A stretch of DNA of 55,679 nt, from assembly GCA_039925885.1 (NCBI GenBank), contig JBDSYB010000172.1, positions 1 through 55,679 of the forward strand, read 5' to 3'. Of this stretch, positions 1 through 55,679 are shown piece by piece. Origin of the DNA: Verrucomicrobiota bacterium (lineage in GTDB: Bacteria; Verrucomicrobiota; Verrucomicrobiia; Limisphaerales; CANJXF01). Each line of letters starts with the position of its first letter. Within the stretch, counting starts at the first letter, position 1. The translations under genes and the position numbers were made by a program. The notes under the pieces were generated by a model, which saw nothing but the letters and a program-made list of their open reading frames with translations, did not search any database and had not been told where the DNA came from.

Positions 1-523
1 ATTCAGTAGGAATCTCTTCAACAATTTGTTCGTCGAAACAGACTCCGCATTTTGTTCCAGGAATTTCTGCGAGCAACCGGTCATAAAACCCTTTTCCCCG
101 ACCAAGGCGACGCCCCGTGAGGTCAAAGCCTACTCCAGGCACAAGCGCCAAGTCCAGATGGTTTAACAGAATCTCGGCACAACCTGCTTTGGGTTCGCGA
201 ATGCTAAATTGACCACGCTCGAAATCGGTTTCTAAATTTTTAATCTGGCGGGCGACGTAAGAATTTTCCTCGGCATCAAATCCCAGCAGAGTAACGATTT
301 TGTCCCTCGCGAGCGCTTCATGAACCAAAGGCCAAACATCTAATTCACTCGGCAACGGCGCATAAAACAAAATGACTTTTACTTTCTCCCAAACAGATTG
401 CTTCTTTAACAATTCACAAGCTTGCACCGACTGGACAACACGTTGTGCCGCAGAAATGGATTTCAACCGCGCGCGGATTTGTTCGCGTAAAGCGGCTTTG
501 GCGTTGGCGATTGGTGCGGACAT
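1..523 (-). CDS. 5-formyltetrahydrofolate cyclo-ligase, N-terminal part only (3' end lies beyond the window edge)
   Basis: Absent from the ORF track because it runs off the edge. The reverse-complement translation from the ATG (complement of 521-523) reads MSAPIANAKAALREQIRARLKSISAAQR...LALVPGVGFDLTGRRLGRGKGFYDRLLAEIPG. The PGxxFDxxGxRLGxGxGxYDR block is typical of the MTHFS/YgfA family. Confidence 0.75.
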   Translation of the reverse strand, partial: MSAPIANAKAALREQIRARLKSISAAQRVVQSVQACELLKKQSVWEKVKVILFYAPLPSELDVWPLVHEALARDKIVTLLGFDAEENSYVARQIKNLETDFERGQFSIREPKAGCAEILLNHLDLALVPGVGFDLTGRRLGRGKGFYDRLLAEIPGTKCGVCFDEQIVEEIPTE

Positions 524-549
524 GGAAAATCAAAACGGACTCCATCGCA

Positions 550-831
550 TCAGTTGAATGGCTGCTTGTAAATCTCCCGCCGGTTTCCGACGGCGATCAA
601 ATACAATTCATTTTTCTCCACATTAAATTGGTAAATGATCCGATGGTCGCCGACCCGCAACCGGAAGGCATCCACACCTTGCATCCTGTAGTGGGAAAAT
701 CCACCGAGATTTTTGCCAAGCTCATCTATCCGCCGTTGAAGCTGCTGTTGTATGGCTGGAGACAAACTAAAAAATCTGCGGTCAAACCGGGGCGAACAAA
801 CCTGCGTCGCCGCGCCGCCGGAAGAATTCAT
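550..831 (-). CDS. RelE/ParE-family type II toxin
   Basis: 93 aa. The C-terminal half FRLRVGDHRIIYQFNVEKNELYLIAVGNRREIYK matches the RelE/StbE signature (yRlRvGdyRiiY...vghRkdvY). Its start overlaps the upstream antitoxin stop by 4 nt (ATGA). Confidence 0.8.
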   Translation of the reverse strand: MNSSGGAATQVCSPRFDRRFFSLSPAIQQQLQRRIDELGKNLGGFSHYRMQGVDAFRLRVGDHRIIYQFNVEKNELYLIAVGNRREIYKQPFN

Positions 832-1013
832 GGCTTGTGGATGCGATACCGGCCTTCCGCAATGTCTTTCATCCCCGCCTCGATCTCCGTCTTGAACTCG
901 TCCTTCAGTTCCAACCGGTCTTCGAGCAGGTTCTCCAGCCAGTCCCTCAATTCCACCTGTTTATTCGGCGGAAGCAACCGAACATCCGCTTCCACTTGTT
1001 CGAGCGTCTTCAT
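828..1013 (-). CDS. Putative antitoxin (addiction-module component) paired with the RelE-like toxin
   Basis: 61-aa acidic helical ORF directly upstream of the toxin and overlapping it by 4 nt, the usual antitoxin-toxin order. The function call rests on context. Confidence 0.6.
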   Translation of the reverse strand: MKTLEQVEADVRLLPPNKQVELRDWLENLLEDRLELKDEFKTEIEAGMKDIAEGRYRIHKP

Positions 1014-1166
1014 ATCTGCGGCAGACGATACACCTTGATTTTGTTACGGTAAAGTTGCTTTAAATTGCGCCCCGGCGATCGGGCAGTGCCATTGGAAACG
1101 CGGAAACTTGGCGACGGTGGGCGGCTTGGATCAAAGGCGTTGGCGGGGTGGACAAAACGGAAGCGG

Positions 1167-1598
1167 TTAATTTTTGGAACAAACTTCTTCAAGCAGTTTC
1201 ATATCCATACGTAGCAAATAGTCGCAATGTTTTCGTAATGCTTCAGCGTAAAATTGCAAAATTGCGTCATAATTATCAGGAATCCAGCCACGCATTTCGG
1301 TAGATGGAAATGATTTCAATGATTCAGGAGCGACGTGTAGCAATATTTTGTCGAGATCAAAAGACCGTCGCGCGGCAGGACGCAATATCGTCGTATGAAC
1401 TTTAGCGAATATGACGACATCCAATTCACCCTTACCTGCACCAATCCAAATAAAAATATGCGGCCCTTCGTAGCGGACTCTGTCGTCAGAATCACCCAGT
1501 TCCGGCAGAACTTTTGGTGTGGCATTGCTACGGATGAAACCATAGTCCCGTGTCAAAAAATCAAAGTGTTTGCATATGCTTTCTGTGAAGCTGTTCAT
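1167..1598 (-). CDS. Hypothetical protein
   Basis: 143-aa ORF on the same strand as rarA. Its start overlaps the rarA stop by 4 nt, suggesting co-transcription. No motif recognised. Confidence 0.5.
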   Translation of the reverse strand: MNSFTESICKHFDFLTRDYGFIRSNATPKVLPELGDSDDRVRYEGPHIFIWIGAGKGELDVVIFAKVHTTILRPAARRSFDLDKILLHVAPESLKSFPSTEMRGWIPDNYDAILQFYAEALRKHCDYLLRMDMKLLEEVCSKN

Positions 1599-2995
1599 AA
1601 TTCTGTCGATATTCTATTTGGTTTTTTTTTCTCACGAGCTAGCTCGCTTTGCTTGCGCCAGTTGTCAAGCCGTTCCTTGATTTTCTTTTCCACGCCTTGA
1701 TCCGTTGGCTCGTAATAATGTTTGGTCGCGCCGAGATAATCCTGCGGCACGAAATGTTCGGGATGATCGTGAGCGTATTGATAGTTTTCGCCGTGCCCCA
1801 GTTTTTTTGCGCCGGCATAATGCGAGTCGCGCAAATGTTGCGGAACCGGCAGCGTGCGTCCGGCGCGAACATCTTCCAACGCCGCATCAATCGCCATGTA
1901 AGCGCTGTTGCTCTTGTTCGCCGTCGCAATGTAAATCGCCGCTTCGGCAATGGGAATGCGCGCTTCCGGCCAGCCGATAAACTCCGCCGCATTGTGCGCC
2001 GCTTGCGCGAGTATCAACGCCATCGGATCCGCCAGCCCGACATCTTCCGCCGCGCAGATCACAATTCGCCGCGTGATAAAGCGCGGGTCTTCACCGGCGT
2101 GAATCATTTTCGCCAGCCAATAAAGCGTCGCGTCGGGATCACTGCCGCGCATCGATTTGATAAACGCAGAAATCGTGTCGTAATGCGCGTCGCCATCGCC
2201 GTCATAGACAATTGCTTTTTTCTGAATGCATTGCTCGGCCACCGACAAATTGATGTGAATAAATCCGTCACTCGCGGGCGAAGTGGTGAGCGCGGCAATT
2301 TCCAAAGAATTTAAAGCTTTGCGCGCGTCACCGTCGGAAATTTTTGCCAGATGCCGCAACGCATCTTCGTCCGCGCGAATTTTTATGTGGCTCAGTCCAC
2401 GTTCTTCATCCTTCAACGCGCGTTGTAACAATTCGTAAAGATCTTCTTCCGTGAGCGATTGCAGTTCGAAAATCTGCGAGCGTGAAACGAGAGGCGAATT
2501 AACGAAGAAAAACGGATTATGCGTCGTTGCGCCAATCAACCGCACCACGCCACTTTCCACATCCGGCAAAAGAATGTCCTGCTGCGCTTTGTTGAACCGA
2601 TGAATTTCGTCGATGAATAAAATCGTGGATTGCCCAGTATTTTCCAAACGGTTTCCCGCCGCCGCCAAAACACGACGCATGTCCGCCACATTGGATTCCA
2701 CGCCGCTGAGACGCTCGAATTTATTTTTCGTCTGGTTGGCAATGATTTGCGCGAGCGAAGTTTTGCCGGTGCCGGGTGGCCCGTAAAAAATCAGCGATTG
2801 AATCCGATCCGATTCGATGGCGCGACGAAGAAGTTGTCCCGGCGCGAGAATATGTTTTTGCCCGAAATACTCATCGAGATTTTGTGGACGCATCCGGGCG
2901 GCCAGCGGACGATTGCGAAAAACTCGCGTCTCGCCTTCGGACGTTTTGGAAACGTCTGGCTCCGCGGGAGTCGCAAACAAATCACTCTCTGCCAT
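1595..2995 (-). CDS. rarA: Replication-associated recombination protein A (AAA+ ATPase)
   Basis: 466 aa. Walker A is GPPGTGKTSLAQ and Walker B is ILFIDEIHRFNKAQQD. The C-terminal MgsA block reads HYDTISAFIKSMRGSDPDATLYWLAKMIHAGEDPRFITRR. Confidence 0.9.
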   Translation of the reverse strand: MAESDLFATPAEPDVSKTSEGETRVFRNRPLAARMRPQNLDEYFGQKHILAPGQLLRRAIESDRIQSLIFYGPPGTGKTSLAQIIANQTKNKFERLSGVESNVADMRRVLAAAGNRLENTGQSTILFIDEIHRFNKAQQDILLPDVESGVVRLIGATTHNPFFFVNSPLVSRSQIFELQSLTEEDLYELLQRALKDEERGLSHIKIRADEDALRHLAKISDGDARKALNSLEIAALTTSPASDGFIHINLSVAEQCIQKKAIVYDGDGDAHYDTISAFIKSMRGSDPDATLYWLAKMIHAGEDPRFITRRIVICAAEDVGLADPMALILAQAAHNAAEFIGWPEARIPIAEAAIYIATANKSNSAYMAIDAALEDVRAGRTLPVPQHLRDSHYAGAKKLGHGENYQYAHDHPEHFVPQDYLGATKHYYEPTDQGVEKKIKERLDNWRKQSELAREKKKPNRISTEL

Positions 2996-3117
2996 GCAGA
3001 AAATTAGCAGACCAAAAAAGCAATTGCGCGAAAAGATTTGAAGGGCTGACCCATATCAAGTTTGCGCATCCAATCTACGTCGCTATTTTTTGTCCAGGAG
3101 GGATCACTGACAATAGC

Positions 3118-3273
3118 CCGGCGTTTCAACGCCGGAAAAAGATGTGATTGGCCTGAGTTCCGAAGGAACGGCTGAATGGACAAGGCTCGGCCGTCCCTGC
3201 GGGACTTTGTTTCCCTTTCAAACCCCAACCCACGGTTGAAACCGTGGGCTAGTGTCGTTTGTCCCTGCGGGAC
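3118..3273. repeat. Cluster of four short REP-like hairpins in a divergent intergenic region
   Basis: The hairpins are ccggcg-tttcaa-cgccgg (3118-3135), gtccc-tgc-gggac (3193-3205), cccacggt-tgaa-accgtggg (3229-3248) and an identical gtccctgcgggac at 3261-3273. Confidence 0.55.
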
Positions 3274-3400
3274 AAGGAAACCGAACATGGATTTGACCCG
3301 ACAAAATTGATAGGCGTCAGTCCTGATAAGTTTTGAAGTGAGTATGACAATTTACAGTCAACCCGATACACTGTAACGTTTGTAAAATTTCCGTCCACGA

Positions 3401-6400
3401 ATGTTAAAACGTAAATCCAGATGGCTTGCCCGTTTTGTGGCGATTTCGAGTGTGTTGCTTTTAGGTATCGCACACGCCGAAGTTTCGCCGTTCGGCGCCG
3501 TGCGCACGATTCTCGAATCCAAATGTATTGAGTGTCATGGCGGAAAATTTGAGCGCGCTAGTTTGAATCTTTCCACGCACGAATCACTTTTGCGCGGTGG
3601 CGAAAGTGGCTCGGCCATTGTGGCAGGCGACGCGAAAGCGAGTTTGCTCTACAAAAAAATCACCCACGCAGATGAGCCGGGTATGCCTTACAAACGGGAG
3701 AAATTGTCTGATGCCGAAATCGCACAACTCGCCAAATGGATTAACGCGGGTGCGGTTTACGAGCAGCCGTTGACCGCGAAGGCCGAAAAAATCTGGTCGC
3801 TGCAGCCGCTCAAAAAATCTGAGCCGCCAAAAACTAAAAATAAATCATGGGCGAAAACGCCGATTGATCAGTTCGTTCTCGCCAAGTTGGAAGAGAAGGG
3901 GATGGAACCATCGCCGCCGGCGGATAAGCGAACTTTGTTGCGGCGCGTCACGTTTGACTTGATTGGTTTGCCCCCCACACCAGAAGAGATGCGCGATTTC
4001 CTTTCCGACGATTCTTCAAATGCGTTTGAGAAAGTGGTGGATCGTTTGCTGGCCAGTCCGCGTTACGGTGAACGTTGGGCGCGGCATTGGCTGGACGCGG
4101 TTCATTACGCCGACACGCACGGACACGATCAGGATTTACAGCGACCCAATGCGTGGCCTTATCGCGATTATCTTATCGGAGCTTTTAACATGGACAAACC
4201 GTATGCGCGGTTCGTCGAGGAACAGCTCGCCGGAGACATTTTGTTTCCGGAAGAACCGGAGGGGATTGTGGCGACCGGATTTATTGTGGCGGGTCCCTGG
4301 GATGCGAGTTCTCAAATGTTTATCACAGACGACACCGTGGACAAAAAAATGGCGCGCAACCTGGACCGCGACGACATGGTGATGACGACGATGTCAACTT
4401 TTGTAAGCAGCACGGTGCATTGCGCGCGTTGTCACAACCACAAGTTCGACCCGATTTTGCAAAGTGAATATTATAATTTGCAGGCGGTGTTTGCCGGCGT
4501 GGATCGCGCTGATCGCCCCTACGATTTAGATCCATCGACAAACATGTTGCGGCAAACATTGCTCAGAAAAAAAACCGCGCTTGATGTGAAGGATAAGAAA
4601 TTGATCGACTCGCTACTAGTGCCGGATATGCAGGCGAAAGTTGCCGCTTGGGAAAAGACGATGCCAGACGAGAAGATGTGGACGGTTCTCGATCCGATGA
4701 GCTTTACGTCGTCAAATGGTGTCACGCTTACGAAACAAAAAGATTTTTCCATTCTAGCCAGCGGCGAGTCGCCCAAAGTGGATACATACACGATCGTTGC
4801 GAAAACGGATTTGAAGGGCGTGACCGCTGTCCGGTTGGAAGTTTTGACCGATGCGAGTCATCCGCGAAACGGCCCGGGCCGACAACCAGAGAACGGTAAT
4901 TTTCATTTGTCGGAATTTCGAGTAGCGGTTGCGCAGAAAGAAAATTTAGCTGCTCCTAAAGCGGTTTCTTTGCAAAACGCGAGTGCTGATTTCAGTCAGG
5001 ATAACTGGCCAATTGCCAAGGCGCTGGACGGCGACACCAACACGGCTTGGGGAGTTTTTCCCGAGACCGGCAAACCGCACTTGGCTGTTTTCGAGTTGAA
5101 GGAAAATCTCACTTTGGAAGAAGGCGCGACTTTAATTTTTACTTTGGAGCAATTGCATGGACGAGAGCACACGATCTTGCGGCCTAGAATTTCCGTTACG
5201 ACAGCGGCTCGCCCCGTGCGGGTTGATCCGTTGCCCGAAAATATCAAAAAAATTCTAGCTGTAGCCGCTGATCAGCGTAGCAAAGAGCAAAAAATCGAGC
5301 TAGCCGCATATTATTTGAAAGGGCAAATCGAAAAAGAGATCGCGGCGCTTCCTCCTCCTCTCTCGGTTTTCGCTGCGGCCAACGATTTCCCGCCACAAGG
5401 AAACTTCACCCCTTCAAAAATTCCCCGCCAGGTTCATTTGTTGAAGCGTGGTGATATATTGAAACTAGGTGACGCGGCAATTCCCGGCGCACTTTCTTGC
5501 GTGTCGGAAATTCCATCCCAATTCGAGTTGCCTGATCCCAACGATGAAGGCGCACGGCGCACTGCTCTCGCGAAATGGATTACAAATCCGAAAAATGTTT
5601 TGGCGTGGCGTTCCATTGTGAACCGGGTGTGGCACTATCATTTCGGCAAAGGCATTGTCGATACGCCCGGTGATTTTGGCGAAATGGGTTCCAAGCCGAC
5701 GCATCCAGAACTCCTCGACTGGCTGGCGATTTGGTTTCAGGAAAATGGCGGCTCGATGAAAAAACTGCATCGGCTGATTCTCACGAGCGCAGTTTATCAA
5801 CAGTCGTCGCAGGACAATCCTGCTTTCTCCAAAATTGATTCGGGAAATTTTTATCTCTGGCGCATGAATCGCAACCGGCTTGACGCGGAGTCGATCCGGG
5901 ACGGCGTTTTGCAAATCACCGGCAAACTGAATTTGAAAATGGGCGGCCCGCCCGTCCAACAATTTGTCCTGGAAAATCCAATTCCTTCCAACACTCCAAT
6001 TGTTGACTACAATCGTTTCGACGTGGACAAACCGGAAAATTTCCGGCGCAGCATTTACCGCTATCTTTACCGAAGCTTGCCCGATCCCTTCATGGATACG
6101 CTTGATTGCGCCGATCCTTCGCAACTTACTCCTGTGCGAAATATTTCCATGACGGCGCTTCAGGCGCTGGCGTTGTGGAACGATGCGCTCATGGTCCGGC
6201 AAAGTGAACATTTCGCGGCGCGACTGGCGGAAATGAACAGCGACCTCGAAAAACAAATCATCGCGGCGTATGACCTCGCGTTAGGACGCGCACCGAAACA
6301 CAGCGAACTGGAAGTTTTGAAAGATTATGCGAAAGAGCACGGCATGGCCAACGCGTGTAGAGTTATTTTGAACAGCAACGAATTTATTTTTGTGAACTGA
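3401..6400 (+). CDS. Planctomycete cytochrome-c domain / DUF1549 / DUF1553 (PSCyt-PSD1) family protein with signal peptide
   Basis: 999 aa. It has an N-terminal signal sequence and a CIECHGG heme-type motif. The DUF1549-like block is RVTFDLIGLPPTPEE...ERWARHWLD and CARCHNHKFDP is present. The DUF1553-like C-terminus reads NRVWHYHFGKGIV...NEFIFVN. Confidence 0.9.
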   Translation: MLKRKSRWLARFVAISSVLLLGIAHAEVSPFGAVRTILESKCIECHGGKFERASLNLSTHESLLRGGESGSAIVAGDAKASLLYKKITHADEPGMPYKREKLSDAEIAQLAKWINAGAVYEQPLTAKAEKIWSLQPLKKSEPPKTKNKSWAKTPIDQFVLAKLEEKGMEPSPPADKRTLLRRVTFDLIGLPPTPEEMRDFLSDDSSNAFEKVVDRLLASPRYGERWARHWLDAVHYADTHGHDQDLQRPNAWPYRDYLIGAFNMDKPYARFVEEQLAGDILFPEEPEGIVATGFIVAGPWDASSQMFITDDTVDKKMARNLDRDDMVMTTMSTFVSSTVHCARCHNHKFDPILQSEYYNLQAVFAGVDRADRPYDLDPSTNMLRQTLLRKKTALDVKDKKLIDSLLVPDMQAKVAAWEKTMPDEKMWTVLDPMSFTSSNGVTLTKQKDFSILASGESPKVDTYTIVAKTDLKGVTAVRLEVLTDASHPRNGPGRQPENGNFHLSEFRVAVAQKENLAAPKAVSLQNASADFSQDNWPIAKALDGDTNTAWGVFPETGKPHLAVFELKENLTLEEGATLIFTLEQLHGREHTILRPRISVTTAARPVRVDPLPENIKKILAVAADQRSKEQKIELAAYYLKGQIEKEIAALPPPLSVFAAANDFPPQGNFTPSKIPRQVHLLKRGDILKLGDAAIPGALSCVSEIPSQFELPDPNDEGARRTALAKWITNPKNVLAWRSIVNRVWHYHFGKGIVDTPGDFGEMGSKPTHPELLDWLAIWFQENGGSMKKLHRLILTSAVYQQSSQDNPAFSKIDSGNFYLWRMNRNRLDAESIRDGVLQITGKLNLKMGGPPVQQFVLENPIPSNTPIVDYNRFDVDKPENFRRSIYRYLYRSLPDPFMDTLDCADPSQLTPVRNISMTALQALALWNDALMVRQSEHFAARLAEMNSDLEKQIIAAYDLALGRAPKHSELEVLKDYAKEHGMANACRVILNSNEFIFVN

Positions 6401-6594
6401 ATTGAAATCACGAATGAACACGAAGCGATGAACAAGCAACGAAAGATCGAACAATAAACCTCCAATCCACGCGCCACTCAAATGCCAGTTTGTTTTGCAT
6501 CCGATTCGCAAAACAGAACGCCGCATGATCCGGCGTGTCTGCAGGTAAATAATTTTTGCGCGAAAGGAATGAGATTTTTGTGAATTGAACTTTT

Positions 6595-9006
6595 ATGGAA
6601 ATAGAAAAAGGAATTAATCGCCGCCGTTTTATCGGAGCCACGACGTTGTCGGCGGGAAGTTTGTTGCTCGGTTGTTCGACGCGAAAATCTTCGGACACTA
6701 AAATCTCTGCCGTTGGGGCCGCAACGGCGGGCGCAAGTTCTTTGCCGATGGGCAACGCGCCAACGCCTGTTCCTTTTCCGCATTTTCCGACGCGGCTTCA
6801 TGCCTACGTCTGGCGCAATTGGCCGCTCGTGCCGACGAAAAGATTGGCCGCAGTCATCGGCGCAACGGAAAAAGATATTTTGCGCATGGGTAAAGCAATG
6901 GGGCTTTCGCGTCCGCCGAAAATCACGCTCGACCAGCAACGCCGCTCTTACATCACGGTCATCCGGCGAAACTGGCATTTGTTGCCGTATCAACAATTGT
7001 TGCTGTTGCTCGGTTGGACAGAGGAGAAAATGGCGTTCACGTTGCGCGAAGATGATTTTCTTTTTTTAAAACTGGGCAACTCGAAACCGAAATGCAAGCC
7101 GTTGCATTTCGCGCCGCCCGACGAAGCGATGCTGCGGCAAGAGCGCGAAATTGGACGGGTCGTTCGCGAAAATTTCTCCGGCAACTTGGAAAAGAACAAC
7201 GAGCCGCTGTTTCATTTTGTTTCTGAACTTTCCAAAAAACCGCCGACTGCCAGCAAGATGCTGGCAGCACATTTACGAACCGGCGTCGAACCTCTTCGTT
7301 TTGGTTACTCCTATTTTGCGCTTTACGGCGACCCGTTGTTGGAGACGGAAACCGACCCGTATCCCGATGGTTATCTGGCGAGACTCGCCGAAGCAGGCGT
7401 CAATGGCGTATGGCTCCAAGCAGTGCTTTTCAAACTCGCGCCGTTTCCGTGGGACGAAAAACTTAGCGCGCATTACAAGACGCGTTTGGAAAATCTTCGC
7501 GCACTCGTCGAGCGCGCGGGGAAATATGGCATCGGAGTTTATTTATATTTGAATGAGCCGCGTTCGATGCCGCTGCGATTTTTTGAGACGCGTCCGCAAA
7601 TGAAAGGCGTGGTCGAGGGTGACTACGCCGCGCTCTGCACGAGTAACAAAGAAGTGCAAAATTATCTGGTCGAATCCGTGTCGTCCGTTTGTGCCGCTGT
7701 GCCGGAACTCGCGGGATTTTTCACAATCACCGGCTCGGAAAATTTGACGAACTGCTGGTCGCATCAGACTGGAAGCAAGTGTCCGCGTTGCGCAACGCGC
7801 GCGCCGAGCGAAGTGATTGCCGAGGTGAACGGATTATTTTTTGCCGGAATCAAAAAGTCCGGCAGCAAAGCGCGTTTGCTCGTCTGGGATTGGGGTTGGG
7901 CCGACGCGTGGGCGCCGGACATTATCGGTCGTCTGCCGCAAGAAGCCGCGTTGATGAGCGTCAGTGAATGGAGTCTTCCGATTCGGCGCGGCGGCATCGA
8001 AAGTCTGGTCGGCGAATATTCTATTTCCGCGATTGGCCCCGGCCCGCGCGCGCAACGCCATTGGGAACTCGCGCGCAAACGCGGACTGAAAACCATCGCG
8101 AAAATTCAAGCGGGCAATTCGTGGGAGTTGGGAGTGGTTCCTTATATTCCAGCCATTGAAAATGTCGCCCAACACGCCGCCAATCTTCGCGGCGTCGGCG
8201 TGGATGGCCTGATGCTCGCATGGACTTTGGGTGGTTATCCTTCGCCGAATCTTGAAGTGGTTGCCGAAATTTCCAGGCGCGGCGGTGAAAATTTAAATCC
8301 CGCGCAAGCGATGCAAATCGTGGCGCAACGTCGCTTTGGCCACGCGCTCGCGCCCGAAATCGTGCAAGCGTGGCACGAATTCAGCGCGGCTTTTAGCGAA
8401 TATCCCTTTCACATCGGCGTGGTTTACGTCTCACCGAAAGACACGGGGCCGTCCAATCTTTTGTGGGCGGAAGCGACGGGTTATGGCGCGACGATGGTCG
8501 GTTTTCCGTATGACGATTTGGATGCCTGGCGGGCGGTTTATCCGCCGGAAATTTTTATCGCGCAATTTGAAAAAATGGCGGATGGCTTTGAGCGCGCTCT
8601 CGCAAAATTAAAAATTTCTGCGTCGAAAATTAAATTAAAAGAAGCCGAACGCCGCGCGCTGGCGGGAGAACTAAACGTCGCCGAAGCCTCGGCGCTTCAC
8701 TTCCGCAGCGTGGCGAATCAATCTCGTTTCATCATGGCGCGTCGCGCCTTGGCTGCGGCCAAAAACGCGGAAAATGCTTTCCCTCAAATCACCGCGATTG
8801 AAAAAGTTTTGGCGGATGAAATTACTTGCGCGCGCCGACTTTTTGATATTCAGTCCCGCGATTCCCGCATCGGTTTTGAAGCATCGAATCATTATGTCTA
8901 TGTGCCGGTGGATTTGATGGAGAAAGATTTGAACTGCCAGCATCTTTTGCAAACGTGGCTTCCCGCGCAGAAGGCGAAATGGTCGAACACCAAAAAAGAT
9001 TTATGA
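6595..9006 (+). CDS. Tat-signal lipoprotein, putative clan GH-A-like glycoside hydrolase (family unassigned)
   Basis: 803 aa. NRRRFIGATTLSAGSLLLGCS is a twin-arginine motif plus lipobox. YLYLNEPRS resembles the clan GH-A acid/base NEP motif. The function is inferred only. Confidence 0.6.
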   Translation: MEIEKGINRRRFIGATTLSAGSLLLGCSTRKSSDTKISAVGAATAGASSLPMGNAPTPVPFPHFPTRLHAYVWRNWPLVPTKRLAAVIGATEKDILRMGKAMGLSRPPKITLDQQRRSYITVIRRNWHLLPYQQLLLLLGWTEEKMAFTLREDDFLFLKLGNSKPKCKPLHFAPPDEAMLRQEREIGRVVRENFSGNLEKNNEPLFHFVSELSKKPPTASKMLAAHLRTGVEPLRFGYSYFALYGDPLLETETDPYPDGYLARLAEAGVNGVWLQAVLFKLAPFPWDEKLSAHYKTRLENLRALVERAGKYGIGVYLYLNEPRSMPLRFFETRPQMKGVVEGDYAALCTSNKEVQNYLVESVSSVCAAVPELAGFFTITGSENLTNCWSHQTGSKCPRCATRAPSEVIAEVNGLFFAGIKKSGSKARLLVWDWGWADAWAPDIIGRLPQEAALMSVSEWSLPIRRGGIESLVGEYSISAIGPGPRAQRHWELARKRGLKTIAKIQAGNSWELGVVPYIPAIENVAQHAANLRGVGVDGLMLAWTLGGYPSPNLEVVAEISRRGGENLNPAQAMQIVAQRRFGHALAPEIVQAWHEFSAAFSEYPFHIGVVYVSPKDTGPSNLLWAEATGYGATMVGFPYDDLDAWRAVYPPEIFIAQFEKMADGFERALAKLKISASKIKLKEAERRALAGELNVAEASALHFRSVANQSRFIMARRALAAAKNAENAFPQITAIEKVLADEITCARRLFDIQSRDSRIGFEASNHYVYVPVDLMEKDLNCQHLLQTWLPAQKAKWSNTKKDL
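7247..7267. repeat. 21-nt REP-like palindrome lying inside the coding sequence
   Basis: The sequence ctgccagca-aga-tgctggcag is a perfect 9-bp stem with a 3-nt loop. It is read in frame as ...TASKMLAAH.... A near-identical copy lies at 21700-21720. Confidence 0.6.
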
Positions 9007-10241
9007 AAATTCAGTGTGAGGGAACAAAGACACAGGCATGGAATTGGTGGAAAATTAAAATGCTTTTTAATATTTTTGCCGCTGGACTTGTCGTAATTCC
9101 AACCAGCGGCGCGACGAACATTATCATGAGCGTCGTTGCGACGAACTTTGTCCAAAAAAATATTTATCACTCTCCGCAAACGCCGGGCTACACATCGTGG
9201 ACAACCTTGTGGCGGACGCCGAAAAAAGAATTGCGCCTCGCGTTTCAACAAGTCACCGGCCCCGTGGATGATTGGAAAAAGCGGACGAACGTGACGGCCA
9301 TTCTCGGCAGCACGAGCGAGGGCGCAACGTGGGAAAAATTGCGCGAAGTTCCGGCGCGAACCAGCGCTCCGGTGGACAAGGAAGAAATCTACGCCGCGCC
9401 CGGCACATCCAGTTTTTGCGGACACGGATTTGCCGCGTTGAAAGACGGAACACTCGTTACAGGTCTCTGGCCTTCTGGAACGCAAAAGAGTGGCTATATC
9501 CAACGCTCGAAGGATGGAGGAGTGAAATGGTCGAAGCCGATTTATTTACGCGATCCGGAAATTTACAAAACCTATCCCACACAGATTCGACTTTTGCGCG
9601 ATGGCCGGCTTGTGCTCGTGGCCGGAATGGTCAAGCAAGCCGACGCAAAGACCGCGAAGTTTCTTTTGAAAGAATTTTTTGAATCACGGGACGACGGCAA
9701 GAAGTGGTCGCACATCTGGACGATGCCGCAGAACGTCGGCCTGTGCGAAGAAAGCGATTTTGTGGAACTCGACAACGGTGATTTGCTTTTCGTGCATCGC
9801 GCTGAACATTACGAGGGCGAAAAAGATATTGGCTCCAATCGCCTGCAGAATATTTTTCACCGCAAAAAAAAGGGTTGGAAAATCGGCCCCGTCACCGCGT
9901 CGCCGATTCCGCACAGCGGTTATCCCGAACTATTGAAGACGCGTGAAGGTTTGATTTTGCACGTCGCGACTGAAGGTATTTGGTGGACGGCTGATTCGGG
10001 CGCGCAGTGGCAACTGCTCGCGCTCGTGGGCGAACGCTCTTATGTAAATCCCGTTCCGAGCGCAGCATTTCCACCGTATCCCGGCATGGTTCTAGGCAGT
10101 CCTTATTATCCGCGTGCGACACAACTGGCGGACGGAACGATCATGGTGGTTGGCCATAACGGCTCAGACAATGTTTATGGTTCGATGGACCAGGCCATCG
10201 TTCAACAGACGTTTAAGTTGAATGTGACGAATACGAAATGA
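9003..10241 (+). CDS. BNR/Asp-box repeat (sialidase-like beta-propeller) protein
   Basis: Three Asp-box motifs are present: SKDGGVKWSKP, SRDDGKKWSHI and TADSGAQWQLL. The track ORF starts at 8955. I prefer the ATG at 9003 (ATGA overlap with the upstream stop) or the ATG at 9060, which precedes a hydrophobic N-terminus. Confidence 0.75.
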   Translation: MKIQCEGTKTQAWNWWKIKMLFNIFAAGLVVIPTSGATNIIMSVVATNFVQKNIYHSPQTPGYTSWTTLWRTPKKELRLAFQQVTGPVDDWKKRTNVTAILGSTSEGATWEKLREVPARTSAPVDKEEIYAAPGTSSFCGHGFAALKDGTLVTGLWPSGTQKSGYIQRSKDGGVKWSKPIYLRDPEIYKTYPTQIRLLRDGRLVLVAGMVKQADAKTAKFLLKEFFESRDDGKKWSHIWTMPQNVGLCEESDFVELDNGDLLFVHRAEHYEGEKDIGSNRLQNIFHRKKKGWKIGPVTASPIPHSGYPELLKTREGLILHVATEGIWWTADSGAQWQLLALVGERSYVNPVPSAAFPPYPGMVLGSPYYPRATQLADGTIMVVGHNGSDNVYGSMDQAIVQQTFKLNVTNTK

Positions 10242-13066
10242 CCTCAAAGTCACGACTCCAAACCGCTTTTCGTTCGCTACCGCTCCATAGTGGTGATAGA
10301 ATGGTAGCGATGAATTCCCTTCTTCAAAAACTTTGCGTTGGTATTTTTGCTATGGCGTGGGGAATTTTTTCCGCCAAAGCGCAATCGAATCTGGTGATTA
10401 ATTCCAGCTTTGAAACGAACATTTTTTCGACGTCGCCCGGTTATGTTTCTCAAGTTGGAAATGGGCCAATTACGGGATGGAGCTACGTTGGAAATGTTGG
10501 GTTGAATCCGGCAGGAGGCTCGAATCCATTCGCCAACAACGGACTCACTCCCGACGGGAATCAAGTCGCCTTTCTTCAGAATTCAAATTCGTCTTTGAGT
10601 CAAACAATCCAGAGTCTGGTCGTCGGGCAACTGTATGAAGTGCGCTATAATTACAATGGCCGCTCCGGTTTCGTAAATCCTGCCATTCGAGTTTCACTCG
10701 ATGGAGTGGCGGTTCACAGCGCGCCCGTTTCTCCGGTCGGTGCGTCCGCGAATTATTATTTGAACACTTTGACTTTCACCGCCGACGCGACCAATAAAGT
10801 GTTGCGCTTCGAGCAGACGGCGGGCGGCGACGCCACGTTGCTCGTGGATAATATTATCGTGCGCTCCATCCCCGTGCTGACGACGTCCGACGACATTTTG
10901 CAAGTAAGCGCCACGACCAACGAAATTATTTTAAACGTCAAAACTGTTCCGGGCCAAAAAATCCAAATCGCTGAACTCGCTCCGTTTGAAACAAAAACCA
11001 ACGCCATCAATTCGTCGGCCTTGCTGGAAATAACCGTCCCGTCTGATTCTCAGATTCATCTCCCGCGATTTGTTTCCACCGACCGGATTTATTCCGGCTT
11101 CATCGCGGTGCGGACGAACACGATCGGCAGCACGAATTTTTCCGGCGAGATAAAATTCGTCGAAGATTTGATTGGCGTTTCCAAATACAACGAAGCGTTT
11201 CCAACGGCGGCGAGCAAAAAAGGATTGCAAGTGCAGATGAACAGCGACGCGATTGCCATCGGAATCAAGCACGCCGCGATCAATTTAAATTTTTCGCAAT
11301 TGGTCGATTTGAATCACACCGCGGGCAATCCAACGTGGGCAATGGACGGTGAAACTTTTTATTTCAACCAGTCTTATCTCAACGCGCTTGGCTTGAAACA
11401 ATTGTCTGATACGAACGTGGTCATCAGTCTCATTTTAATTTATATCCCGAACAATAATCCAACGCTCGACGCGATCATGCTCCATCCGCAATTTAATCCA
11501 GCGGGAAATTTGAGTGCGTTCAACACTTCCACGACCAACGGCCTGAAATATTTCAAAGCCAGCATGGAATTTTTGGCGGATCGTTTTTCGCGGACGGACC
11601 GGCTTTACGGACGCGTCGTGAATTTCATTGTCGGCAATGAAGTCGATTCGCATTGGTCGTGGTATAACATGGGTTTGGCGCCGATGGAAACGGTGGCGGA
11701 AGATTATTTGCGCACGGTAAGAATCTGTCACGCCGCCGTGCGAAAATCCGCCAGCCAATCGCGAGTTTATGTTTCATTGGATCACGGTTGGAATCTCAAC
11801 ATCATGGGTGATGCCCTCAAAGGTTTCCCAGCGCGAACGTTCGTGGATTATTTTGCGGCGCGGGCGAAAGCGGGCGGAGATTTTGAATGGCACATCGCGC
11901 ATCACCCGTATCCTGAAAATTTATTTGAGCCGCGCACCTGGCTCGACACAACCGCCACCACCAACGTGCTGACGAGTCCACGCATCACGTTTAAAAATAT
12001 CGAATTGTTGCCTCAATATCTCAGCCGAACCGAACTTCTCTATCGAGACACGCAACGGCGCATTATTCTTTCTGAACAAGGTTTTCACTCCGACCCCAAC
12101 TCCGTGAGCGAGCAACGACAAGCGGCGGCTTATTGCTATGCTTATCGCAAAGTTGAAAATTTGCCGGGCATAGATTCCTTCATTTTACATCGTCATGTGG
12201 ATCACTCGCTGGAAGGTGGTTTGAATCTGGGGCTGTGGCGACGCGTCACCAATTCCATCAACACTCCCGACACGACCAAGCCGATTTACGATGTCTTTAA
12301 GGCCGCCGACACGACGAATTGGCCGAGCGCATTTCAATTCGCTCTGGCGGAAATCGGCATCACGAATTGGAACCAAATTATCACTTGGAGGCCGCCCGCA
12401 TTTATTTCGCAACCAACAAATCGAACGGGAATTGTTGACGGCACAATTGCGTTCAACTTCAGCGCGAGCGGTTCGCCGACGCCGGTTTTTCAATGGCGTT
12501 TCAACGGAACGGATTTGACGAATGGTTTGGGAATCAGCGGCGCGATGAATACGACGTTGACGTTGAGCAACCTGACTTTTGCGCAAGCCGGAAATTACAC
12601 GGTGTTTCTCCGCAATGGCCACGGCACTGCGATCAGCACGAATGCGGCTCTGACGGTGTTGACGATGTTTGAAGGTTGGCGGCGCGCAAATTTTACTGCG
12701 GCGGAATTGTTGAACAACGCCATTAGTGGAGCGGGCGCAGATCCTGACGGAGACGCGTTGGTGAACGCTGTCGAATACGCAGTGAATTACAATCCGCAAA
12801 TTCCTGATAGTCGCGCTTTTTTTCAACCGAGATTAACGAACGACGCCGGGCAGATTTATCTCGCGATGAATTATCGCGAACGGCTCGGCACCAGCGGACT
12901 CACTTTCACCAACCAGTTTTCTACCAATCTTGTGCAGTGGAGCACGCAAGGAGTGACCACCCGGATTTTGTCGCAGGATTCAGTCACACGAACCATTGAA
13001 GCGCGGACGCCCGTCAACGGTCGCACCAATCTTTTTCTCCGCTGTTTGTTCAACTTGCTGCCGTAA
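10238..13066 (+). CDS. Large secreted glycoside-hydrolase-like protein (clan GH-A-like core, Ig-like domain, C-terminal STxLxxW...F[YL]R module)
   Basis: 942 aa, with an ATGA overlap on the upstream gene. An alternative ATG at 10301 precedes the signal-like MVAMNSLLQKLCVGIFAMAWGIFSAKA. VGNEVDSHW and ILSEQGFHS resemble GH-A acid/base and nucleophile motifs. The Ig I-set-like stretch is SGSPTPVFQWRFNGTDL...AGNYTV. Confidence 0.75.
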   Translation: MTSKSRLQTAFRSLPLHSGDRMVAMNSLLQKLCVGIFAMAWGIFSAKAQSNLVINSSFETNIFSTSPGYVSQVGNGPITGWSYVGNVGLNPAGGSNPFANNGLTPDGNQVAFLQNSNSSLSQTIQSLVVGQLYEVRYNYNGRSGFVNPAIRVSLDGVAVHSAPVSPVGASANYYLNTLTFTADATNKVLRFEQTAGGDATLLVDNIIVRSIPVLTTSDDILQVSATTNEIILNVKTVPGQKIQIAELAPFETKTNAINSSALLEITVPSDSQIHLPRFVSTDRIYSGFIAVRTNTIGSTNFSGEIKFVEDLIGVSKYNEAFPTAASKKGLQVQMNSDAIAIGIKHAAINLNFSQLVDLNHTAGNPTWAMDGETFYFNQSYLNALGLKQLSDTNVVISLILIYIPNNNPTLDAIMLHPQFNPAGNLSAFNTSTTNGLKYFKASMEFLADRFSRTDRLYGRVVNFIVGNEVDSHWSWYNMGLAPMETVAEDYLRTVRICHAAVRKSASQSRVYVSLDHGWNLNIMGDALKGFPARTFVDYFAARAKAGGDFEWHIAHHPYPENLFEPRTWLDTTATTNVLTSPRITFKNIELLPQYLSRTELLYRDTQRRIILSEQGFHSDPNSVSEQRQAAAYCYAYRKVENLPGIDSFILHRHVDHSLEGGLNLGLWRRVTNSINTPDTTKPIYDVFKAADTTNWPSAFQFALAEIGITNWNQIITWRPPAFISQPTNRTGIVDGTIAFNFSASGSPTPVFQWRFNGTDLTNGLGISGAMNTTLTLSNLTFAQAGNYTVFLRNGHGTAISTNAALTVLTMFEGWRRANFTAAELLNNAISGAGADPDGDALVNAVEYAVNYNPQIPDSRAFFQPRLTNDAGQIYLAMNYRERLGTSGLTFTNQFSTNLVQWSTQGVTTRILSQDSVTRTIEARTPVNGRTNLFLRCLFNLLP

Positions 13067-13079
13067 ATTTCCAAACACT

Positions 13080-14513
13080 ATGAACTCAACTTCATTTAAT
13101 CGCCGCGAATTTCTCTGGCGCTTCGGCGGTGGATTGGGCGGCATCGCGATGGCGCAATTGCTCGGCTCAGAAAATTTACTCGCGGATACGTTGCTGAAAC
13201 CGAATCCCGCTTTCAACGGCGGCTTGCATCATCGCGCGAAAGTGAAACGCATCGTGCAACTTTTCATGAACGGCGGCGCGAGTCAGTGCGATTCGTTTGA
13301 TTACAAACCCAATCTTATCAAACACAGCGGCGAAAAATTTGATCCAGGCGAACGCGTCGAGGCGACCACCAGTTCACCGGGCAACCTGATGAAAAGCACG
13401 TTTGATTGGAAACAGCACGGACAATCCGGGCGTTGGGTGAGCAGCGCGTTTCCCCATATTGCGACGTGTGTCGATGACCTGGCTTTTCTGATGGCGATGA
13501 CTTCCAAGACGAACGTTCACGGGCCGGCAGTTTATTTGCAGAACACGGGGTTTCTTTTGCCCGGTTTTCCAACAATGGGCGCTTGGATTTCTTACGGCCT
13601 CGGAAGTTTAAACAATAATTTGCCAACCTTCGTCGTGTTGCCCGATTCGCGAGGGCTGCCTTATAACTCGAAAGGAAGTTTTTCCTCAGGTTTTTTGCCG
13701 GTCGCTCATCAAGGCACGATCATCAAAGCGACCGCGAAAAATCCCATTGCTGATTTATTTCCACCGGAATCCGCAAAATTTATTACGAAAAAAAGTGAGG
13801 CCGATGGGCTTGTTCTGTTGAACAAAATTAATCGCGAACATCTGGCCAATTGGCAGGGTGATTCCCGCCTTGATGCGAGAATTGCGTCCTACGAACTCGC
13901 CGCGAAAATGCAATTGAGCGCGCCTGAGGTGCTCAACCTTTCTGGCGAAACAGAAGCCACAAAAAAAATGTACGGCCTTGATGAAAAAACGACCGAAGAT
14001 TTTGGCCGCAATTGTCTTACGGCGCGTCGACTCCTGGAAAAAGGGGTTCGTTTCGTCCAGGTCTGGAGCGGCACGGCGGGCGCTAGTGGGAATTGGGACA
14101 ATCACACTGACATCACTAAAGAATTAGGATTTATCACAAACGCGACTGACAAACCCGTCGCGGCGCTCGTGAAAGATTTGAAAGCGCGCGGCATGTTTGA
14201 AGACACCTTGATTATCTGGACGACGGAATTTGGGCGAATGCCATTCAGCCAAGGGAGCGTTGGACGCGATCACAACGGGGGAACGTTTGTTAGCTGGATG
14301 GCGGGCGCAGGAATTAAACCCGGGGTAAGTTACGGCGAAAGCGATGAGTGGTCGTGGAAAGCGAAAAAAGATAAAACTTATTGTTACGATTTACACGCGA
14401 CAATTTTGCATTTGCTCGGAATCAATCACGAAAAATTAACTTTCCGCAACAACGGCAGCGACCGGCGTCTGACGGATGTTCACGGGGAAGTGATTCAGGA
14501 AATTTTGGCGTAA
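13080..14513 (+). CDS. DUF1501 (sulfatase/phosphatase-fold) protein with Tat signal
   Basis: The track ORF begins at 12996, inside the upstream gene. The ATG at 13080 gives MNSTSFNRREFLWRFGGGLGGIAMAQLLG, a twin-arginine signal. Other motifs are GNWDNHTD, GRDHNGGTF, and the C-terminal DLHATILHLLGINHEKLTF...RLTDVHGEVIQEILA. Confidence 0.9.
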   Translation: MNSTSFNRREFLWRFGGGLGGIAMAQLLGSENLLADTLLKPNPAFNGGLHHRAKVKRIVQLFMNGGASQCDSFDYKPNLIKHSGEKFDPGERVEATTSSPGNLMKSTFDWKQHGQSGRWVSSAFPHIATCVDDLAFLMAMTSKTNVHGPAVYLQNTGFLLPGFPTMGAWISYGLGSLNNNLPTFVVLPDSRGLPYNSKGSFSSGFLPVAHQGTIIKATAKNPIADLFPPESAKFITKKSEADGLVLLNKINREHLANWQGDSRLDARIASYELAAKMQLSAPEVLNLSGETEATKKMYGLDEKTTEDFGRNCLTARRLLEKGVRFVQVWSGTAGASGNWDNHTDITKELGFITNATDKPVAALVKDLKARGMFEDTLIIWTTEFGRMPFSQGSVGRDHNGGTFVSWMAGAGIKPGVSYGESDEWSWKAKKDKTYCYDLHATILHLLGINHEKLTFRNNGSDRRLTDVHGEVIQEILA

Positions 14514-14531
14514 TTAGCCAAGCCTCCTTGT

Positions 14532-14573
14532 TCAAAGAAAAATGACGAGTCAGCATTTTGCTAACTCGTCATT
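14532..14573 (-). terminator. Candidate intrinsic terminator read on the minus strand
   Basis: A 10-bp perfect stem pairs aatgacgagt (14541-14550) with actcgtcatt (14564-14573) around a 13-nt loop. On the minus strand it is followed by TTTTTCTTT (14540-14532). On the plus strand no T-run follows it. Confidence 0.45.
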
Positions 14574-14966
14574 GAGAACATAACCCCACCGTAATGCCGT
14601 GTTCACAGTTCCTTTGAACTTAAGTGAAACAGTGGAACCCAATCGGCGGCTTTCGACTTCCAATCAAGGCCTGTCGGCCGCACAGCGAAGTCAAGGTTCC
14701 GTTATTTGTTTAATTACGGTCCAAGGATTTGTTTCTGATCACGAACATGGCAGGGCTAAAACCAGAAATTTTTTGAAAGAACATTGCGCGACTCAAATTT
14801 TCTCGCGCCTGACTGATTTAACTTTCGCTCAAATTACATTTTCTCTCAAGAGTAATCTTGCTGAAAGTTTTTGCAGGAATGGGAAATTGTCGCTTGACGA
14901 ACGCCCACCAAGACGAAAAGAAATCTGCGGAGCGAGCGAATTTTTTTTTCTACGCGAAATTTTTTG

Positions 14967-16415
14967 CTATGCCAAAATTTCTTTTACGATCCGCCCGCTA
15001 ACATCCGTCAATCGAAAGTCGCGGCCTGCGTTGCGGAAAGTGAGTTTCTCGTGGTCGAAGCCGAGCAGCGCGAGAATCGTCGCGTGCAAATCGTGGACGT
15101 GGACCTTATTTTCCACTGCGGCAAAACCAAATTCATCAGTCGCGCCGTGGACGTGGCCGCCTTTGACGCCGCCGCCCGCCATCCACATGGTGAAGCCATA
15201 GGGATTGTGATCGCGCCCGTTGACTTTTCCTGAATTGGAACCGGGTGTGGGAAGTTCAACGACCGGCGTGCGGCCAAATTCTCCGCCCCAAATCACGAGT
15301 GTATCTTCCAACATGCCGCGCTGCTTTAAATCTTTGAGCAACGCGCCGATAGGCTGGTTACTTTCTTTGGAGAGGTGGCGCATTCCCGCGTCCAAATCTT
15401 CGTGTGTATCCCATGGTTGACCGGCACCGTGCCAGACCTGCACGAAACGCACACCGCGTTCCACGAGCCGCCGAGCGATGAGAAGCTGCCGCGCCTGCGT
15501 TCCTTCACCATACATTTTGCGGATGTGTTCCGGCTCATGTGAAATGTCGAAAGCATCGGTCGCGTCCATTTGCATTCGATAGGCCAGTTCAAAAGATTGG
15601 ATGCGCGATTCGAGTTGCGATTCGTTGCCGCGCGCTTTGGCGTGGCGTGCGTTCAATTGTTGCAAGAGATCAAGTTGCGAACGTTGTTCCGGTAGCGACG
15701 TGTAATTATTTTTTATGTTCTCAATCAGCTTCTCGATTTGCGTGTGTTGCGTGTCGATGTAAGTGCCTTGATAAGCGCCGGGAAGAAAACCGCTCTGCCA
15801 ATTTTGCGATTCCTGAATCGGATAACCGCCGGGGCACATCGTGATGAAGCCGGGAAGGTTCTGGTTCTCGCTGCCGAGACCGTAAGTGACCCAGGAACCG
15901 ACGCTCGGTCGAATGAGCCGTGATTCGCCGCAATTCATCAGGAGCAAAGAGGGTTCGTGACTCGGCACTTCCGCATGCATTGAGCGAATCACGCAAACGT
16001 CGTCGATACAGTCGCCAACATGCGAAAAAAGTTCGCTCACTTCGATGCCGCTTTGGCCATATTTTTTAAACTTAAACGGTGACGCCAAAGCCGCGCCCGT
16101 TTTGCGTTCAGATTTTAAATTCTCCATCGGCAACATTTTGCCGCCGTATTTTGTCAGCGACGGTTTGTTATCGAATGTGTCCACATGCGACGGCCCGCCG
16201 TTGGCAAAAATGTGGATGACTCGCTTTGCCTTCGCTGCAAACTGCGGAAGTTTCGGCGTGAGTGGAGAAATGTTTTCACCACCAATCGCTGAAGACTCAA
16301 AAAAATTTCCAAACAAACCCGCCAGACTGACCGCGCCCATGCCCATCCCGCAGCGCGAAAGAAAGTCGCGGCGCGTAAAACCAAGATGCTGTTTAGTGGG
16401 TTTATGAAATTCCAT
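14967..16415 (-). CDS. DUF1501 protein with Tat signal (second paralog, convergent with the first)
   Basis: 482 aa. The Tat motif is FTRRDFLSRCGMGMGAVSLAGLFG. PWDTHED and GRDHNPYGFTMWMAGGG are present. The C-terminus DLHATILALLGFDHEKLTF...RLTDVSGRIVKEILA is nearly the same as in 13080-14513. Confidence 0.9.
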   Translation of the reverse strand: MEFHKPTKQHLGFTRRDFLSRCGMGMGAVSLAGLFGNFFESSAIGGENISPLTPKLPQFAAKAKRVIHIFANGGPSHVDTFDNKPSLTKYGGKMLPMENLKSERKTGAALASPFKFKKYGQSGIEVSELFSHVGDCIDDVCVIRSMHAEVPSHEPSLLLMNCGESRLIRPSVGSWVTYGLGSENQNLPGFITMCPGGYPIQESQNWQSGFLPGAYQGTYIDTQHTQIEKLIENIKNNYTSLPEQRSQLDLLQQLNARHAKARGNESQLESRIQSFELAYRMQMDATDAFDISHEPEHIRKMYGEGTQARQLLIARRLVERGVRFVQVWHGAGQPWDTHEDLDAGMRHLSKESNQPIGALLKDLKQRGMLEDTLVIWGGEFGRTPVVELPTPGSNSGKVNGRDHNPYGFTMWMAGGGVKGGHVHGATDEFGFAAVENKVHVHDLHATILALLGFDHEKLTFRNAGRDFRLTDVSGRIVKEILA

Positions 16416-16521
16416 GTGTAACTGGACTTAGTTTAATCCACAAAAATTCACGGGCAAACTTTTTGTCTGGGTAAGCATCACGGAATTTAGCCTTTGAACT
16501 TGGCTGCTCGCTTGTCATAAC

Positions 16522-17448
16522 GTGCGCGTGCCGGATTCCCAAATTCAGTCCATTGATGCCACAACGCGTTTCTGCGCGGTCTTTGGACATCCCATCCAGC
16601 ACTCCGCGTCGCCCACCATGCAAAACGCGGGCATCGCCGCGCTTGGTTTGAATTGGCGCTATCTTGCCTGCGAAGTTCGGCCTGACGATTTGGCCGAGGC
16701 CATCAATGGCGCAAAGGCGATGAAATTTCTCGGGTTGAATTTGACCGTGCCGCACAAATTGCTCGCGCTGAAAATGTGCGATGAACTTGATGCCTCCGCA
16801 AAACTTTGGGGCGCGGTCAACACGATTCGTTTTGAAACGAAAACGAAATCCAGCGACTGGGTTCCTCTCGCCAAAATTTCCGCCGATGAAATTTCCGAAG
16901 TTCGCTCGCATGGTTTCAACACGGATGCCGACGCCATCACTCAGGCGATTCGGGAAGATTTGAAGTTAGAAATTCAAGCCAAACGGATTTTGCTTCTCGG
17001 CGCGGGTGGGGCAGGGCGGGTTGCTGCCATGAAGTTTGCCACTGATGGCGCATCTGAAATATTTTTGATCAATCGCACGCAACACAAAGCCGAGGAACTG
17101 GCGGCGGAAATGCGGGAGCTTTTTCCCAACGTCCGGTTGGAAACAAAATATCCCCGTGGAGAGGTGGATTTACTCGTCAATGCGACTTCCGCCGGCTTGA
17201 AAGAAAGCGACCCGATACCGCTCGATGAAAAACAGTTTCCACTGAAATCGACTCGTTGCGTTTACGACATGATTTATCGCCCAGCCGAAACACCGCTGCT
17301 TGCCGCCGCGAAAAAAGCCGGTTGCCGAACGGCCAACGGACTCGGCATGTTACTTTATCAAGGCGCGAAAGCTTTGGAGCTCTGGTCAGAAAAACCAGCG
17401 CCCATCGAAGTCATGCGAAGCGCACTTGAAAAAAATATTTATGGCTAG
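16522..17448 (+). CDS. aroE: Shikimate dehydrogenase
   Basis: 308 aa with a GTG start. Motifs are FGHPIQHSASPTMQNAG, LNLTVPHK, NTIRF and the NADP-binding LLLGAGGAGRVAA. Confidence 0.85.
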   Translation: MRVPDSQIQSIDATTRFCAVFGHPIQHSASPTMQNAGIAALGLNWRYLACEVRPDDLAEAINGAKAMKFLGLNLTVPHKLLALKMCDELDASAKLWGAVNTIRFETKTKSSDWVPLAKISADEISEVRSHGFNTDADAITQAIREDLKLEIQAKRILLLGAGGAGRVAAMKFATDGASEIFLINRTQHKAEELAAEMRELFPNVRLETKYPRGEVDLLVNATSAGLKESDPIPLDEKQFPLKSTRCVYDMIYRPAETPLLAAAKKAGCRTANGLGMLLYQGAKALELWSEKPAPIEVMRSALEKNIYG

Positions 17449-17473
17449 GCAACCCTGCATTTCGATTCGGCTC

Positions 17474-17501
17474 TCGACCTTCGACTCTCGACCCTCGACG
17501 T
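17474..17501. repeat. Four tandem heptamers (tcgacNN) in the aroE-pilD spacer
   Basis: The motif tcgac starts at 17474, 17481, 17488 and 17495, an exact 7-nt period. The block is enclosed by the 7-bp inverted repeat aggcaac (17447-17453) / gttgcct (17500-17506). Confidence 0.6.
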
Positions 17502-17510
17502 TGCCTTGAT

Positions 17511-18650
17511 ATGTTTGATCCCGAAGTCTGGAGAAAAGTTCCCTTTCATTTCTGGTCATTCGCCTTTTTTACCTTTGGCTGCACCGTGGGAAGTTTTCTC
17601 AACGTTTGCATTTATCGAATGCCCCGTAACGAAAGCGTCGTTAGTCCCCCATCACATTGTCCGCACTGCAATTATTCCATCCCGTGGTATTTAAATATTC
17701 CGCTGCTCACCTGGCTTTATTTGCGCGGCAAATGCGCAAATTGCGGCGCGCGGATTTCCGTCCGTTATTTTCTCGTGGAACTATTAACGGGCGTTGCGTT
17801 CCTTGGTTGCTGGTTGAGTTTTGGAGCGCAATCGGCCCCGTTTGCGCTGGCGATGTGTCTTGTGATGGCCGGTTTCATCACCGCGACATTTATTGATCTT
17901 GAGCATTTTATTATCCCTGACGAAATCACGCTGGGCGGAATTGTGGCGGGTTTTATCTGTTCTTTTTTTGTGCCGGAATTACATCACACAGCCATCGTTG
18001 CCACGTCTCTGTGGCAAAGTTTTTTGGGTATCGCCATCGGCGGTGGATTGATTTACGGAATTCTTCGCGGAGGCAAACTGCTCTTTGGCCGGGAAAAACT
18101 TGCGCTCGCTGCCGAGGCAAAGATTTATTTCACCGAAACCTTTCTGAAACTTCCGGAACGCGATGTTCCCTACGAAGAGATTTTTTACCGCAATTCCGAC
18201 GTGATTCTTTTTCAGGCCAAACGTCTTGAGATGATTGATCGCTGTTTCGTTGAGGCCAGCGTGCGCTTAACGCCATTGTCCTTGCAAATTGGCGACGAAA
18301 AATTCGCGACAGAAAAAACCCCTTACTTCGAGGCGACCACGAATGAGATAACTTTGCCTCGCGAGGCGATGGGTTTCGGCGATGTCAAATTCATGGCGGC
18401 AATCGGCGCATTCCTAGGTTGGCCCGCTGTATTTTTTTCGCTCATGGCCAGTTCGATTATCGGCTCCGTCGTCGGCGTGGTTTTGATTGTGGGCGGTCGG
18501 CGCGAGTGGTCGAGCCGCCTCCCCTACGGACCTTATATCGCGCTTGCGGCCACCATCTGGATTTTCAGCGGCACCGGCGTCCAGAATTGGTGGATTGGAC
18601 AACTCAAAGAATTTGTTTTTCTCGTGATAAAACTTTTCGGTGCAGCGTAA
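17511..18650 (+). CDS. pilD: Prepilin peptidase / N-methyltransferase (A24 family) with a long internal insertion
   Basis: 379 aa. The zinc-type motif is CPHCNYSIP...GKCANCGARIS. The first catalytic Asp context is TFIDLEHFIIPDE and the second is GFGDVKFMAAIGAFLG. Confidence 0.85.
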   Translation: MFDPEVWRKVPFHFWSFAFFTFGCTVGSFLNVCIYRMPRNESVVSPPSHCPHCNYSIPWYLNIPLLTWLYLRGKCANCGARISVRYFLVELLTGVAFLGCWLSFGAQSAPFALAMCLVMAGFITATFIDLEHFIIPDEITLGGIVAGFICSFFVPELHHTAIVATSLWQSFLGIAIGGGLIYGILRGGKLLFGREKLALAAEAKIYFTETFLKLPERDVPYEEIFYRNSDVILFQAKRLEMIDRCFVEASVRLTPLSLQIGDEKFATEKTPYFEATTNEITLPREAMGFGDVKFMAAIGAFLGWPAVFFSLMASSIIGSVVGVVLIVGGRREWSSRLPYGPYIALAATIWIFSGTGVQNWWIGQLKEFVFLVIKLFGAA

Positions 18651-18651
18651 A

Positions 18652-19443
18652 TTATTTCCCGGTGCGCCGAAAAACCTTATGAATCGCCGCTTGGTCAACA
18701 GGTTTGATCAACATGTTGTCGATATTCACGTGCGTCGGACGATTTGCCACCCAGACCAAAATTTCCGCGACATCTTTTGCCTGCAATGGTTGAGTGCCTT
18801 CATAAGGTTTTTGCGCGCGTTCTTTGTCGCCTTTAAAACGCACGAGGGAAAATTCTGTTTCCGCAAGTCCCGGATCAATCGAACTGACGCGCAATCCAGT
18901 TCCATTTAATTCCAACCGCAGCGTTTTTGTGATTTGCAATTGCGCCGCCTTCGCCGCGCAATAAACGGCGCCGCCCTCGTAAACCGTGTGCGCCGCAAAC
19001 GAACCGATGTTGATGATCGAGCCGCCGGGATTATTCATCATCAAAGGCAGCGCCGCGCGCGTCATTCGCAAAACGCCGAGGACATTCGTCTGCAACATTG
19101 TTTCCCAATCCTCATCTTTTCCCTCGGCCACCGTGTCAATCCCGAGTGCGCCACCCGCATTATTGATCAACACGTCGAGCGAATTGGTTTTTCCAATTTT
19201 TTCCCGCGCCCAATTAACGAAGGCGTTCACACTCGAAGTTTTAGAAACATCGAGCGCGTGAAAATGTGCTTCGGGCGAACCGGCTTTCTTTGCTTCACCC
19301 GCAACTTTTTCCAAACGATCAACTCGTCTCGCGCCCAGCAAAAGCTTCGCGCCTTCTGCGCCAAACGCACGCGCTGCCGCCGCGCCAAATCCACTGGAAG
19401 CGCCCGTAATCAAAACCCATTTCTCCTTTAAATCGTATCGCAT
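18652..19443 (-). CDS. Short-chain dehydrogenase/reductase (SDR)
   Basis: The track ORF (to 19566) extends through a long palindrome. The ATG at 19443 gives MRYDLKEKWVLITGASSGFGAAAA (TGxxxGxG), and YCAAKAA (YxxxK) is present. Confidence 0.85.
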   Translation of the reverse strand: MRYDLKEKWVLITGASSGFGAAAARAFGAEGAKLLLGARRVDRLEKVAGEAKKAGSPEAHFHALDVSKTSSVNAFVNWAREKIGKTNSLDVLINNAGGALGIDTVAEGKDEDWETMLQTNVLGVLRMTRAALPLMMNNPGGSIINIGSFAAHTVYEGGAVYCAAKAAQLQITKTLRLELNGTGLRVSSIDPGLAETEFSLVRFKGDKERAQKPYEGTQPLQAKDVAEILVWVANRPTHVNIDNMLIKPVDQAAIHKVFRRTGK

Positions 19444-19489
19444 GAGAAAAAACGTAACGTGCAACCCGTAACCTGTCGGCAAAAAATTC

Positions 19490-19564
19490 GTGGGTAGCAC
19501 CTGCCTCTGGCGGGTGCGTGAACATTTTTCATCAACGCACCCGCCAGAGGCAGGTGCTACCCAC
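19490..19564. repeat. Perfect 29-bp inverted repeat (REPIN-like doublet) in a divergent promoter region
   Basis: The arm gtgggtagcacctgcctctggcgggtgcg (19490-19518) pairs perfectly with 19536-19564, leaving a 17-nt loop. Each arm itself contains an imperfect cacctgcc-tct-ggcgggtg hairpin. Confidence 0.8.
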
Positions 19565-19659
19565 AAACCGATTTAGCAGCACTTTGATTTTACAAATCCA
19601 TGACAATTCTTCTCCTCGGTCTCAACTAGTCTCGTTATCAATTGCTGAAGCCAGCGCCG

Positions 19660-21999
19660 ATGAAAAAAATTCGTTCCAACTCAAAACCAACTTTCTTTTG
19701 GCAAGGTCTCCTCATCATTTTACCCGTCGCCGTGCTGGCGGTTGTCAGTTTCGCATCCTTGCGGCAGGACGAACAGGCGGCGGAAAAGGATGCTCGCAAT
19801 CGCGCGGTGGCGAATGTTCAAAGCCTCGCGCGTGTCATCGCTGGAAAAGTTGACGACGAAATTAAACAGTTTCTCGTTCGGCAAAACGTTTGGTCCATAG
19901 ATTTGCACAACGCGTCGGAGCCCTCGACAGTTTGGAACAATCGCGCCGCTGGAATCGTGCTTCCGTTTAATAACAAAACGGGCGTTAAAAATTGGGAAGA
20001 GAAACATCCCGGCCTCAAGCTTGCAGATGCGGCGTTTCCGGGGGGCGCAATCTTAACAAACGGCACGAGATTGGAACCGCCAGATTTTCCCATCGCACCC
20101 GTGCCACCGAAATGGTTTCGAGAACTTTCCCCGGAGCAATTGAACCTCTGGCAAGCTGCGCGTCAGTCCGAGTTGGCCACAAATAATTCCCACGCCATCG
20201 AAAAAGCCTACGAACTTTTTCTCGAAACCAATCCGTCTCCCGACGCAAAACTCGCAGCCGAATACGCCATCTGGCAGGCGCAACATTCTCCGCGAACACT
20301 TGCTCCGACGATTCAAGCCCCCACTCCGTCGAGCGAATCGGAATCCGGAATTTCCTTCCGCGCCATAGTCTGTTATCGCGCGCTTCAAATGGCTACGAAC
20401 GAACCTTTGTCGCGTCCTTTGCTCGATTTGCTCTGGCGGCAGGTAATTGAAAAACCTTCTTTTGTCGCGCCGACGTTGCTCGATTTGGCTGAGGGCTGTA
20501 CCAATCGCGCCGATGCCGTTGCCCGCGACCAGGTTCGTTGGATGCGCGAACTTTGGGAAAAAGAATCGGTGGTGCGCGACTGGATGACATCGCTGAACCA
20601 AAATTCTTTTCCGGTAAAAAATCAATGGGTGGCATGGGTGAACAGCGAGTCGGGTCAGGCGCTGGCTTTGCTGATGCAAACCAGGTTTTTAAATCACGAG
20701 CGTGGCAGGGGAGACGGATTTACGGTGCAATTTCTTTCCCCTCTATTTCTGGAATACACTTTCGCCACGGCATTGGCTGAAAATAAATTTCTGGTTCCTG
20801 ACTATGCCATTGCCACGGTAGAACTCGGAGGCGAACCGCTCCCCTCCTCGCGAAAAATTTCCGGAAAAGAAAATTCTTTTATGGGGGAGGCCATGCAAAA
20901 GCTCGAATCCGCTTTGGGCGCGAGTTTTACCGTTCGTTTTTACCTGACCAGCCGCGAAAAATTACTCGCCTCAGAACGCCGTCGCAGCCGTCTTTTTAGT
21001 TGGCTCATTCTCGGAACCGTGCTGACTGCCAGCATTGGCCTCGTCATGGCGCGACGCGCTTTTAACCAGCAACTCCATCTCGGCGAAATGAAAAGTAATT
21101 TTGTTTCCAGTGTTTCGCACGAGTTGCGCGCGCCGATTGCGTCCGTGCGTTTGCTCGCGGAAAGTTTGGAGCGCGGTAAAATTACCGAACCGCGAAAGCA
21201 AAAAGAATATTTCAAATTCATTGTGCAGGAATGTCGGCGACTTTCGTCTCTCATCGAAAATGTTTTGGACTTTTCCCGCATCGAACAAGGCCGCAAGCAA
21301 TACGAGTTCGAGCCAACGGACATTGTGAAACTGGTTCAGGAAACGGCGAAGTTGATGGAACCTTACGCTGCGGAAAGAAATGTGAATCTCGCTTTGCAAT
21401 TGGAAGACGCTGGTAGGGCGCGTCACTCCGTGCGCGCCGAGGACATCGATAAATTAACCGACGGCGCGCGCGGAGCGACGCGCCCCACCACTCTCGGAAC
21501 AACCACAGTTTTTCAACCCACGCTCGACGGTCGCGCCATCCAACAAGCGCTCGTGAATTTGATTGATAACGCCATCAAACATTCGCCGAACAACGCGACG
21601 GTGACGATTGGCTTGAATGTGCTGCCGACATCCTGTCGGCAGACCGTGGCGAGCGAGACGAGTGACAATGTTTTGTTAGCCAGCAACAAGAGGTCGGAAC
21701 TACCAGCAGGATGCTGGCAGCACGTTCGAATCTACGTGGAAGATTCCGGCCCTGGAATTCCGGCGCACGAACATGAGAAAATTTTCGAGCGATTCTATCG
21801 GCTCGGTTCCGAGTTGCGGCGCGAAACGCAAGGGATCGGGATTGGTTTGAGCATCGTCCAACACATCGCCGAAGCGCATGGCGGAAAAGTGGTCGTGCAA
21901 AGCGAAGTTGGAAACGGCAGCCGATTTACACTGGAGTTGCCGACCAACGAACAACGCAAAGACGCGAAGTTGCCAAGACGCAAAGATGAAAATATTTAA
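19660..21999 (+). CDS. Sensor histidine kinase (large N-terminal extracytoplasmic domain, DHp + HATPase_c)
   Basis: The track starts at a TTG at 19642. The ATG at 19660 gives MKKIRSNSKPTFFWQGLLIILPVAVLAVV. The boxes are H-box SHELRAPIASV, N-box LVNLIDNAIKHSP, G1 VEDSGPGIP and G2 GIGIGLSIV. Confidence 0.85.
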   Translation: MKKIRSNSKPTFFWQGLLIILPVAVLAVVSFASLRQDEQAAEKDARNRAVANVQSLARVIAGKVDDEIKQFLVRQNVWSIDLHNASEPSTVWNNRAAGIVLPFNNKTGVKNWEEKHPGLKLADAAFPGGAILTNGTRLEPPDFPIAPVPPKWFRELSPEQLNLWQAARQSELATNNSHAIEKAYELFLETNPSPDAKLAAEYAIWQAQHSPRTLAPTIQAPTPSSESESGISFRAIVCYRALQMATNEPLSRPLLDLLWRQVIEKPSFVAPTLLDLAEGCTNRADAVARDQVRWMRELWEKESVVRDWMTSLNQNSFPVKNQWVAWVNSESGQALALLMQTRFLNHERGRGDGFTVQFLSPLFLEYTFATALAENKFLVPDYAIATVELGGEPLPSSRKISGKENSFMGEAMQKLESALGASFTVRFYLTSREKLLASERRRSRLFSWLILGTVLTASIGLVMARRAFNQQLHLGEMKSNFVSSVSHELRAPIASVRLLAESLERGKITEPRKQKEYFKFIVQECRRLSSLIENVLDFSRIEQGRKQYEFEPTDIVKLVQETAKLMEPYAAERNVNLALQLEDAGRARHSVRAEDIDKLTDGARGATRPTTLGTTTVFQPTLDGRAIQQALVNLIDNAIKHSPNNATVTIGLNVLPTSCRQTVASETSDNVLLASNKRSELPAGCWQHVRIYVEDSGPGIPAHEHEKIFERFYRLGSELRRETQGIGIGLSIVQHIAEAHGGKVVVQSEVGNGSRFTLELPTNEQRKDAKLPRRKDENI
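21416..21486. repeat. Imperfect inverted repeat embedded in frame in the kinase gene, upstream of the N-box
   Basis: The arm gggcgcgtcactccgtgcgcgcc (21416-21438) faces ggcgcgcgcggagcgacgcgcccc (21463-21486). The region translates as GRARHSVRAEDIDKLTDGARGATRP. Confidence 0.6.
21622..21720. repeat. Pair of 21-nt REP-like hairpins embedded in frame between the N-box and G1-box of the kinase
   Basis: The hairpins are ctgccgaca-tcc-tgtcggcag (21622-21642) and ctaccagca-gga-tgctggcag (21700-21720). The 99 nt (33 codons) they span read LPTSCRQ...ELPAGCWQ. Confidence 0.65.
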
Positions 22000-22049
22000 A
22001 CCAATTCCTCTGCGCCTCCGAACCTTTGCGTCTTTGCGTTAAAAAATTT

Positions 22050-22763
22050 ATGTCCCGCATTTTAATCATCGAAGACGAATTGCCGATGCGCACTGGACTG
22101 GAGGATTGTTTGTCCGGCGAAGGTTATCGCGTCATGTCCGCCGCTGATGGTGAATCCGGTTTGCAACGCGCGCTCGAAGAAAAACCCAACCTCATTCTCC
22201 TCGACGTGATGATGCCGCGTCTCGATGGCTACGCCGTCGCCGCCGAATTGCGCCGACTCGGAAACGCCGTGCCGATTCTCATGCTCACCGCCAAAGGACA
22301 AATCGAAGATCGGGTGGCTGGACTTGATTCTGGTGCGGATGATTATCTCGTCAAACCGTTCAGCACCGATGAATTGCTGGCGCGCGTCCGGGCGATTCTT
22401 CGCCGCACACAAAAGCAAAACAAACTTCCCTCCACGCTAGTTCTCGGTGATGTGAAAATTAATTTCGTTCAGCAGCAAGCGAGGCGAAAAAAGAAACCGC
22501 TCCATCTCACGGCGAAAGAATTTGCAATGTTGCGTTTGATGTTTGAAGCGGAGGGCGAACCAGTTTCGCGCGAACGTTTTCTGGATGTCGTCTGGGGTTA
22601 CACCGCATTTCCGACGACGCGCACAGTGGACAATCACATCGCCAGCTTGCGCGGGAAAATTGAATCGAATCCCGATGAACCGCGCTGGATTCAAACGGTG
22701 CATGGCGTGGGTTATCGGCTGGAGGTGAATGGCCGCGAAAGAACGCAAAGATCACAAAGATGA
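22050..22763 (+). CDS. OmpR/PhoB-family response regulator
   Basis: The ATG at 22050 gives MSRILIIEDE. The phospho-acceptor context is ILLDVMMPRLDG. The winged-helix C-terminus reads TAKEFAMLRLM...VHGVGYRL. Confidence 0.9.
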   Translation: MSRILIIEDELPMRTGLEDCLSGEGYRVMSAADGESGLQRALEEKPNLILLDVMMPRLDGYAVAAELRRLGNAVPILMLTAKGQIEDRVAGLDSGADDYLVKPFSTDELLARVRAILRRTQKQNKLPSTLVLGDVKINFVQQQARRKKKPLHLTAKEFAMLRLMFEAEGEPVSRERFLDVVWGYTAFPTTRTVDNHIASLRGKIESNPDEPRWIQTVHGVGYRLEVNGRERTQRSQR

Positions 22764-22778
22764 AAATGTTTTACACCC

Positions 22779-22946
22779 GTAGCGTCAGGCGTCTCGCCTG
22801 ACGTTGAGCCGTGGCTTCCAGCCCGGCGGAAAAAGCTCACGCTGGCACGAGCGGTGGCGAATTCGTGCGGTTCAAATTCATTGCAAAGTTTTTTCCGGGC
22901 GGCGAGACGCGCGCCCTCTACGTCAGGCGGGGACGCCCGACGCTAC
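22779..22946. repeat. 168-nt structured intergenic repeat, copy A (upstream of the ankyrin gene)
   Basis: It starts with gtagcgtcaggcg-tct-cgcctgacgt and ends with acgtcaggcg-ggga-cgcccgacgctac. It shares the blocks gagccgtggcttccRgcccggcggaaaa and caaagttttttccgggcggcgagacgc with copy B. Confidence 0.75.
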
Positions 22947-23040
22947 AGCCGAAATTCCTTTGCGCTCTTTGCGTTCTTTTGCGGCAATCAATTTTACAAA
23001 ACCGTGACATTGTTTCAGACAGAATCTGCAAAGTTAAATT

Positions 23041-25296
23041 ATGAAAACGAAATCGCTCTCACTTCTAACCTCAATTCTTTTCGCCACCGCGACGCTCACG
23101 CTGGCTGCGACGAATGACTTAAGCAGCGCGTTGCAAAAGGGATTGTTCGAGGAAGAGGCCAATCACAATCTCGAAGCGGCGATTGCGGCCTATCAATCCG
23201 TCGCGACGCAATTCGACAAAGACCGCAAGCTCGCTGCCACCGCGATTTTCCGTCTCGGCGAAGTTTATCGCAAACAGGGAAAAACTAATGAAGCAAGCGC
23301 GCAATACGAACGAGTTGTTCGCGAGTTTTCGGATCAGCAAACGCTTGCTGAGTTAGCCCAAGCTTATTTACGAAAGAACGGCGGGGCGACTATTGATAAG
23401 CAACGGACTTCTATTGAGAATCCTTCCACTGACGAAGAGGAAAAAGAAATCCGTCGCATCAAAGCGATGATTAAAGACAGCCCTGATTTGATTAACGCCC
23501 TTCGCACGGAGCCGAGCAGCTCCACTCAAAATGCTCCTTTGCACTTGGCATCCAAGGGGGGGCAATTGGTTGTTGCGGAATTTCTTCTGGCGAGCGGCGC
23601 TGATGTGAACCGTCGCAATGGCGTGAATCAAACGCCGCTGTCTCTCGCTGCCGCAAATGGACATCGGGCGATGGTGGCATTGTTGATTGCAAAAGGCGCG
23701 AACGTGGACGCGAAATCTGCTTCAGGCTTCGCGTCAGGCTCGGGTCAAACCGCGCTGCACGCGGCCTCGTCGCTGGGATTCAGAGCGGTTGCGCAGGTGC
23801 TTTTGGAATCCAAAGCGGACGTGAATGCCAAGGATGAAAACGGACGGACGCCGCTGCATTTGGCGGCATCGCGCGGAAACAAAGCAATCGGGGAATTGCT
23901 TCTCGCCGGTGGGGCGAACGTTGACGCGAAGGACCAAAGCGGCCAAACGCCGTTGATGCTCGGCAGCAATCTGGAAATGGCAAAATTCCTTATTACAAAC
24001 AAGGCCAGTGTGAATGCGCGGGCGGATGAGCGCAATTTCTCCAGTTGGACTGCGTTGCATTTCGCAATCAGCGCTGCGAACAGTTCGATGGTGGAATTGT
24101 TGCTGAAGAACGGGGCGGACATGGAAATGAAAGTCAGCGACAATCCGCCTTCTTCCAGTGTCATCCCAGGCTCCACGCCGTTGCAGATGGCCACAATTCG
24201 GGGTCAGGTGGAGATAGCCAAAGTGCTTTTGGAGCACAAAGCAAATCCGAACTCAGCCACAGACTCCGGCGGAACACCGTTGCATTATGCGGCGAACAAA
24301 GGGAATCGTGAAATAGCCGAATTGCTGCTCGCGCACGGCGCGGCAGTGGACAGCAAAGACAAAGAGGGTTCCACTCCGCTTTATTGGGCGATTCACAATT
24401 GGCGGAAGAACTTGGTTGAATTTCTTCTTGATCACAAAGCTGATCCCAATCTTCAGAACAAACAGGGACAGACCTTGTTGGGAATTCTAAAAACATGGGG
24501 GGCCACATCTACGACCATCAATGGACAAGTGGTCACCGTCCAAGAGTTGAAGGATTTGCTTGAGAAATTTGGCGCGAATGAAAAGGTGGAGCGGCTTATC
24601 CAAATCGCCGTCACGCGCGATGGCGCGCCGCGTTACCCGATTTTTTACAAAGGGACGAATTCGTGGAATCGCTTTTCTTTGCTGGAAGCGTTTGGCGCGG
24701 CGTATCTATCAAATTCCCGTGTGAACGGGTTTCCGCAGTTTCCAGCATCGGCTTTTCGGTTCCCATCTCTTACGAAAGTAAAAATTCATCGGCTCGAAGC
24801 CAATGGCGAACGCGTAATCGCCGTTGATCTTGAAGCAATTTTGAAATCGGGAGATTGCCCGAAGGATATGTGGCTGGAATGGGGCGATGTTATTGAGATT
24901 CCAGAAGCAGATCATAAAGTTAATGAGTCATGGAAAGGTTTTCCGAAGGAGATTTTGGAAATATTCCCGAAATGTTTGGCGCGGCAAGTTTCGATCTCTG
25001 TGAAAGGTGAAACAAAATCAATCACGCTTGCGCCACTATTGCAACAAGCCGCGTATAAACCGAACGATGAGACGGAGAAATATGCCGCAACAGATTTTTA
25101 TCCTTGGCTAAACGATGTGGTTTCCAAGAGCGGCCTCTTGCGGACTTCTTCCGATAAAACGCGAGTGAAAGTTACGCGGATCAATCCGGTTACAAAAAAA
25201 TCTGAGGAACAGATTTTCAATCTGGAAAAACCCGATTCGCAAAACAATCTCTGGTTGCGCGATGGCGATGTTGTTGAAATTCCCGAAAAACCGTAG
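23041..25296 (+). CDS. Secreted TPR + ankyrin-repeat protein with a C-terminal beta-grasp-like (GDV[IV]EIPE) region
   Basis: 751 aa. The signal peptide is MKTKSLSLLTSILFATATLTLAA. A YbgF-like TPR segment reads FRLGEVYRKQGKTNEASAQYERVV. About nine ankyrin repeats are visible (TPLHLAA, TALHAAS, TPLSLAAANGH, TPLHYAANKGN and others). Two GDV(I/V)EIPE motifs lie near the C-terminus. Confidence 0.85.
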   Translation: MKTKSLSLLTSILFATATLTLAATNDLSSALQKGLFEEEANHNLEAAIAAYQSVATQFDKDRKLAATAIFRLGEVYRKQGKTNEASAQYERVVREFSDQQTLAELAQAYLRKNGGATIDKQRTSIENPSTDEEEKEIRRIKAMIKDSPDLINALRTEPSSSTQNAPLHLASKGGQLVVAEFLLASGADVNRRNGVNQTPLSLAAANGHRAMVALLIAKGANVDAKSASGFASGSGQTALHAASSLGFRAVAQVLLESKADVNAKDENGRTPLHLAASRGNKAIGELLLAGGANVDAKDQSGQTPLMLGSNLEMAKFLITNKASVNARADERNFSSWTALHFAISAANSSMVELLLKNGADMEMKVSDNPPSSSVIPGSTPLQMATIRGQVEIAKVLLEHKANPNSATDSGGTPLHYAANKGNREIAELLLAHGAAVDSKDKEGSTPLYWAIHNWRKNLVEFLLDHKADPNLQNKQGQTLLGILKTWGATSTTINGQVVTVQELKDLLEKFGANEKVERLIQIAVTRDGAPRYPIFYKGTNSWNRFSLLEAFGAAYLSNSRVNGFPQFPASAFRFPSLTKVKIHRLEANGERVIAVDLEAILKSGDCPKDMWLEWGDVIEIPEADHKVNESWKGFPKEILEIFPKCLARQVSISVKGETKSITLAPLLQQAAYKPNDETEKYAATDFYPWLNDVVSKSGLLRTSSDKTRVKVTRINPVTKKSEEQIFNLEKPDSQNNLWLRDGDVVEIPEKP

Positions 25297-25301
25297 CTGT
25301 T

Positions 25302-25469
25302 GTAGCGGCGGGCATCCTGCCTGCCGTAGAGCCGTGGCTTCCGGCCCGGCGGAAAAGATTTCACGCAAACACGTGCGGGTGGGAATATCGTGCGCTTCAA
25401 ACCACTCCAAAGTTTTTTCCGGGCGGCGAGACGCCAGCCCTAAACGTCAGGCGAGACGCCTGACGCTAC
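25302..25469. repeat. 168-nt structured intergenic repeat, copy B (downstream of the ankyrin gene, same orientation)
   Basis: It has the same length and architecture as copy A. Its 5' hairpin is gcggcgggca-tcc-tgcctgccgt and its 3' hairpin is cgtcaggcg-aga-cgcctgacg. Confidence 0.75.
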
Positions 25470-25477
25470 ATGAAAGA

Positions 25478-25507
25478 TTGACAATGTGGCCACGTGAGGC
25501 CACATTG
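25478..25507 (+). promoter_or_regulatory. Candidate phd-vapC promoter with overlapping palindromic operator
   Basis: A TTGACA lies at 25478-25483. It overlaps a perfect 10-bp inverted repeat, caatgtggcc (25482-25491) / ggccacattg (25498-25507). A weak -10 cacatt sits 17 nt downstream. The phd GTG is at 25513. Confidence 0.45.
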
Positions 25508-25512
25508 GGCGC

Positions 25513-25830
25513 GTGAAAAAGAAAACGACCAAATACCCCAAGACATCCAGCGCGCCGGACGTTTTGAAAGAAACGGCGGTTTTGGACGGCCCGGTTTTAA
25601 TCAACGTTCGCGCTGCGAAGGATAGCCTTTCCAGCTTGCTCGAACGCGCGGCGCAGGGTTTGGAAACCATCATAACCAGCGATGGCGTGCCGAAAGCCAA
25701 GTTGGTTCCGGTGCAGAAAAAGCGAAAACCTTTTCGGGTCGATTGGGAGCTTTTGCGGTCGATACCAATTCGCAAGGGAGCCAGACGCGCTGAAGATTTT
25801 GTTCGCGAAGACCGAGACGGCAGAGATTAG
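25513..25830 (+). CDS. phd: Phd/YefM-family type II antitoxin
   Basis: 105 aa with a GTG start. The stretch VLINVRAAKDSLSSLLERAAQGLETIITSDGVPKAKLVPV is typical of prevent-host-death antitoxins. A PIN toxin follows 5 nt downstream. Confidence 0.8.
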   Translation: MKKKTTKYPKTSSAPDVLKETAVLDGPVLINVRAAKDSLSSLLERAAQGLETIITSDGVPKAKLVPVQKKRKPFRVDWELLRSIPIRKGARRAEDFVREDRDGRD

Positions 25831-25835
25831 GTAAT

Positions 25836-26264
25836 ATGTATCTCGACACTGCCATTTTGGTGAAACTTTTTGCGCGCGAATCGGATAGCAATTTTTTCGG
25901 AAAACTTACGGACGGAGAAAATATTTCTTCGTCCGTTTTGGCCGTGACGGAGGTGTATTCGGCGCTTTTGAGAAAAGTGCGCAATGGCGAAATGACTGTG
26001 ACGGAGCGTCGTGGTGCCTGGGCTTCTTTTGAAACTGCGGTGGATGAGGGAACCATTGAACTCGCGCCGTTTAACGAAGCCATATTCCGAAAAGCCAATC
26101 GCATCATGGAGCAATGCAGCCTGAAAGTGGCGTTGCGTTCTTTGGACGCATTGCATCTGGCGACGTGCGATCAATTGCAGGATTGGCCGCTGTGCACGAC
26201 GGATGTGCGAATGCGGCAAGCGGCGGAGTTGTTGCGGTTTCCGTTGACGGAACTTTCAAAGTGA
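25836..26264 (+). CDS. vapC: PIN-domain toxin
   Basis: 142 aa. It shows MYLDTAILVKLF (first acidic residue), TEVYSAL, and LRSLDALHLATC (conserved Asp). Confidence 0.8.
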   Translation: MYLDTAILVKLFARESDSNFFGKLTDGENISSSVLAVTEVYSALLRKVRNGEMTVTERRGAWASFETAVDEGTIELAPFNEAIFRKANRIMEQCSLKVALRSLDALHLATCDQLQDWPLCTTDVRMRQAAELLRFPLTELSK

Positions 26265-26274
26265 CCCTGCTGTT

Positions 26275-27321
26275 TTACTCGTTCGATTTCCATGAAAGGA
26301 CAGCAAGGGCCTTCGCCAAAACCGTGGCCACTCCATCTTCTCCAGAATTACACAGCACGATCACGCAAAATCTATTTTCTGGAAAGCGTTGCAGACTTGC
26401 GGAAAATCCCGACGTCGAACCACTGTGGCCGATATTCTTCCGGCCTTGATGAGGCGTGAGGTGCCAGCCGAATCCGTAGCCGTGTTCCCGTCCGTTATTT
26501 AATTTTCCCGAAGACCACATTTGCGATTTGCTCTCGGCATTCAGCAAAATGTCGGTGTCGAGTGCAGCGTTCCATTTTGCGAGATCGTTGACCGTTGACA
26601 CAATTGCGCCTGCCGAAAAAACATCGGTTAAATCATAGTCGCGATTGATGTGCTGGCCGTTTTTCGTTTCGTAACCGTCTGCGCGATTTGGAACGAGAAT
26701 GCCGGGTTCGCGGTTGGTCGTGGCGAACATTCGGAGCGGCGTGAAAATATTTTCGCCCATAAACTGCCAATAATTTTTGCCGCTCACGTTCTCGATAATG
26801 TGGCCGAGAAGGTTGTAGCCGGTGTTGCAATATTTCCATTTTTCGCCCGGCGCAAATTCGAGGGGCAACGGCGCAAGCGCAGAAATAAACTGCTTTTGGG
26901 AAAGATGTTTTGTCAGTTCGAAACCATCGAGACCGGTGTAGCTTTTTATCCCAGACGTATGAGTGAGCAAATGGCGAACAGTGATGTTTGTCCAGGCCGG
27001 AGGAAGATTTTGAAAAAATTTACTGATGCGATCGTCCACGGAAAGTTTGCCCTGTTGCTGGAGCAAGAGAATTCCCGCCGCAGTGAATTGCTTTGTCACG
27101 GAGCCAATCTCGAAAACGGATTCTGGTTTGGCGGGTGATTGCAGTTCGAGATTGGCGAAACCGTACGCTGCGGTTTTAGTTTGTTTTCCCTCGCGAATAA
27201 TGGTCAGGGCCGAGCCGGGGATTTGATGTTTCTCCATTTCCGACTTGATAAATTCGTCAACGCCGTCACCGCGAATGGAGCAGACGAAACTGAGAAACAG
27301 GACGCAAATGAGTTGTTTCAT
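26275..27321 (-). CDS. Serine hydrolase of the beta-lactamase / penicillin-binding fold (class C-like)
   Basis: 348 aa with a signal peptide. The motifs are SVTKQF (SxxK) and YCNTGYNLLG (YxN). Confidence 0.8.
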   Translation of the reverse strand: MKQLICVLFLSFVCSIRGDGVDEFIKSEMEKHQIPGSALTIIREGKQTKTAAYGFANLELQSPAKPESVFEIGSVTKQFTAAGILLLQQQGKLSVDDRISKFFQNLPPAWTNITVRHLLTHTSGIKSYTGLDGFELTKHLSQKQFISALAPLPLEFAPGEKWKYCNTGYNLLGHIIENVSGKNYWQFMGENIFTPLRMFATTNREPGILVPNRADGYETKNGQHINRDYDLTDVFSAGAIVSTVNDLAKWNAALDTDILLNAESKSQMWSSGKLNNGREHGYGFGWHLTPHQGRKNIGHSGSTSGFSASLQRFPENRFCVIVLCNSGEDGVATVLAKALAVLSWKSNE

Positions 27322-27363
27322 TCCGATTTAATAATCGCGACGCGGAAGGTTCCAAGCAGGAAA

Positions 27364-27945
27364 TCAGGCATTGAGCTTTTGCAAAGTTTGCGCGAGTCCG
27401 CTGGCCAGAGCTTTAAGCTGTTTGGTTTTGCCTTCATCTTTTAGTTTGCCGCTCGCATCGAAAGCATCGTTCGCGGATGAAATCGAAAGCTGATCGGGCA
27501 AAACTATGACCCCGATATTTCCGAGAATAGCGCGGACGTGAACGAGGCCGCGCAATCCTCCCAAGCCACCGGGCGACGCGCTCATTAACGCGACAACTTT
27601 TCCTTTGAAACAAACGAGCGGCGTTTCGTTATCAGTTTCAGGACGCGACGCCCAGTCGATTGCATTCTTCAGAACCCCGCTGATGGAACTGTTGTATTCC
27701 GGCGACGAAATAAGAAGTCCTGCATGGTCACGCAAAAGATTTTTGAACTTTTTCCCGTTTTCAGGAATGCCGCCAGTGGCTTCGAGGTCGCCGTCGTAAA
27801 GCGGCATGGGCAAGTCGCGCAAATCAATAAGAGTAACTTCCGCGCCAGCGTCGCGCGAGTGTTGCGCAGCGAGTTGAACCAGTTTTTTATTAAGAGAATC
27901 TTTTCGAGTGCTGCCTGCAAAGGCGAGAATTTTGACTGTAGCCAT
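27364..27945 (-). CDS. NADPH-dependent FMN reductase family protein
   Basis: The ATG at 27945 gives MATVKILAFAGSTRKDSLNKKL. The stretch SPEYNSSISGVLKNAIDWASR is typical of the family. Confidence 0.8.
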   Translation of the reverse strand: MATVKILAFAGSTRKDSLNKKLVQLAAQHSRDAGAEVTLIDLRDLPMPLYDGDLEATGGIPENGKKFKNLLRDHAGLLISSPEYNSSISGVLKNAIDWASRPETDNETPLVCFKGKVVALMSASPGGLGGLRGLVHVRAILGNIGVIVLPDQLSISSANDAFDASGKLKDEGKTKQLKALASGLAQTLQKLNA

Positions 27946-28238
27946 GCAGCGACTTTCGCCGCTTCGTTCGTATTTGCAAGGGAACAAAATTTTGCTTCCC
28001 GTTTATCGATTGGATGACGCAAATTTTGCGCAGGGCTACTCCACGACGGCGCGCAACGGTTGGGAAAACTCAAGCCGCGTGGAGTCGGTTTCACAATGCG
28101 GGTCTCTCCCGAAATCGAATTTAACCGCTGGGGCAATGTTGTTCGCGGAACCTATCAACCCGAACGTTGGACAAATATTTAGATCTTGCTATGTTTTCCA
28201 ATCGCATTCGTAAAATTTTGTGAAAAAATTTGTGACGT

Positions 28239-28266
28239 TTGACAACGGGGGTTCGCCCGGTACTAT
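28239..28266 (+). promoter_or_regulatory. Candidate sigma70-type promoter for the pilB-pilT-pilB-pilC operon
   Basis: TTGACA (28239-28244), a 16-nt spacer and TACTAT (28261-28266) lie 44 nt upstream of the GTG at 28310. This is a sequence match only. Confidence 0.4.
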
Positions 28267-28309
28267 TACGCACAGCTCGGCAAAAAACATTGGATAAAAA
28301 AGGTAAATT

Positions 28310-30016
28310 GTGGCCGCTAAAGACGATTATTTAATAGATTTATTGGTGGACATGGGGTTGGTCACGAACGCGCAACTGGAGGCCGTGCGCCCGGACGCGG
28401 AGTCCACGGGCGAAGGCGTGCTGGATACGTTGGTCGCCCAAAAAATTCTGCGGCCCATTGATATCGCGCAGGCCAAGGCGGCTCATTTTGGTTATGAATT
28501 GATTTCTTTCGCGGACCTGCGGTTGAGCGACGAAGTCATTGCCGCCGTGCCCAGGCATATTGCCAAGCGTTATCGGGCGGTGCCGGTTTCAAAACATGGA
28601 ACGAGTTTAACCATCGCATTGAGTGACCCTTCGGACCTCGACACCATCGACAGCTTGCAACGGGCATTGAACGTGGACATTGAGTTGCGCATCGCGACTG
28701 ACGAAGATCTCGATAACGCGCTCAATAAATATTACGGGGCGGCCGACGATTCCGTGAGTAAAGCCATTCAAGACATCACGGAAAGCGAAGTGGATGCGGC
28801 TGTGATGACCGGCTCGGGGGCCGACGACGGAGCGACGGTGGATGCGGATGCGCCGATCATCAAGCTGGTTAACACGATTATTGTTGAGGCCTTCAAATCG
28901 CGCGCTTCTGATATTCATTTGGAACCTCTGAACAAAACGTTTCGAGTTCGCTATCGAATCGACGGCGTTTTGCACGAAATGAAAAGCCCTCCAAAACGGT
29001 TGCAGGCTTCCATCATCAGCCGTTTGAAAATTCAATCAAACATGTCGATTGCCGAGCGGCGCATCCCGCAGGACGGACGTATCCAAACGCAAGTCGGCGG
29101 GAAGCTGATCGATTTGCGCGTGTCGTGCCTGCCCACCAATCACGGTGAAAGTATCGTGATGCGTATTTTGGACAAAGAAGGTTTGCGGCTTGGTTTGCCT
29201 GAACTTGGATTTTTCACCGACGATCAGCAAACCTTTGAGCGCATGATTGGTTTGCCCGATGGAATTTTGCTCGTGACGGGTCCGACTGGTTCCGGCAAAA
29301 CGACTACGCTTTACTCTTGTCTAAATTTTATTAACCGACCCGATCGGAAAATTATCACGGTCGAGGATCCCGTCGAATATTTGCTCGCCGGAATCAACCA
29401 GGTGCAAGTGAGCGAAACGGTCGGTTTGACTTTTGCGGCGGCTTTGCGCTCGATGCTTCGTCAAGCGCCGAACGTGATTATGCTGGGAGAAATTCGCGAT
29501 ATGGAAACGGCCACGATTGCCATTAATGCTTCGCTGACAGGCCATTTGGTTTTCTCAACGTTGCACACCAACGACGCGCCGGGCGCGGTCACGCGTTTGA
29601 TTGACATCGGCGTGAAACCGTTTTTGGTTGCCTCTTCCACGCGTTGTCTGATGGCGCAACGTCTGGTGCGAAAAGTTTGCAAACGTTGCGCGGAACCTTA
29701 CGTGCCGACCGACGCCGAACTGCGCGCGTTGAATCTCGATCCGGGCAGTGTGCAGGGCGCGACGTTTAAACACGGCAAAGGTTGCAGCGACTGCAATAAA
29801 AACGGTTATCGCGGGCGTTTTGGAGTGTTTGAAGTATTTGTGATCGACGACGAAGCACGAAAGTTGATTTATGATCGCGTTCCAAGTTCAGTGTTGAGAA
29901 TCCGAGCGCGCGAAATGGGTATGAGAACTTTGCGGGAAGATGGAGCGCGCAAATGTCTAGCGGGCTTGACTACACCAGAAGAAGTCATCCGCGCGACCGT
30001 TGGAGATACTGAGTAA
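28310..30016 (+). CDS. pilB: Type IV pilus / type II secretion assembly ATPase (GspE/PilB family), copy 1
   Basis: 568 aa. It has a GspE-N-like N-terminus, Walker [14 protein letters not shown], and a tetracysteine motif CKRCAEPY...CSDCNKNGYRGR. Confidence 0.9.
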   Translation: MAAKDDYLIDLLVDMGLVTNAQLEAVRPDAESTGEGVLDTLVAQKILRPIDIAQAKAAHFGYELISFADLRLSDEVIAAVPRHIAKRYRAVPVSKHGTSLTIALSDPSDLDTIDSLQRALNVDIELRIATDEDLDNALNKYYGAADDSVSKAIQDITESEVDAAVMTGSGADDGATVDADAPIIKLVNTIIVEAFKSRASDIHLEPLNKTFRVRYRIDGVLHEMKSPPKRLQASIISRLKIQSNMSIAERRIPQDGRIQTQVGGKLIDLRVSCLPTNHGESIVMRILDKEGLRLGLPELGFFTDDQQTFERMIGLPDGILLVTGPTGSGKTTTLYSCLNFINRPDRKIITVEDPVEYLLAGINQVQVSETVGLTFAAALRSMLRQAPNVIMLGEIRDMETATIAINASLTGHLVFSTLHTNDAPGAVTRLIDIGVKPFLVASSTRCLMAQRLVRKVCKRCAEPYVPTDAELRALNLDPGSVQGATFKHGKGCSDCNKNGYRGRFGVFEVFVIDDEARKLIYDRVPSSVLRIRAREMGMRTLREDGARKCLAGLTTPEEVIRATVGDTE

Positions 30017-30044
30017 GAAAAACTAAAACGAAACCGATAAAATT

Positions 30045-31166
30045 ATGTCCTATTCCATGTCTGACTTGTTGCAGTTGGTAGTTTCCGAAGGCGCGGCTGA
30101 TTTGCATTTGCGCGTCGGCGTTCCACCCGTTATTCGCCTTCACGGTATTTTGCATCGCGTGGAAGGTCCGCAGTTGAAACCAGAAGACACAGAAGAATTG
30201 ATGCGCTCCATCACGTCGGAAGACCACATCCAACACGTCCGCGAAGATGGCGGCGCTGATTTTGGATTCGCGTTTGGCGATCAGGCGCGTTTTCGCGTCA
30301 GCGTTTTCAAGGAAAAAGGAAATTTCGGAATGGTTTTGCGGCAAATTCCAAACAAGCTGCTGACTCTCGAACAAATTGGTTTGCCACCAACGATCATCAA
30401 CACCCTGATTAACAAACCGCGTGGCCTTGTTCTGGTGACAGGGCCGACTGGTTCAGGAAAAACTACGACGCTCGCTTCGATGATCAACATGATCAACGAA
30501 GAACGCGACGATGCGCATATTATTACCATCGAAGATCCGATCGAATATTATCACAAACACAAAAAAGCGGTGGTGACGCAACGCGAAGTTCATATTGATG
30601 TTCCAAATTTTGCAGAAGCGTTACGTCGCGCTTTGCGGCAGGACCCTGACGTCATTCTGGTCGGCGAATTGCGCGATCTGGAAACGATGGAGGCGGCCAT
30701 CACGGCTGCCGAAACGGGCCATTTAGTTTTCGGCACATTGCATACGACAGGAGCGGCCAAAACCATTGATCGTATTGTGAATGCCTTCCCGATGAACCAG
30801 CAGGAAACGATTCGCATCCAGCTTTCCACCGTTTTGCAGGCCGTTATTTCCCAATTGTTGCTGCCAAGGTCTGATAAACCCGGACGCGTAGCCGCGTATG
30901 AAATCATGATCAACACCCCGGCTATCGCAGCCCTGATTCGCGATAATAAAACATTTCGTATCAACTCTGACATTCAGACGGGCGCAAAATATGGGATGGT
31001 CACCCTCGACAGCTTTCTCATGAGTAAATATGAACAGGGTTGGATTTCGCGAGAGGAAGTCATCAATAAAGCGCAGGATCCGGCCACCGTGCTGGTGAAA
31101 CTCCAGGAATTTGAAGCAGCGCAAATGTCGCAAGCCGCCAAAGGCTCTAACGAGCAACCATCTTAA
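30045..31166 (+). CDS. pilT: Twitching-motility (retraction) ATPase
   Basis: 373 aa. Walker A is [13 protein letters not shown]. The PilT-specific AIxxLIRxxK block is [14 protein letters not shown]. Confidence 0.9.
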
Positions 31167-31172
31167 TTTTTT

Positions 31173-32876
31173 ATGGCTGAATTTATCTCCAATCCACTGC
31201 TCGAACTCATCAAAGAGCGGCAGTTGCTTGATGATTTGCAAATCGAGGAGGTTCTTCAGGAACATTCGCGTAGCGGGAAGCCACTCGGACAATTATTTCA
31301 CGACTTCGGGTTAATTGATAAAGATGCGCAACTGCAAATTATTGCCGACCATTTGGGCACCGAGGTTGTGCAAATCCAGGAAAAAGATTTAACGCCGGAA
31401 GTCCTCGCCGTCATCCCTGCCAATACCGCGCGAATGTATCAATGTATCCCGCTGGCTGTTTACGATTCCACCGTGCGAGTGGCCCTGGCCGACCCGCTGA
31501 ATCCCGCCATTGTTGATGAATTGGGATTTATTACACGCAAGGATGTGCAACTCGTGGTGGCGGATCCTGGTGAAATTGAAAGAGCCATTTCAAAATTTTA
31601 TGGGGACAGCGGCGAAAGTGTTTCTGACATTCTCAAGGAAATTGGAGCCGATGGAGACATCGCCAAGGAAGTTGAAGACCTGGCGAATAGCGGCACGCAG
31701 GGTTTGACGGATTTGGCTAACGAAACGCCCATCGTTAAATTTGTAAATCTGGTGGTTTTTCAAGCAGTTCAAGATCGCGCCAGTGATATTCATTTTGAAC
31801 CTTTTGAAGACGAATTTAAAATCCGCTATCGTGTGGACGGCGCGCTTTACGAAATGGCTCCGCCGCCCAAACATCTCGCGCTTCCAGTTATTTCGCGCAT
31901 CAAAGTCATGGCGAACCTGAATATTTCCGAGCGCCGTCTGCCGCAAGACGGTCGTATTTCCATGCCCATTGGCAATCGGCAAATTGATTTGCGCGTTTCC
32001 ACCCTTCCCACTCAATTCGGCGAGTCTGTGGTGTTGCGTATTTTGGATCGGTCGGCGGTGAACCTTGATATCGAAAGTCTGGGACTTCCCAAGACAACGC
32101 TGGATTATATTGCGGAAGCCATCCTGCAACCGAACGGAATTTTCGTCGTTACTGGTCCGACTGGCTCTGGAAAAACCACCACATTGTATTCCTGTCTGCG
32201 CCGCATTAACAGCATCGATTCCAAATTGCTGACGGCGGAAGATCCCGTCGAGTTCGATATCGAAGGCATCATGCAGGTTGCCGTCAACGAAGCCGTCGGG
32301 ATGACTTTCGGAAAAGCATTGCGCTCGTTTTTGCGTCAAGATCCAGATGTAATCATGCTCGGGGAAATGCGCGATCTGGAAACATCGCAAATTGCCATCC
32401 AGGCATCGCTCACCGGCCATTTAGTTTTAAGCACGCTCCACACCAATGACGCCCCCGGTGCTGTCACCCGTCTTATCGACATGGGCGTCGAACCCTTTTT
32501 GATATCGTCCACTCTGATGGCGGTGCTGGCGCAACGGTTGGTTCGCACCACCTGCAAAAAATGCCGCACGCCCTTTGAGCCAACTGAGAACCAGCTTTCG
32601 CTGTTGAACCTCTCTCCGCACGATATTGGCGAAAAAGTTTTTTATTATGGTCGCGGTTGCGCTGTTTGCAATGACACGGGCTACAAAGGACGAAAGGGTA
32701 TTTACGAATTGCTCATCGTCAATGAACCCATTCGGAACTTGATTAACCAACGCGCTCCCACCGTAGTCGTGCGACAGAAAGCCGTCGAGATGGGAATGGT
32801 CACTTTGCGGGAAGATGGCTTGCGAAGCATCTTCGACGGTGATACAACTATTGAAGAAGTCGTGAAATATACCTAA
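31173..32876 (+). CDS. GspE/PilB-family assembly ATPase, copy 2
   Basis: 567 aa. Walker A is [13 protein letters not shown] and the tetracysteine motif is CKKCRTPF...[12 protein letters not shown]. It is clearly paralogous to 28310-30016 but has a divergent N-terminal domain. Confidence 0.9.
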
Positions 32877-32887
32877 CCAAATTTCCT

Positions 32888-34192
32888 ATGCCCAAATTCA
32901 ATTATGTCGCAATGGATTCCCGAGGAAAAGAAACCAAGGGCACACTCGAAGTCGCCAACCAAAACGAGGCGATTGGCCGCATCAAGGAAATGGGTTATTT
33001 CCCCACCAAAGTTGTCGAGGTAGATAAGGGCAAACTTGAAAAAAAGGGACAATCGGTCGCGAAAGGAAAGCCAAAAAAAGCGGGGGGCATCCAGATCAAA
33101 ATTCCCGGGTTCAGTGGAAAAGTTAAATCAAAGGTTCTCACTGTTTTTACGCGGCAACTTGCGACTCTCGTGGAAGCAGGTTTGCCATTGTTGCGTGGCT
33201 TGCGCGTTTTGCAAAAGCAGGAGAAAAATGTCACCCTCAAAAATATTTTAGGAGACCTGGCCGCTTCCATCGAAGGTGGCAGCACTTTTTCCGAAGGATT
33301 GGCGCAACATCCCAAAGTTTTTAATCGTCTGTTTGTCAACATGGTGAAAGCGGGTGAAATGGGCGGTGTGCTCGAAGTAGTTTTGAAACGTCTTTCGGAG
33401 TTCATGGAAAAGGCGCAGAAGATCAAAGGAAAAGTTGTCGCCGCCATGTTTTATCCTATCGCCGTCATGGTGGTAGCGGTCGCCATTATGACAGTTTTGA
33501 TGGTTTTTGTTGTTCCCAAGTTTAAAGAAATTTTCGCTGGCACATTGGGCAATGGCCAATCTTTGCCCAAATTTACGGCCTTCGTGTTGGGAATCAGCGA
33601 TGTGATTGCACATCACTTTGTCCTCGCCGTCATCGGCCTCGTGGTTTTCGCAGTAGCCTTGAATATTTTCATTCGCACCAGAGTGGGTCGCAAACTCTTT
33701 GATAAATTCAAATTGAAAATGCCTGTGCTTGGACCCGTCATCAACAAGGTCGCTATTTCCCGGTTCACACGCACTTTGGGGACTTTGGTTAGCAGCGGTG
33801 TTCCGATTCTTCAGGCTTTGACCATCGTTAAGGAAACTTCTGGCAATGTCATTGTGGGCGACGCGGTCGGGGCGGTGCATGAAAGCGTGAAGGAAGGCGA
33901 AACAATTACCGCGCCTTTAGAGGCATCCAATGTTTTTCCGCCGATGGTGATTAGTATGGTGGACGTTGGCGAACAAACCGGTGCCCTGCCGGAAATGTTA
34001 ATGAAAATTGCCGACAACTATGATGAAGAGGTGGATAACGCCGTCGCAGCCATGACTTCGCTTCTGGAGCCAATCATGATTGTTTTCCTCGCGGTTATTG
34101 TTGGCAGTATCGTCATCGCATTATTTCTTCCCTTGATTGCTTTGATGGATTCTGTTGGCGCGCCCGAAGGCGAAAAAGGCGGCAAAGAATAA
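32888..34192 (+). CDS. pilC: Type IV pilus / T2SS inner-membrane platform protein (GspF/PilC family)
   Basis: 434 aa. It has a duplicated T2SSF architecture with three hydrophobic spans. LFVNMVKAGEMGGVL and MVISMVDVGEQTGALPEML are the paired signature segments. Confidence 0.9.
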   Translation: MPKFNYVAMDSRGKETKGTLEVANQNEAIGRIKEMGYFPTKVVEVDKGKLEKKGQSVAKGKPKKAGGIQIKIPGFSGKVKSKVLTVFTRQLATLVEAGLPLLRGLRVLQKQEKNVTLKNILGDLAASIEGGSTFSEGLAQHPKVFNRLFVNMVKAGEMGGVLEVVLKRLSEFMEKAQKIKGKVVAAMFYPIAVMVVAVAIMTVLMVFVVPKFKEIFAGTLGNGQSLPKFTAFVLGISDVIAHHFVLAVIGLVVFAVALNIFIRTRVGRKLFDKFKLKMPVLGPVINKVAISRFTRTLGTLVSSGVPILQALTIVKETSGNVIVGDAVGAVHESVKEGETITAPLEASNVFPPMVISMVDVGEQTGALPEMLMKIADNYDEEVDNAVAAMTSLLEPIMIVFLAVIVGSIVIALFLPLIALMDSVGAPEGEKGGKE

Positions 34193-34210
34193 CACCAAAT
34201 CCTTTTCTAC

Positions 34211-34242
34211 AACGCCGCTCAGAATCTGGGCGGCGTTTTTTT
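34211..34242 (+). terminator. Rho-independent terminator after pilC
   Basis: A GC-rich stem, aacgccgc(t)cag / ctg(g)gcggcgtt, encloses a 3-nt loop and is followed by T7 (34236-34242). Confidence 0.75.
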
Positions 34243-34290
34243 ATCCTAAACGGGGATTCAAGAAATTTTTTAAAAAGTCAAAACAATGGG

Positions 34291-34334
34291 TTGACAAACT
34301 TTTTCAAAGGCGTAAATACAATGTAATCACATTG
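34291..34334 (+). promoter_or_regulatory. Candidate promoter and operator for brnT-brnA, and possibly for the downstream pseudopilin genes
   Basis: TTGACA (34291-34296), a 16-nt spacer and TAAATA (34313-34318) are followed by the inverted repeat caatgt-aatc-acattg (34319-34334). Confidence 0.4.
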
Positions 34335-34357
34335 CATGGCTAAACGCTTTACAAAGT

Positions 34358-34645
34358 ATGGATTTTGACTGGAACAACCCGCCGTTCAACTTGGATCACT
34401 CTCTCAAGCTGCCAGAGATAGAAGAATCCTTTGAAGATCCATTCGCGGTTCGACTCCTGCCCGACTCGCCCCGATTTGCCATGCAGGCACGGTTTTTTAA
34501 TTTGGGCGTCTCGGCCAACGGCACCGGAATTTTCACAGTCTTTCGAACGAACGGCAAACAAGCGCGGGTTATTTACGCCCGTGCTTTTCAAGCGGAGGAA
34601 CAATTTTTTTATCAACGCAAAGTGAACCAGGCATTGGCGCAATAA
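34358..34645 (+). CDS. brnT: BrnT-family (DUF497) type II toxin
   Basis: 95 aa. FDWN at the N-terminus, IEESFEDPFAV, and ARFFNLGVSANGTGIFTVFRTNGKQARVIYARAFQAEEQFFY follow the BrnT pattern (feWD..fEEa..vF.D...eR...iG......l.vvyt.r....riISaR.a...E...Y). Confidence 0.7.
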   Translation: MDFDWNNPPFNLDHSLKLPEIEESFEDPFAVRLLPDSPRFAMQARFFNLGVSANGTGIFTVFRTNGKQARVIYARAFQAEEQFFYQRKVNQALAQ

Positions 34646-34646
34646 T

Positions 34647-34952
34647 ATGAATGCGATTTCTAACTGGGAAGAAGTACCGATGTTTGACCGCGAGGAAGCT
34701 GAAGCCGCTTTTTGGGCGGAGAACCAGATCGACGTTCGACTGATGGAATCGGCGGTGGCAGCGAGCAGCGAAATTTCTGACTCGGTGACAATCACTTTGC
34801 GGATCGATCCCAGGATGCTGGGGCGAATTAAACGTCTGGCGCGGTCGCGTTATTTGAATTACCAGAGCATGATCAAACAATGGCTCAGCGAACGAATGGA
34901 GCAAGAGTTGCGTGATCAGCGGACAACGGGCAATTCGCGGGCGCAAATGTAA
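34647..34952 (+). CDS. brnA: BrnA-family antitoxin
   Basis: 101 aa, starting 1 nt after the brnT stop. The stretch VTITLRIDPRMLGRIKRLARSRYLNYQSMIKQWLSERM matches the BrnA ribbon-helix-helix-like C-terminus. Confidence 0.7.
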   Translation: MNAISNWEEVPMFDREEAEAAFWAENQIDVRLMESAVAASSEISDSVTITLRIDPRMLGRIKRLARSRYLNYQSMIKQWLSERMEQELRDQRTTGNSRAQM

Positions 34953-34954
34953 TT

Positions 34955-35602
34955 ATGGAAACGAAAATCAACACGGGAAGATCGGGTGGAAAAGCTGCCT
35001 TCACATTAATTGAATTATTAGTGGTGATCGCCGTTATTGGAATTTTGGCGGCGATGATCTCCCACCTGTCTGGTCCCGCCGCGATTAAAAGAAAAATCGC
35101 CCGGGTCACGGTAGAATTAGCCCAGCTTGAAACGGCCATTGATTCCTACAAAGAGGCCAAAGGGTTTTATCCGCCGAGCAATGCGGACACGAACAATTCC
35201 GTGACCAACCAACTTTTCTATGAATTGTCCGGAACTGGTTACGACGTGGCGAACAATAAATTTTTCACAATAAAAGGCGACGAAAGCATCACGACAAACT
35301 CGCTGAGAACTTATTTTGGGGTGGATGGATTGGCTAATTCTTCCACCGACAAATCAGAAGTAAAAAACTTTTTTACAGGAATGAAACCGAGTCAGTATGG
35401 CGAGCTTGTCTCATCTCCGGAAGTTGAGTTAATGCTCGTTCCTGTCGAAGGGCCAACTGACATTGTCGCCGCCAATGGAAAAAAAATAAATCCATGGCGC
35501 TACAATTCCAGCGCGCCAGTTCATAACCCCGAGACTTATGACCTCTGGGCGGAAATTGTCATTGGCGGAAAAACAAACGTTATCGGAAATTGGAAAGAAT
35601 AG
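34955..35602 (+). CDS. Prepilin-type N-terminal cleavage/methylation protein, GspG-like pseudopilin 1
   Basis: 215 aa. The N-terminus is METKINTGRSGGKAA|FTLIELLVVIAVIGILAAM. It has no cysteines. It starts 2 nt after the brnA stop. Confidence 0.85.
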   Translation: METKINTGRSGGKAAFTLIELLVVIAVIGILAAMISHLSGPAAIKRKIARVTVELAQLETAIDSYKEAKGFYPPSNADTNNSVTNQLFYELSGTGYDVANNKFFTIKGDESITTNSLRTYFGVDGLANSSTDKSEVKNFFTGMKPSQYGELVSSPEVELMLVPVEGPTDIVAANGKKINPWRYNSSAPVHNPETYDLWAEIVIGGKTNVIGNWKE

Positions 35603-35609
35603 AGTTTTC

Positions 35610-36545
35610 ATGAGTGCACGCGCGAACAACAACGAAAAGCAATTGCCAGTTTGCTGGTCTGATAATTCGTGGGAGCCGCCTATCTATGCTGCCTCGCTTT
35701 TTCGGGTTAAACCTTTGCAGGTCTCGGCGATTGCGGTTCCGTTTCTGCCAGCTTTTCAAAGGCCGGTTCTGGCGGGTCGTCGGCTTGGTTCGCGCCGCGC
35801 CTTTACCTTAATTGAAATGTTGGTTGTGATCGCCATTATCGGAATCCTGGCGGGATTGCTTTTGCCAGCCTTGGCCAAGGTGAAGGAACGAGCTCGCATC
35901 GCTCAGGCTAAAACAGACATGGTCAATCTGCTTACGTCGATCACCCAGTATCACGCCACTTATGGACGTTATCCTGGAAGCACCAATGCGACGGAATCTC
36001 TAAACACGGTTTGCCCTGACTTCACCTTTGGCACTTTTAACACAGGCTCCAACTCTATACCTGACATTGGAAACACGGGAAATAATTCTCTTTATCAAGC
36101 GAACAACTCCGAAGTCATGGCAATTTTATTGAACCTGGAAACTTACCCAAACACAGGCAATGCCACGGCTAACAAAGATTTTGCACGCAATCCTCAGAAA
36201 ACGGTTTTCTACACCGCCAAGCGTGTCAACGGAACAAGTCCTGGCGGGGTAGGTGATGATCTGGTTTTTCGTGATCCGTGGGGAAGGCCATATATCATCA
36301 CCATTGACTTCAATTACGATAACAAATGTCGCGACGGGTTTTATTGTAAGGCTACTGTCGCTCAACAAAGTGGAAATACGGGCTATAATGCTTTAGTCAG
36401 GTCGCCTTTGGATACTGGCGACCAGTTTGAAGCGAACGTTCCAGCAATGATCTGGTCACTCGGTCCGGACGGAAAGGCTGACGAAGCTATTAAGGCCAAC
36501 GTTGGGGAGAATAAAGACAATATCCTGAGTTGGTTCTCAAAATGA
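35610..36545 (+). CDS. Prepilin-type protein, GspG-like pseudopilin 2 with an unusually long leader
   Basis: The class III signal is RRA|FTLIEMLVVIAIIGILAGLLLPALAKVKERARIAQAKTDM. DPWGRPYII and WSLGPDGKADE are GspG-like motifs. The start is uncertain. The ATG at 35610 implies a 64-aa leader, and the track ORF begins even earlier, at 35538. Confidence 0.8.
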   Translation: MSARANNNEKQLPVCWSDNSWEPPIYAASLFRVKPLQVSAIAVPFLPAFQRPVLAGRRLGSRRAFTLIEMLVVIAIIGILAGLLLPALAKVKERARIAQAKTDMVNLLTSITQYHATYGRYPGSTNATESLNTVCPDFTFGTFNTGSNSIPDIGNTGNNSLYQANNSEVMAILLNLETYPNTGNATANKDFARNPQKTVFYTAKRVNGTSPGGVGDDLVFRDPWGRPYIITIDFNYDNKCRDGFYCKATVAQQSGNTGYNALVRSPLDTGDQFEANVPAMIWSLGPDGKADEAIKANVGENKDNILSWFSK

Positions 36546-37363
36546 AAACCGTATCTCTAATTTATTCAAACCGCATGGGGATAAAGCCTCGCTCTAGCGG
36601 CGCGTTTACTTTGATCGAGTTGTTGCTGGTCATCACCATCATCGGCATTTTAGCGGCTCTTGGTCTCCCGCATTTAAAAGGTTGGGGCGAGGGGAATACG
36701 ATGACTTCTGCCACGCGCCAGTTGATGGATGATTTGGCACTCGCGCGTCAACGGGCCATCAGCGGGCGTTCTACAGTCTATGTCGTCTTCATTTCTCCGC
36801 AGGCTGTGGACCAGAAGTTTTACGATAACTTGAGCGCTGCCGATAAGAAACAGGCGCTGAATCTTTTTAGTGGGCAATATACTACCTACGCTTTATTTAC
36901 GAGGAAGCCGGTAGGGGAACAACCGGGGCGCGAAAACCCGCGTTACTTGACAGCTTGGAAATCGTTGCCGGAAAAAACTTTCATCGCCACTAATAAATTT
37001 GTCGAACTGCAGGAAAACGTTCGTTTCAACTACGCTGAAACCGACCGGCCTTTCGCGACGAACGCCTTTCCGTTTCCGATGGCAGGCAGTTCGAACCAGC
37101 TTCACTTACCATTTGTCGCTTTTAATTCGCAAGGCCAGCTTGTCTCCGAGAATAAAAACCTTGGGAAACCCGTTTATCAAAACGCGATTATTCCCATTAC
37201 CAAAGGCAGTGTGTTTTACGCGCGGGATCGCGATGGTAATCTGGTTCTTGGTCCCGCCGATGCCGTCGAGACCCCGAAGGGAAATTCTCAAACAAATTTT
37301 AACAATATTCGGGTGGATTGGTTGACGGGACGCGCCAAGCTCGAACGGAGGGAATTCCAATGA
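36542..37363 (+). CDS. Prepilin-type protein, GspH/FimT-like minor pseudopilin
   Basis: There is an ATGA overlap with the upstream stop. The signal is SSGA|FTLIELLLVITIIGILAAL. The stretch TSATRQLMDDLALARQRAISG is GspH-like. Confidence 0.75.
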   Translation: MKTVSLIYSNRMGIKPRSSGAFTLIELLLVITIIGILAALGLPHLKGWGEGNTMTSATRQLMDDLALARQRAISGRSTVYVVFISPQAVDQKFYDNLSAADKKQALNLFSGQYTTYALFTRKPVGEQPGRENPRYLTAWKSLPEKTFIATNKFVELQENVRFNYAETDRPFATNAFPFPMAGSSNQLHLPFVAFNSQGQLVSENKNLGKPVYQNAIIPITKGSVFYARDRDGNLVLGPADAVETPKGNSQTNFNNIRVDWLTGRAKLERREFQ

Positions 37364-38262
37364 AGCTAACATCTTGTAGCAGCCGGGGTGCGAATTCCTT
37401 TTCTTCGAGAGGATATCTTGTTACGCGTTCTCTAGCCAAAGTTGCAGCGTTCACTATGATTGAAATCGCCATCTCCCTGGCGGTAATCGCCTTTGCGCTC
37501 GTGGCTATAATCGGCGTGTTGCCTACCGGGATGACCGTGCAGAAGGACAACCGTGAGGAAACGATCATCAACCAGGATGGCCCTTTTTTTCTGGAAGCGA
37601 TTCGAAATGGCGCAAAAGGTCTGGATTATTTAACGAATCACGTGGATTCAATTACTCACCGCAGACGAGGCACTACCAATGGAGCTATTATCGATGAGAC
37701 AATTAAATATACCAACGCTCCGGGACTATTCGCTGTTCAGCCAGACGGTTCACTTTTAGACGGTTCAATGACCAATGGCTTGAAAATCATTGGCCTTTTA
37801 TCAAACGCTCGATATGACGGTGAACCAACGAACCCAACTAATCGAGTGACGAATTCGATTTCTGCTCGTGTTCGAGCATTGACTGGTTCAGCGACGGAGC
37901 AAGGGCAGGCTAATCCTGATTTCGCATTTAGTTATCGTCTGGAATCTGAAATTACACCTTTTATAACCGGTCAGGTTCCAGTTAGTTCTACGAATTATAA
38001 TTTTGATAATGAAACTCCCCCACTGGATCTTGCGCAGAGTGCAAGCTTGAAATCAATTCGTACGATTGAATGGAAAAAAGTCAAAAATCGCGAAACGAAC
38101 ACCTTTGAAGTCCGCCTGATTTTTAAGTGGCCGCTTTTTCAAAACACCAACGGGCCAAATAGACAGAGCGTCCGCACGCTCGTCACCGGCTCACGGACAA
38201 ATGTTGAAGGGTTAGATTTTTTCCAACCGCAATCTTTTGTCGCCGCTACAAACGTTCCATGA
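37360..38262 (+). CDS. Prepilin-type protein, GspI-position minor pseudopilin
   Basis: There is an ATGA overlap with the upstream stop. The signal is KVAA|FTMIEIAISLAVIAFALVAIIGVLP. The assignment to 'I' rests on gene order only. Confidence 0.7.
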   Translation: MKLTSCSSRGANSFSSRGYLVTRSLAKVAAFTMIEIAISLAVIAFALVAIIGVLPTGMTVQKDNREETIINQDGPFFLEAIRNGAKGLDYLTNHVDSITHRRRGTTNGAIIDETIKYTNAPGLFAVQPDGSLLDGSMTNGLKIIGLLSNARYDGEPTNPTNRVTNSISARVRALTGSATEQGQANPDFAFSYRLESEITPFITGQVPVSSTNYNFDNETPPLDLAQSASLKSIRTIEWKKVKNRETNTFEVRLIFKWPLFQNTNGPNRQSVRTLVTGSRTNVEGLDFFQPQSFVAATNVP

Positions 38263-39116
38263 AAATTAAATTTCAAAAAAAGTTTCGCGCGCAAAGCGGT
38301 TTGACGCTTGTGGAAATGATGGTCGCTACGACGCTTTTGGTGGTGATTATGCTGGGTTTGACGGCGATGTTTAACCAGGTGCAACGCGCCTTTCGCGGCG
38401 GATTGAAACAGGTAGATGTTTTTGAGGGAGGCCGGGCGATCATGGATCTGGTCGCCCGCGATGTCGAACAGCTAACTGCTTCCAAAGATACGAATAACTG
38501 GAGTCTCTACGCTGGGATGCAGGCCGATACTTATTTGACCAGCCTTAATCCAACCGGCACCGCGCCATTTCGCACGAACGTCCTGGATGAGTTGTTTTTA
38601 TTGAACTATGCCAGTGATTGGTCGGCTATTGGCTATCGCGTGCTTAACCCGCAGGACCTGAACAATTTTAATAACTTAAAATTCGGAACGCTTTATCGGT
38701 TCTCCACTAATAACTTTGTTGGGTTCCGTTTCCCTACCAATTACTACTTTAATAATCTTTTTAACAGCGGGAATGCGGGACTCCTGCTTACTAATGGTTA
38801 TCTAAGTCGTGTGGCCGACGGCGTAGTTCATTTTAAAGTTACGTTTTATGATGCGGCGGGTTTTGTCACCACCAACGGGACGAAAGGAGTTTCGTTCCTC
38901 AACCCGCAGCCGTCTGTGGATCTTACCAACGAATTTCAAATCGCCTACAGCGGCGATGCGCTGCCTTCCCTGGTGGAAATTGAACTGGGCGTTCTTGAAC
39001 CACAAACTTTGGAGCAGGCCCGGAGCATGGCCGACCCCACTTCGTATTTGCAAAAGCAGGGTGGGAAAATTCACATTTTCAAACAACAAATTCCCATACG
39101 AAACGCACCGAGATGA
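38259..39116 (+). CDS. Prepilin-type protein, GspJ/PilW-position minor pseudopilin
   Basis: There is an ATGA overlap with the upstream stop. The signal is AQSG|LTLVEMMVATTLLVVIMLGLTAMF. Confidence 0.7.
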   Translation: MKIKFQKKFRAQSGLTLVEMMVATTLLVVIMLGLTAMFNQVQRAFRGGLKQVDVFEGGRAIMDLVARDVEQLTASKDTNNWSLYAGMQADTYLTSLNPTGTAPFRTNVLDELFLLNYASDWSAIGYRVLNPQDLNNFNNLKFGTLYRFSTNNFVGFRFPTNYYFNNLFNSGNAGLLLTNGYLSRVADGVVHFKVTFYDAAGFVTTNGTKGVSFLNPQPSVDLTNEFQIAYSGDALPSLVEIELGVLEPQTLEQARSMADPTSYLQKQGGKIHIFKQQIPIRNAPR

Positions 39117-42100
39117 AACATCAGTCACAACGCGGCGTGGCCCTGGTTATCACGCTGATCATGCTTTCCGTCATTACGTTCCTGACGGTCGCCTTCCTCG
39201 CGGTGACTCGGCGGGATCGCGCCTCCGTTACGCAATCGTTGAACCAAACCGACTCGCATCTCATGGCCGATACAGCCCTGGCGCGGTTTCAAGCGGAACT
39301 TGTTTCTGGAATGATGGCGCGTGGCACACTCGGAGATTACGAGTTGATGCTGACACGGAATTATATTCGTGTCGGCGGTTATACTAATCAACCCCTCGAC
39401 CAGTATGATACTAACAATGTAAATTACGATTTTCAGGATGTCGGAGGGCCGTTGAGCAACGATCAACGTATTCGCAATATTGCCAACCTTTATTTTGATC
39501 CGCGTCCACCCGTCTTTGCGCGGAACGCCGATGGCACCACCGAGTTTCGCTTTTTTCTCGATTACAATCGCAATGGACGATTTGAGACGAATGGGTTTCA
39601 GCCAGTGGTAATAGATGAATTGGGGAACACGAATGGAACCTTTAAAAATTTTCTAGGTGAGCCGGAATGGATCGGAGTTCTCCAAAATCCAGAACTTCCC
39701 CACGGCCCAAATAACCGGTTTGTCGGACGCTATCTTTACCTCGCGCTCCCCATCGGCAAGACACTGGATTGGAATTACATTCATAATTACGCCAAGGGCG
39801 ACATCGGTTTGCAGCCCGATTTTAGTTCTGGCGATGGATTTTTGCGCAATCAGGGATTCAGTTCTCACGAAATAAATCTCGCGGGTTTCCTGGTGGACTT
39901 GAATACCAACATGTATGTGAGAAATGCAGCGACGCCGTATCAATATTTTCCCGACACATCGCTCGTAGTTTCTGGAAACACCGGGGATGTTTTTAACGAC
40001 GCGGTTTCTTTTTTGAAATATCGTTACAACGGCAACTTCAACAACCTCAGCAGTGTTAATACTCTTTTTGGGGGAGTGGGGCAGACCGCATTTCAAACCG
40101 ACTTTATAGATGGTTATTCAACGAAGCCGATTCTGGTGCCTCCCTATAGCAACCAGACTGATCCAGATTACCAGCCACCCAACGATTTGACCACTCGGCC
40201 GTGGTCGGGCGCGGACAACAAAGCGCGGTTTATCAATCCCCAGGAGTTATTTGACTCGGCTAAAAGTTCTCCGAATTTCGTGGGTCAACTACAGCGGGTT
40301 TCCACGAACAATAATTCTTACGACCGCTACACCTTTCAACGTTTGCTTGAACAAATCGGCATGGGTTCAGAGCCGGAGGTGAAGGGGAAAATAAACATTA
40401 ACTATGTGAACGATCCGACCCTGAACACGGTGAACACGAACTTCGTGGATTGGACGGCTGTGCAGTTTTTTACCAACGTCGCTGCTCGGCTATTCAAGGA
40501 CAATTTAGTAGCGCTACCGGTTTCGCCTACGCAGACGAATTTTTACCTATTTAACACCAATAATCCCGCCAATCTTGTCCGTGCTGGATTTAGCTACGCA
40601 AACATTCAGATTTATCCGACTAACGAATATACTGCCCCTGTTCATCGGTTGTTGCAGTTGGCAGCCAATGTTTATGACGCGACAACGACTAATAAATATC
40701 CGACTCTTTTTCGTCCTCAAGTCTATACAGATGCAGGACAAACGATTATAAAAAGCTTTGTGGCTGAAACCAACTCCCAGTTCCTGTCGTCTAATATCAT
40801 TGCGTCGATTCAGGAACCTACTAATGTCATTAATCCGGATGGGTTAGTTTGGGGTGTTCCCATGATTATCGGGACAAAAAAGGGATTTCCTAACTTCAAC
40901 AAGTTCGTAATGCAGACCTCGATTCAAATTTCGCGTAATTTGCAAATCAGGAAAAGAGATAGGACTACGATCCCGCCCGTTTTCACCCGAACTAATCAGC
41001 AATTGTTTCTTGGAGTATCCAACAGCATTGCTTTGGAAGCATGGAACTCCTACGTATCGGCTTATAACAAGAGCTTAAGAGTAATAGTTACGAATACGAC
41101 CAGCATGTCTCTGACCAATCAGTCCGGTGTCACCATATGGCCGGCAAATGGTCAACCGACAAACTCGGGGGTTTCTGGTTTCACCAATTTTCTAACCTGG
41201 CCGGGGGTTCTGGCGGGTTCCAATGCTTACTACTTGCCTATAGGAACGAATTCAATGACGTTCCTGGCGGATTCCCAGTTTACAGGCGGGGCTGTTCCTT
41301 TCACCAGTTTGAAAACATATTCAACAAACAACATCGGATTTCCCGTGCCGACGTGGACCGTCGTGATTACGAATCGGTTGCTCTATGTTCTGATTGATAC
41401 TTCTGAGCCGGGTGGCAGGGTGGTTGATTTCGTCAATTTGGCAAATCTTAATAACAACTTAGATATTGCTGACGCACTTTCAAAAAAGGAGCTTAACTCG
41501 AGATATGCGGACCTAGGGGCGCCTGACTCCTTTTTGGGGAAGCTATGGGATACCAACCGAATTGATGGTAGCGGGACGGTAACCGTGCCCACTAAAGGGG
41601 TAGAGTACCAAATAAGCGTTTCCATGGAAGACCCAAAATTGGGAGGCGATTTGTGGGATAGTTTGAATCCCTCCAAGCCGACTGGACCCCAACGGGAAAG
41701 CGAAGTGGATAATTTCCTGAAGTTTATGGGGGATGACCGGGTTTATGACACCAAAAATCAAACCATTCCCCCTGGACTTTCGATCCAGACTCCCTTCAAT
41801 CCCGCTATAAAGTTTGACCAAACTGCGGTGTGGGCTATTAACGACCCTTTGGTTCATTACATGGCGGAAGATTTAAAGAATACCACCAATTCTCTTCAGG
41901 CAAGGGCGCATCCGACCGATCCTCCTCCAACAATGTATTTGAAGAACCTAAGTCCTCGTTATCGACCATGGGGCGGCAATCGTGTGCCTTTCTCAACAGG
42001 CCAACAAATTGGCCAGATAACTGATAACACAGCGTATGACTTTACGGTAAAAGATCCTCGGGTGCGCTGGTCGGACGATTGGGATTTCCCTACCAACAAA

Positions 42101-42937
42101 TTTCCGAGTATTGGCTGGCTTGGCCGTGTGCATCGTGGCACCCCTTGGCAAACTGTGTATTTGAAGGGGTCGATCAACACAAATTGGTTTAAATGGGCGG
42201 GGCACAATGAGAGCAATCCCACGAACGATTGGAAATTGATGGATGTATTCACCGCATCGCCAAATGATAACGCATCGCGGGGCTTGCTTTCGGTGAATCA
42301 AACAAACGTTGGGGCTTGGTCCGCCGTGTTGAGTGGAGTTGTTGGGTTGCGCAACTCTTTAAATGACACCGATGTACAGAAGACTGAGCCTGGCGGAGCT
42401 CAATTAGAAGCTGCGGTCATTCAACCTAATTCGCCCGAACTTTTCAAAATTTTGAACGATATCAATGAAACCCGACGGACACAATTTGGAGGTGTTTTTC
42501 AAAATCTGGGGCAGATTTTGGCGGTGCCGAGTTTATCGGCGAGTTACACCAATCTGGTGATCGGAACCGTCACGAACAATGCCATATCTCCTTCACCTTT
42601 TTTGAATATTGGCAATAGCACTGACAATCCCCAAGCCAATGAGGCACAACGGTATTACGGCATTACGGATGAAGCTGTGGAGCGAATCCCCCGGCAAATC
42701 ATGTCGCTTCTGAAATTGGGGGAAGCGCGCTATGTGGTTTATTGCTACGGACAATCTTTGAAACCCGCCAATAATTCATTGGTTTTGAGTGCGCCAGCCG
42801 GGAGCGGCTTGTTTAATCTTTGCACCAATTATCAAATAACCGGGGAAGTATTGACTCGCTCGCTTTTGAAAGTCGAAGGCACGACAAACAATCCGAGAAC
42901 GGTGATCGAAAACTACAGCATTTTGCCAGCTGATTGA
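39113..42937 (+). CDS. Giant GspK/PilX-like protein (1274 aa)
   Basis: There is an ATGA overlap with the J-like gene. The N-terminus QRGVALVITLIMLSVITFLTVAFLAV lacks Glu5, as GspK/PilX do. Two GspK-style motifs are present: GKININ (40385-40402) and GLLSVNQTNVGAWSAVLSGV (from 42281). Confidence 0.7.
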   Translation: MKHQSQRGVALVITLIMLSVITFLTVAFLAVTRRDRASVTQSLNQTDSHLMADTALARFQAELVSGMMARGTLGDYELMLTRNYIRVGGYTNQPLDQYDTNNVNYDFQDVGGPLSNDQRIRNIANLYFDPRPPVFARNADGTTEFRFFLDYNRNGRFETNGFQPVVIDELGNTNGTFKNFLGEPEWIGVLQNPELPHGPNNRFVGRYLYLALPIGKTLDWNYIHNYAKGDIGLQPDFSSGDGFLRNQGFSSHEINLAGFLVDLNTNMYVRNAATPYQYFPDTSLVVSGNTGDVFNDAVSFLKYRYNGNFNNLSSVNTLFGGVGQTAFQTDFIDGYSTKPILVPPYSNQTDPDYQPPNDLTTRPWSGADNKARFINPQELFDSAKSSPNFVGQLQRVSTNNNSYDRYTFQRLLEQIGMGSEPEVKGKININYVNDPTLNTVNTNFVDWTAVQFFTNVAARLFKDNLVALPVSPTQTNFYLFNTNNPANLVRAGFSYANIQIYPTNEYTAPVHRLLQLAANVYDATTTNKYPTLFRPQVYTDAGQTIIKSFVAETNSQFLSSNIIASIQEPTNVINPDGLVWGVPMIIGTKKGFPNFNKFVMQTSIQISRNLQIRKRDRTTIPPVFTRTNQQLFLGVSNSIALEAWNSYVSAYNKSLRVIVTNTTSMSLTNQSGVTIWPANGQPTNSGVSGFTNFLTWPGVLAGSNAYYLPIGTNSMTFLADSQFTGGAVPFTSLKTYSTNNIGFPVPTWTVVITNRLLYVLIDTSEPGGRVVDFVNLANLNNNLDIADALSKKELNSRYADLGAPDSFLGKLWDTNRIDGSGTVTVPTKGVEYQISVSMEDPKLGGDLWDSLNPSKPTGPQRESEVDNFLKFMGDDRVYDTKNQTIPPGLSIQTPFNPAIKFDQTAVWAINDPLVHYMAEDLKNTTNSLQARAHPTDPPPTMYLKNLSPRYRPWGGNRVPFSTGQQIGQITDNTAYDFTVKDPRVRWSDDWDFPTNKFPSIGWLGRVHRGTPWQTVYLKGSINTNWFKWAGHNESNPTNDWKLMDVFTASPNDNASRGLLSVNQTNVGAWSAVLSGVVGLRNSLNDTDVQKTEPGGAQLEAAVIQPNSPELFKILNDINETRRTQFGGVFQNLGQILAVPSLSASYTNLVIGTVTNNAISPSPFLNIGNSTDNPQANEAQRYYGITDEAVERIPRQIMSLLKLGEARYVVYCYGQSLKPANNSLVLSAPAGSGLFNLCTNYQITGEVLTRSLLKVEGTTNNPRTVIENYSILPAD

Positions 42938-43252
42938 TGAGAGCGAACCCGACAAAAAATTTAAGGAACTGCAAAGCCGGCCGGCTAGGGGCGCATCTTA
43001 AATTTGATACGGAGCGCCGGTTTGCAACCGGCTTTGCGGACAACTTTTTCAGGCGGTTGGTTGGTTTCGCCTCCCGTGCTGGTTTATTCAGCGTTAAAGC
43101 CGACCAGAGGTCGGCGCTCTGTTCGTTGGTAGTGGTGTCAAGATGCGCAGACTGGCAAGAATTTACCAAGGTTTTTGTTGGTTGGCCGGCCTTTTGTGGT
43201 ATGTTGAACGACACAAGAATTATTTCCCAAACTTGGTCCAAATAAATTGTCT

Positions 43253-46200
43253 ATGAGACCTAAAAATTGGTTTTTTCTGAGCATTGCGCTGTTCATCGCC
43301 GCCGCGTTCTTCTGGCACCTTGGCGAAAAGAAGCGGCTGGCCAGCCCTCACGCCGCACCGACGGTGCCTGCTCAAACGAGCCAGTCATCCCGCGCTCCCC
43401 ACAAAATTTTTGCGAAATCCAGTTCATCCAAAAAACGCATTGAACTTGCTTCTGACGCGTCAACGAAGCCGGACTCCACCAATGCCAAATCGCTTTATCC
43501 CAATCGGCTGAGTAACACGACGAAAACGATTGACCAACTTTCCCACGATAACAAAGCGATTTTGTTGCGGAACGCGCTGATTGATACCGGTGCAGGACGC
43601 GTGAGTATTCCAAATCACTTGCGGGCCAAAGGCGATCCGGGCAGTTACATTGTGCAATCGAAGGGTCCCCTTACCGATATATTCCGCGCTCAACTCGCTG
43701 AGGCCAAGGCCCAAATTATTTCCTACGTTCCTAATAATGCGTATCTGGTGCGTATGAGTCGCGACAATGTTGAGGCGCTTCGCGGGATCAAAAGTGTTCA
43801 AGCTATATTGCCTTTTGAACCGTACTACAAACTCGATACCGAGCTGTTGGATTTAGCGGTCAAAAATGAAGCGTTGTCGCTCGATCAACCTGTCCGCGTA
43901 ACGTGGTTTCCCGGGCAGAATGAAGCGGGCGCGACAGCATTGGCCGGGAAGGGGAGCGTGCTCAGTGTAGATTTAAAAAGTTCTCCCTTTGGTCCTGAAT
44001 CAATCGTTGCGACTGAAGATTTAGTAGCTTTGGCAAACATTCCGGAAGTGCAAGGGATTGAGCCATTTTATGAACGTGGCTTGCTCAATGATTTAACACG
44101 GGTTCGTTTGGGCGTATCGACTAACTCGCTAACATCAACCCCGAATTACCAAAATCTGACTGGATCGAATGTTCTTGTGAATGTGAACGACACAAGTATT
44201 GATAATGGCCATCCCGATTTAACTCCAAGAATTTTTGTAGGGCCAGGGGTCACGAACACTGACGAAGTGGGACATGGGACGCATGTGGCGGGCATTATTG
44301 CCAGCAGCGGGGTAAACGGACCGACTGGTGCCAATGTGCCGGGATCAGCGCCGAACGCAAATTTCCGCGGTAAAGCGCCAGCGGCCAACATTTTTTCGCT
44401 CGATATTTTTGCGGGTTTGGCGGATTCAGAATTGCAGGAGACAGCAGCGCGAACCAATTTGTTTGGATTTAATCGTCAGTCGCCTTTGATCTCAAATAAC
44501 AGTTGGGGCTATCCCGGTTCGAAAAATTACAATTCAGCATCGGCCAGTTACGATATGGCGGTTCGCGATGCCATTCCGGGCGTGCAAGGTTCTCAGCCAA
44601 TAATTTATGTTTTTGCCGCGGGTAATAGTGGCGGGGGAAATAACAACGGGCAGGGTGGATCCGCTGGCTCGGTTATCTCGCCATCCACTGCCAAGAATGT
44701 AATTACCGTAGGCGCGTTGGAAAGCCCTCGCTTCATTACTAACGATGTCATTCGCAAAAATCGGTTTTGCAACCTTTCAACCAATAAAGAATTTCTCGGC
44801 TTCACGGACAGTTCAAACGAAGTGGCATTCTTTTCGAGTAGAGGAAATGTTGGTATTGGCCAAGAAGGAACTTACGGGCGACTTAAACCTGATGTGGTGG
44901 AGCCAGGGACGTTTATCCTATCTACGCGGTCCCGCCAGTTCGACGAAGGCGCTTATTATAGTACGACTAACTATGACGTGCGGACAATTCCCAATCTAAT
45001 CTTGGATCCTGGCGCGACGAATCGCTTTTCTATTTTTGTGTCGGATGACCCCTGCGATGAGGGTCGTGCTTTGCGGTTGAGGATTGATACGCTGCCTAAC
45101 TCTACTTCGCCTGACCCCTTTCCACCTTTGCAGATATTCGTTAACACGAATGCCGCCGTCTCTGCATCGTCTAACCCCGCTAACTTTGTCGGCACGAATT
45201 CCGTGACGCTTGTCGAAGGGGATCCACAATTTTTTCGCGGGGTGCGGGTTTACTGCGAGATCGTCAACACGAACAACATAGAGGTAAGTTTCAACCGTCG
45301 AACAGAAATCATGCTGACAAATGATTATGGTAATTATTTCGACACCTTGCGAAGCCTAAATGCCACAGTTGCTCCAAACTATTTTTTTGAATCTGGAACC
45401 AGTATGGCTGGGCCCGCTACTTCGGGAATGCTTGCGCTCGTGCAAGAATTTTTTGAGCAAACTTTGCCTGCTGGTATACGTCGAACCAATAGTCCCGCAA
45501 TGATGAAGGCCCTGCTTATCAACAGTGCTCGTTCTCCCGACGATCTACTCTATAAATTGGATGCGAACAGCACCTTGAATATTGCCGGGTGGGGCCTGCC
45601 GAACTTAACGCGCATTTTGCCGACGGTTCTCGCCTCTGAGCCCGATACTAACAAGTGGCCGATTCAGATGTTCGACCAAAGCACAAATAGTGCTCTGGCC
45701 ACGGGAGAGGCGCATTCCCGAACAATTACAGTCGCAGACACTAATTCCCCTTTACGGGTTACTCTTGTCTGGACTGATCCTCCCGGCAATCCGCAAGTCG
45801 GCATTAAGTTAGTCAACGATCTTGACCTTGTGATAAAAACGACTGTGACCAACGGCTTCGGCACTAACGTCACGACTACCACAAATGTGTATCTAGGAAA
45901 CCATTTCTCTGGAGGTGGACAGTTCACGGATCCTGTTGAGGTCGGGACGAATTCAGGGAGTTTTTTGGATTCATCGCGTGATGTGGTGAACAATGTGGAA
46001 AATGTTTATATTAATGGCCCGCTAAGTGGCACTTACGAAGTATCCGTTGTCGCCCGACGTGTGAACGTCAACGCCGTCACCGCGCACACCAATGGAGTTG
46101 TCCAGGATTACGCTCTGGTTATTTCAAGTGGCAATCTGGCAGAGACTGCGCCCTTCGCAGTGGCGCCTATCGCTCCACCACCATCGCCCAACACCAATGG

Positions 46201-49200
46201 GTTTGTTCAAGTGATCGGCAATGGAACTTCGCTTTTGCATCAGCGGGTTGGAGCAAATTCCCCATTGATCGGAACTAATGTAGGCGGAGTTCCGGCTGGA
46301 TCATTAAGTCAGTGGAATTTTTATGTGCTGAACAATCCCAGCAATCAACAAAATGTGGCGTTCCTCACCTTTCTTCCCCCGAATATTTCGGGCACGACTA
46401 ATGTTTCTCCAAACAGCCGTCGCAATATCGAGGCAGACATTGACTTGTATGTTTCGACAGATCCGACTTTGACCAATTTGAATCCGGCAGCCATTGCGGG
46501 AGCGATGACCTCGCGCAAACGGGGTGGCCAGGAATTGATTGTTTTAACGAACGCAACGTCGCCAGTTTATTACGTTGGCGTTAAATCGGAAGATCAACAG
46601 GGAGGAGAATTTGGATTTTTTGGAGTTACCAGCGATGTTGCTTTCAGTCAGCAAAATGCGAATGGCGATGTCACGCTCAATAGTTTGATTAATATTTTTG
46701 ACGGATCTAGCGACATTCCGGATGGTTCCAACTCAAAACCGGGCGGTGCCTATTTCATGGCAATTGCGACAGAGCCAATCAATGTCGCCCGGGTAGTTGT
46801 GACCAACCGCTTCACCCATGAGCGTTTTGGCGATTTGATTGGAACCATTACGCATAATGATCTATTTGCGGTTTTGAATAACCATAGCTTTCCCATCATC
46901 CTTCCGCTATATCCCGAGGGACAGGAATCAGGGACGTTCGAAGGAATTTACGATGATAGTGGATTGATGGACATTCCCAATAGTCGTCCCGTTGATGGTC
47001 CCGGTAGCCTGAACGATTTTATCGGGCAGGATGGCATTGGCTCATGGATGCTGGCGATGGAAGACAACGCCCTAAATGCCACTGGCCGGGTAGAATACCT
47101 TTCCTTGTTCCTGGAGCGCGCGTTGGAGACGAATCAGTTGTTTGGTGGAGGAAGTGGTTTCGCTGTTTCAGGAACAATACCTCCGCAATCGTCAAGAGGA
47201 ATCAGCTTCGTTGTCCCGGCTGACGCGACCAACATGATCATTTCCATCGCCCCGAAGGAAGGTGCGCTCGACACGGTAGTGCGGCGCGGCATCCTGATTC
47301 CAACCCGCAATCCTTATGTGGATAAAGGCACCAATATTTCGCCGCCCGGAGGAAAGCTCACCTGGGGACTGACGGAAGCGACTCCGCCGGGACCTTTGAA
47401 ACCAGGAAGGCATGTGTTGCGCTTATACAATGACGGTGGGGCTCCAGTTACGCTCAATGGTTCGGTAGAGTTTGAGTTAAATCTGACTGCCGCATCGTTT
47501 CAAACCTATGTTTCTGGAGGTTCAGCGTCTATCTTAGACGATGCAGTTACCAACTCGGTCATCAACGTTAAGCGGAGCGGACGTTTGGTTGATGTAGAAG
47601 TCGGCGTGCGCATAGATCATCCACGGATTTCTGATCTGGTGCTGCATCTTGTAAGTCCCGAAGGACCGCGGGTCTTGCTCGCGGAAAATCGTGGCGGGCT
47701 AACAACCAATGGCTATGGCTTCAGCAACCTCACGACTAACGTCGTTGATGGCCTGCAAAACGGGGACAATAACCCCGCCACAAATACTATCCCGACCACC
47801 TCGAATTCCGGGCTTGTCAGCGTTGATTACGATTTCTTTGATGTGGCGGATCAACTTCAGATTTTTTACGATGGCTTTCTTCTTTTCGACAGCGGCATGG
47901 TTGTGGGGGCGGGAACTGTCTCGGTGCCTTTTGGCCCTGGCATTGCTTCAAATGTAGTCATCGTTATCAATGGAGAGGGGAACACGAATGCCACCGCGTG
48001 GGAGTATACGGCTACTATCCTTTCCGGGCAGCTTGTTTACGCAACGTTCTCGGAGAATACCAACCTTGCCCTTGTGCCGATCAAATTTGCCTTGCCGCCC
48101 TTCGGGACTAATCTTCCTGGCTCGAACGTGGTTGTTTTCATGACGAGTGATTTTGAAACGGAAATCCCGGGGACCTTCGCAACTGGCTCGACAGTGGACG
48201 GTTGGAGTGTGGTAACTAATTCGGTGGCGGTCGAAAATTTACCTGGAGTTGCTTATAGTGGAAGCAATTATTTGAATCTGGGTAACGGAGCAGTTGCGCG
48301 CACTTTGCCATCTACAGACCCGAGCAAGATTTATAACTTAAAATTTTCCTACAAACGCGCACCCGGCAGTCCAATCGGCGGGGCGAAAATTGGACTTTCC
48401 GGGGTTTATACAAATGAATTTATTGGTTCGGCGGGATGGATTCCTTTTTCTCAATCTTTCGGAGGAGTTTCAGGCGGATCTGTTTTACAACTCGACGGTA
48501 CATTGCCTAACATGTTGTTTGACACCTTCTCACTGTCAGAAGGCGGCGACCCCAATTACTTTTTGCCAGAAGAATCTCTCAAGACCTTTATCGGTGAACA
48601 ATCGCTGGGCGATTGGAAACTTGAAATATGGGATAGCCGGGCAGGTCAACCGCTGAGCAGCGCCAACCTTCTCAGCTGGAAGTTGGATCTGACCTTTACC
48701 TCTTCTAATGCCACTGCGGTGGTCGTCGATACAGGCGTCGGAGTAACGAACACCGTGAATGGTAATGAGATTAAGTATTTCATCATCGATGTTCCGTTGG
48801 ATGCAACCCACGCCACTAATATTCTCCAAAGTTTCGGGGGGCCGTTGAACCTTTTGTTTAACCAGAATCAATTGCCGGTTGGAAGTGCGGCGCGCGGCGA
48901 CTATACTTTCCTCTCTGTCAGCACAGGAGGAAGCTACGACTTGAACACTTTGACTGGGCCACCTTACCTTCTTCCGGGACGGCGGTATTATCTGGGCGTC
49001 CAAAATGCGAACCGGTCGCAAACTAATCAGTTCAGCCTTAGGGTGGATTTTGATAACACAAACAATCTGGTGGAAGTCACACCGTTGTTTAATGCGATTC
49101 CAGTTTCCACCAACTTGCCGACAGATCGGTCGATTCATTACTATCAGTATGACCTTTCCAACACGGTAGGCTCTCTCACGTTTACTTTGACCGGACTAAG

Positions 49201-49639
49201 TGGTGATGTGGATTTAGTTGTTCGCCGTGGAACTCTACCTTCCCCATCCCAATTTGATTACAATAGCACTTTTGCAGGAACTTTGGACGAGACTATTGTG
49301 GTGCCGAACCCATCGCCAGGCCGTTATTACGTCGGCGTTTACGGCTTTGCACCAACGAATGGAATCGATTACACGGTTACGGCGACTGAAGCAGGGGGCG
49401 TAGCCGTGGTGCCGGCTCCAGTGTTCCTTCCAAATCCAACGGTTACTCCAACGGGTTTTCAAGTTACTGCGACTACCGTGGTGGGTCGGATGTATGAATT
49501 TCAAGTTTCAACCGATTTAATAACTTGGACTATGATATCTACCACGACTGCTACTTCTATATTAACTACCTTCACTGATAACACTCCGCCCTCCACGCAG
49601 GTGGCTCGCTTTTACCGCTTGCTTTTGCTGCCGCCTTAG
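43253..49639 (+). CDS. Giant membrane-anchored subtilisin/kexin-like serine protease (S8) with P-domain-like modules
   Basis: The track ORF starts at a TTG at 43247, and the ATG at 43253 gives MRPKNWFFLSIALFIAAAFFW. The catalytic contexts are NDTSIDNGHPDL (Asp codon 44189-44191), GHGTHVAG (His 44273-44275), NNSWG, and GTSMAGP (Ser 45401-45403). The P-domain-like blocks are HERFGDLIGTITH and HPRISDLVLHLVSPEGPRVLL...GDWKLEIWD. A PPC-like block, GRYYVGVYG, is also present. Confidence 0.85.
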   Translation: MRPKNWFFLSIALFIAAAFFWHLGEKKRLASPHAAPTVPAQTSQSSRAPHKIFAKSSSSKKRIELASDASTKPDSTNAKSLYPNRLSNTTKTIDQLSHDNKAILLRNALIDTGAGRVSIPNHLRAKGDPGSYIVQSKGPLTDIFRAQLAEAKAQIISYVPNNAYLVRMSRDNVEALRGIKSVQAILPFEPYYKLDTELLDLAVKNEALSLDQPVRVTWFPGQNEAGATALAGKGSVLSVDLKSSPFGPESIVATEDLVALANIPEVQGIEPFYERGLLNDLTRVRLGVSTNSLTSTPNYQNLTGSNVLVNVNDTSIDNGHPDLTPRIFVGPGVTNTDEVGHGTHVAGIIASSGVNGPTGANVPGSAPNANFRGKAPAANIFSLDIFAGLADSELQETAARTNLFGFNRQSPLISNNSWGYPGSKNYNSASASYDMAVRDAIPGVQGSQPIIYVFAAGNSGGGNNNGQGGSAGSVISPSTAKNVITVGALESPRFITNDVIRKNRFCNLSTNKEFLGFTDSSNEVAFFSSRGNVGIGQEGTYGRLKPDVVEPGTFILSTRSRQFDEGAYYSTTNYDVRTIPNLILDPGATNRFSIFVSDDPCDEGRALRLRIDTLPNSTSPDPFPPLQIFVNTNAAVSASSNPANFVGTNSVTLVEGDPQFFRGVRVYCEIVNTNNIEVSFNRRTEIMLTNDYGNYFDTLRSLNATVAPNYFFESGTSMAGPATSGMLALVQEFFEQTLPAGIRRTNSPAMMKALLINSARSPDDLLYKLDANSTLNIAGWGLPNLTRILPTVLASEPDTNKWPIQMFDQSTNSALATGEAHSRTITVADTNSPLRVTLVWTDPPGNPQVGIKLVNDLDLVIKTTVTNGFGTNVTTTTNVYLGNHFSGGGQFTDPVEVGTNSGSFLDSSRDVVNNVENVYINGPLSGTYEVSVVARRVNVNAVTAHTNGVVQDYALVISSGNLAETAPFAVAPIAPPPSPNTNGFVQVIGNGTSLLHQRVGANSPLIGTNVGGVPAGSLSQWNFYVLNNPSNQQNVAFLTFLPPNISGTTNVSPNSRRNIEADIDLYVSTDPTLTNLNPAAIAGAMTSRKRGGQELIVLTNATSPVYYVGVKSEDQQGGEFGFFGVTSDVAFSQQNANGDVTLNSLINIFDGSSDIPDGSNSKPGGAYFMAIATEPINVARVVVTNRFTHERFGDLIGTITHNDLFAVLNNHSFPIILPLYPEGQESGTFEGIYDDSGLMDIPNSRPVDGPGSLNDFIGQDGIGSWMLAMEDNALNATGRVEYLSLFLERALETNQLFGGGSGFAVSGTIPPQSSRGISFVVPADATNMIISIAPKEGALDTVVRRGILIPTRNPYVDKGTNISPPGGKLTWGLTEATPPGPLKPGRHVLRLYNDGGAPVTLNGSVEFELNLTAASFQTYVSGGSASILDDAVTNSVINVKRSGRLVDVEVGVRIDHPRISDLVLHLVSPEGPRVLLAENRGGLTTNGYGFSNLTTNVVDGLQNGDNNPATNTIPTTSNSGLVSVDYDFFDVADQLQIFYDGFLLFDSGMVVGAGTVSVPFGPGIASNVVIVINGEGNTNATAWEYTATILSGQLVYATFSENTNLALVPIKFALPPFGTNLPGSNVVVFMTSDFETEIPGTFATGSTVDGWSVVTNSVAVENLPGVAYSGSNYLNLGNGAVARTLPSTDPSKIYNLKFSYKRAPGSPIGGAKIGLSGVYTNEFIGSAGWIPFSQSFGGVSGGSVLQLDGTLPNMLFDTFSLSEGGDPNYFLPEESLKTFIGEQSLGDWKLEIWDSRAGQPLSSANLLSWKLDLTFTSSNATAVVVDTGVGVTNTVNGNEIKYFIIDVPLDATHATNILQSFGGPLNLLFNQNQLPVGSAARGDYTFLSVSTGGSYDLNTLTGPPYLLPGRRYYLGVQNANRSQTNQFSLRVDFDNTNNLVEVTPLFNAIPVSTNLPTDRSIHYYQYDLSNTVGSLTFTLTGLSGDVDLVVRRGTLPSPSQFDYNSTFAGTLDETIVVPNPSPGRYYVGVYGFAPTNGIDYTVTATEAGGVAVVPAPVFLPNPTVTPTGFQVTATTVVGRMYEFQVSTDLITWTMISTTTATSILTTFTDNTPPSTQVARFYRLLLLPP

Positions 49640-49656
49640 AGCCTATCTGAAAATCT

Positions 49657-49680
49657 GGCGGCAGGCATCCCTGCCTGCAT
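49657..49680. repeat. Solitary REP-like hairpin just after the protease stop
   Basis: The hairpin gcaggca-tccc-tgcctgc (49661-49678) belongs to the same family as the 5' hairpin of repeat copy B (ggcgggca-tcc-tgcctgcc). Confidence 0.55.
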
Positions 49681-49726
49681 CTGGGGCAAAGTCTTCAATC
49701 AGTGGAAGTTGTCACGCCGCCTGTTG

Positions 49727-49926
49727 GTTCCGAGAAAGTGGGTGGGGCTTGGCGCAACCGTTGTCGTGCGCGACAGCGCGGGGAGACGAGTCGCGCTATC
49801 GAATTGTGGGTGTGGACGAAACAGATCTCGACAAAGGTTGGGTAGCTGTCGACCTCCTATTGCGCGGGCGTTGCTCAATTTCAAGGCGAGGCAAAAGTGC
49901 GATTCGCTGTTCCGACGAAGCTTTAG
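49727..49926 (+). pseudogene. Decayed GreA/GreB-family C-terminal domain fragment (at least three frameshifts)
   Basis: Across three frames the pieces read VGLGATVVVRDSAG / ESRYRIVGVDETDLDKGWV / PPIARALLNFKA / GEAKVRFAVPTKL*. These reproduce the GreA C-domain pattern (G.tV.v.....e..y.IVG.dEaD...g.iS..SPiArALlGk..Gd.v.v..P). No N-terminal coiled-coil part is present. Confidence 0.55.
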
Positions 49927-50051
49927 TTGAGGAACGTCTGACCGAGCATCGCAATAATCCTGATTCTGCTGTGTCGCTGGAGACAATGAAATCCCGCCTG
50001 CGTTCGCAATTCAGAAGTGAATTGGCGGATAAGTCATTTCTTCGAAGTTGA
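49912..50051 (+). pseudogene. Remnant of an addiction-module antitoxin (C-terminal half only)
   Basis: EALVEERLTEHRNNPDSAVSLETMKSRLRSQF resembles the C-terminal half of small addiction-module antitoxins. There is no plausible start codon, and it is fused in frame to the GreA-like debris. Confidence 0.4.
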
Positions 50052-50320
50052 AGAAGACGTTGCGAAGGTTGCGGCAGTGGTATGAATCACGCGAGGCTGG
50101 ATTGGGCGCGGAGTTCGTAGAGGAAGTTATCAGAGTATGGGATGCGCTGGCGCAAAATCCGTTGCTCAATGCGCGTCGTGATTCGCGAAAAAAATTCGCT
50201 GGCGTTATTCGGAACGTTTTCCCTACCGAATTATCTACGAAGTGATAGAAGCCTACCACTCCGTAATCGTCGCGGCAGTATTACACTCGGCGCAGGATGA
50301 TCGACACTGGAAAAGCGCAT
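50033..50320 (+). pseudogene. Frameshifted ParE/RelE-family toxin
   Basis: The pieces in three frames are FFEVEEDVAKVAA / WYESREAGLGAEFVEEVIRVWDALAQNPLLNARRDSRKKF / RFPYRIIYEVIEAYHSVIVAAVLHSAQD. One shift coincides with an A7 run at 50187-50193. Confidence 0.65.
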
Positions 50321-50349
50321 CGGTTAAAAATTTTCAAAATCTCACGAAT

Positions 50350-50444
50350 CGCGGCTGTGTTCGTGAGAACACGGCTGACTTATCTTTGCACGTCGAAAAG
50401 TTCGCGAATTTATTTAAGCCGCGCTCTCACGTGGCGCAGCCACG
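50350..50444. repeat. REPIN doublet 1 (3' side of the RAYT gene; left arm degraded)
   Basis: The left arm is cgcggctgtgttcgtgagaacacggct (50350-50376) and the right arm is agccgcgctctcacgtggcgcagccacg (50417-50444). The spacer ...ttcgcgaatttattta... is shared with doublet 2. Confidence 0.7.
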
Positions 50445-50458
50445 AGTGCAATGACGAA

Positions 50459-51061
50459 TTATGATTTCGCGTCGAGCGGGGGCGGTTCGCGGAACTTCGC
50501 GTAGAGTTTCCAAAACAATTCCCAATAATCTTCCCGCATCGGATGTAAATCGGGATAGCCCGGAATCGTTGCGCCGAGATACGGCCAATCGATTTCGCGC
50601 TTCACCAGATTTGCGCGGACGGGATTCGCCAGAATATAAAAACAAACTTTCGCAAACGCATTTTTCTTCCATTCTTCCTCGCGCAAAACATGATCAAACG
50701 CTTGCGGTTGCAAACACCACGGACGTTTCGCGCTATTGCCTGCGCCGGAAACCAGAGTGTCGCCGGCGAGTAACCGATTCAGATGAAGCCGCAGAAATTT
50801 CATCGCATTGAGTTGATCGCTTTCCAGCGCAAGTCCGAGCCACATCAAATGAAGATGGTCTGGCATGAGGCAATAAGCGGGACAATATAAACGTTCGCGC
50901 GCACAAGCATGAGTGAGCAATTCGCGGAATTGAAAATGAAAACGTTCGTCGAGCCAGCCGGGCGAACTCGGCTCCACGCGCAGACGCCAATGCACGGCAG
51001 CGAACGCCTGGTAACGCGCGCGTTCGAGTCGCGGCAGATGATGGAGCGGAGGATTCTGCAC
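50459..51061 (-). CDS. REP-associated tyrosine transposase (IS200/IS605 Y1 family, RAYT-like)
   Basis: 200 aa. The HUH motif is in CLMPDHLHLMW. The C-terminal Tyr context is CFYILANPVRANLV (Y...NPV.AgLV). The reading frame is intact. Confidence 0.75.
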   Translation of the reverse strand: MQNPPLHHLPRLERARYQAFAAVHWRLRVEPSSPGWLDERFHFQFRELLTHACARERLYCPAYCLMPDHLHLMWLGLALESDQLNAMKFLRLHLNRLLAGDTLVSGAGNSAKRPWCLQPQAFDHVLREEEWKKNAFAKVCFYILANPVRANLVKREIDWPYLGATIPGYPDLHPMREDYWELFWKLYAKFREPPPLDAKS

Positions 51062-51102
51062 GGCTGTGGAATAGCAAACGGCAGAGGAGAAGTCAGCACT
51101 AT

Positions 51103-51198
51103 CGTGGCTGCGTCTCGTGAGAGCGCGGCTGACTTTCTTTGAAACGAAGAAAGCTTTGCGAATTTATTTCAGCCGCGCTCTTACGAGGCGCAGCCACG
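51103..51198. repeat. REPIN doublet 2 (5' side of the RAYT gene)
   Basis: The arm cgtggctgcgtctcgtgagagcgcggct (51103-51130) pairs with agccgcgctcttacgaggcgcagccacg (51171-51198) at 26 of 28 positions. The 40-nt loop contains its own ctttctt/aagaaag hairpin. Confidence 0.8.
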
Positions 51199-51215
51199 CA
51201 GTCCAGCAGTGAAGA

Positions 51216-51610
51216 TTACGCGGGAAATAATTCTCCAAATTCGCGAGGATTAAGAATGTTGACCGATTCAAATTGTTTCAAGACCAGCAGGTCCGAATCG
51301 CCTGTGACCAGATATAAACAGGCCGCGTAGAGAGCCGCTGCGAGGATTTGGTTGTCATCCACATCGCGACAAGCCTTTACCAACGAGTGCGGTTCCACGA
51401 ATTGGGTTTGACGTTCCACGAAAGAGTCATCAATCGCGCGTGGCGAGGGCTAAACCCAAATTTAAGGCGCAATTTTTCTTCCACTTCATTGAAGATGTCC
51501 TGCGATGCGCAAAACGTGCAGGTGGATCGCGCTTTCCGCCAGAGTCGGCGGCAGGAGCCGTCGGTGGTCAGAAGGGCAAGCCAGACGTTACTGTCGAACA
51601 CTCCGCGCAC
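51216..51610 (-). pseudogene. Frameshifted PIN-family toxin
   Basis: The N-terminal piece is MRGVFDSNVWLALL...SQDIFNEVEEKLRLKFGFSPRHA (51377-51610). The C-terminal piece, in another frame, is CRDVDDNQILAAALYAACLYLVTGDSDLLVLKQFESVNILNPREF (51216-51419). Together they match the PIN toxin pattern (D.dD...L..A....AdylVTgD.dLL). Confidence 0.65.
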
Positions 51611-51783
51611 GTGGGAGAACGAGAATTTCTTCTTTCGGTCAATCTGTTCTGGCGCGGGAGGCGATCAAAGGCGGTGAGCAATCGATCCAACTCGCTCTCC
51701 GTGGAAAAAATATATTGATAAACTTCCGCGACTTTTTGATTCGAGAGCCGCTGAATCTCTGCGATTACCTCATCGGGTTTCAT
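51568..51783 (-). CDS. Small putative antitoxin upstream of the decayed PIN toxin
   Basis: The internal ATG at 51783 gives MKPDEVIAEIQRLSNQKVAEVYQYIFSTESELDRLL. The position and size fit an antitoxin. No family was recognised. Confidence 0.35.
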   Translation of the reverse strand: MKPDEVIAEIQRLSNQKVAEVYQYIFSTESELDRLLTAFDRLPRQNRLTERRNSRSPTCAECSTVTSGLPF

Positions 51784-52083
51784 GCAAATCAAATTACTCT
51801 CCAGCCAGAAACACGCAACGCGCAAATACAAAGATTGGTGGATCACGGCTGACTTTTCTCTTTTACACCTCCAACTTCGTCCACTTTGCATTTCCTTTGG
51901 AAGATTCCACCACGGCTTCAATGAAGGTCATGCCGCGAACGCCGCCTTCGGTTTTTGGAAAAATCATTTTCGATGTCGGTCGGTTTTTTTTCTTCGCAAG
52001 GATCCACGGATAAGAATATGAATTGAAAGCAGGTCGGTTTGACGAAATCATTTCGACGAGTTGAACGTGATCGAAATAAATGA

Positions 52084-53193
52084 ATGGAAAAAATTAATTT
52101 TATTGGGATGGCGCTCGTCGCCTTGCTGGTGGGAGGTTGCAAAAAGGCCGACGAAACCTCGCCCGTGGAAACAATGAAAGTTCGAGTCGGTTACATCGGT
52201 CTAACCTGTGAAGCGCCTATTTTCACCGCTGTTGAAAAAGGTTTTTTCAAAGAAGAAGGACTCGATGTTTCACTCGTGAAATGCGAGTGGGCCAATTATA
52301 AAGATGTGCTCGCGCTCGGCGGATATGATGTGACGCATCATTTGATCATGTATTTTCTGAAGCCGATTGAACAGGGTCTTGATGTGAAGTTTACCGGCGG
52401 AATTCATCGCGGTTGCTTGCGCGTTCAGGCGGGCTTAAAAGGTAATATTCATTCCGTAAAAGATTTGCGCGGCAAACGCATCGGTGTGCCGGGAATGGGA
52501 ACGCCGCCATTTATTTTCGCGAATCGCGTCTTGGGCGCGAACGGCGTAAATCCAAAAACAGAAATCACATGGCTGGTCTTTCCGGCGGGCGAATTGGGTT
52601 TGGCGCTCGACAAAGGAGAAGTTGATGCCGTCGCGGACTCGGAACCGATTGGCAGCATGCTTCTCGCCAATGGCAAAGTTCGCAACATCGCCGACCAGGC
52701 GGCGGACGCGCCTTACAGCACGGAATATTGTTGCGCGGTGATTGTGAACGGAAAATTTCTCGCGAAAAAACCGAAGGCCAGCGCTGCGGCGACTCGTGCT
52801 TTGTTGAAGGCGGCGAAATGGGTTGAAACCAATCCGGCGGCGGCAGCGAAACTTTCCGTGGAAAAAAAATATCTCGCTTCAACTGTGGAACAAAATGCCG
52901 TTTCGATTTCAAAACTTCGCTATGTGCCGAGCGTTTCTGGAGCCGAGGATGCCGTCAAACAAGCTTCGGCTGAAATGAAAAAAGCCGGGATGCTGAGTCC
53001 AACCACCGATGTGAATGATTTGGCGAAACGCGCCTTTGCTCATCTCGACGGTGTTTCGGACGAATGGCTTAACTCACTTCAAGTGGAAAAACTCGCGGAT
53101 GGTCGTGTGCCGAAAAGTTGGGTGCTTCGTGAATACGCGAAATTAAATCCAGATGATCTTTGCGGACCTTGTGGATTGCCAATCGTTCAATGA
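52084..53193 (+). CDS. ABC transporter substrate-binding lipoprotein (NMT1/SsuA/TauA-like)
   Basis: 369 aa. The lipobox is LLVGGCKK. VRVGYIGLTCEAPIF and KDLRGKRIGVPGMGT are typical of nitrate/sulfonate/taurine-type binding proteins. Confidence 0.8.
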   Translation: MEKINFIGMALVALLVGGCKKADETSPVETMKVRVGYIGLTCEAPIFTAVEKGFFKEEGLDVSLVKCEWANYKDVLALGGYDVTHHLIMYFLKPIEQGLDVKFTGGIHRGCLRVQAGLKGNIHSVKDLRGKRIGVPGMGTPPFIFANRVLGANGVNPKTEITWLVFPAGELGLALDKGEVDAVADSEPIGSMLLANGKVRNIADQAADAPYSTEYCCAVIVNGKFLAKKPKASAAATRALLKAAKWVETNPAAAAKLSVEKKYLASTVEQNAVSISKLRYVPSVSGAEDAVKQASAEMKKAGMLSPTTDVNDLAKRAFAHLDGVSDEWLNSLQVEKLADGRVPKSWVLREYAKLNPDDLCGPCGLPIVQ

Positions 53194-54221
53194 ACGCTTC
53201 TTTTGAAGAAATCAAAAAGACGCCGCCGGATTTAATTACGGACAAGCGAACCCGGAAAATCAGCGCGCAGATTTCGCGATGGTCAGCACGAATTATTTTG
53301 TTAATTCCGCTGGCGACATTGATCGCGTTCGCCGTTCACCTTTGGGCATCAAGGAACGAACCGCCTGCCGATTCGCATTCGTATTTTATTTTTCTCGGCG
53401 GCGTTTTTGGACTCGCGATTTTGGCGGCGACGCTCCAGCTCTTTTCCTCACCTCTGCGACGATGGTTGCAACACATGTGCCCCATCATCGCCGCCGCAGT
53501 TTTACTCCTGGCAATTTGGGAAACAATTACATCTGGTGTGCGATGGTTGCCGCTGCCTTATTTTCCAAGTCCATCGGGCGTGTTGCAAAGCCTTATAAAT
53601 GATCGCGCACTTTTGTTCGACAGCACATGGCACTCACTGTTGCTTTTGATTTCTGGATACGCACTCGGAGTGGCGGTCGCATTGGTGACCGGGGTTTGCA
53701 TCGGGTGGTTTGCGACGGCGCGTTATTGGGGGATGCCAGTTTTAAAAATTGTGGGGCCGATCCCGGCGACGGCGTGGATTCCTCTCGCGATGGTCGTATC
53801 TCCATCGGCAATGTTTTCCGCCGTGGGATTAATTGCGCTCGCGGTTTGGTTTCCGGTCACGATGTTGACGGCTTCGGGAATTTCCAACACGCGCGAATCG
53901 TATCTTGATGTCGCTCGCACTTTGGGCGCGAGTCGATCCTATTTAATTTTCCGCGTCGCGATTCCCGCGGCGATGCCCAATATTTTTATCGGACTATTTA
54001 TGGGATTGGGTGCGTCGTTTTTAACGCTCGTTGTCGCGGAAACGGTCGGAGTGAAATCCGGACTCGGTTGGTATGTGAGTTGGGCGCAAGGCTGGGCTGA
54101 GTATGGAAAAGTTTATGCCGCGCTCGTTATCATGGCCGCATTTTTTTCCACGATCATGACGGTGCTTTTTAAAGTCCGCGACCGCGTGCTCGTCTGGCAA
54201 AAAGGAGTGATCAAATGGTAA
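53190..54221 (+). CDS. ABC transporter permease (SsuC/TauC-like)
   Basis: The ATG at 53190 makes an ATGA overlap with the upstream stop. There are multiple TM spans. The EAA-like region is DVARTLGASRSYLIFRVAIPAAMP. Confidence 0.85.
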   Translation: MNASFEEIKKTPPDLITDKRTRKISAQISRWSARIILLIPLATLIAFAVHLWASRNEPPADSHSYFIFLGGVFGLAILAATLQLFSSPLRRWLQHMCPIIAAAVLLLAIWETITSGVRWLPLPYFPSPSGVLQSLINDRALLFDSTWHSLLLLISGYALGVAVALVTGVCIGWFATARYWGMPVLKIVGPIPATAWIPLAMVVSPSAMFSAVGLIALAVWFPVTMLTASGISNTRESYLDVARTLGASRSYLIFRVAIPAAMPNIFIGLFMGLGASFLTLVVAETVGVKSGLGWYVSWAQGWAEYGKVYAALVIMAAFFSTIMTVLFKVRDRVLVWQKGVIKW

Positions 54222-55015
54222 CTGCCGCTACTCGCACCATGACCGAAGGGTCCACTGTTCGCGTCACAAACGTCAGTAAAAGTTTTCCTGCACCGAATAT
54301 TTCTGAGGCTGATGTTCTCGCGCTGAATGCAGTTTCTCTTTCGGTCGCCGCAGGGGAATTAATCTCACTCATCGGTCCGAGCGGTTGCGGAAAATCCACG
54401 TTGCTCCGTTTGATTGCCGGACTCGATTCTCCCAACTCCGGCGAATTGTCCGTCGGCACGCAAAACATTTCTGCGCCCAGCGCGGAACGCGGTTTGGTTT
54501 TTCAAGATCCGAATCTTTTTCCGTGGCTGACGGTTCGCCGCAACATCGAAGCCGGTCTCGTCGCGGGCGGCGTTCTTCACAAAAAGCGAAATGAAGTCGA
54601 AGCATTTATGAGGCTCGTCGGCCTTGAAACTTTTGCCAACGCTTATCCGCATCATCTTTCCGGCGGCATGGCGCAACGGGTCGCCCTCGCCCGCGCGCTC
54701 ATCAATCATCCCAAAGTTTTGCTCCTCGACGAACCGCTAGGCGCTCTCGACGCCTTCACGCGGATGCGGATGCAGGACGAAGTTCTCCGACTCTGGCAAG
54801 CGCGCAGCACCACCATGCTTCTCGTCACGCATGACATTGATGAAGCTATTTACATGAGCGACCGCATCGTCATTATGACGCCGAGGCCCGGTCGAATCGA
54901 ACGCATCATCGACGTCGCGCTTGAACGTCCACGCCAGCGCAACGGTCCGGAATTTTTAAAATTGCGCGGGGATATTTTGGAATTTCTCCATTTCGCTGGA
55001 AAATCCCTTGCCTAA
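54215..55015 (+). CDS. ABC transporter ATP-binding protein (SsuB/TauB-like)
   Basis: Walker A is GPSGCGKSTLL, the signature is LSGGMAQRVALARAL, and Walker B is LLLDEPLGALD. It overlaps the permease by 7 nt. Confidence 0.9.
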   Translation: MVTAATRTMTEGSTVRVTNVSKSFPAPNISEADVLALNAVSLSVAAGELISLIGPSGCGKSTLLRLIAGLDSPNSGELSVGTQNISAPSAERGLVFQDPNLFPWLTVRRNIEAGLVAGGVLHKKRNEVEAFMRLVGLETFANAYPHHLSGGMAQRVALARALINHPKVLLLDEPLGALDAFTRMRMQDEVLRLWQARSTTMLLVTHDIDEAIYMSDRIVIMTPRPGRIERIIDVALERPRQRNGPEFLKLRGDILEFLHFAGKSLA

Positions 55016-55287
55016 AACTTTTTCACTAACCACACACGATTGCGCAAAATCCAGCATCCAACGCCCGCGCCAAAACAATTTCATTCACGCGCGGGGAAAA
55101 GTTCAGAATAAAATTCCGCCCTTTTACCAATGCGGCGAAACTCGAAACGAAAAATGGCATCAGAAATAATCGGATGATTTGCCAGCGTTCCAATTTGTTT
55201 CCGCGCGTCGTGGAACAGATCCAGAGCGCGATGCCGATGGTTAAAGCACGTTTAGCCACAGATGCCACAGATTACACGGATTTAAAA

Positions 55288-55349
55288 AGACAGAATTAAA
55301 GATTGGTCCAAGTCGCAAACAATTCTGTATAATTCAGTTAATTCTGTCT
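55288..55349. repeat. 12-bp perfect inverted repeat with a 38-nt spacer in an intergenic region
   Basis: The arms are agacagaattaa (55288-55299) and ttaattctgtct (55338-55349). The element is preceded by the tandem 9-mer gccacagat x2 (55255-55272). Confidence 0.6.
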
Positions 55350-55432
55350 TCTTCTCTGTCCGTGTTCACCTGTGGTTAAAGTTTTTTACTCTCGCGACAT
55401 CTCGTCGATTAGTATTTTCTGGAGCGCGCATT

Positions 55433-55679
55433 ATGGCTTATCAAGAACAACAACTGACCGACATCTCGAAGCAGTTTCAAATCTACGGCGAGATTCTCCA
55501 CGCCGAAACCTGCAAGATCGGTCACATCAACGAAACCTATTCTGCCACTTACGATCAGGGTGGAACTAAAGTTCGTTACATTCATCAAAAGATAAACAAA
55601 TCCGTGTTCAAGGATGCGCGCGGCTTGATGGAAAATGTCATGCGCGTCACCTCGCACATTCGCAAAAAACTCGAGAAAG
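55433..55679 (+). CDS. Phosphotransferase (APH/NahK-like kinase fold) protein, N-terminal fragment running off the window
   Basis: The ATG at 55433 gives MAYQEQQLTDISKQFQIYGEILHAETCKIGHINETYSATYDQGGTKVRYIHQKIN. The G-H-I-N-x-T-Y block is typical of this kinase family. Confidence 0.5.
   Translation, partial: MAYQEQQLTDISKQFQIYGEILHAETCKIGHINETYSATYDQGGTKVRYIHQKINKSVFKDARGLMENVMRVTSHIRKKLEK

Follow-up and report, generated by a model that had tools for sequence, protein, structure and literature searches.

A type IV pilus gene cluster conserved across the Verrucomicrobiota, with a giant tip-type pilin and an adjoining giant subtilase

What kind of machine is encoded by a locus that combines a pilus-type motor, a row of pilins, a pilin of giant size and a still larger protease? 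An earlier note on the DNA analysed here (55,679 nt in all; hereafter, the window) had read it as a type IV filament locus; the family matches of the motor, platform and pilin genes bear this out, and the genes, four ATGA overlaps, promoter-like site and terminator that it described all lie where it had placed them (Table 1). At least 568 species-level genomes, almost all of Verrucomicrobiota, encode a relative of the giant pilin, whose family forms 2680 clusters at 50% identity. Gene order was compared in the best 80 loci among these relatives (at least 568 genomes carry one). Within the reach of each contig, the arrangement as a whole recurs in 80/80 of these loci, and it is, therefore, more than the product of chance; the order brnT-brnA-five pilins-giant-S8 is retained wherever the flank suffices (with S8 in 69 of 72), and pilB-pilT-pilB-pilC is directly upstream of the pilin operon in 39 of 61 loci and not adjacent in the other 22. 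We conclude that this is a real, uncharacterized type IV pilus gene cluster that is conserved among Verrucomicrobiota, and that the pilus is widespread in the phylum, in Limisphaerales, Pedosphaera and related groups; a literature search found no paper on the locus. On balance, we think that it probably encodes a type IVa-like and probably retractile pilus, whose tip pilin is giant and modular and which has a protease as its dedicated partner.

Table 1. Features of the pilus locus and of the linked prepilin peptidase gene (window coordinates)
Feature	Position	Strand	Evidence
Prepilin peptidase (PilD/GspO type), 379 aa	17511..18650	+	Pfam A24_N_bact E 1.1e-33, Peptidase_A24 E 4.3e-17
Sigma-70-like promoter candidate, motor operon, TTGACA-16-TACTAT	28239..28266	+	Consensus match only
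Extension ATPase 1 (PilB/GspE family), 568 aa, N-terminal MshEN	28310..30016	+	T2SSE E 1.5e-133, MshEN 6.4e-21
PilT-type retraction ATPase, 373 aa	30045..31166	+	TIGR01420 pilT_fam 455 bits vs cutoff 319
Extension ATPase 2 (PilB/GspE family), 567 aa	31173..32876	+	T2SSE E 2.4e-136 and MshEN
Platform protein PilC/GspF, 434 aa	32888..34192	+	T2SSF x2, E 3.8e-64
Intrinsic terminator of motor operon	34211..34244	+	12-bp stem (8 GC pairs), 3-nt loop, T7 run
Pilin-operon promoter/operator	34291..34357	+	TTGACA 34291-34296; tandem repeats CGTAAATACA and TGTAATCACA 34311-34331; TTGCATGG; inverted TTTACA 34348-34353
BrnT-like (DUF497), 95 aa, first gene of pilin operon	34358..34645	+	Pfam BrnT_toxin 25.5 bits, below gathering score 34.5
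BrnA/CopG-type ribbon-helix-helix, 101 aa	34647..34952	+	CopG_antitoxin 41.5 bits, above gathering score 28
Pilin 1 (GspG/PilA-like N-terminus), 215 aa	34955..35602	+	N_methyl; hhalign vs E. coli GspG 98.5% probability, 67 columns
Pilin 2 (GspG-like N-terminus)	35610..36545	+	N_methyl at ORF residues 86-109; weak T2SSG match; hhalign vs GspG 98.3% probability
Minor pilin 3, GspH/FimU-like	36542..37363	+	N_methyl; weak GspH match; hhalign vs GspH 90% probability, 131 columns
Minor pilin 4, 'I' position	37360..38262	+	Class III motif AAFTMIE
Minor pilin 5, 'J' position	38259..39116	+	N_methyl
Giant tip-type pilin, 1274 aa	39113..42937	+	GspK/PilX-type α1 without Glu5; ~1200-aa body, no PDB fold match
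Giant subtilase, 2130 aa	43247..49639	+	Peptidase_S8, P_proprotein, PPC

The genes would form two transcription units, the motor and then the pilin operon. The first, pilB1-pilT-pilB2-pilC, would supply the platform protein and three ATPases, two for extension and one for retraction, and is presumably closed by the strong terminator, the hairpin of which itself spans 34211-34237; its promoter candidate is the top-scoring site of a promoter scan, with 10/12 matches. On both extension ATPases and on the platform protein, the PilB/GspE and PilC/GspF models score equally, all just below the equivalog cutoffs: for ATPase 1, TIGR02538 (PilB) gives 617 bits and TIGR02533 (GspE) 614 bits, and for the platform protein the values are 401 bits (GspF) and 395 bits (PilC). 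ATPase 2 is an old paralog of ATPase 1, to which it is 45% identical; both are retained across loci, at 72-95% identity. The pilins would be processed by a prepilin peptidase, and one is encoded ~9.7 kb upstream of the motor operon; we infer its link to the pilus locus from its function only.

These scores also bear on an alternative that we regard as unlikely, namely, a short periplasmic pseudopilus of type II character, whose sole job would be to push the giant subtilase through a secretin, with the giant K-type protein as the cargo-contacting tip, and with the subtilase autocleaved from its N-terminal anchor and propeptide and released into the medium. In its favour, the GspE and GspF models have a marginal lead on ATPase 2 and PilC, and the first two pilins match GspG and the third GspH; however, every T2SS equivalog score is below its cutoff, and the motor operon contains a bona fide PilT, a component of T4aP. 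Moreover, the T2SS-specific parts GspC, GspL, GspM and GspD are absent from the locus. Against the pilus reading, in turn, neither the window nor any of the 80 loci, to a distance of 10 kb from the giant, carries a secretin, PilMNOP or GspCLM gene, and the envelope-spanning part of the pilus is therefore only presumed.

The second unit would comprise a promoter/operator, a BrnT/BrnA-like pair, two GspG/PilA-like pilins, three minor pilins, the giant pilin and the subtilase. Class III motifs are present in five proteins (starting at 34997, 35799, 36602, 37447 and 38298), and these are the sole ones in the window; the homologs of pilin 1 have G or A at position -1, F at +1 and E at +5. The pilin 2 ORF opens at 35538, yet its motif lies at residue 86, and the true start must, therefore, be later, possibly the ATG at 35610. 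The 4-nt overlaps are located at 36542, 37360, 38259 and 39113. The GspG-G-H-I-J-like order claimed for this block stands for G, G and H, through profile matches; I and J are assigned by position only, as the matches of minor pilin 4 to known pilins are confined to the N-terminal helix and those of minor pilin 5 are likewise N-terminal only. Minor pilin 3 additionally matches TIGR02596 (Verru_Chthon D; E 4.4e-10), although below the cutoff of that model.

The giant is the last gene of the pilin block, to which the ATGA overlap is predicted to couple it translationally. Its N-terminus, QRG/VALVIT, is close to the QRG/VALLIV of E. coli GspK (expected cleavage between G and V), and hhalign aligns it with the GspK profile over 64 columns (92.6% probability, E 4.7e-7); Glu5 is missing in 74/74 giant homologs checked and is kept in pilins 1-5. 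A protein with a GspK/PilX-type N-terminus at the end of the block, as first described, is thereby upheld. The further idea of a K subunit enlarged four-fold, which implies a GspK body with additions, is not supported, as the likeness to GspK ends beyond helix α1: the ~1200-residue body has no detectable similarity to GspK, PilX, Pfam or any PDB fold by HMM, profile-profile and fold comparison, and the giant has no Pfam match. The resemblance to GspK/PilX thus holds for α1 and fails for the remainder, which comes near to an outcome that the earlier note had named as telling against its reading.

For a homolog with 41% identity to the giant, a confident AF2 model (pLDDT 86.8, pTM 0.81) predicts an N-terminal helix of 65 residues (5-69), inserted domains of large size and, at the C-terminus, three long β-strands. 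In tip subunits of the PilK family, the last β-strand is provided either in cis or by a large downstream protein, as exemplified by CpaL and MshQ (PMC13533445). An alternative reading is a tip-tethered subtilase, in the manner of PilY1 or MshQ, whose C-terminal segment would add a β-strand to the giant, such that the pilus displays the protease. The subtilase does occupy the slot of these proteins, immediately after the K-type gene (PMC13533445), and its C-terminal domain and the tail RFYR[LVI]xxxP are conserved, no other protein in the window ending in this way. Against this, the predicted C-terminal strands of the giant are its own, a pattern that typically goes with the lack of a separate tip adhesin (PMC13533445), and the protease has an N-terminal anchor instead of the signal peptide found in PilY1; overall, we consider this arrangement decidedly improbable.

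The S8 gene is immediately downstream of the giant in 69/72 loci, and in relatives only a few nucleotides often separate its start from the stop codon of the giant; a loss of this synteny would have counted against the original proposal, and the synteny is kept. From the N-terminus, the protein consists of a signal anchor, the S8 domain, β-sandwich modules, a P-domain in split pieces, a PPC domain and a C-terminal domain whose last residues are RFYRLLLLPP, and its homologs vary in length from 1479 to 3191 aa. Within the S8 domain, ~300 residues separate the oxyanion Asn (N417) from the catalytic Ser (S719), and the residues of the tetrad, D315, H343, N417 and S719, are each conserved in 68-69 of 69 homologs; the giant subtilase looks to be active. 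The label 'kexin-like' was rejected in favour of a KP-43-like subtilase: the catalytic domain, with its conserved tetrad, is nearest to those of the KP-43/SubHal subtilases, and >700 residues separate it from the P-domain fragments downstream.

For the type II-like device, one may cite this conserved adjacency of a cargo gene, the conserved tetrad, and the PPC and β-sandwich modules, which are typical of secreted hydrolases. Nevertheless, T2SS substrates are normally not encoded in such tight linkage with gspK, and we know of no T2SS precedent for a 140-kDa tip subunit. Secretion of proteases by a pilus machine does have a precedent that would serve it: proteins, the proteases of Dichelobacter among them, can be secreted by type IV pilus machines (PMC4471445). 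The N-terminal hydrophobic segment of the subtilase is long and unusually conserved, is without an obvious signal-peptidase site, and could keep the protease in the inner membrane. This segment and the tight linkage to the pilin genes would also suit a periplasmic processing or quality-control protease for the giant or other pilus subunits, anchored in the inner membrane and never exported. We judge this very unlikely: the ~1400 residues of β-sandwich, PPC and P-domain-like modules that follow the catalytic domain, in a family of such variable length, look like an extracellular substrate-binding array, and the giant pilin yielded no cleavage motif.

The brnT and brnA genes had been taken for an incidental insert; in the pilin operon they are instead the part that is best conserved, and their synteny is strict. 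With brnT in 62/62 loci (median identity 70.5%) and brnA in 61/62 (75.8%), their products are its best-conserved protein pair; the BrnT-like family comprises 4073 clusters at 90% identity, with the same context on independent contigs, and the ribbon-helix-helix segment of BrnA, VTITLRIDPRML.RIKRLA, is nearly invariant. A promoter pattern of the TTGACA-N15-19-TAAATA type is seen upstream of brnT in 60/62 related loci as well as in the window, and in most loci the -10 element is 42-50 nt away from the start codon. Of the operator positions, several reach 90-100% conservation among related loci, and the site in the window is both the best match to, and the sole cluster of, the operator repeat there. 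This toxin-antitoxin-like pair now appears to be the regulator of the pilin operon, presumably as a domesticated, autoregulating switch in which BrnA would bind the promoter-overlapping repeats.

In the type IVa-like pilus that we favour, the giant pilin would form a priming complex with the minor pilins, which presumably remains at the filament tip, where the body of the giant would serve as the ligand-binding module. The subtilase, in the operon slot held elsewhere by PilY1 or MshQ, would be the dedicated partner of the filament. Exported by Sec via its conserved N-terminal anchor, it would most likely be handed by the filament to the cell surface, or released; its tethering to the tip complex would be the less likely outcome.

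The locus had originally been seen as a mixture of type II and pilus logic. However, in the minor-pilin operon of T4aP, fimU-pilV-pilW-pilX-pilY1, the order H-I-J-K is likewise followed by a large non-pilin protein (PMC13533445), and the present locus, with pilins in these positions, then a large non-pilin protein, together with PilT and no GspC/L/M/D, conforms to an ordinary T4aP. Modular pilins are widespread (PMC8179133), CpaL and ComZ among them, and the giant would be an extreme case, with a large insertion separating the pilin helix from the C-terminal strands. Finally, the subtilases of Dichelobacter depend on type IV pili, and we propose that the verrucomicrobial subtilase may be similar in this respect.

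The genes that had been read from the sequence alone are all real: six-frame ORFs and their translations give exactly that list, the four ATGA overlaps are present, and Pfam and NCBIfam profile-HMM searches of the ORFs confirm the families of the ATPases, PilT, PilC/GspF, the CopG antitoxin and the S8 protease (coordinates and scores are collected in the table). The two PilB/GspE paralogs of the motor block are 45% identical to each other. The earlier note had omitted one component: a prepilin peptidase, the enzyme needed to process the pilins, is encoded some 10 kb upstream of the locus. Pfam scans and a motif search place the parts that define a type IV filament within the window, namely, a PilB/GspE ATPase, a PilC/GspF platform, an A24 peptidase and subunits with class III signals; five such motifs occur in the whole 55.7 kb, all in pilins 1–5, the proteins encoded between brnA and the giant pilin. 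The TIGR01420 match adds the PilT/PilU retraction ATPase that marks a type IVa pilus (T4aP). [quoted passage not shown] No Pfam match to a secretin, PilM/N/O/P or GspC/L/M was found among the window ORFs examined, and neither a secretin nor a PilMNOP gene adjoins the locus in 80 relatives (24-kb loci).

Features of the window, with nucleotide positions, strand where recorded, and supporting matches
Feature	Positions	Strand	Remarks
Acido-Lenti-1 sRNA motif	3229-3274	+	RF01687, 40.3 bits (gathering 37)
PSCyt1/PSCyt2/PSD1 protein	3401-6400		999 aa
6S/SsrS RNA	14582-14759	-	Rfam RF00013, 54.3 bits (gathering 46.4)
Prepilin peptidase	17511-18650	+	379 aa; A24_N_bact + Peptidase_A24
Histidine kinase and OmpR-type response regulator	19642-22763	+
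Ankyrin/TPR protein	23041-25296		751 aa
PIN-domain (VapC-like) ORF	25836-26264	+
Promoter-like TTGACA-16-TACTAT	28239-28266		Top site of promoter scan
PilB/GspE-family ATPase	28310-30016		MshEN N-domain; T2SSE E 1e-133 (Pfam/NCBIfam)
Bona fide PilT	30045-31166		TIGR01420, 455 bits (cutoff 319)
Second PilB/GspE-family ATPase	31173-32876		MshEN N-domain; T2SSE E 2e-136
PilC/GspF platform protein	32888-34192		T2SSF x2, E 3.8e-64
Terminator hairpin closing the motor block	34211-34237		12-bp stem, 8 GC, then T run
Putative promoter/operator region of brnT	34291-34357		Sole cluster of its repeat in the window
brnT	34358-34645
brnA	34647-34952
Giant pilin gene	39113-42937		1274 aa
Unconserved ORF	42934-43245		103 aa
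Giant/S8 spacer	42938-43246		310 nt
S8 subtilase gene	43247-49639		2130 aa
N-terminal transmembrane segment of S8	43247-43330
C-terminal end of S8 β-sandwich	49540-49639

The interval from the prepilin peptidase to the motor operon contains a histidine kinase and response regulator pair, with the gene for the ankyrin/TPR protein 3' of it. There are also two RNA elements in the window: the 6S RNA is encoded between two convergent DUF1501 genes, and the Acido-Lenti-1 motif is found just 5' of the PSCyt1/PSCyt2/PSD1 gene. The protein-coding genes around the locus (PSCyt/PSD1, DUF1501) are consistent with a PVC-group bacterium.

The giant pilin, encoded by the last gene of the pilin block, belongs to a large family: a word-indexed search finds at least 1427 relatives, all annotated as 'hypothetical' and devoid of Pfam domains, and an exhaustive search of representatives, which lists only the best 150 full-length members and yields the family size, gives 2680 clusters at 50% identity, with 1396 at E ≤ 1e-30. 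When one genome was scanned for each species, relatives were found in at least 568 genomes; nearly all of these are Verrucomicrobiota, and the carriers include Limisphaerales, Pedosphaera and the cultured Limisphaera sp. VF-2. When all window proteins were compared with the six-frame ORFs of the best 80 related loci, the order brnT-brnA-pil1-pil2-pil3-pil4-pil5-giant-S8 was found to be preserved as far as the contigs extend: pilins are present in 62–72 of 62–72 loci, brnT in 62/62, brnA in 61/62 and the S8 subtilase in 69/72. This neighbourhood survey confirms that pilin block, giant and protease co-occur, the last two being syntenic; the three loci lacking an S8 match (L051, L061 and L076) are high-GC stretches in which the ORFs are messy. 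In 39 of 61 loci, the motor block is immediately 5' of the pilin operon, and the flanks beyond the motor and pilin blocks show no conservation among the best 80. The full Verrucomicrobia-type locus was also seen on contigs labelled as Bifidobacteriaceae, Acidoferrum, Methylomirabilota, Aquilonibacter and Chitinophaga pinensis MAGs (L051, L068, L069, L074, L075 and L079); mis-binning or mislabelling of the assemblies is the probable explanation. No description of the locus was found in the literature searched, including that on Limisphaerales pili and on links between BrnTA and pili.

Within the pilin block, pilins 1 and 2 have GspG-like N-terminal halves (hhalign, 98% probability), and pilin 3 is related to GspH over 131 columns (hhalign, 90%). 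The 'I' and 'J' identities proposed for pilins 4 and 5 agree with their position, but the family match is confined to the N-terminal helix in both hhalign and the PDB profile search, and assignment of this pair to GspI/GspJ or PilV/PilW was rejected. The N-terminus of the giant, MKHQSQRG/VALVITLIMLSV, almost equals that of E. coli GspK, MNNEQRG/VALLIVLMLLAL: the leader, QRG/VALVIT, has Gly at −1 followed by a hydrophobic α1, and there is no Glu at +5. The missing Glu5 is the textbook mark of GspK and PilX; the position is occupied by I, V, T or L in 74 of the 74 homologs checked, and pilins 1–5 retain Phe1 and Glu5 almost without exception. A profile built from 36 homologs of the giant aligns to one built from 40 diverse GspK proteins with 92.6% probability (hhalign, E 4.7e-7), over 64 columns only, which correspond to the entire α1 helix. 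The resemblance to GspK thus takes in the leader and all of α1 (QRG/VAL.I.L, without Glu5), the place at the end of the pseudopilin block and, in the predicted structure, a terminus made of β-strands; unlike GspK (PF03934/PF21687), the giant has no T2SSK domain and is four times longer.

Past α1, every search for a GspK-like body was negative. Pfam gives no match to T2SSK or PilX_N at E ≤ 1, NF037980 covers residues 6–65 only (19.6 bits versus a cutoff of 130), and a sequence-profile search of the PDB returns no relative of the body. Against the 40-sequence GspK profile, hhalign assigns a probability of 2–8% to residues 70–1274 and to the C-terminal 255 aa, and below 1% to residues 70–300, just past α1; the C-terminal alignment is collinear with GspK but, at 2–8%, it was not counted. 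Alignment to the single E. coli GspK gives no match beyond α1. Additionally, Foldseek searches of the PDB yielded no credible match, and no GspK, either for the model of a full-length homolog or for a model of residues 885–1274 of the window protein. A GspK-like body was, therefore, rejected; of the K-like character claimed for the giant, the α1 helix, the absent Glu5 and the gene position stand, and similarity in the body does not. The AlphaFold model of the homolog (1177 aa, 41% identical to the window giant; pLDDT 86.8, pTM 0.81) begins with a 65-residue helix, followed by a mixed domain, a helical domain and a long-strand β-sandwich; the C-terminal part comprises a conserved α/β region bearing the invariant motif GWLGRVHRGTPWQTVYLK, and then three long strands. 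Judged from these models, the body is predicted to be a new fold family. The giant bears an invariant GWLGRVHRGTPWQ motif. GWLGRVHRGTPWQTVYLK itself, at residues 1001–1018 of the window protein, is modelled with confidence at full length but is disordered in the isolated C-terminal model. An EF-hand-like loop, D-x-N-x-N-G-x-x-E, spans residues 150–158 (DYNRNGRFE in the window) and is retained by most homologs; in PilY1, among other proteins, calcium is bound by loops of this general Dx[DN]xDG type (PMC3123361).

The catalytic domain of the subtilase occupies approximately residues 306–760 (Peptidase_S8, 124 bits; Pfam), with some 300 residues separating the oxyanion residue Asn417 from the catalytic Ser719. 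It had been described as kexin-like; this is wrong, as P_proprotein is matched only by fragments far from the catalytic domain (residues 1449–1499 and 1777–1814, with PPC at 1964–2033), and this domain is nearest, among solved proteins, to the KP-43/SubHal subtilases (E 1e-18 to 1e-19). Asp315 and His343 are kept in 69 of 69 homologs, and Asn417 and Ser719 in 68 of 69, which argues that proteolysis belongs to the conserved function. Homologs vary in length, from 1479 to 3191 aa; most of the 69 share an unusually conserved N-terminal transmembrane segment, ..WFLLSLLLF.AA..FWRLGD, and a C-terminal β-sandwich that terminates in RFYR[LVI]xxxP, an ending present in no other window protein. In many loci, the S8 frame starts within a few bases of the stop codon of the giant. 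Neither the spacer between the two genes in the window nor the 103-aa ORF within it is conserved in relatives; this ORF was consequently rejected as a gene and is probably spurious.

The BrnT/BrnA-like pair is the most conserved product of the pilin operon, with median identities of 70.5% (BrnT-like) and 75.8% (BrnA-like), as against 34–45% for the pilins, 37.6% for the giant and 41.5% for S8. The BrnA-like protein matches CopG_antitoxin (PF12441; 41.5 bits, gathering 28); the BrnT-like protein scores 25.5 bits with BrnT_toxin (PF04365), under the gathering threshold of 34.5, and shows no sequence match to solved BrnT; a precomputed PF04365 match is recorded for some of its close homologs. The BrnT-like family (95 aa) comprises 4073 clusters at 90% identity, and the same context recurs on independent contigs. 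Upstream of brnT, a TTGACA-N15-19-TAAATA-type pattern is found in the window, as it is in 60 of the 62 related loci, with the consensus TTGACA-N16-18-(T)GTAAATACAaTGTAAnnACATTGCATGG...TTTACA, in which several positions are 90–100% conserved; the distance of the −10 element to the start codon is, in most loci, 42–50 nt and, since this element is imperfect, the promoter is regarded as putative. The repeats overlap it, as in autoregulated toxin–antitoxin operons, and resemble what one expects of the operator of a ribbon-helix-helix protein. As brnA is only 2 nt from the gene for pilin 1, the pair appears to head the pilin-giant-S8 transcript.

Toxin-first order, a 1-nt gap and the combination of DUF497/BrnT-like and CopG/ribbon-helix-helix families resemble what is found in BrnT/BrnA toxin–antitoxin modules. 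Mobile modules of this kind are typically patchy in their distribution; here, in contrast, the pair shows strict synteny and vertical conservation over no fewer than 62 divergent loci, is better conserved than its neighbours and is apparently co-transcribed with nine downstream structural genes. An incidental mobile insertion was rejected on this conservation, and we infer that the pair is a domesticated, autoregulating switch; alternatively, it may be an addiction module that stabilizes the locus. The window contains a second toxin-type gene, the PIN-domain ORF, for which no connection with the pilus locus is evident.

The locus had been interpreted as a mixture of T2SS and T4P logic, but a hybrid is not needed: in a T4aP minor-pilin operon, too, H-I-J-K precede a large protein that is exported (PilY1, or MshQ in MSHA), and T4aP have PilT. 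The observation in the earlier note is confirmed, and its interpretation is supported in part. The subtilase gene occupies the PilY1/MshQ slot of such operons; the likeness is one of position only, as the protein downstream of the giant has no match to a PilY1/PilC domain. Tip subunits of the K family receive their last β-strand either in trans, from PilY1, PilC or MshQ, or in cis, often past a large insertion, as in CpaL (∼600 aa) and ComZ (2026 study, PMC13533445). By analogy, the giant would fit an extreme, cis-type modular K pilin. Overall, the best reading of the gene content is a putative retractile pilus whose tip pilin is a giant and which has a protease as its dedicated partner.

Several fates may be envisaged for that partner. 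Delivery or release by the filament is possible, at somewhat below an even chance; tethering at the tip is unlikely, a periplasmic processing protease less likely still, and any other fate improbable. A more elaborate proposal, to which we give only a slim chance, is that the retractile pilus is a tool for protease delivery under toxin–antitoxin control: the 140-kDa tip pilin, with its predicted new fold, would bind a prey cell, polymer or protein particle; the subtilase (230–350 kDa) would be carried to, or placed at, the contact site by this pilin, and retraction would then haul in the products; and the co-opted toxin–antitoxin pair would act as the transcriptional switch of the whole operon. 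If true, type IV filaments would gain a new functional class, in a phylum abundant in soil and freshwater, and the pair would be the first toxin–antitoxin module fixed as regulator of a surface machine.

Although type IV filaments rank with the best-studied machines of bacteria, their tip complexes have, to our knowledge, been described almost exclusively in Proteobacteria, Firmicutes and Thermus. Here, a phylum-level lineage (at least 568 species genomes, and some 1400–2700 clusters at 50% identity) would appear to maintain a different tip solution, which extends the ideas of the modular pilin and of β-strand licensing in cis or trans. Moreover, the locus is a candidate for connecting pili with extracellular proteolysis in soil and freshwater bacteria that are abundant but poorly cultured, and its toxin–antitoxin pair is an unusually clear candidate for domestication as an operon regulator.

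The nearest named thing, judged by layout and profile matches, is the Verru_Chthon cassette A–D (TIGR02600, TIGR02598, TIGR02599 and TIGR02596), which we take to be uncharacterized, following its TIGRFAMs description, and whose name is not mentioned in the literature searched. It has the same layout, consisting of Verrucomicrobia-specific pilin-like proteins plus one of ∼1300 aa, and, with low scores (NCBIfam), pilin 3 matches its member D, pilin 4 member B, pilin 5 member C and the giant member A. The locus is, nonetheless, not a member. Scores fall short of the cutoffs for D (40.0 versus 70), B (19.8 versus 51.4) and C (26.2 versus 256.5), and for A (cutoff 332) the window giant scores 5.9 and its homologs at most ∼25 bits. 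The 1296-position model of A is matched by 31 of 36 giant homologs over positions 1–56 only, that is, the K-type helix; all of the matches are confined to the N-terminal helix, and the bodies show no detectable relationship. Verrucomicrobia may, therefore, hold at least two ∼1300-aa K-type pilin families with unrelated bodies.

With the modular pilins (CpaL/TadG of Tad pili, ComZ of Thermus, and PilB/PilC of S. sanguinis), the giant shares a pilin module joined to a large module that is functional in those proteins, and an expected location at the tip. In CpaL, a dispensable middle part of ∼470 aa separates the pilin domain from the C-terminal strand (PMC13533445); the inserted body of the giant differs in its size, ∼1000–1200 aa, and in having no recognizable domain. 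Modular pilins were found to be common in a 2021 survey, which required the N_methyl signature IPR012902 and in which the largest was 860 aa (PMC8179133). The giant exceeds this extreme, with a body unmatched in Pfam or the PDB, and it has no match to Pfam N_methyl, the equivalent of IPR012902. For proteases, PMC4471445 states that type IV pilus machines are able to secrete proteins, and cites Dichelobacter nodosus, in which S8 protease export needs the type IV pilus machine; there, the protease genes lie outside the pilin operon and the proteases are of ordinary size.

Among the closest characterized systems are the T4aP operons fimU-pilV-pilW-pilX-pilY1-pilE of P. aeruginosa and mshDOP-mshQ of V. 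cholerae, which likewise present a row of minor pilins with class III signals, the last of them K-type and lacking Glu5, and then a very large exported non-pilin protein (PMC13533445); PilB, PilT, PilC and a prepilin peptidase, as in T4aP, are also encoded in the window. Unlike these operons, the present one is headed by a BrnT/BrnA-like pair, is accompanied by two PilB paralogs and is unlinked to pilMNOPQ; its K-type subunit has ∼1270 aa rather than ∼200–330 aa, and where T4aP have a vWA/β-propeller adhesin, the downstream giant is an active-looking subtilase.
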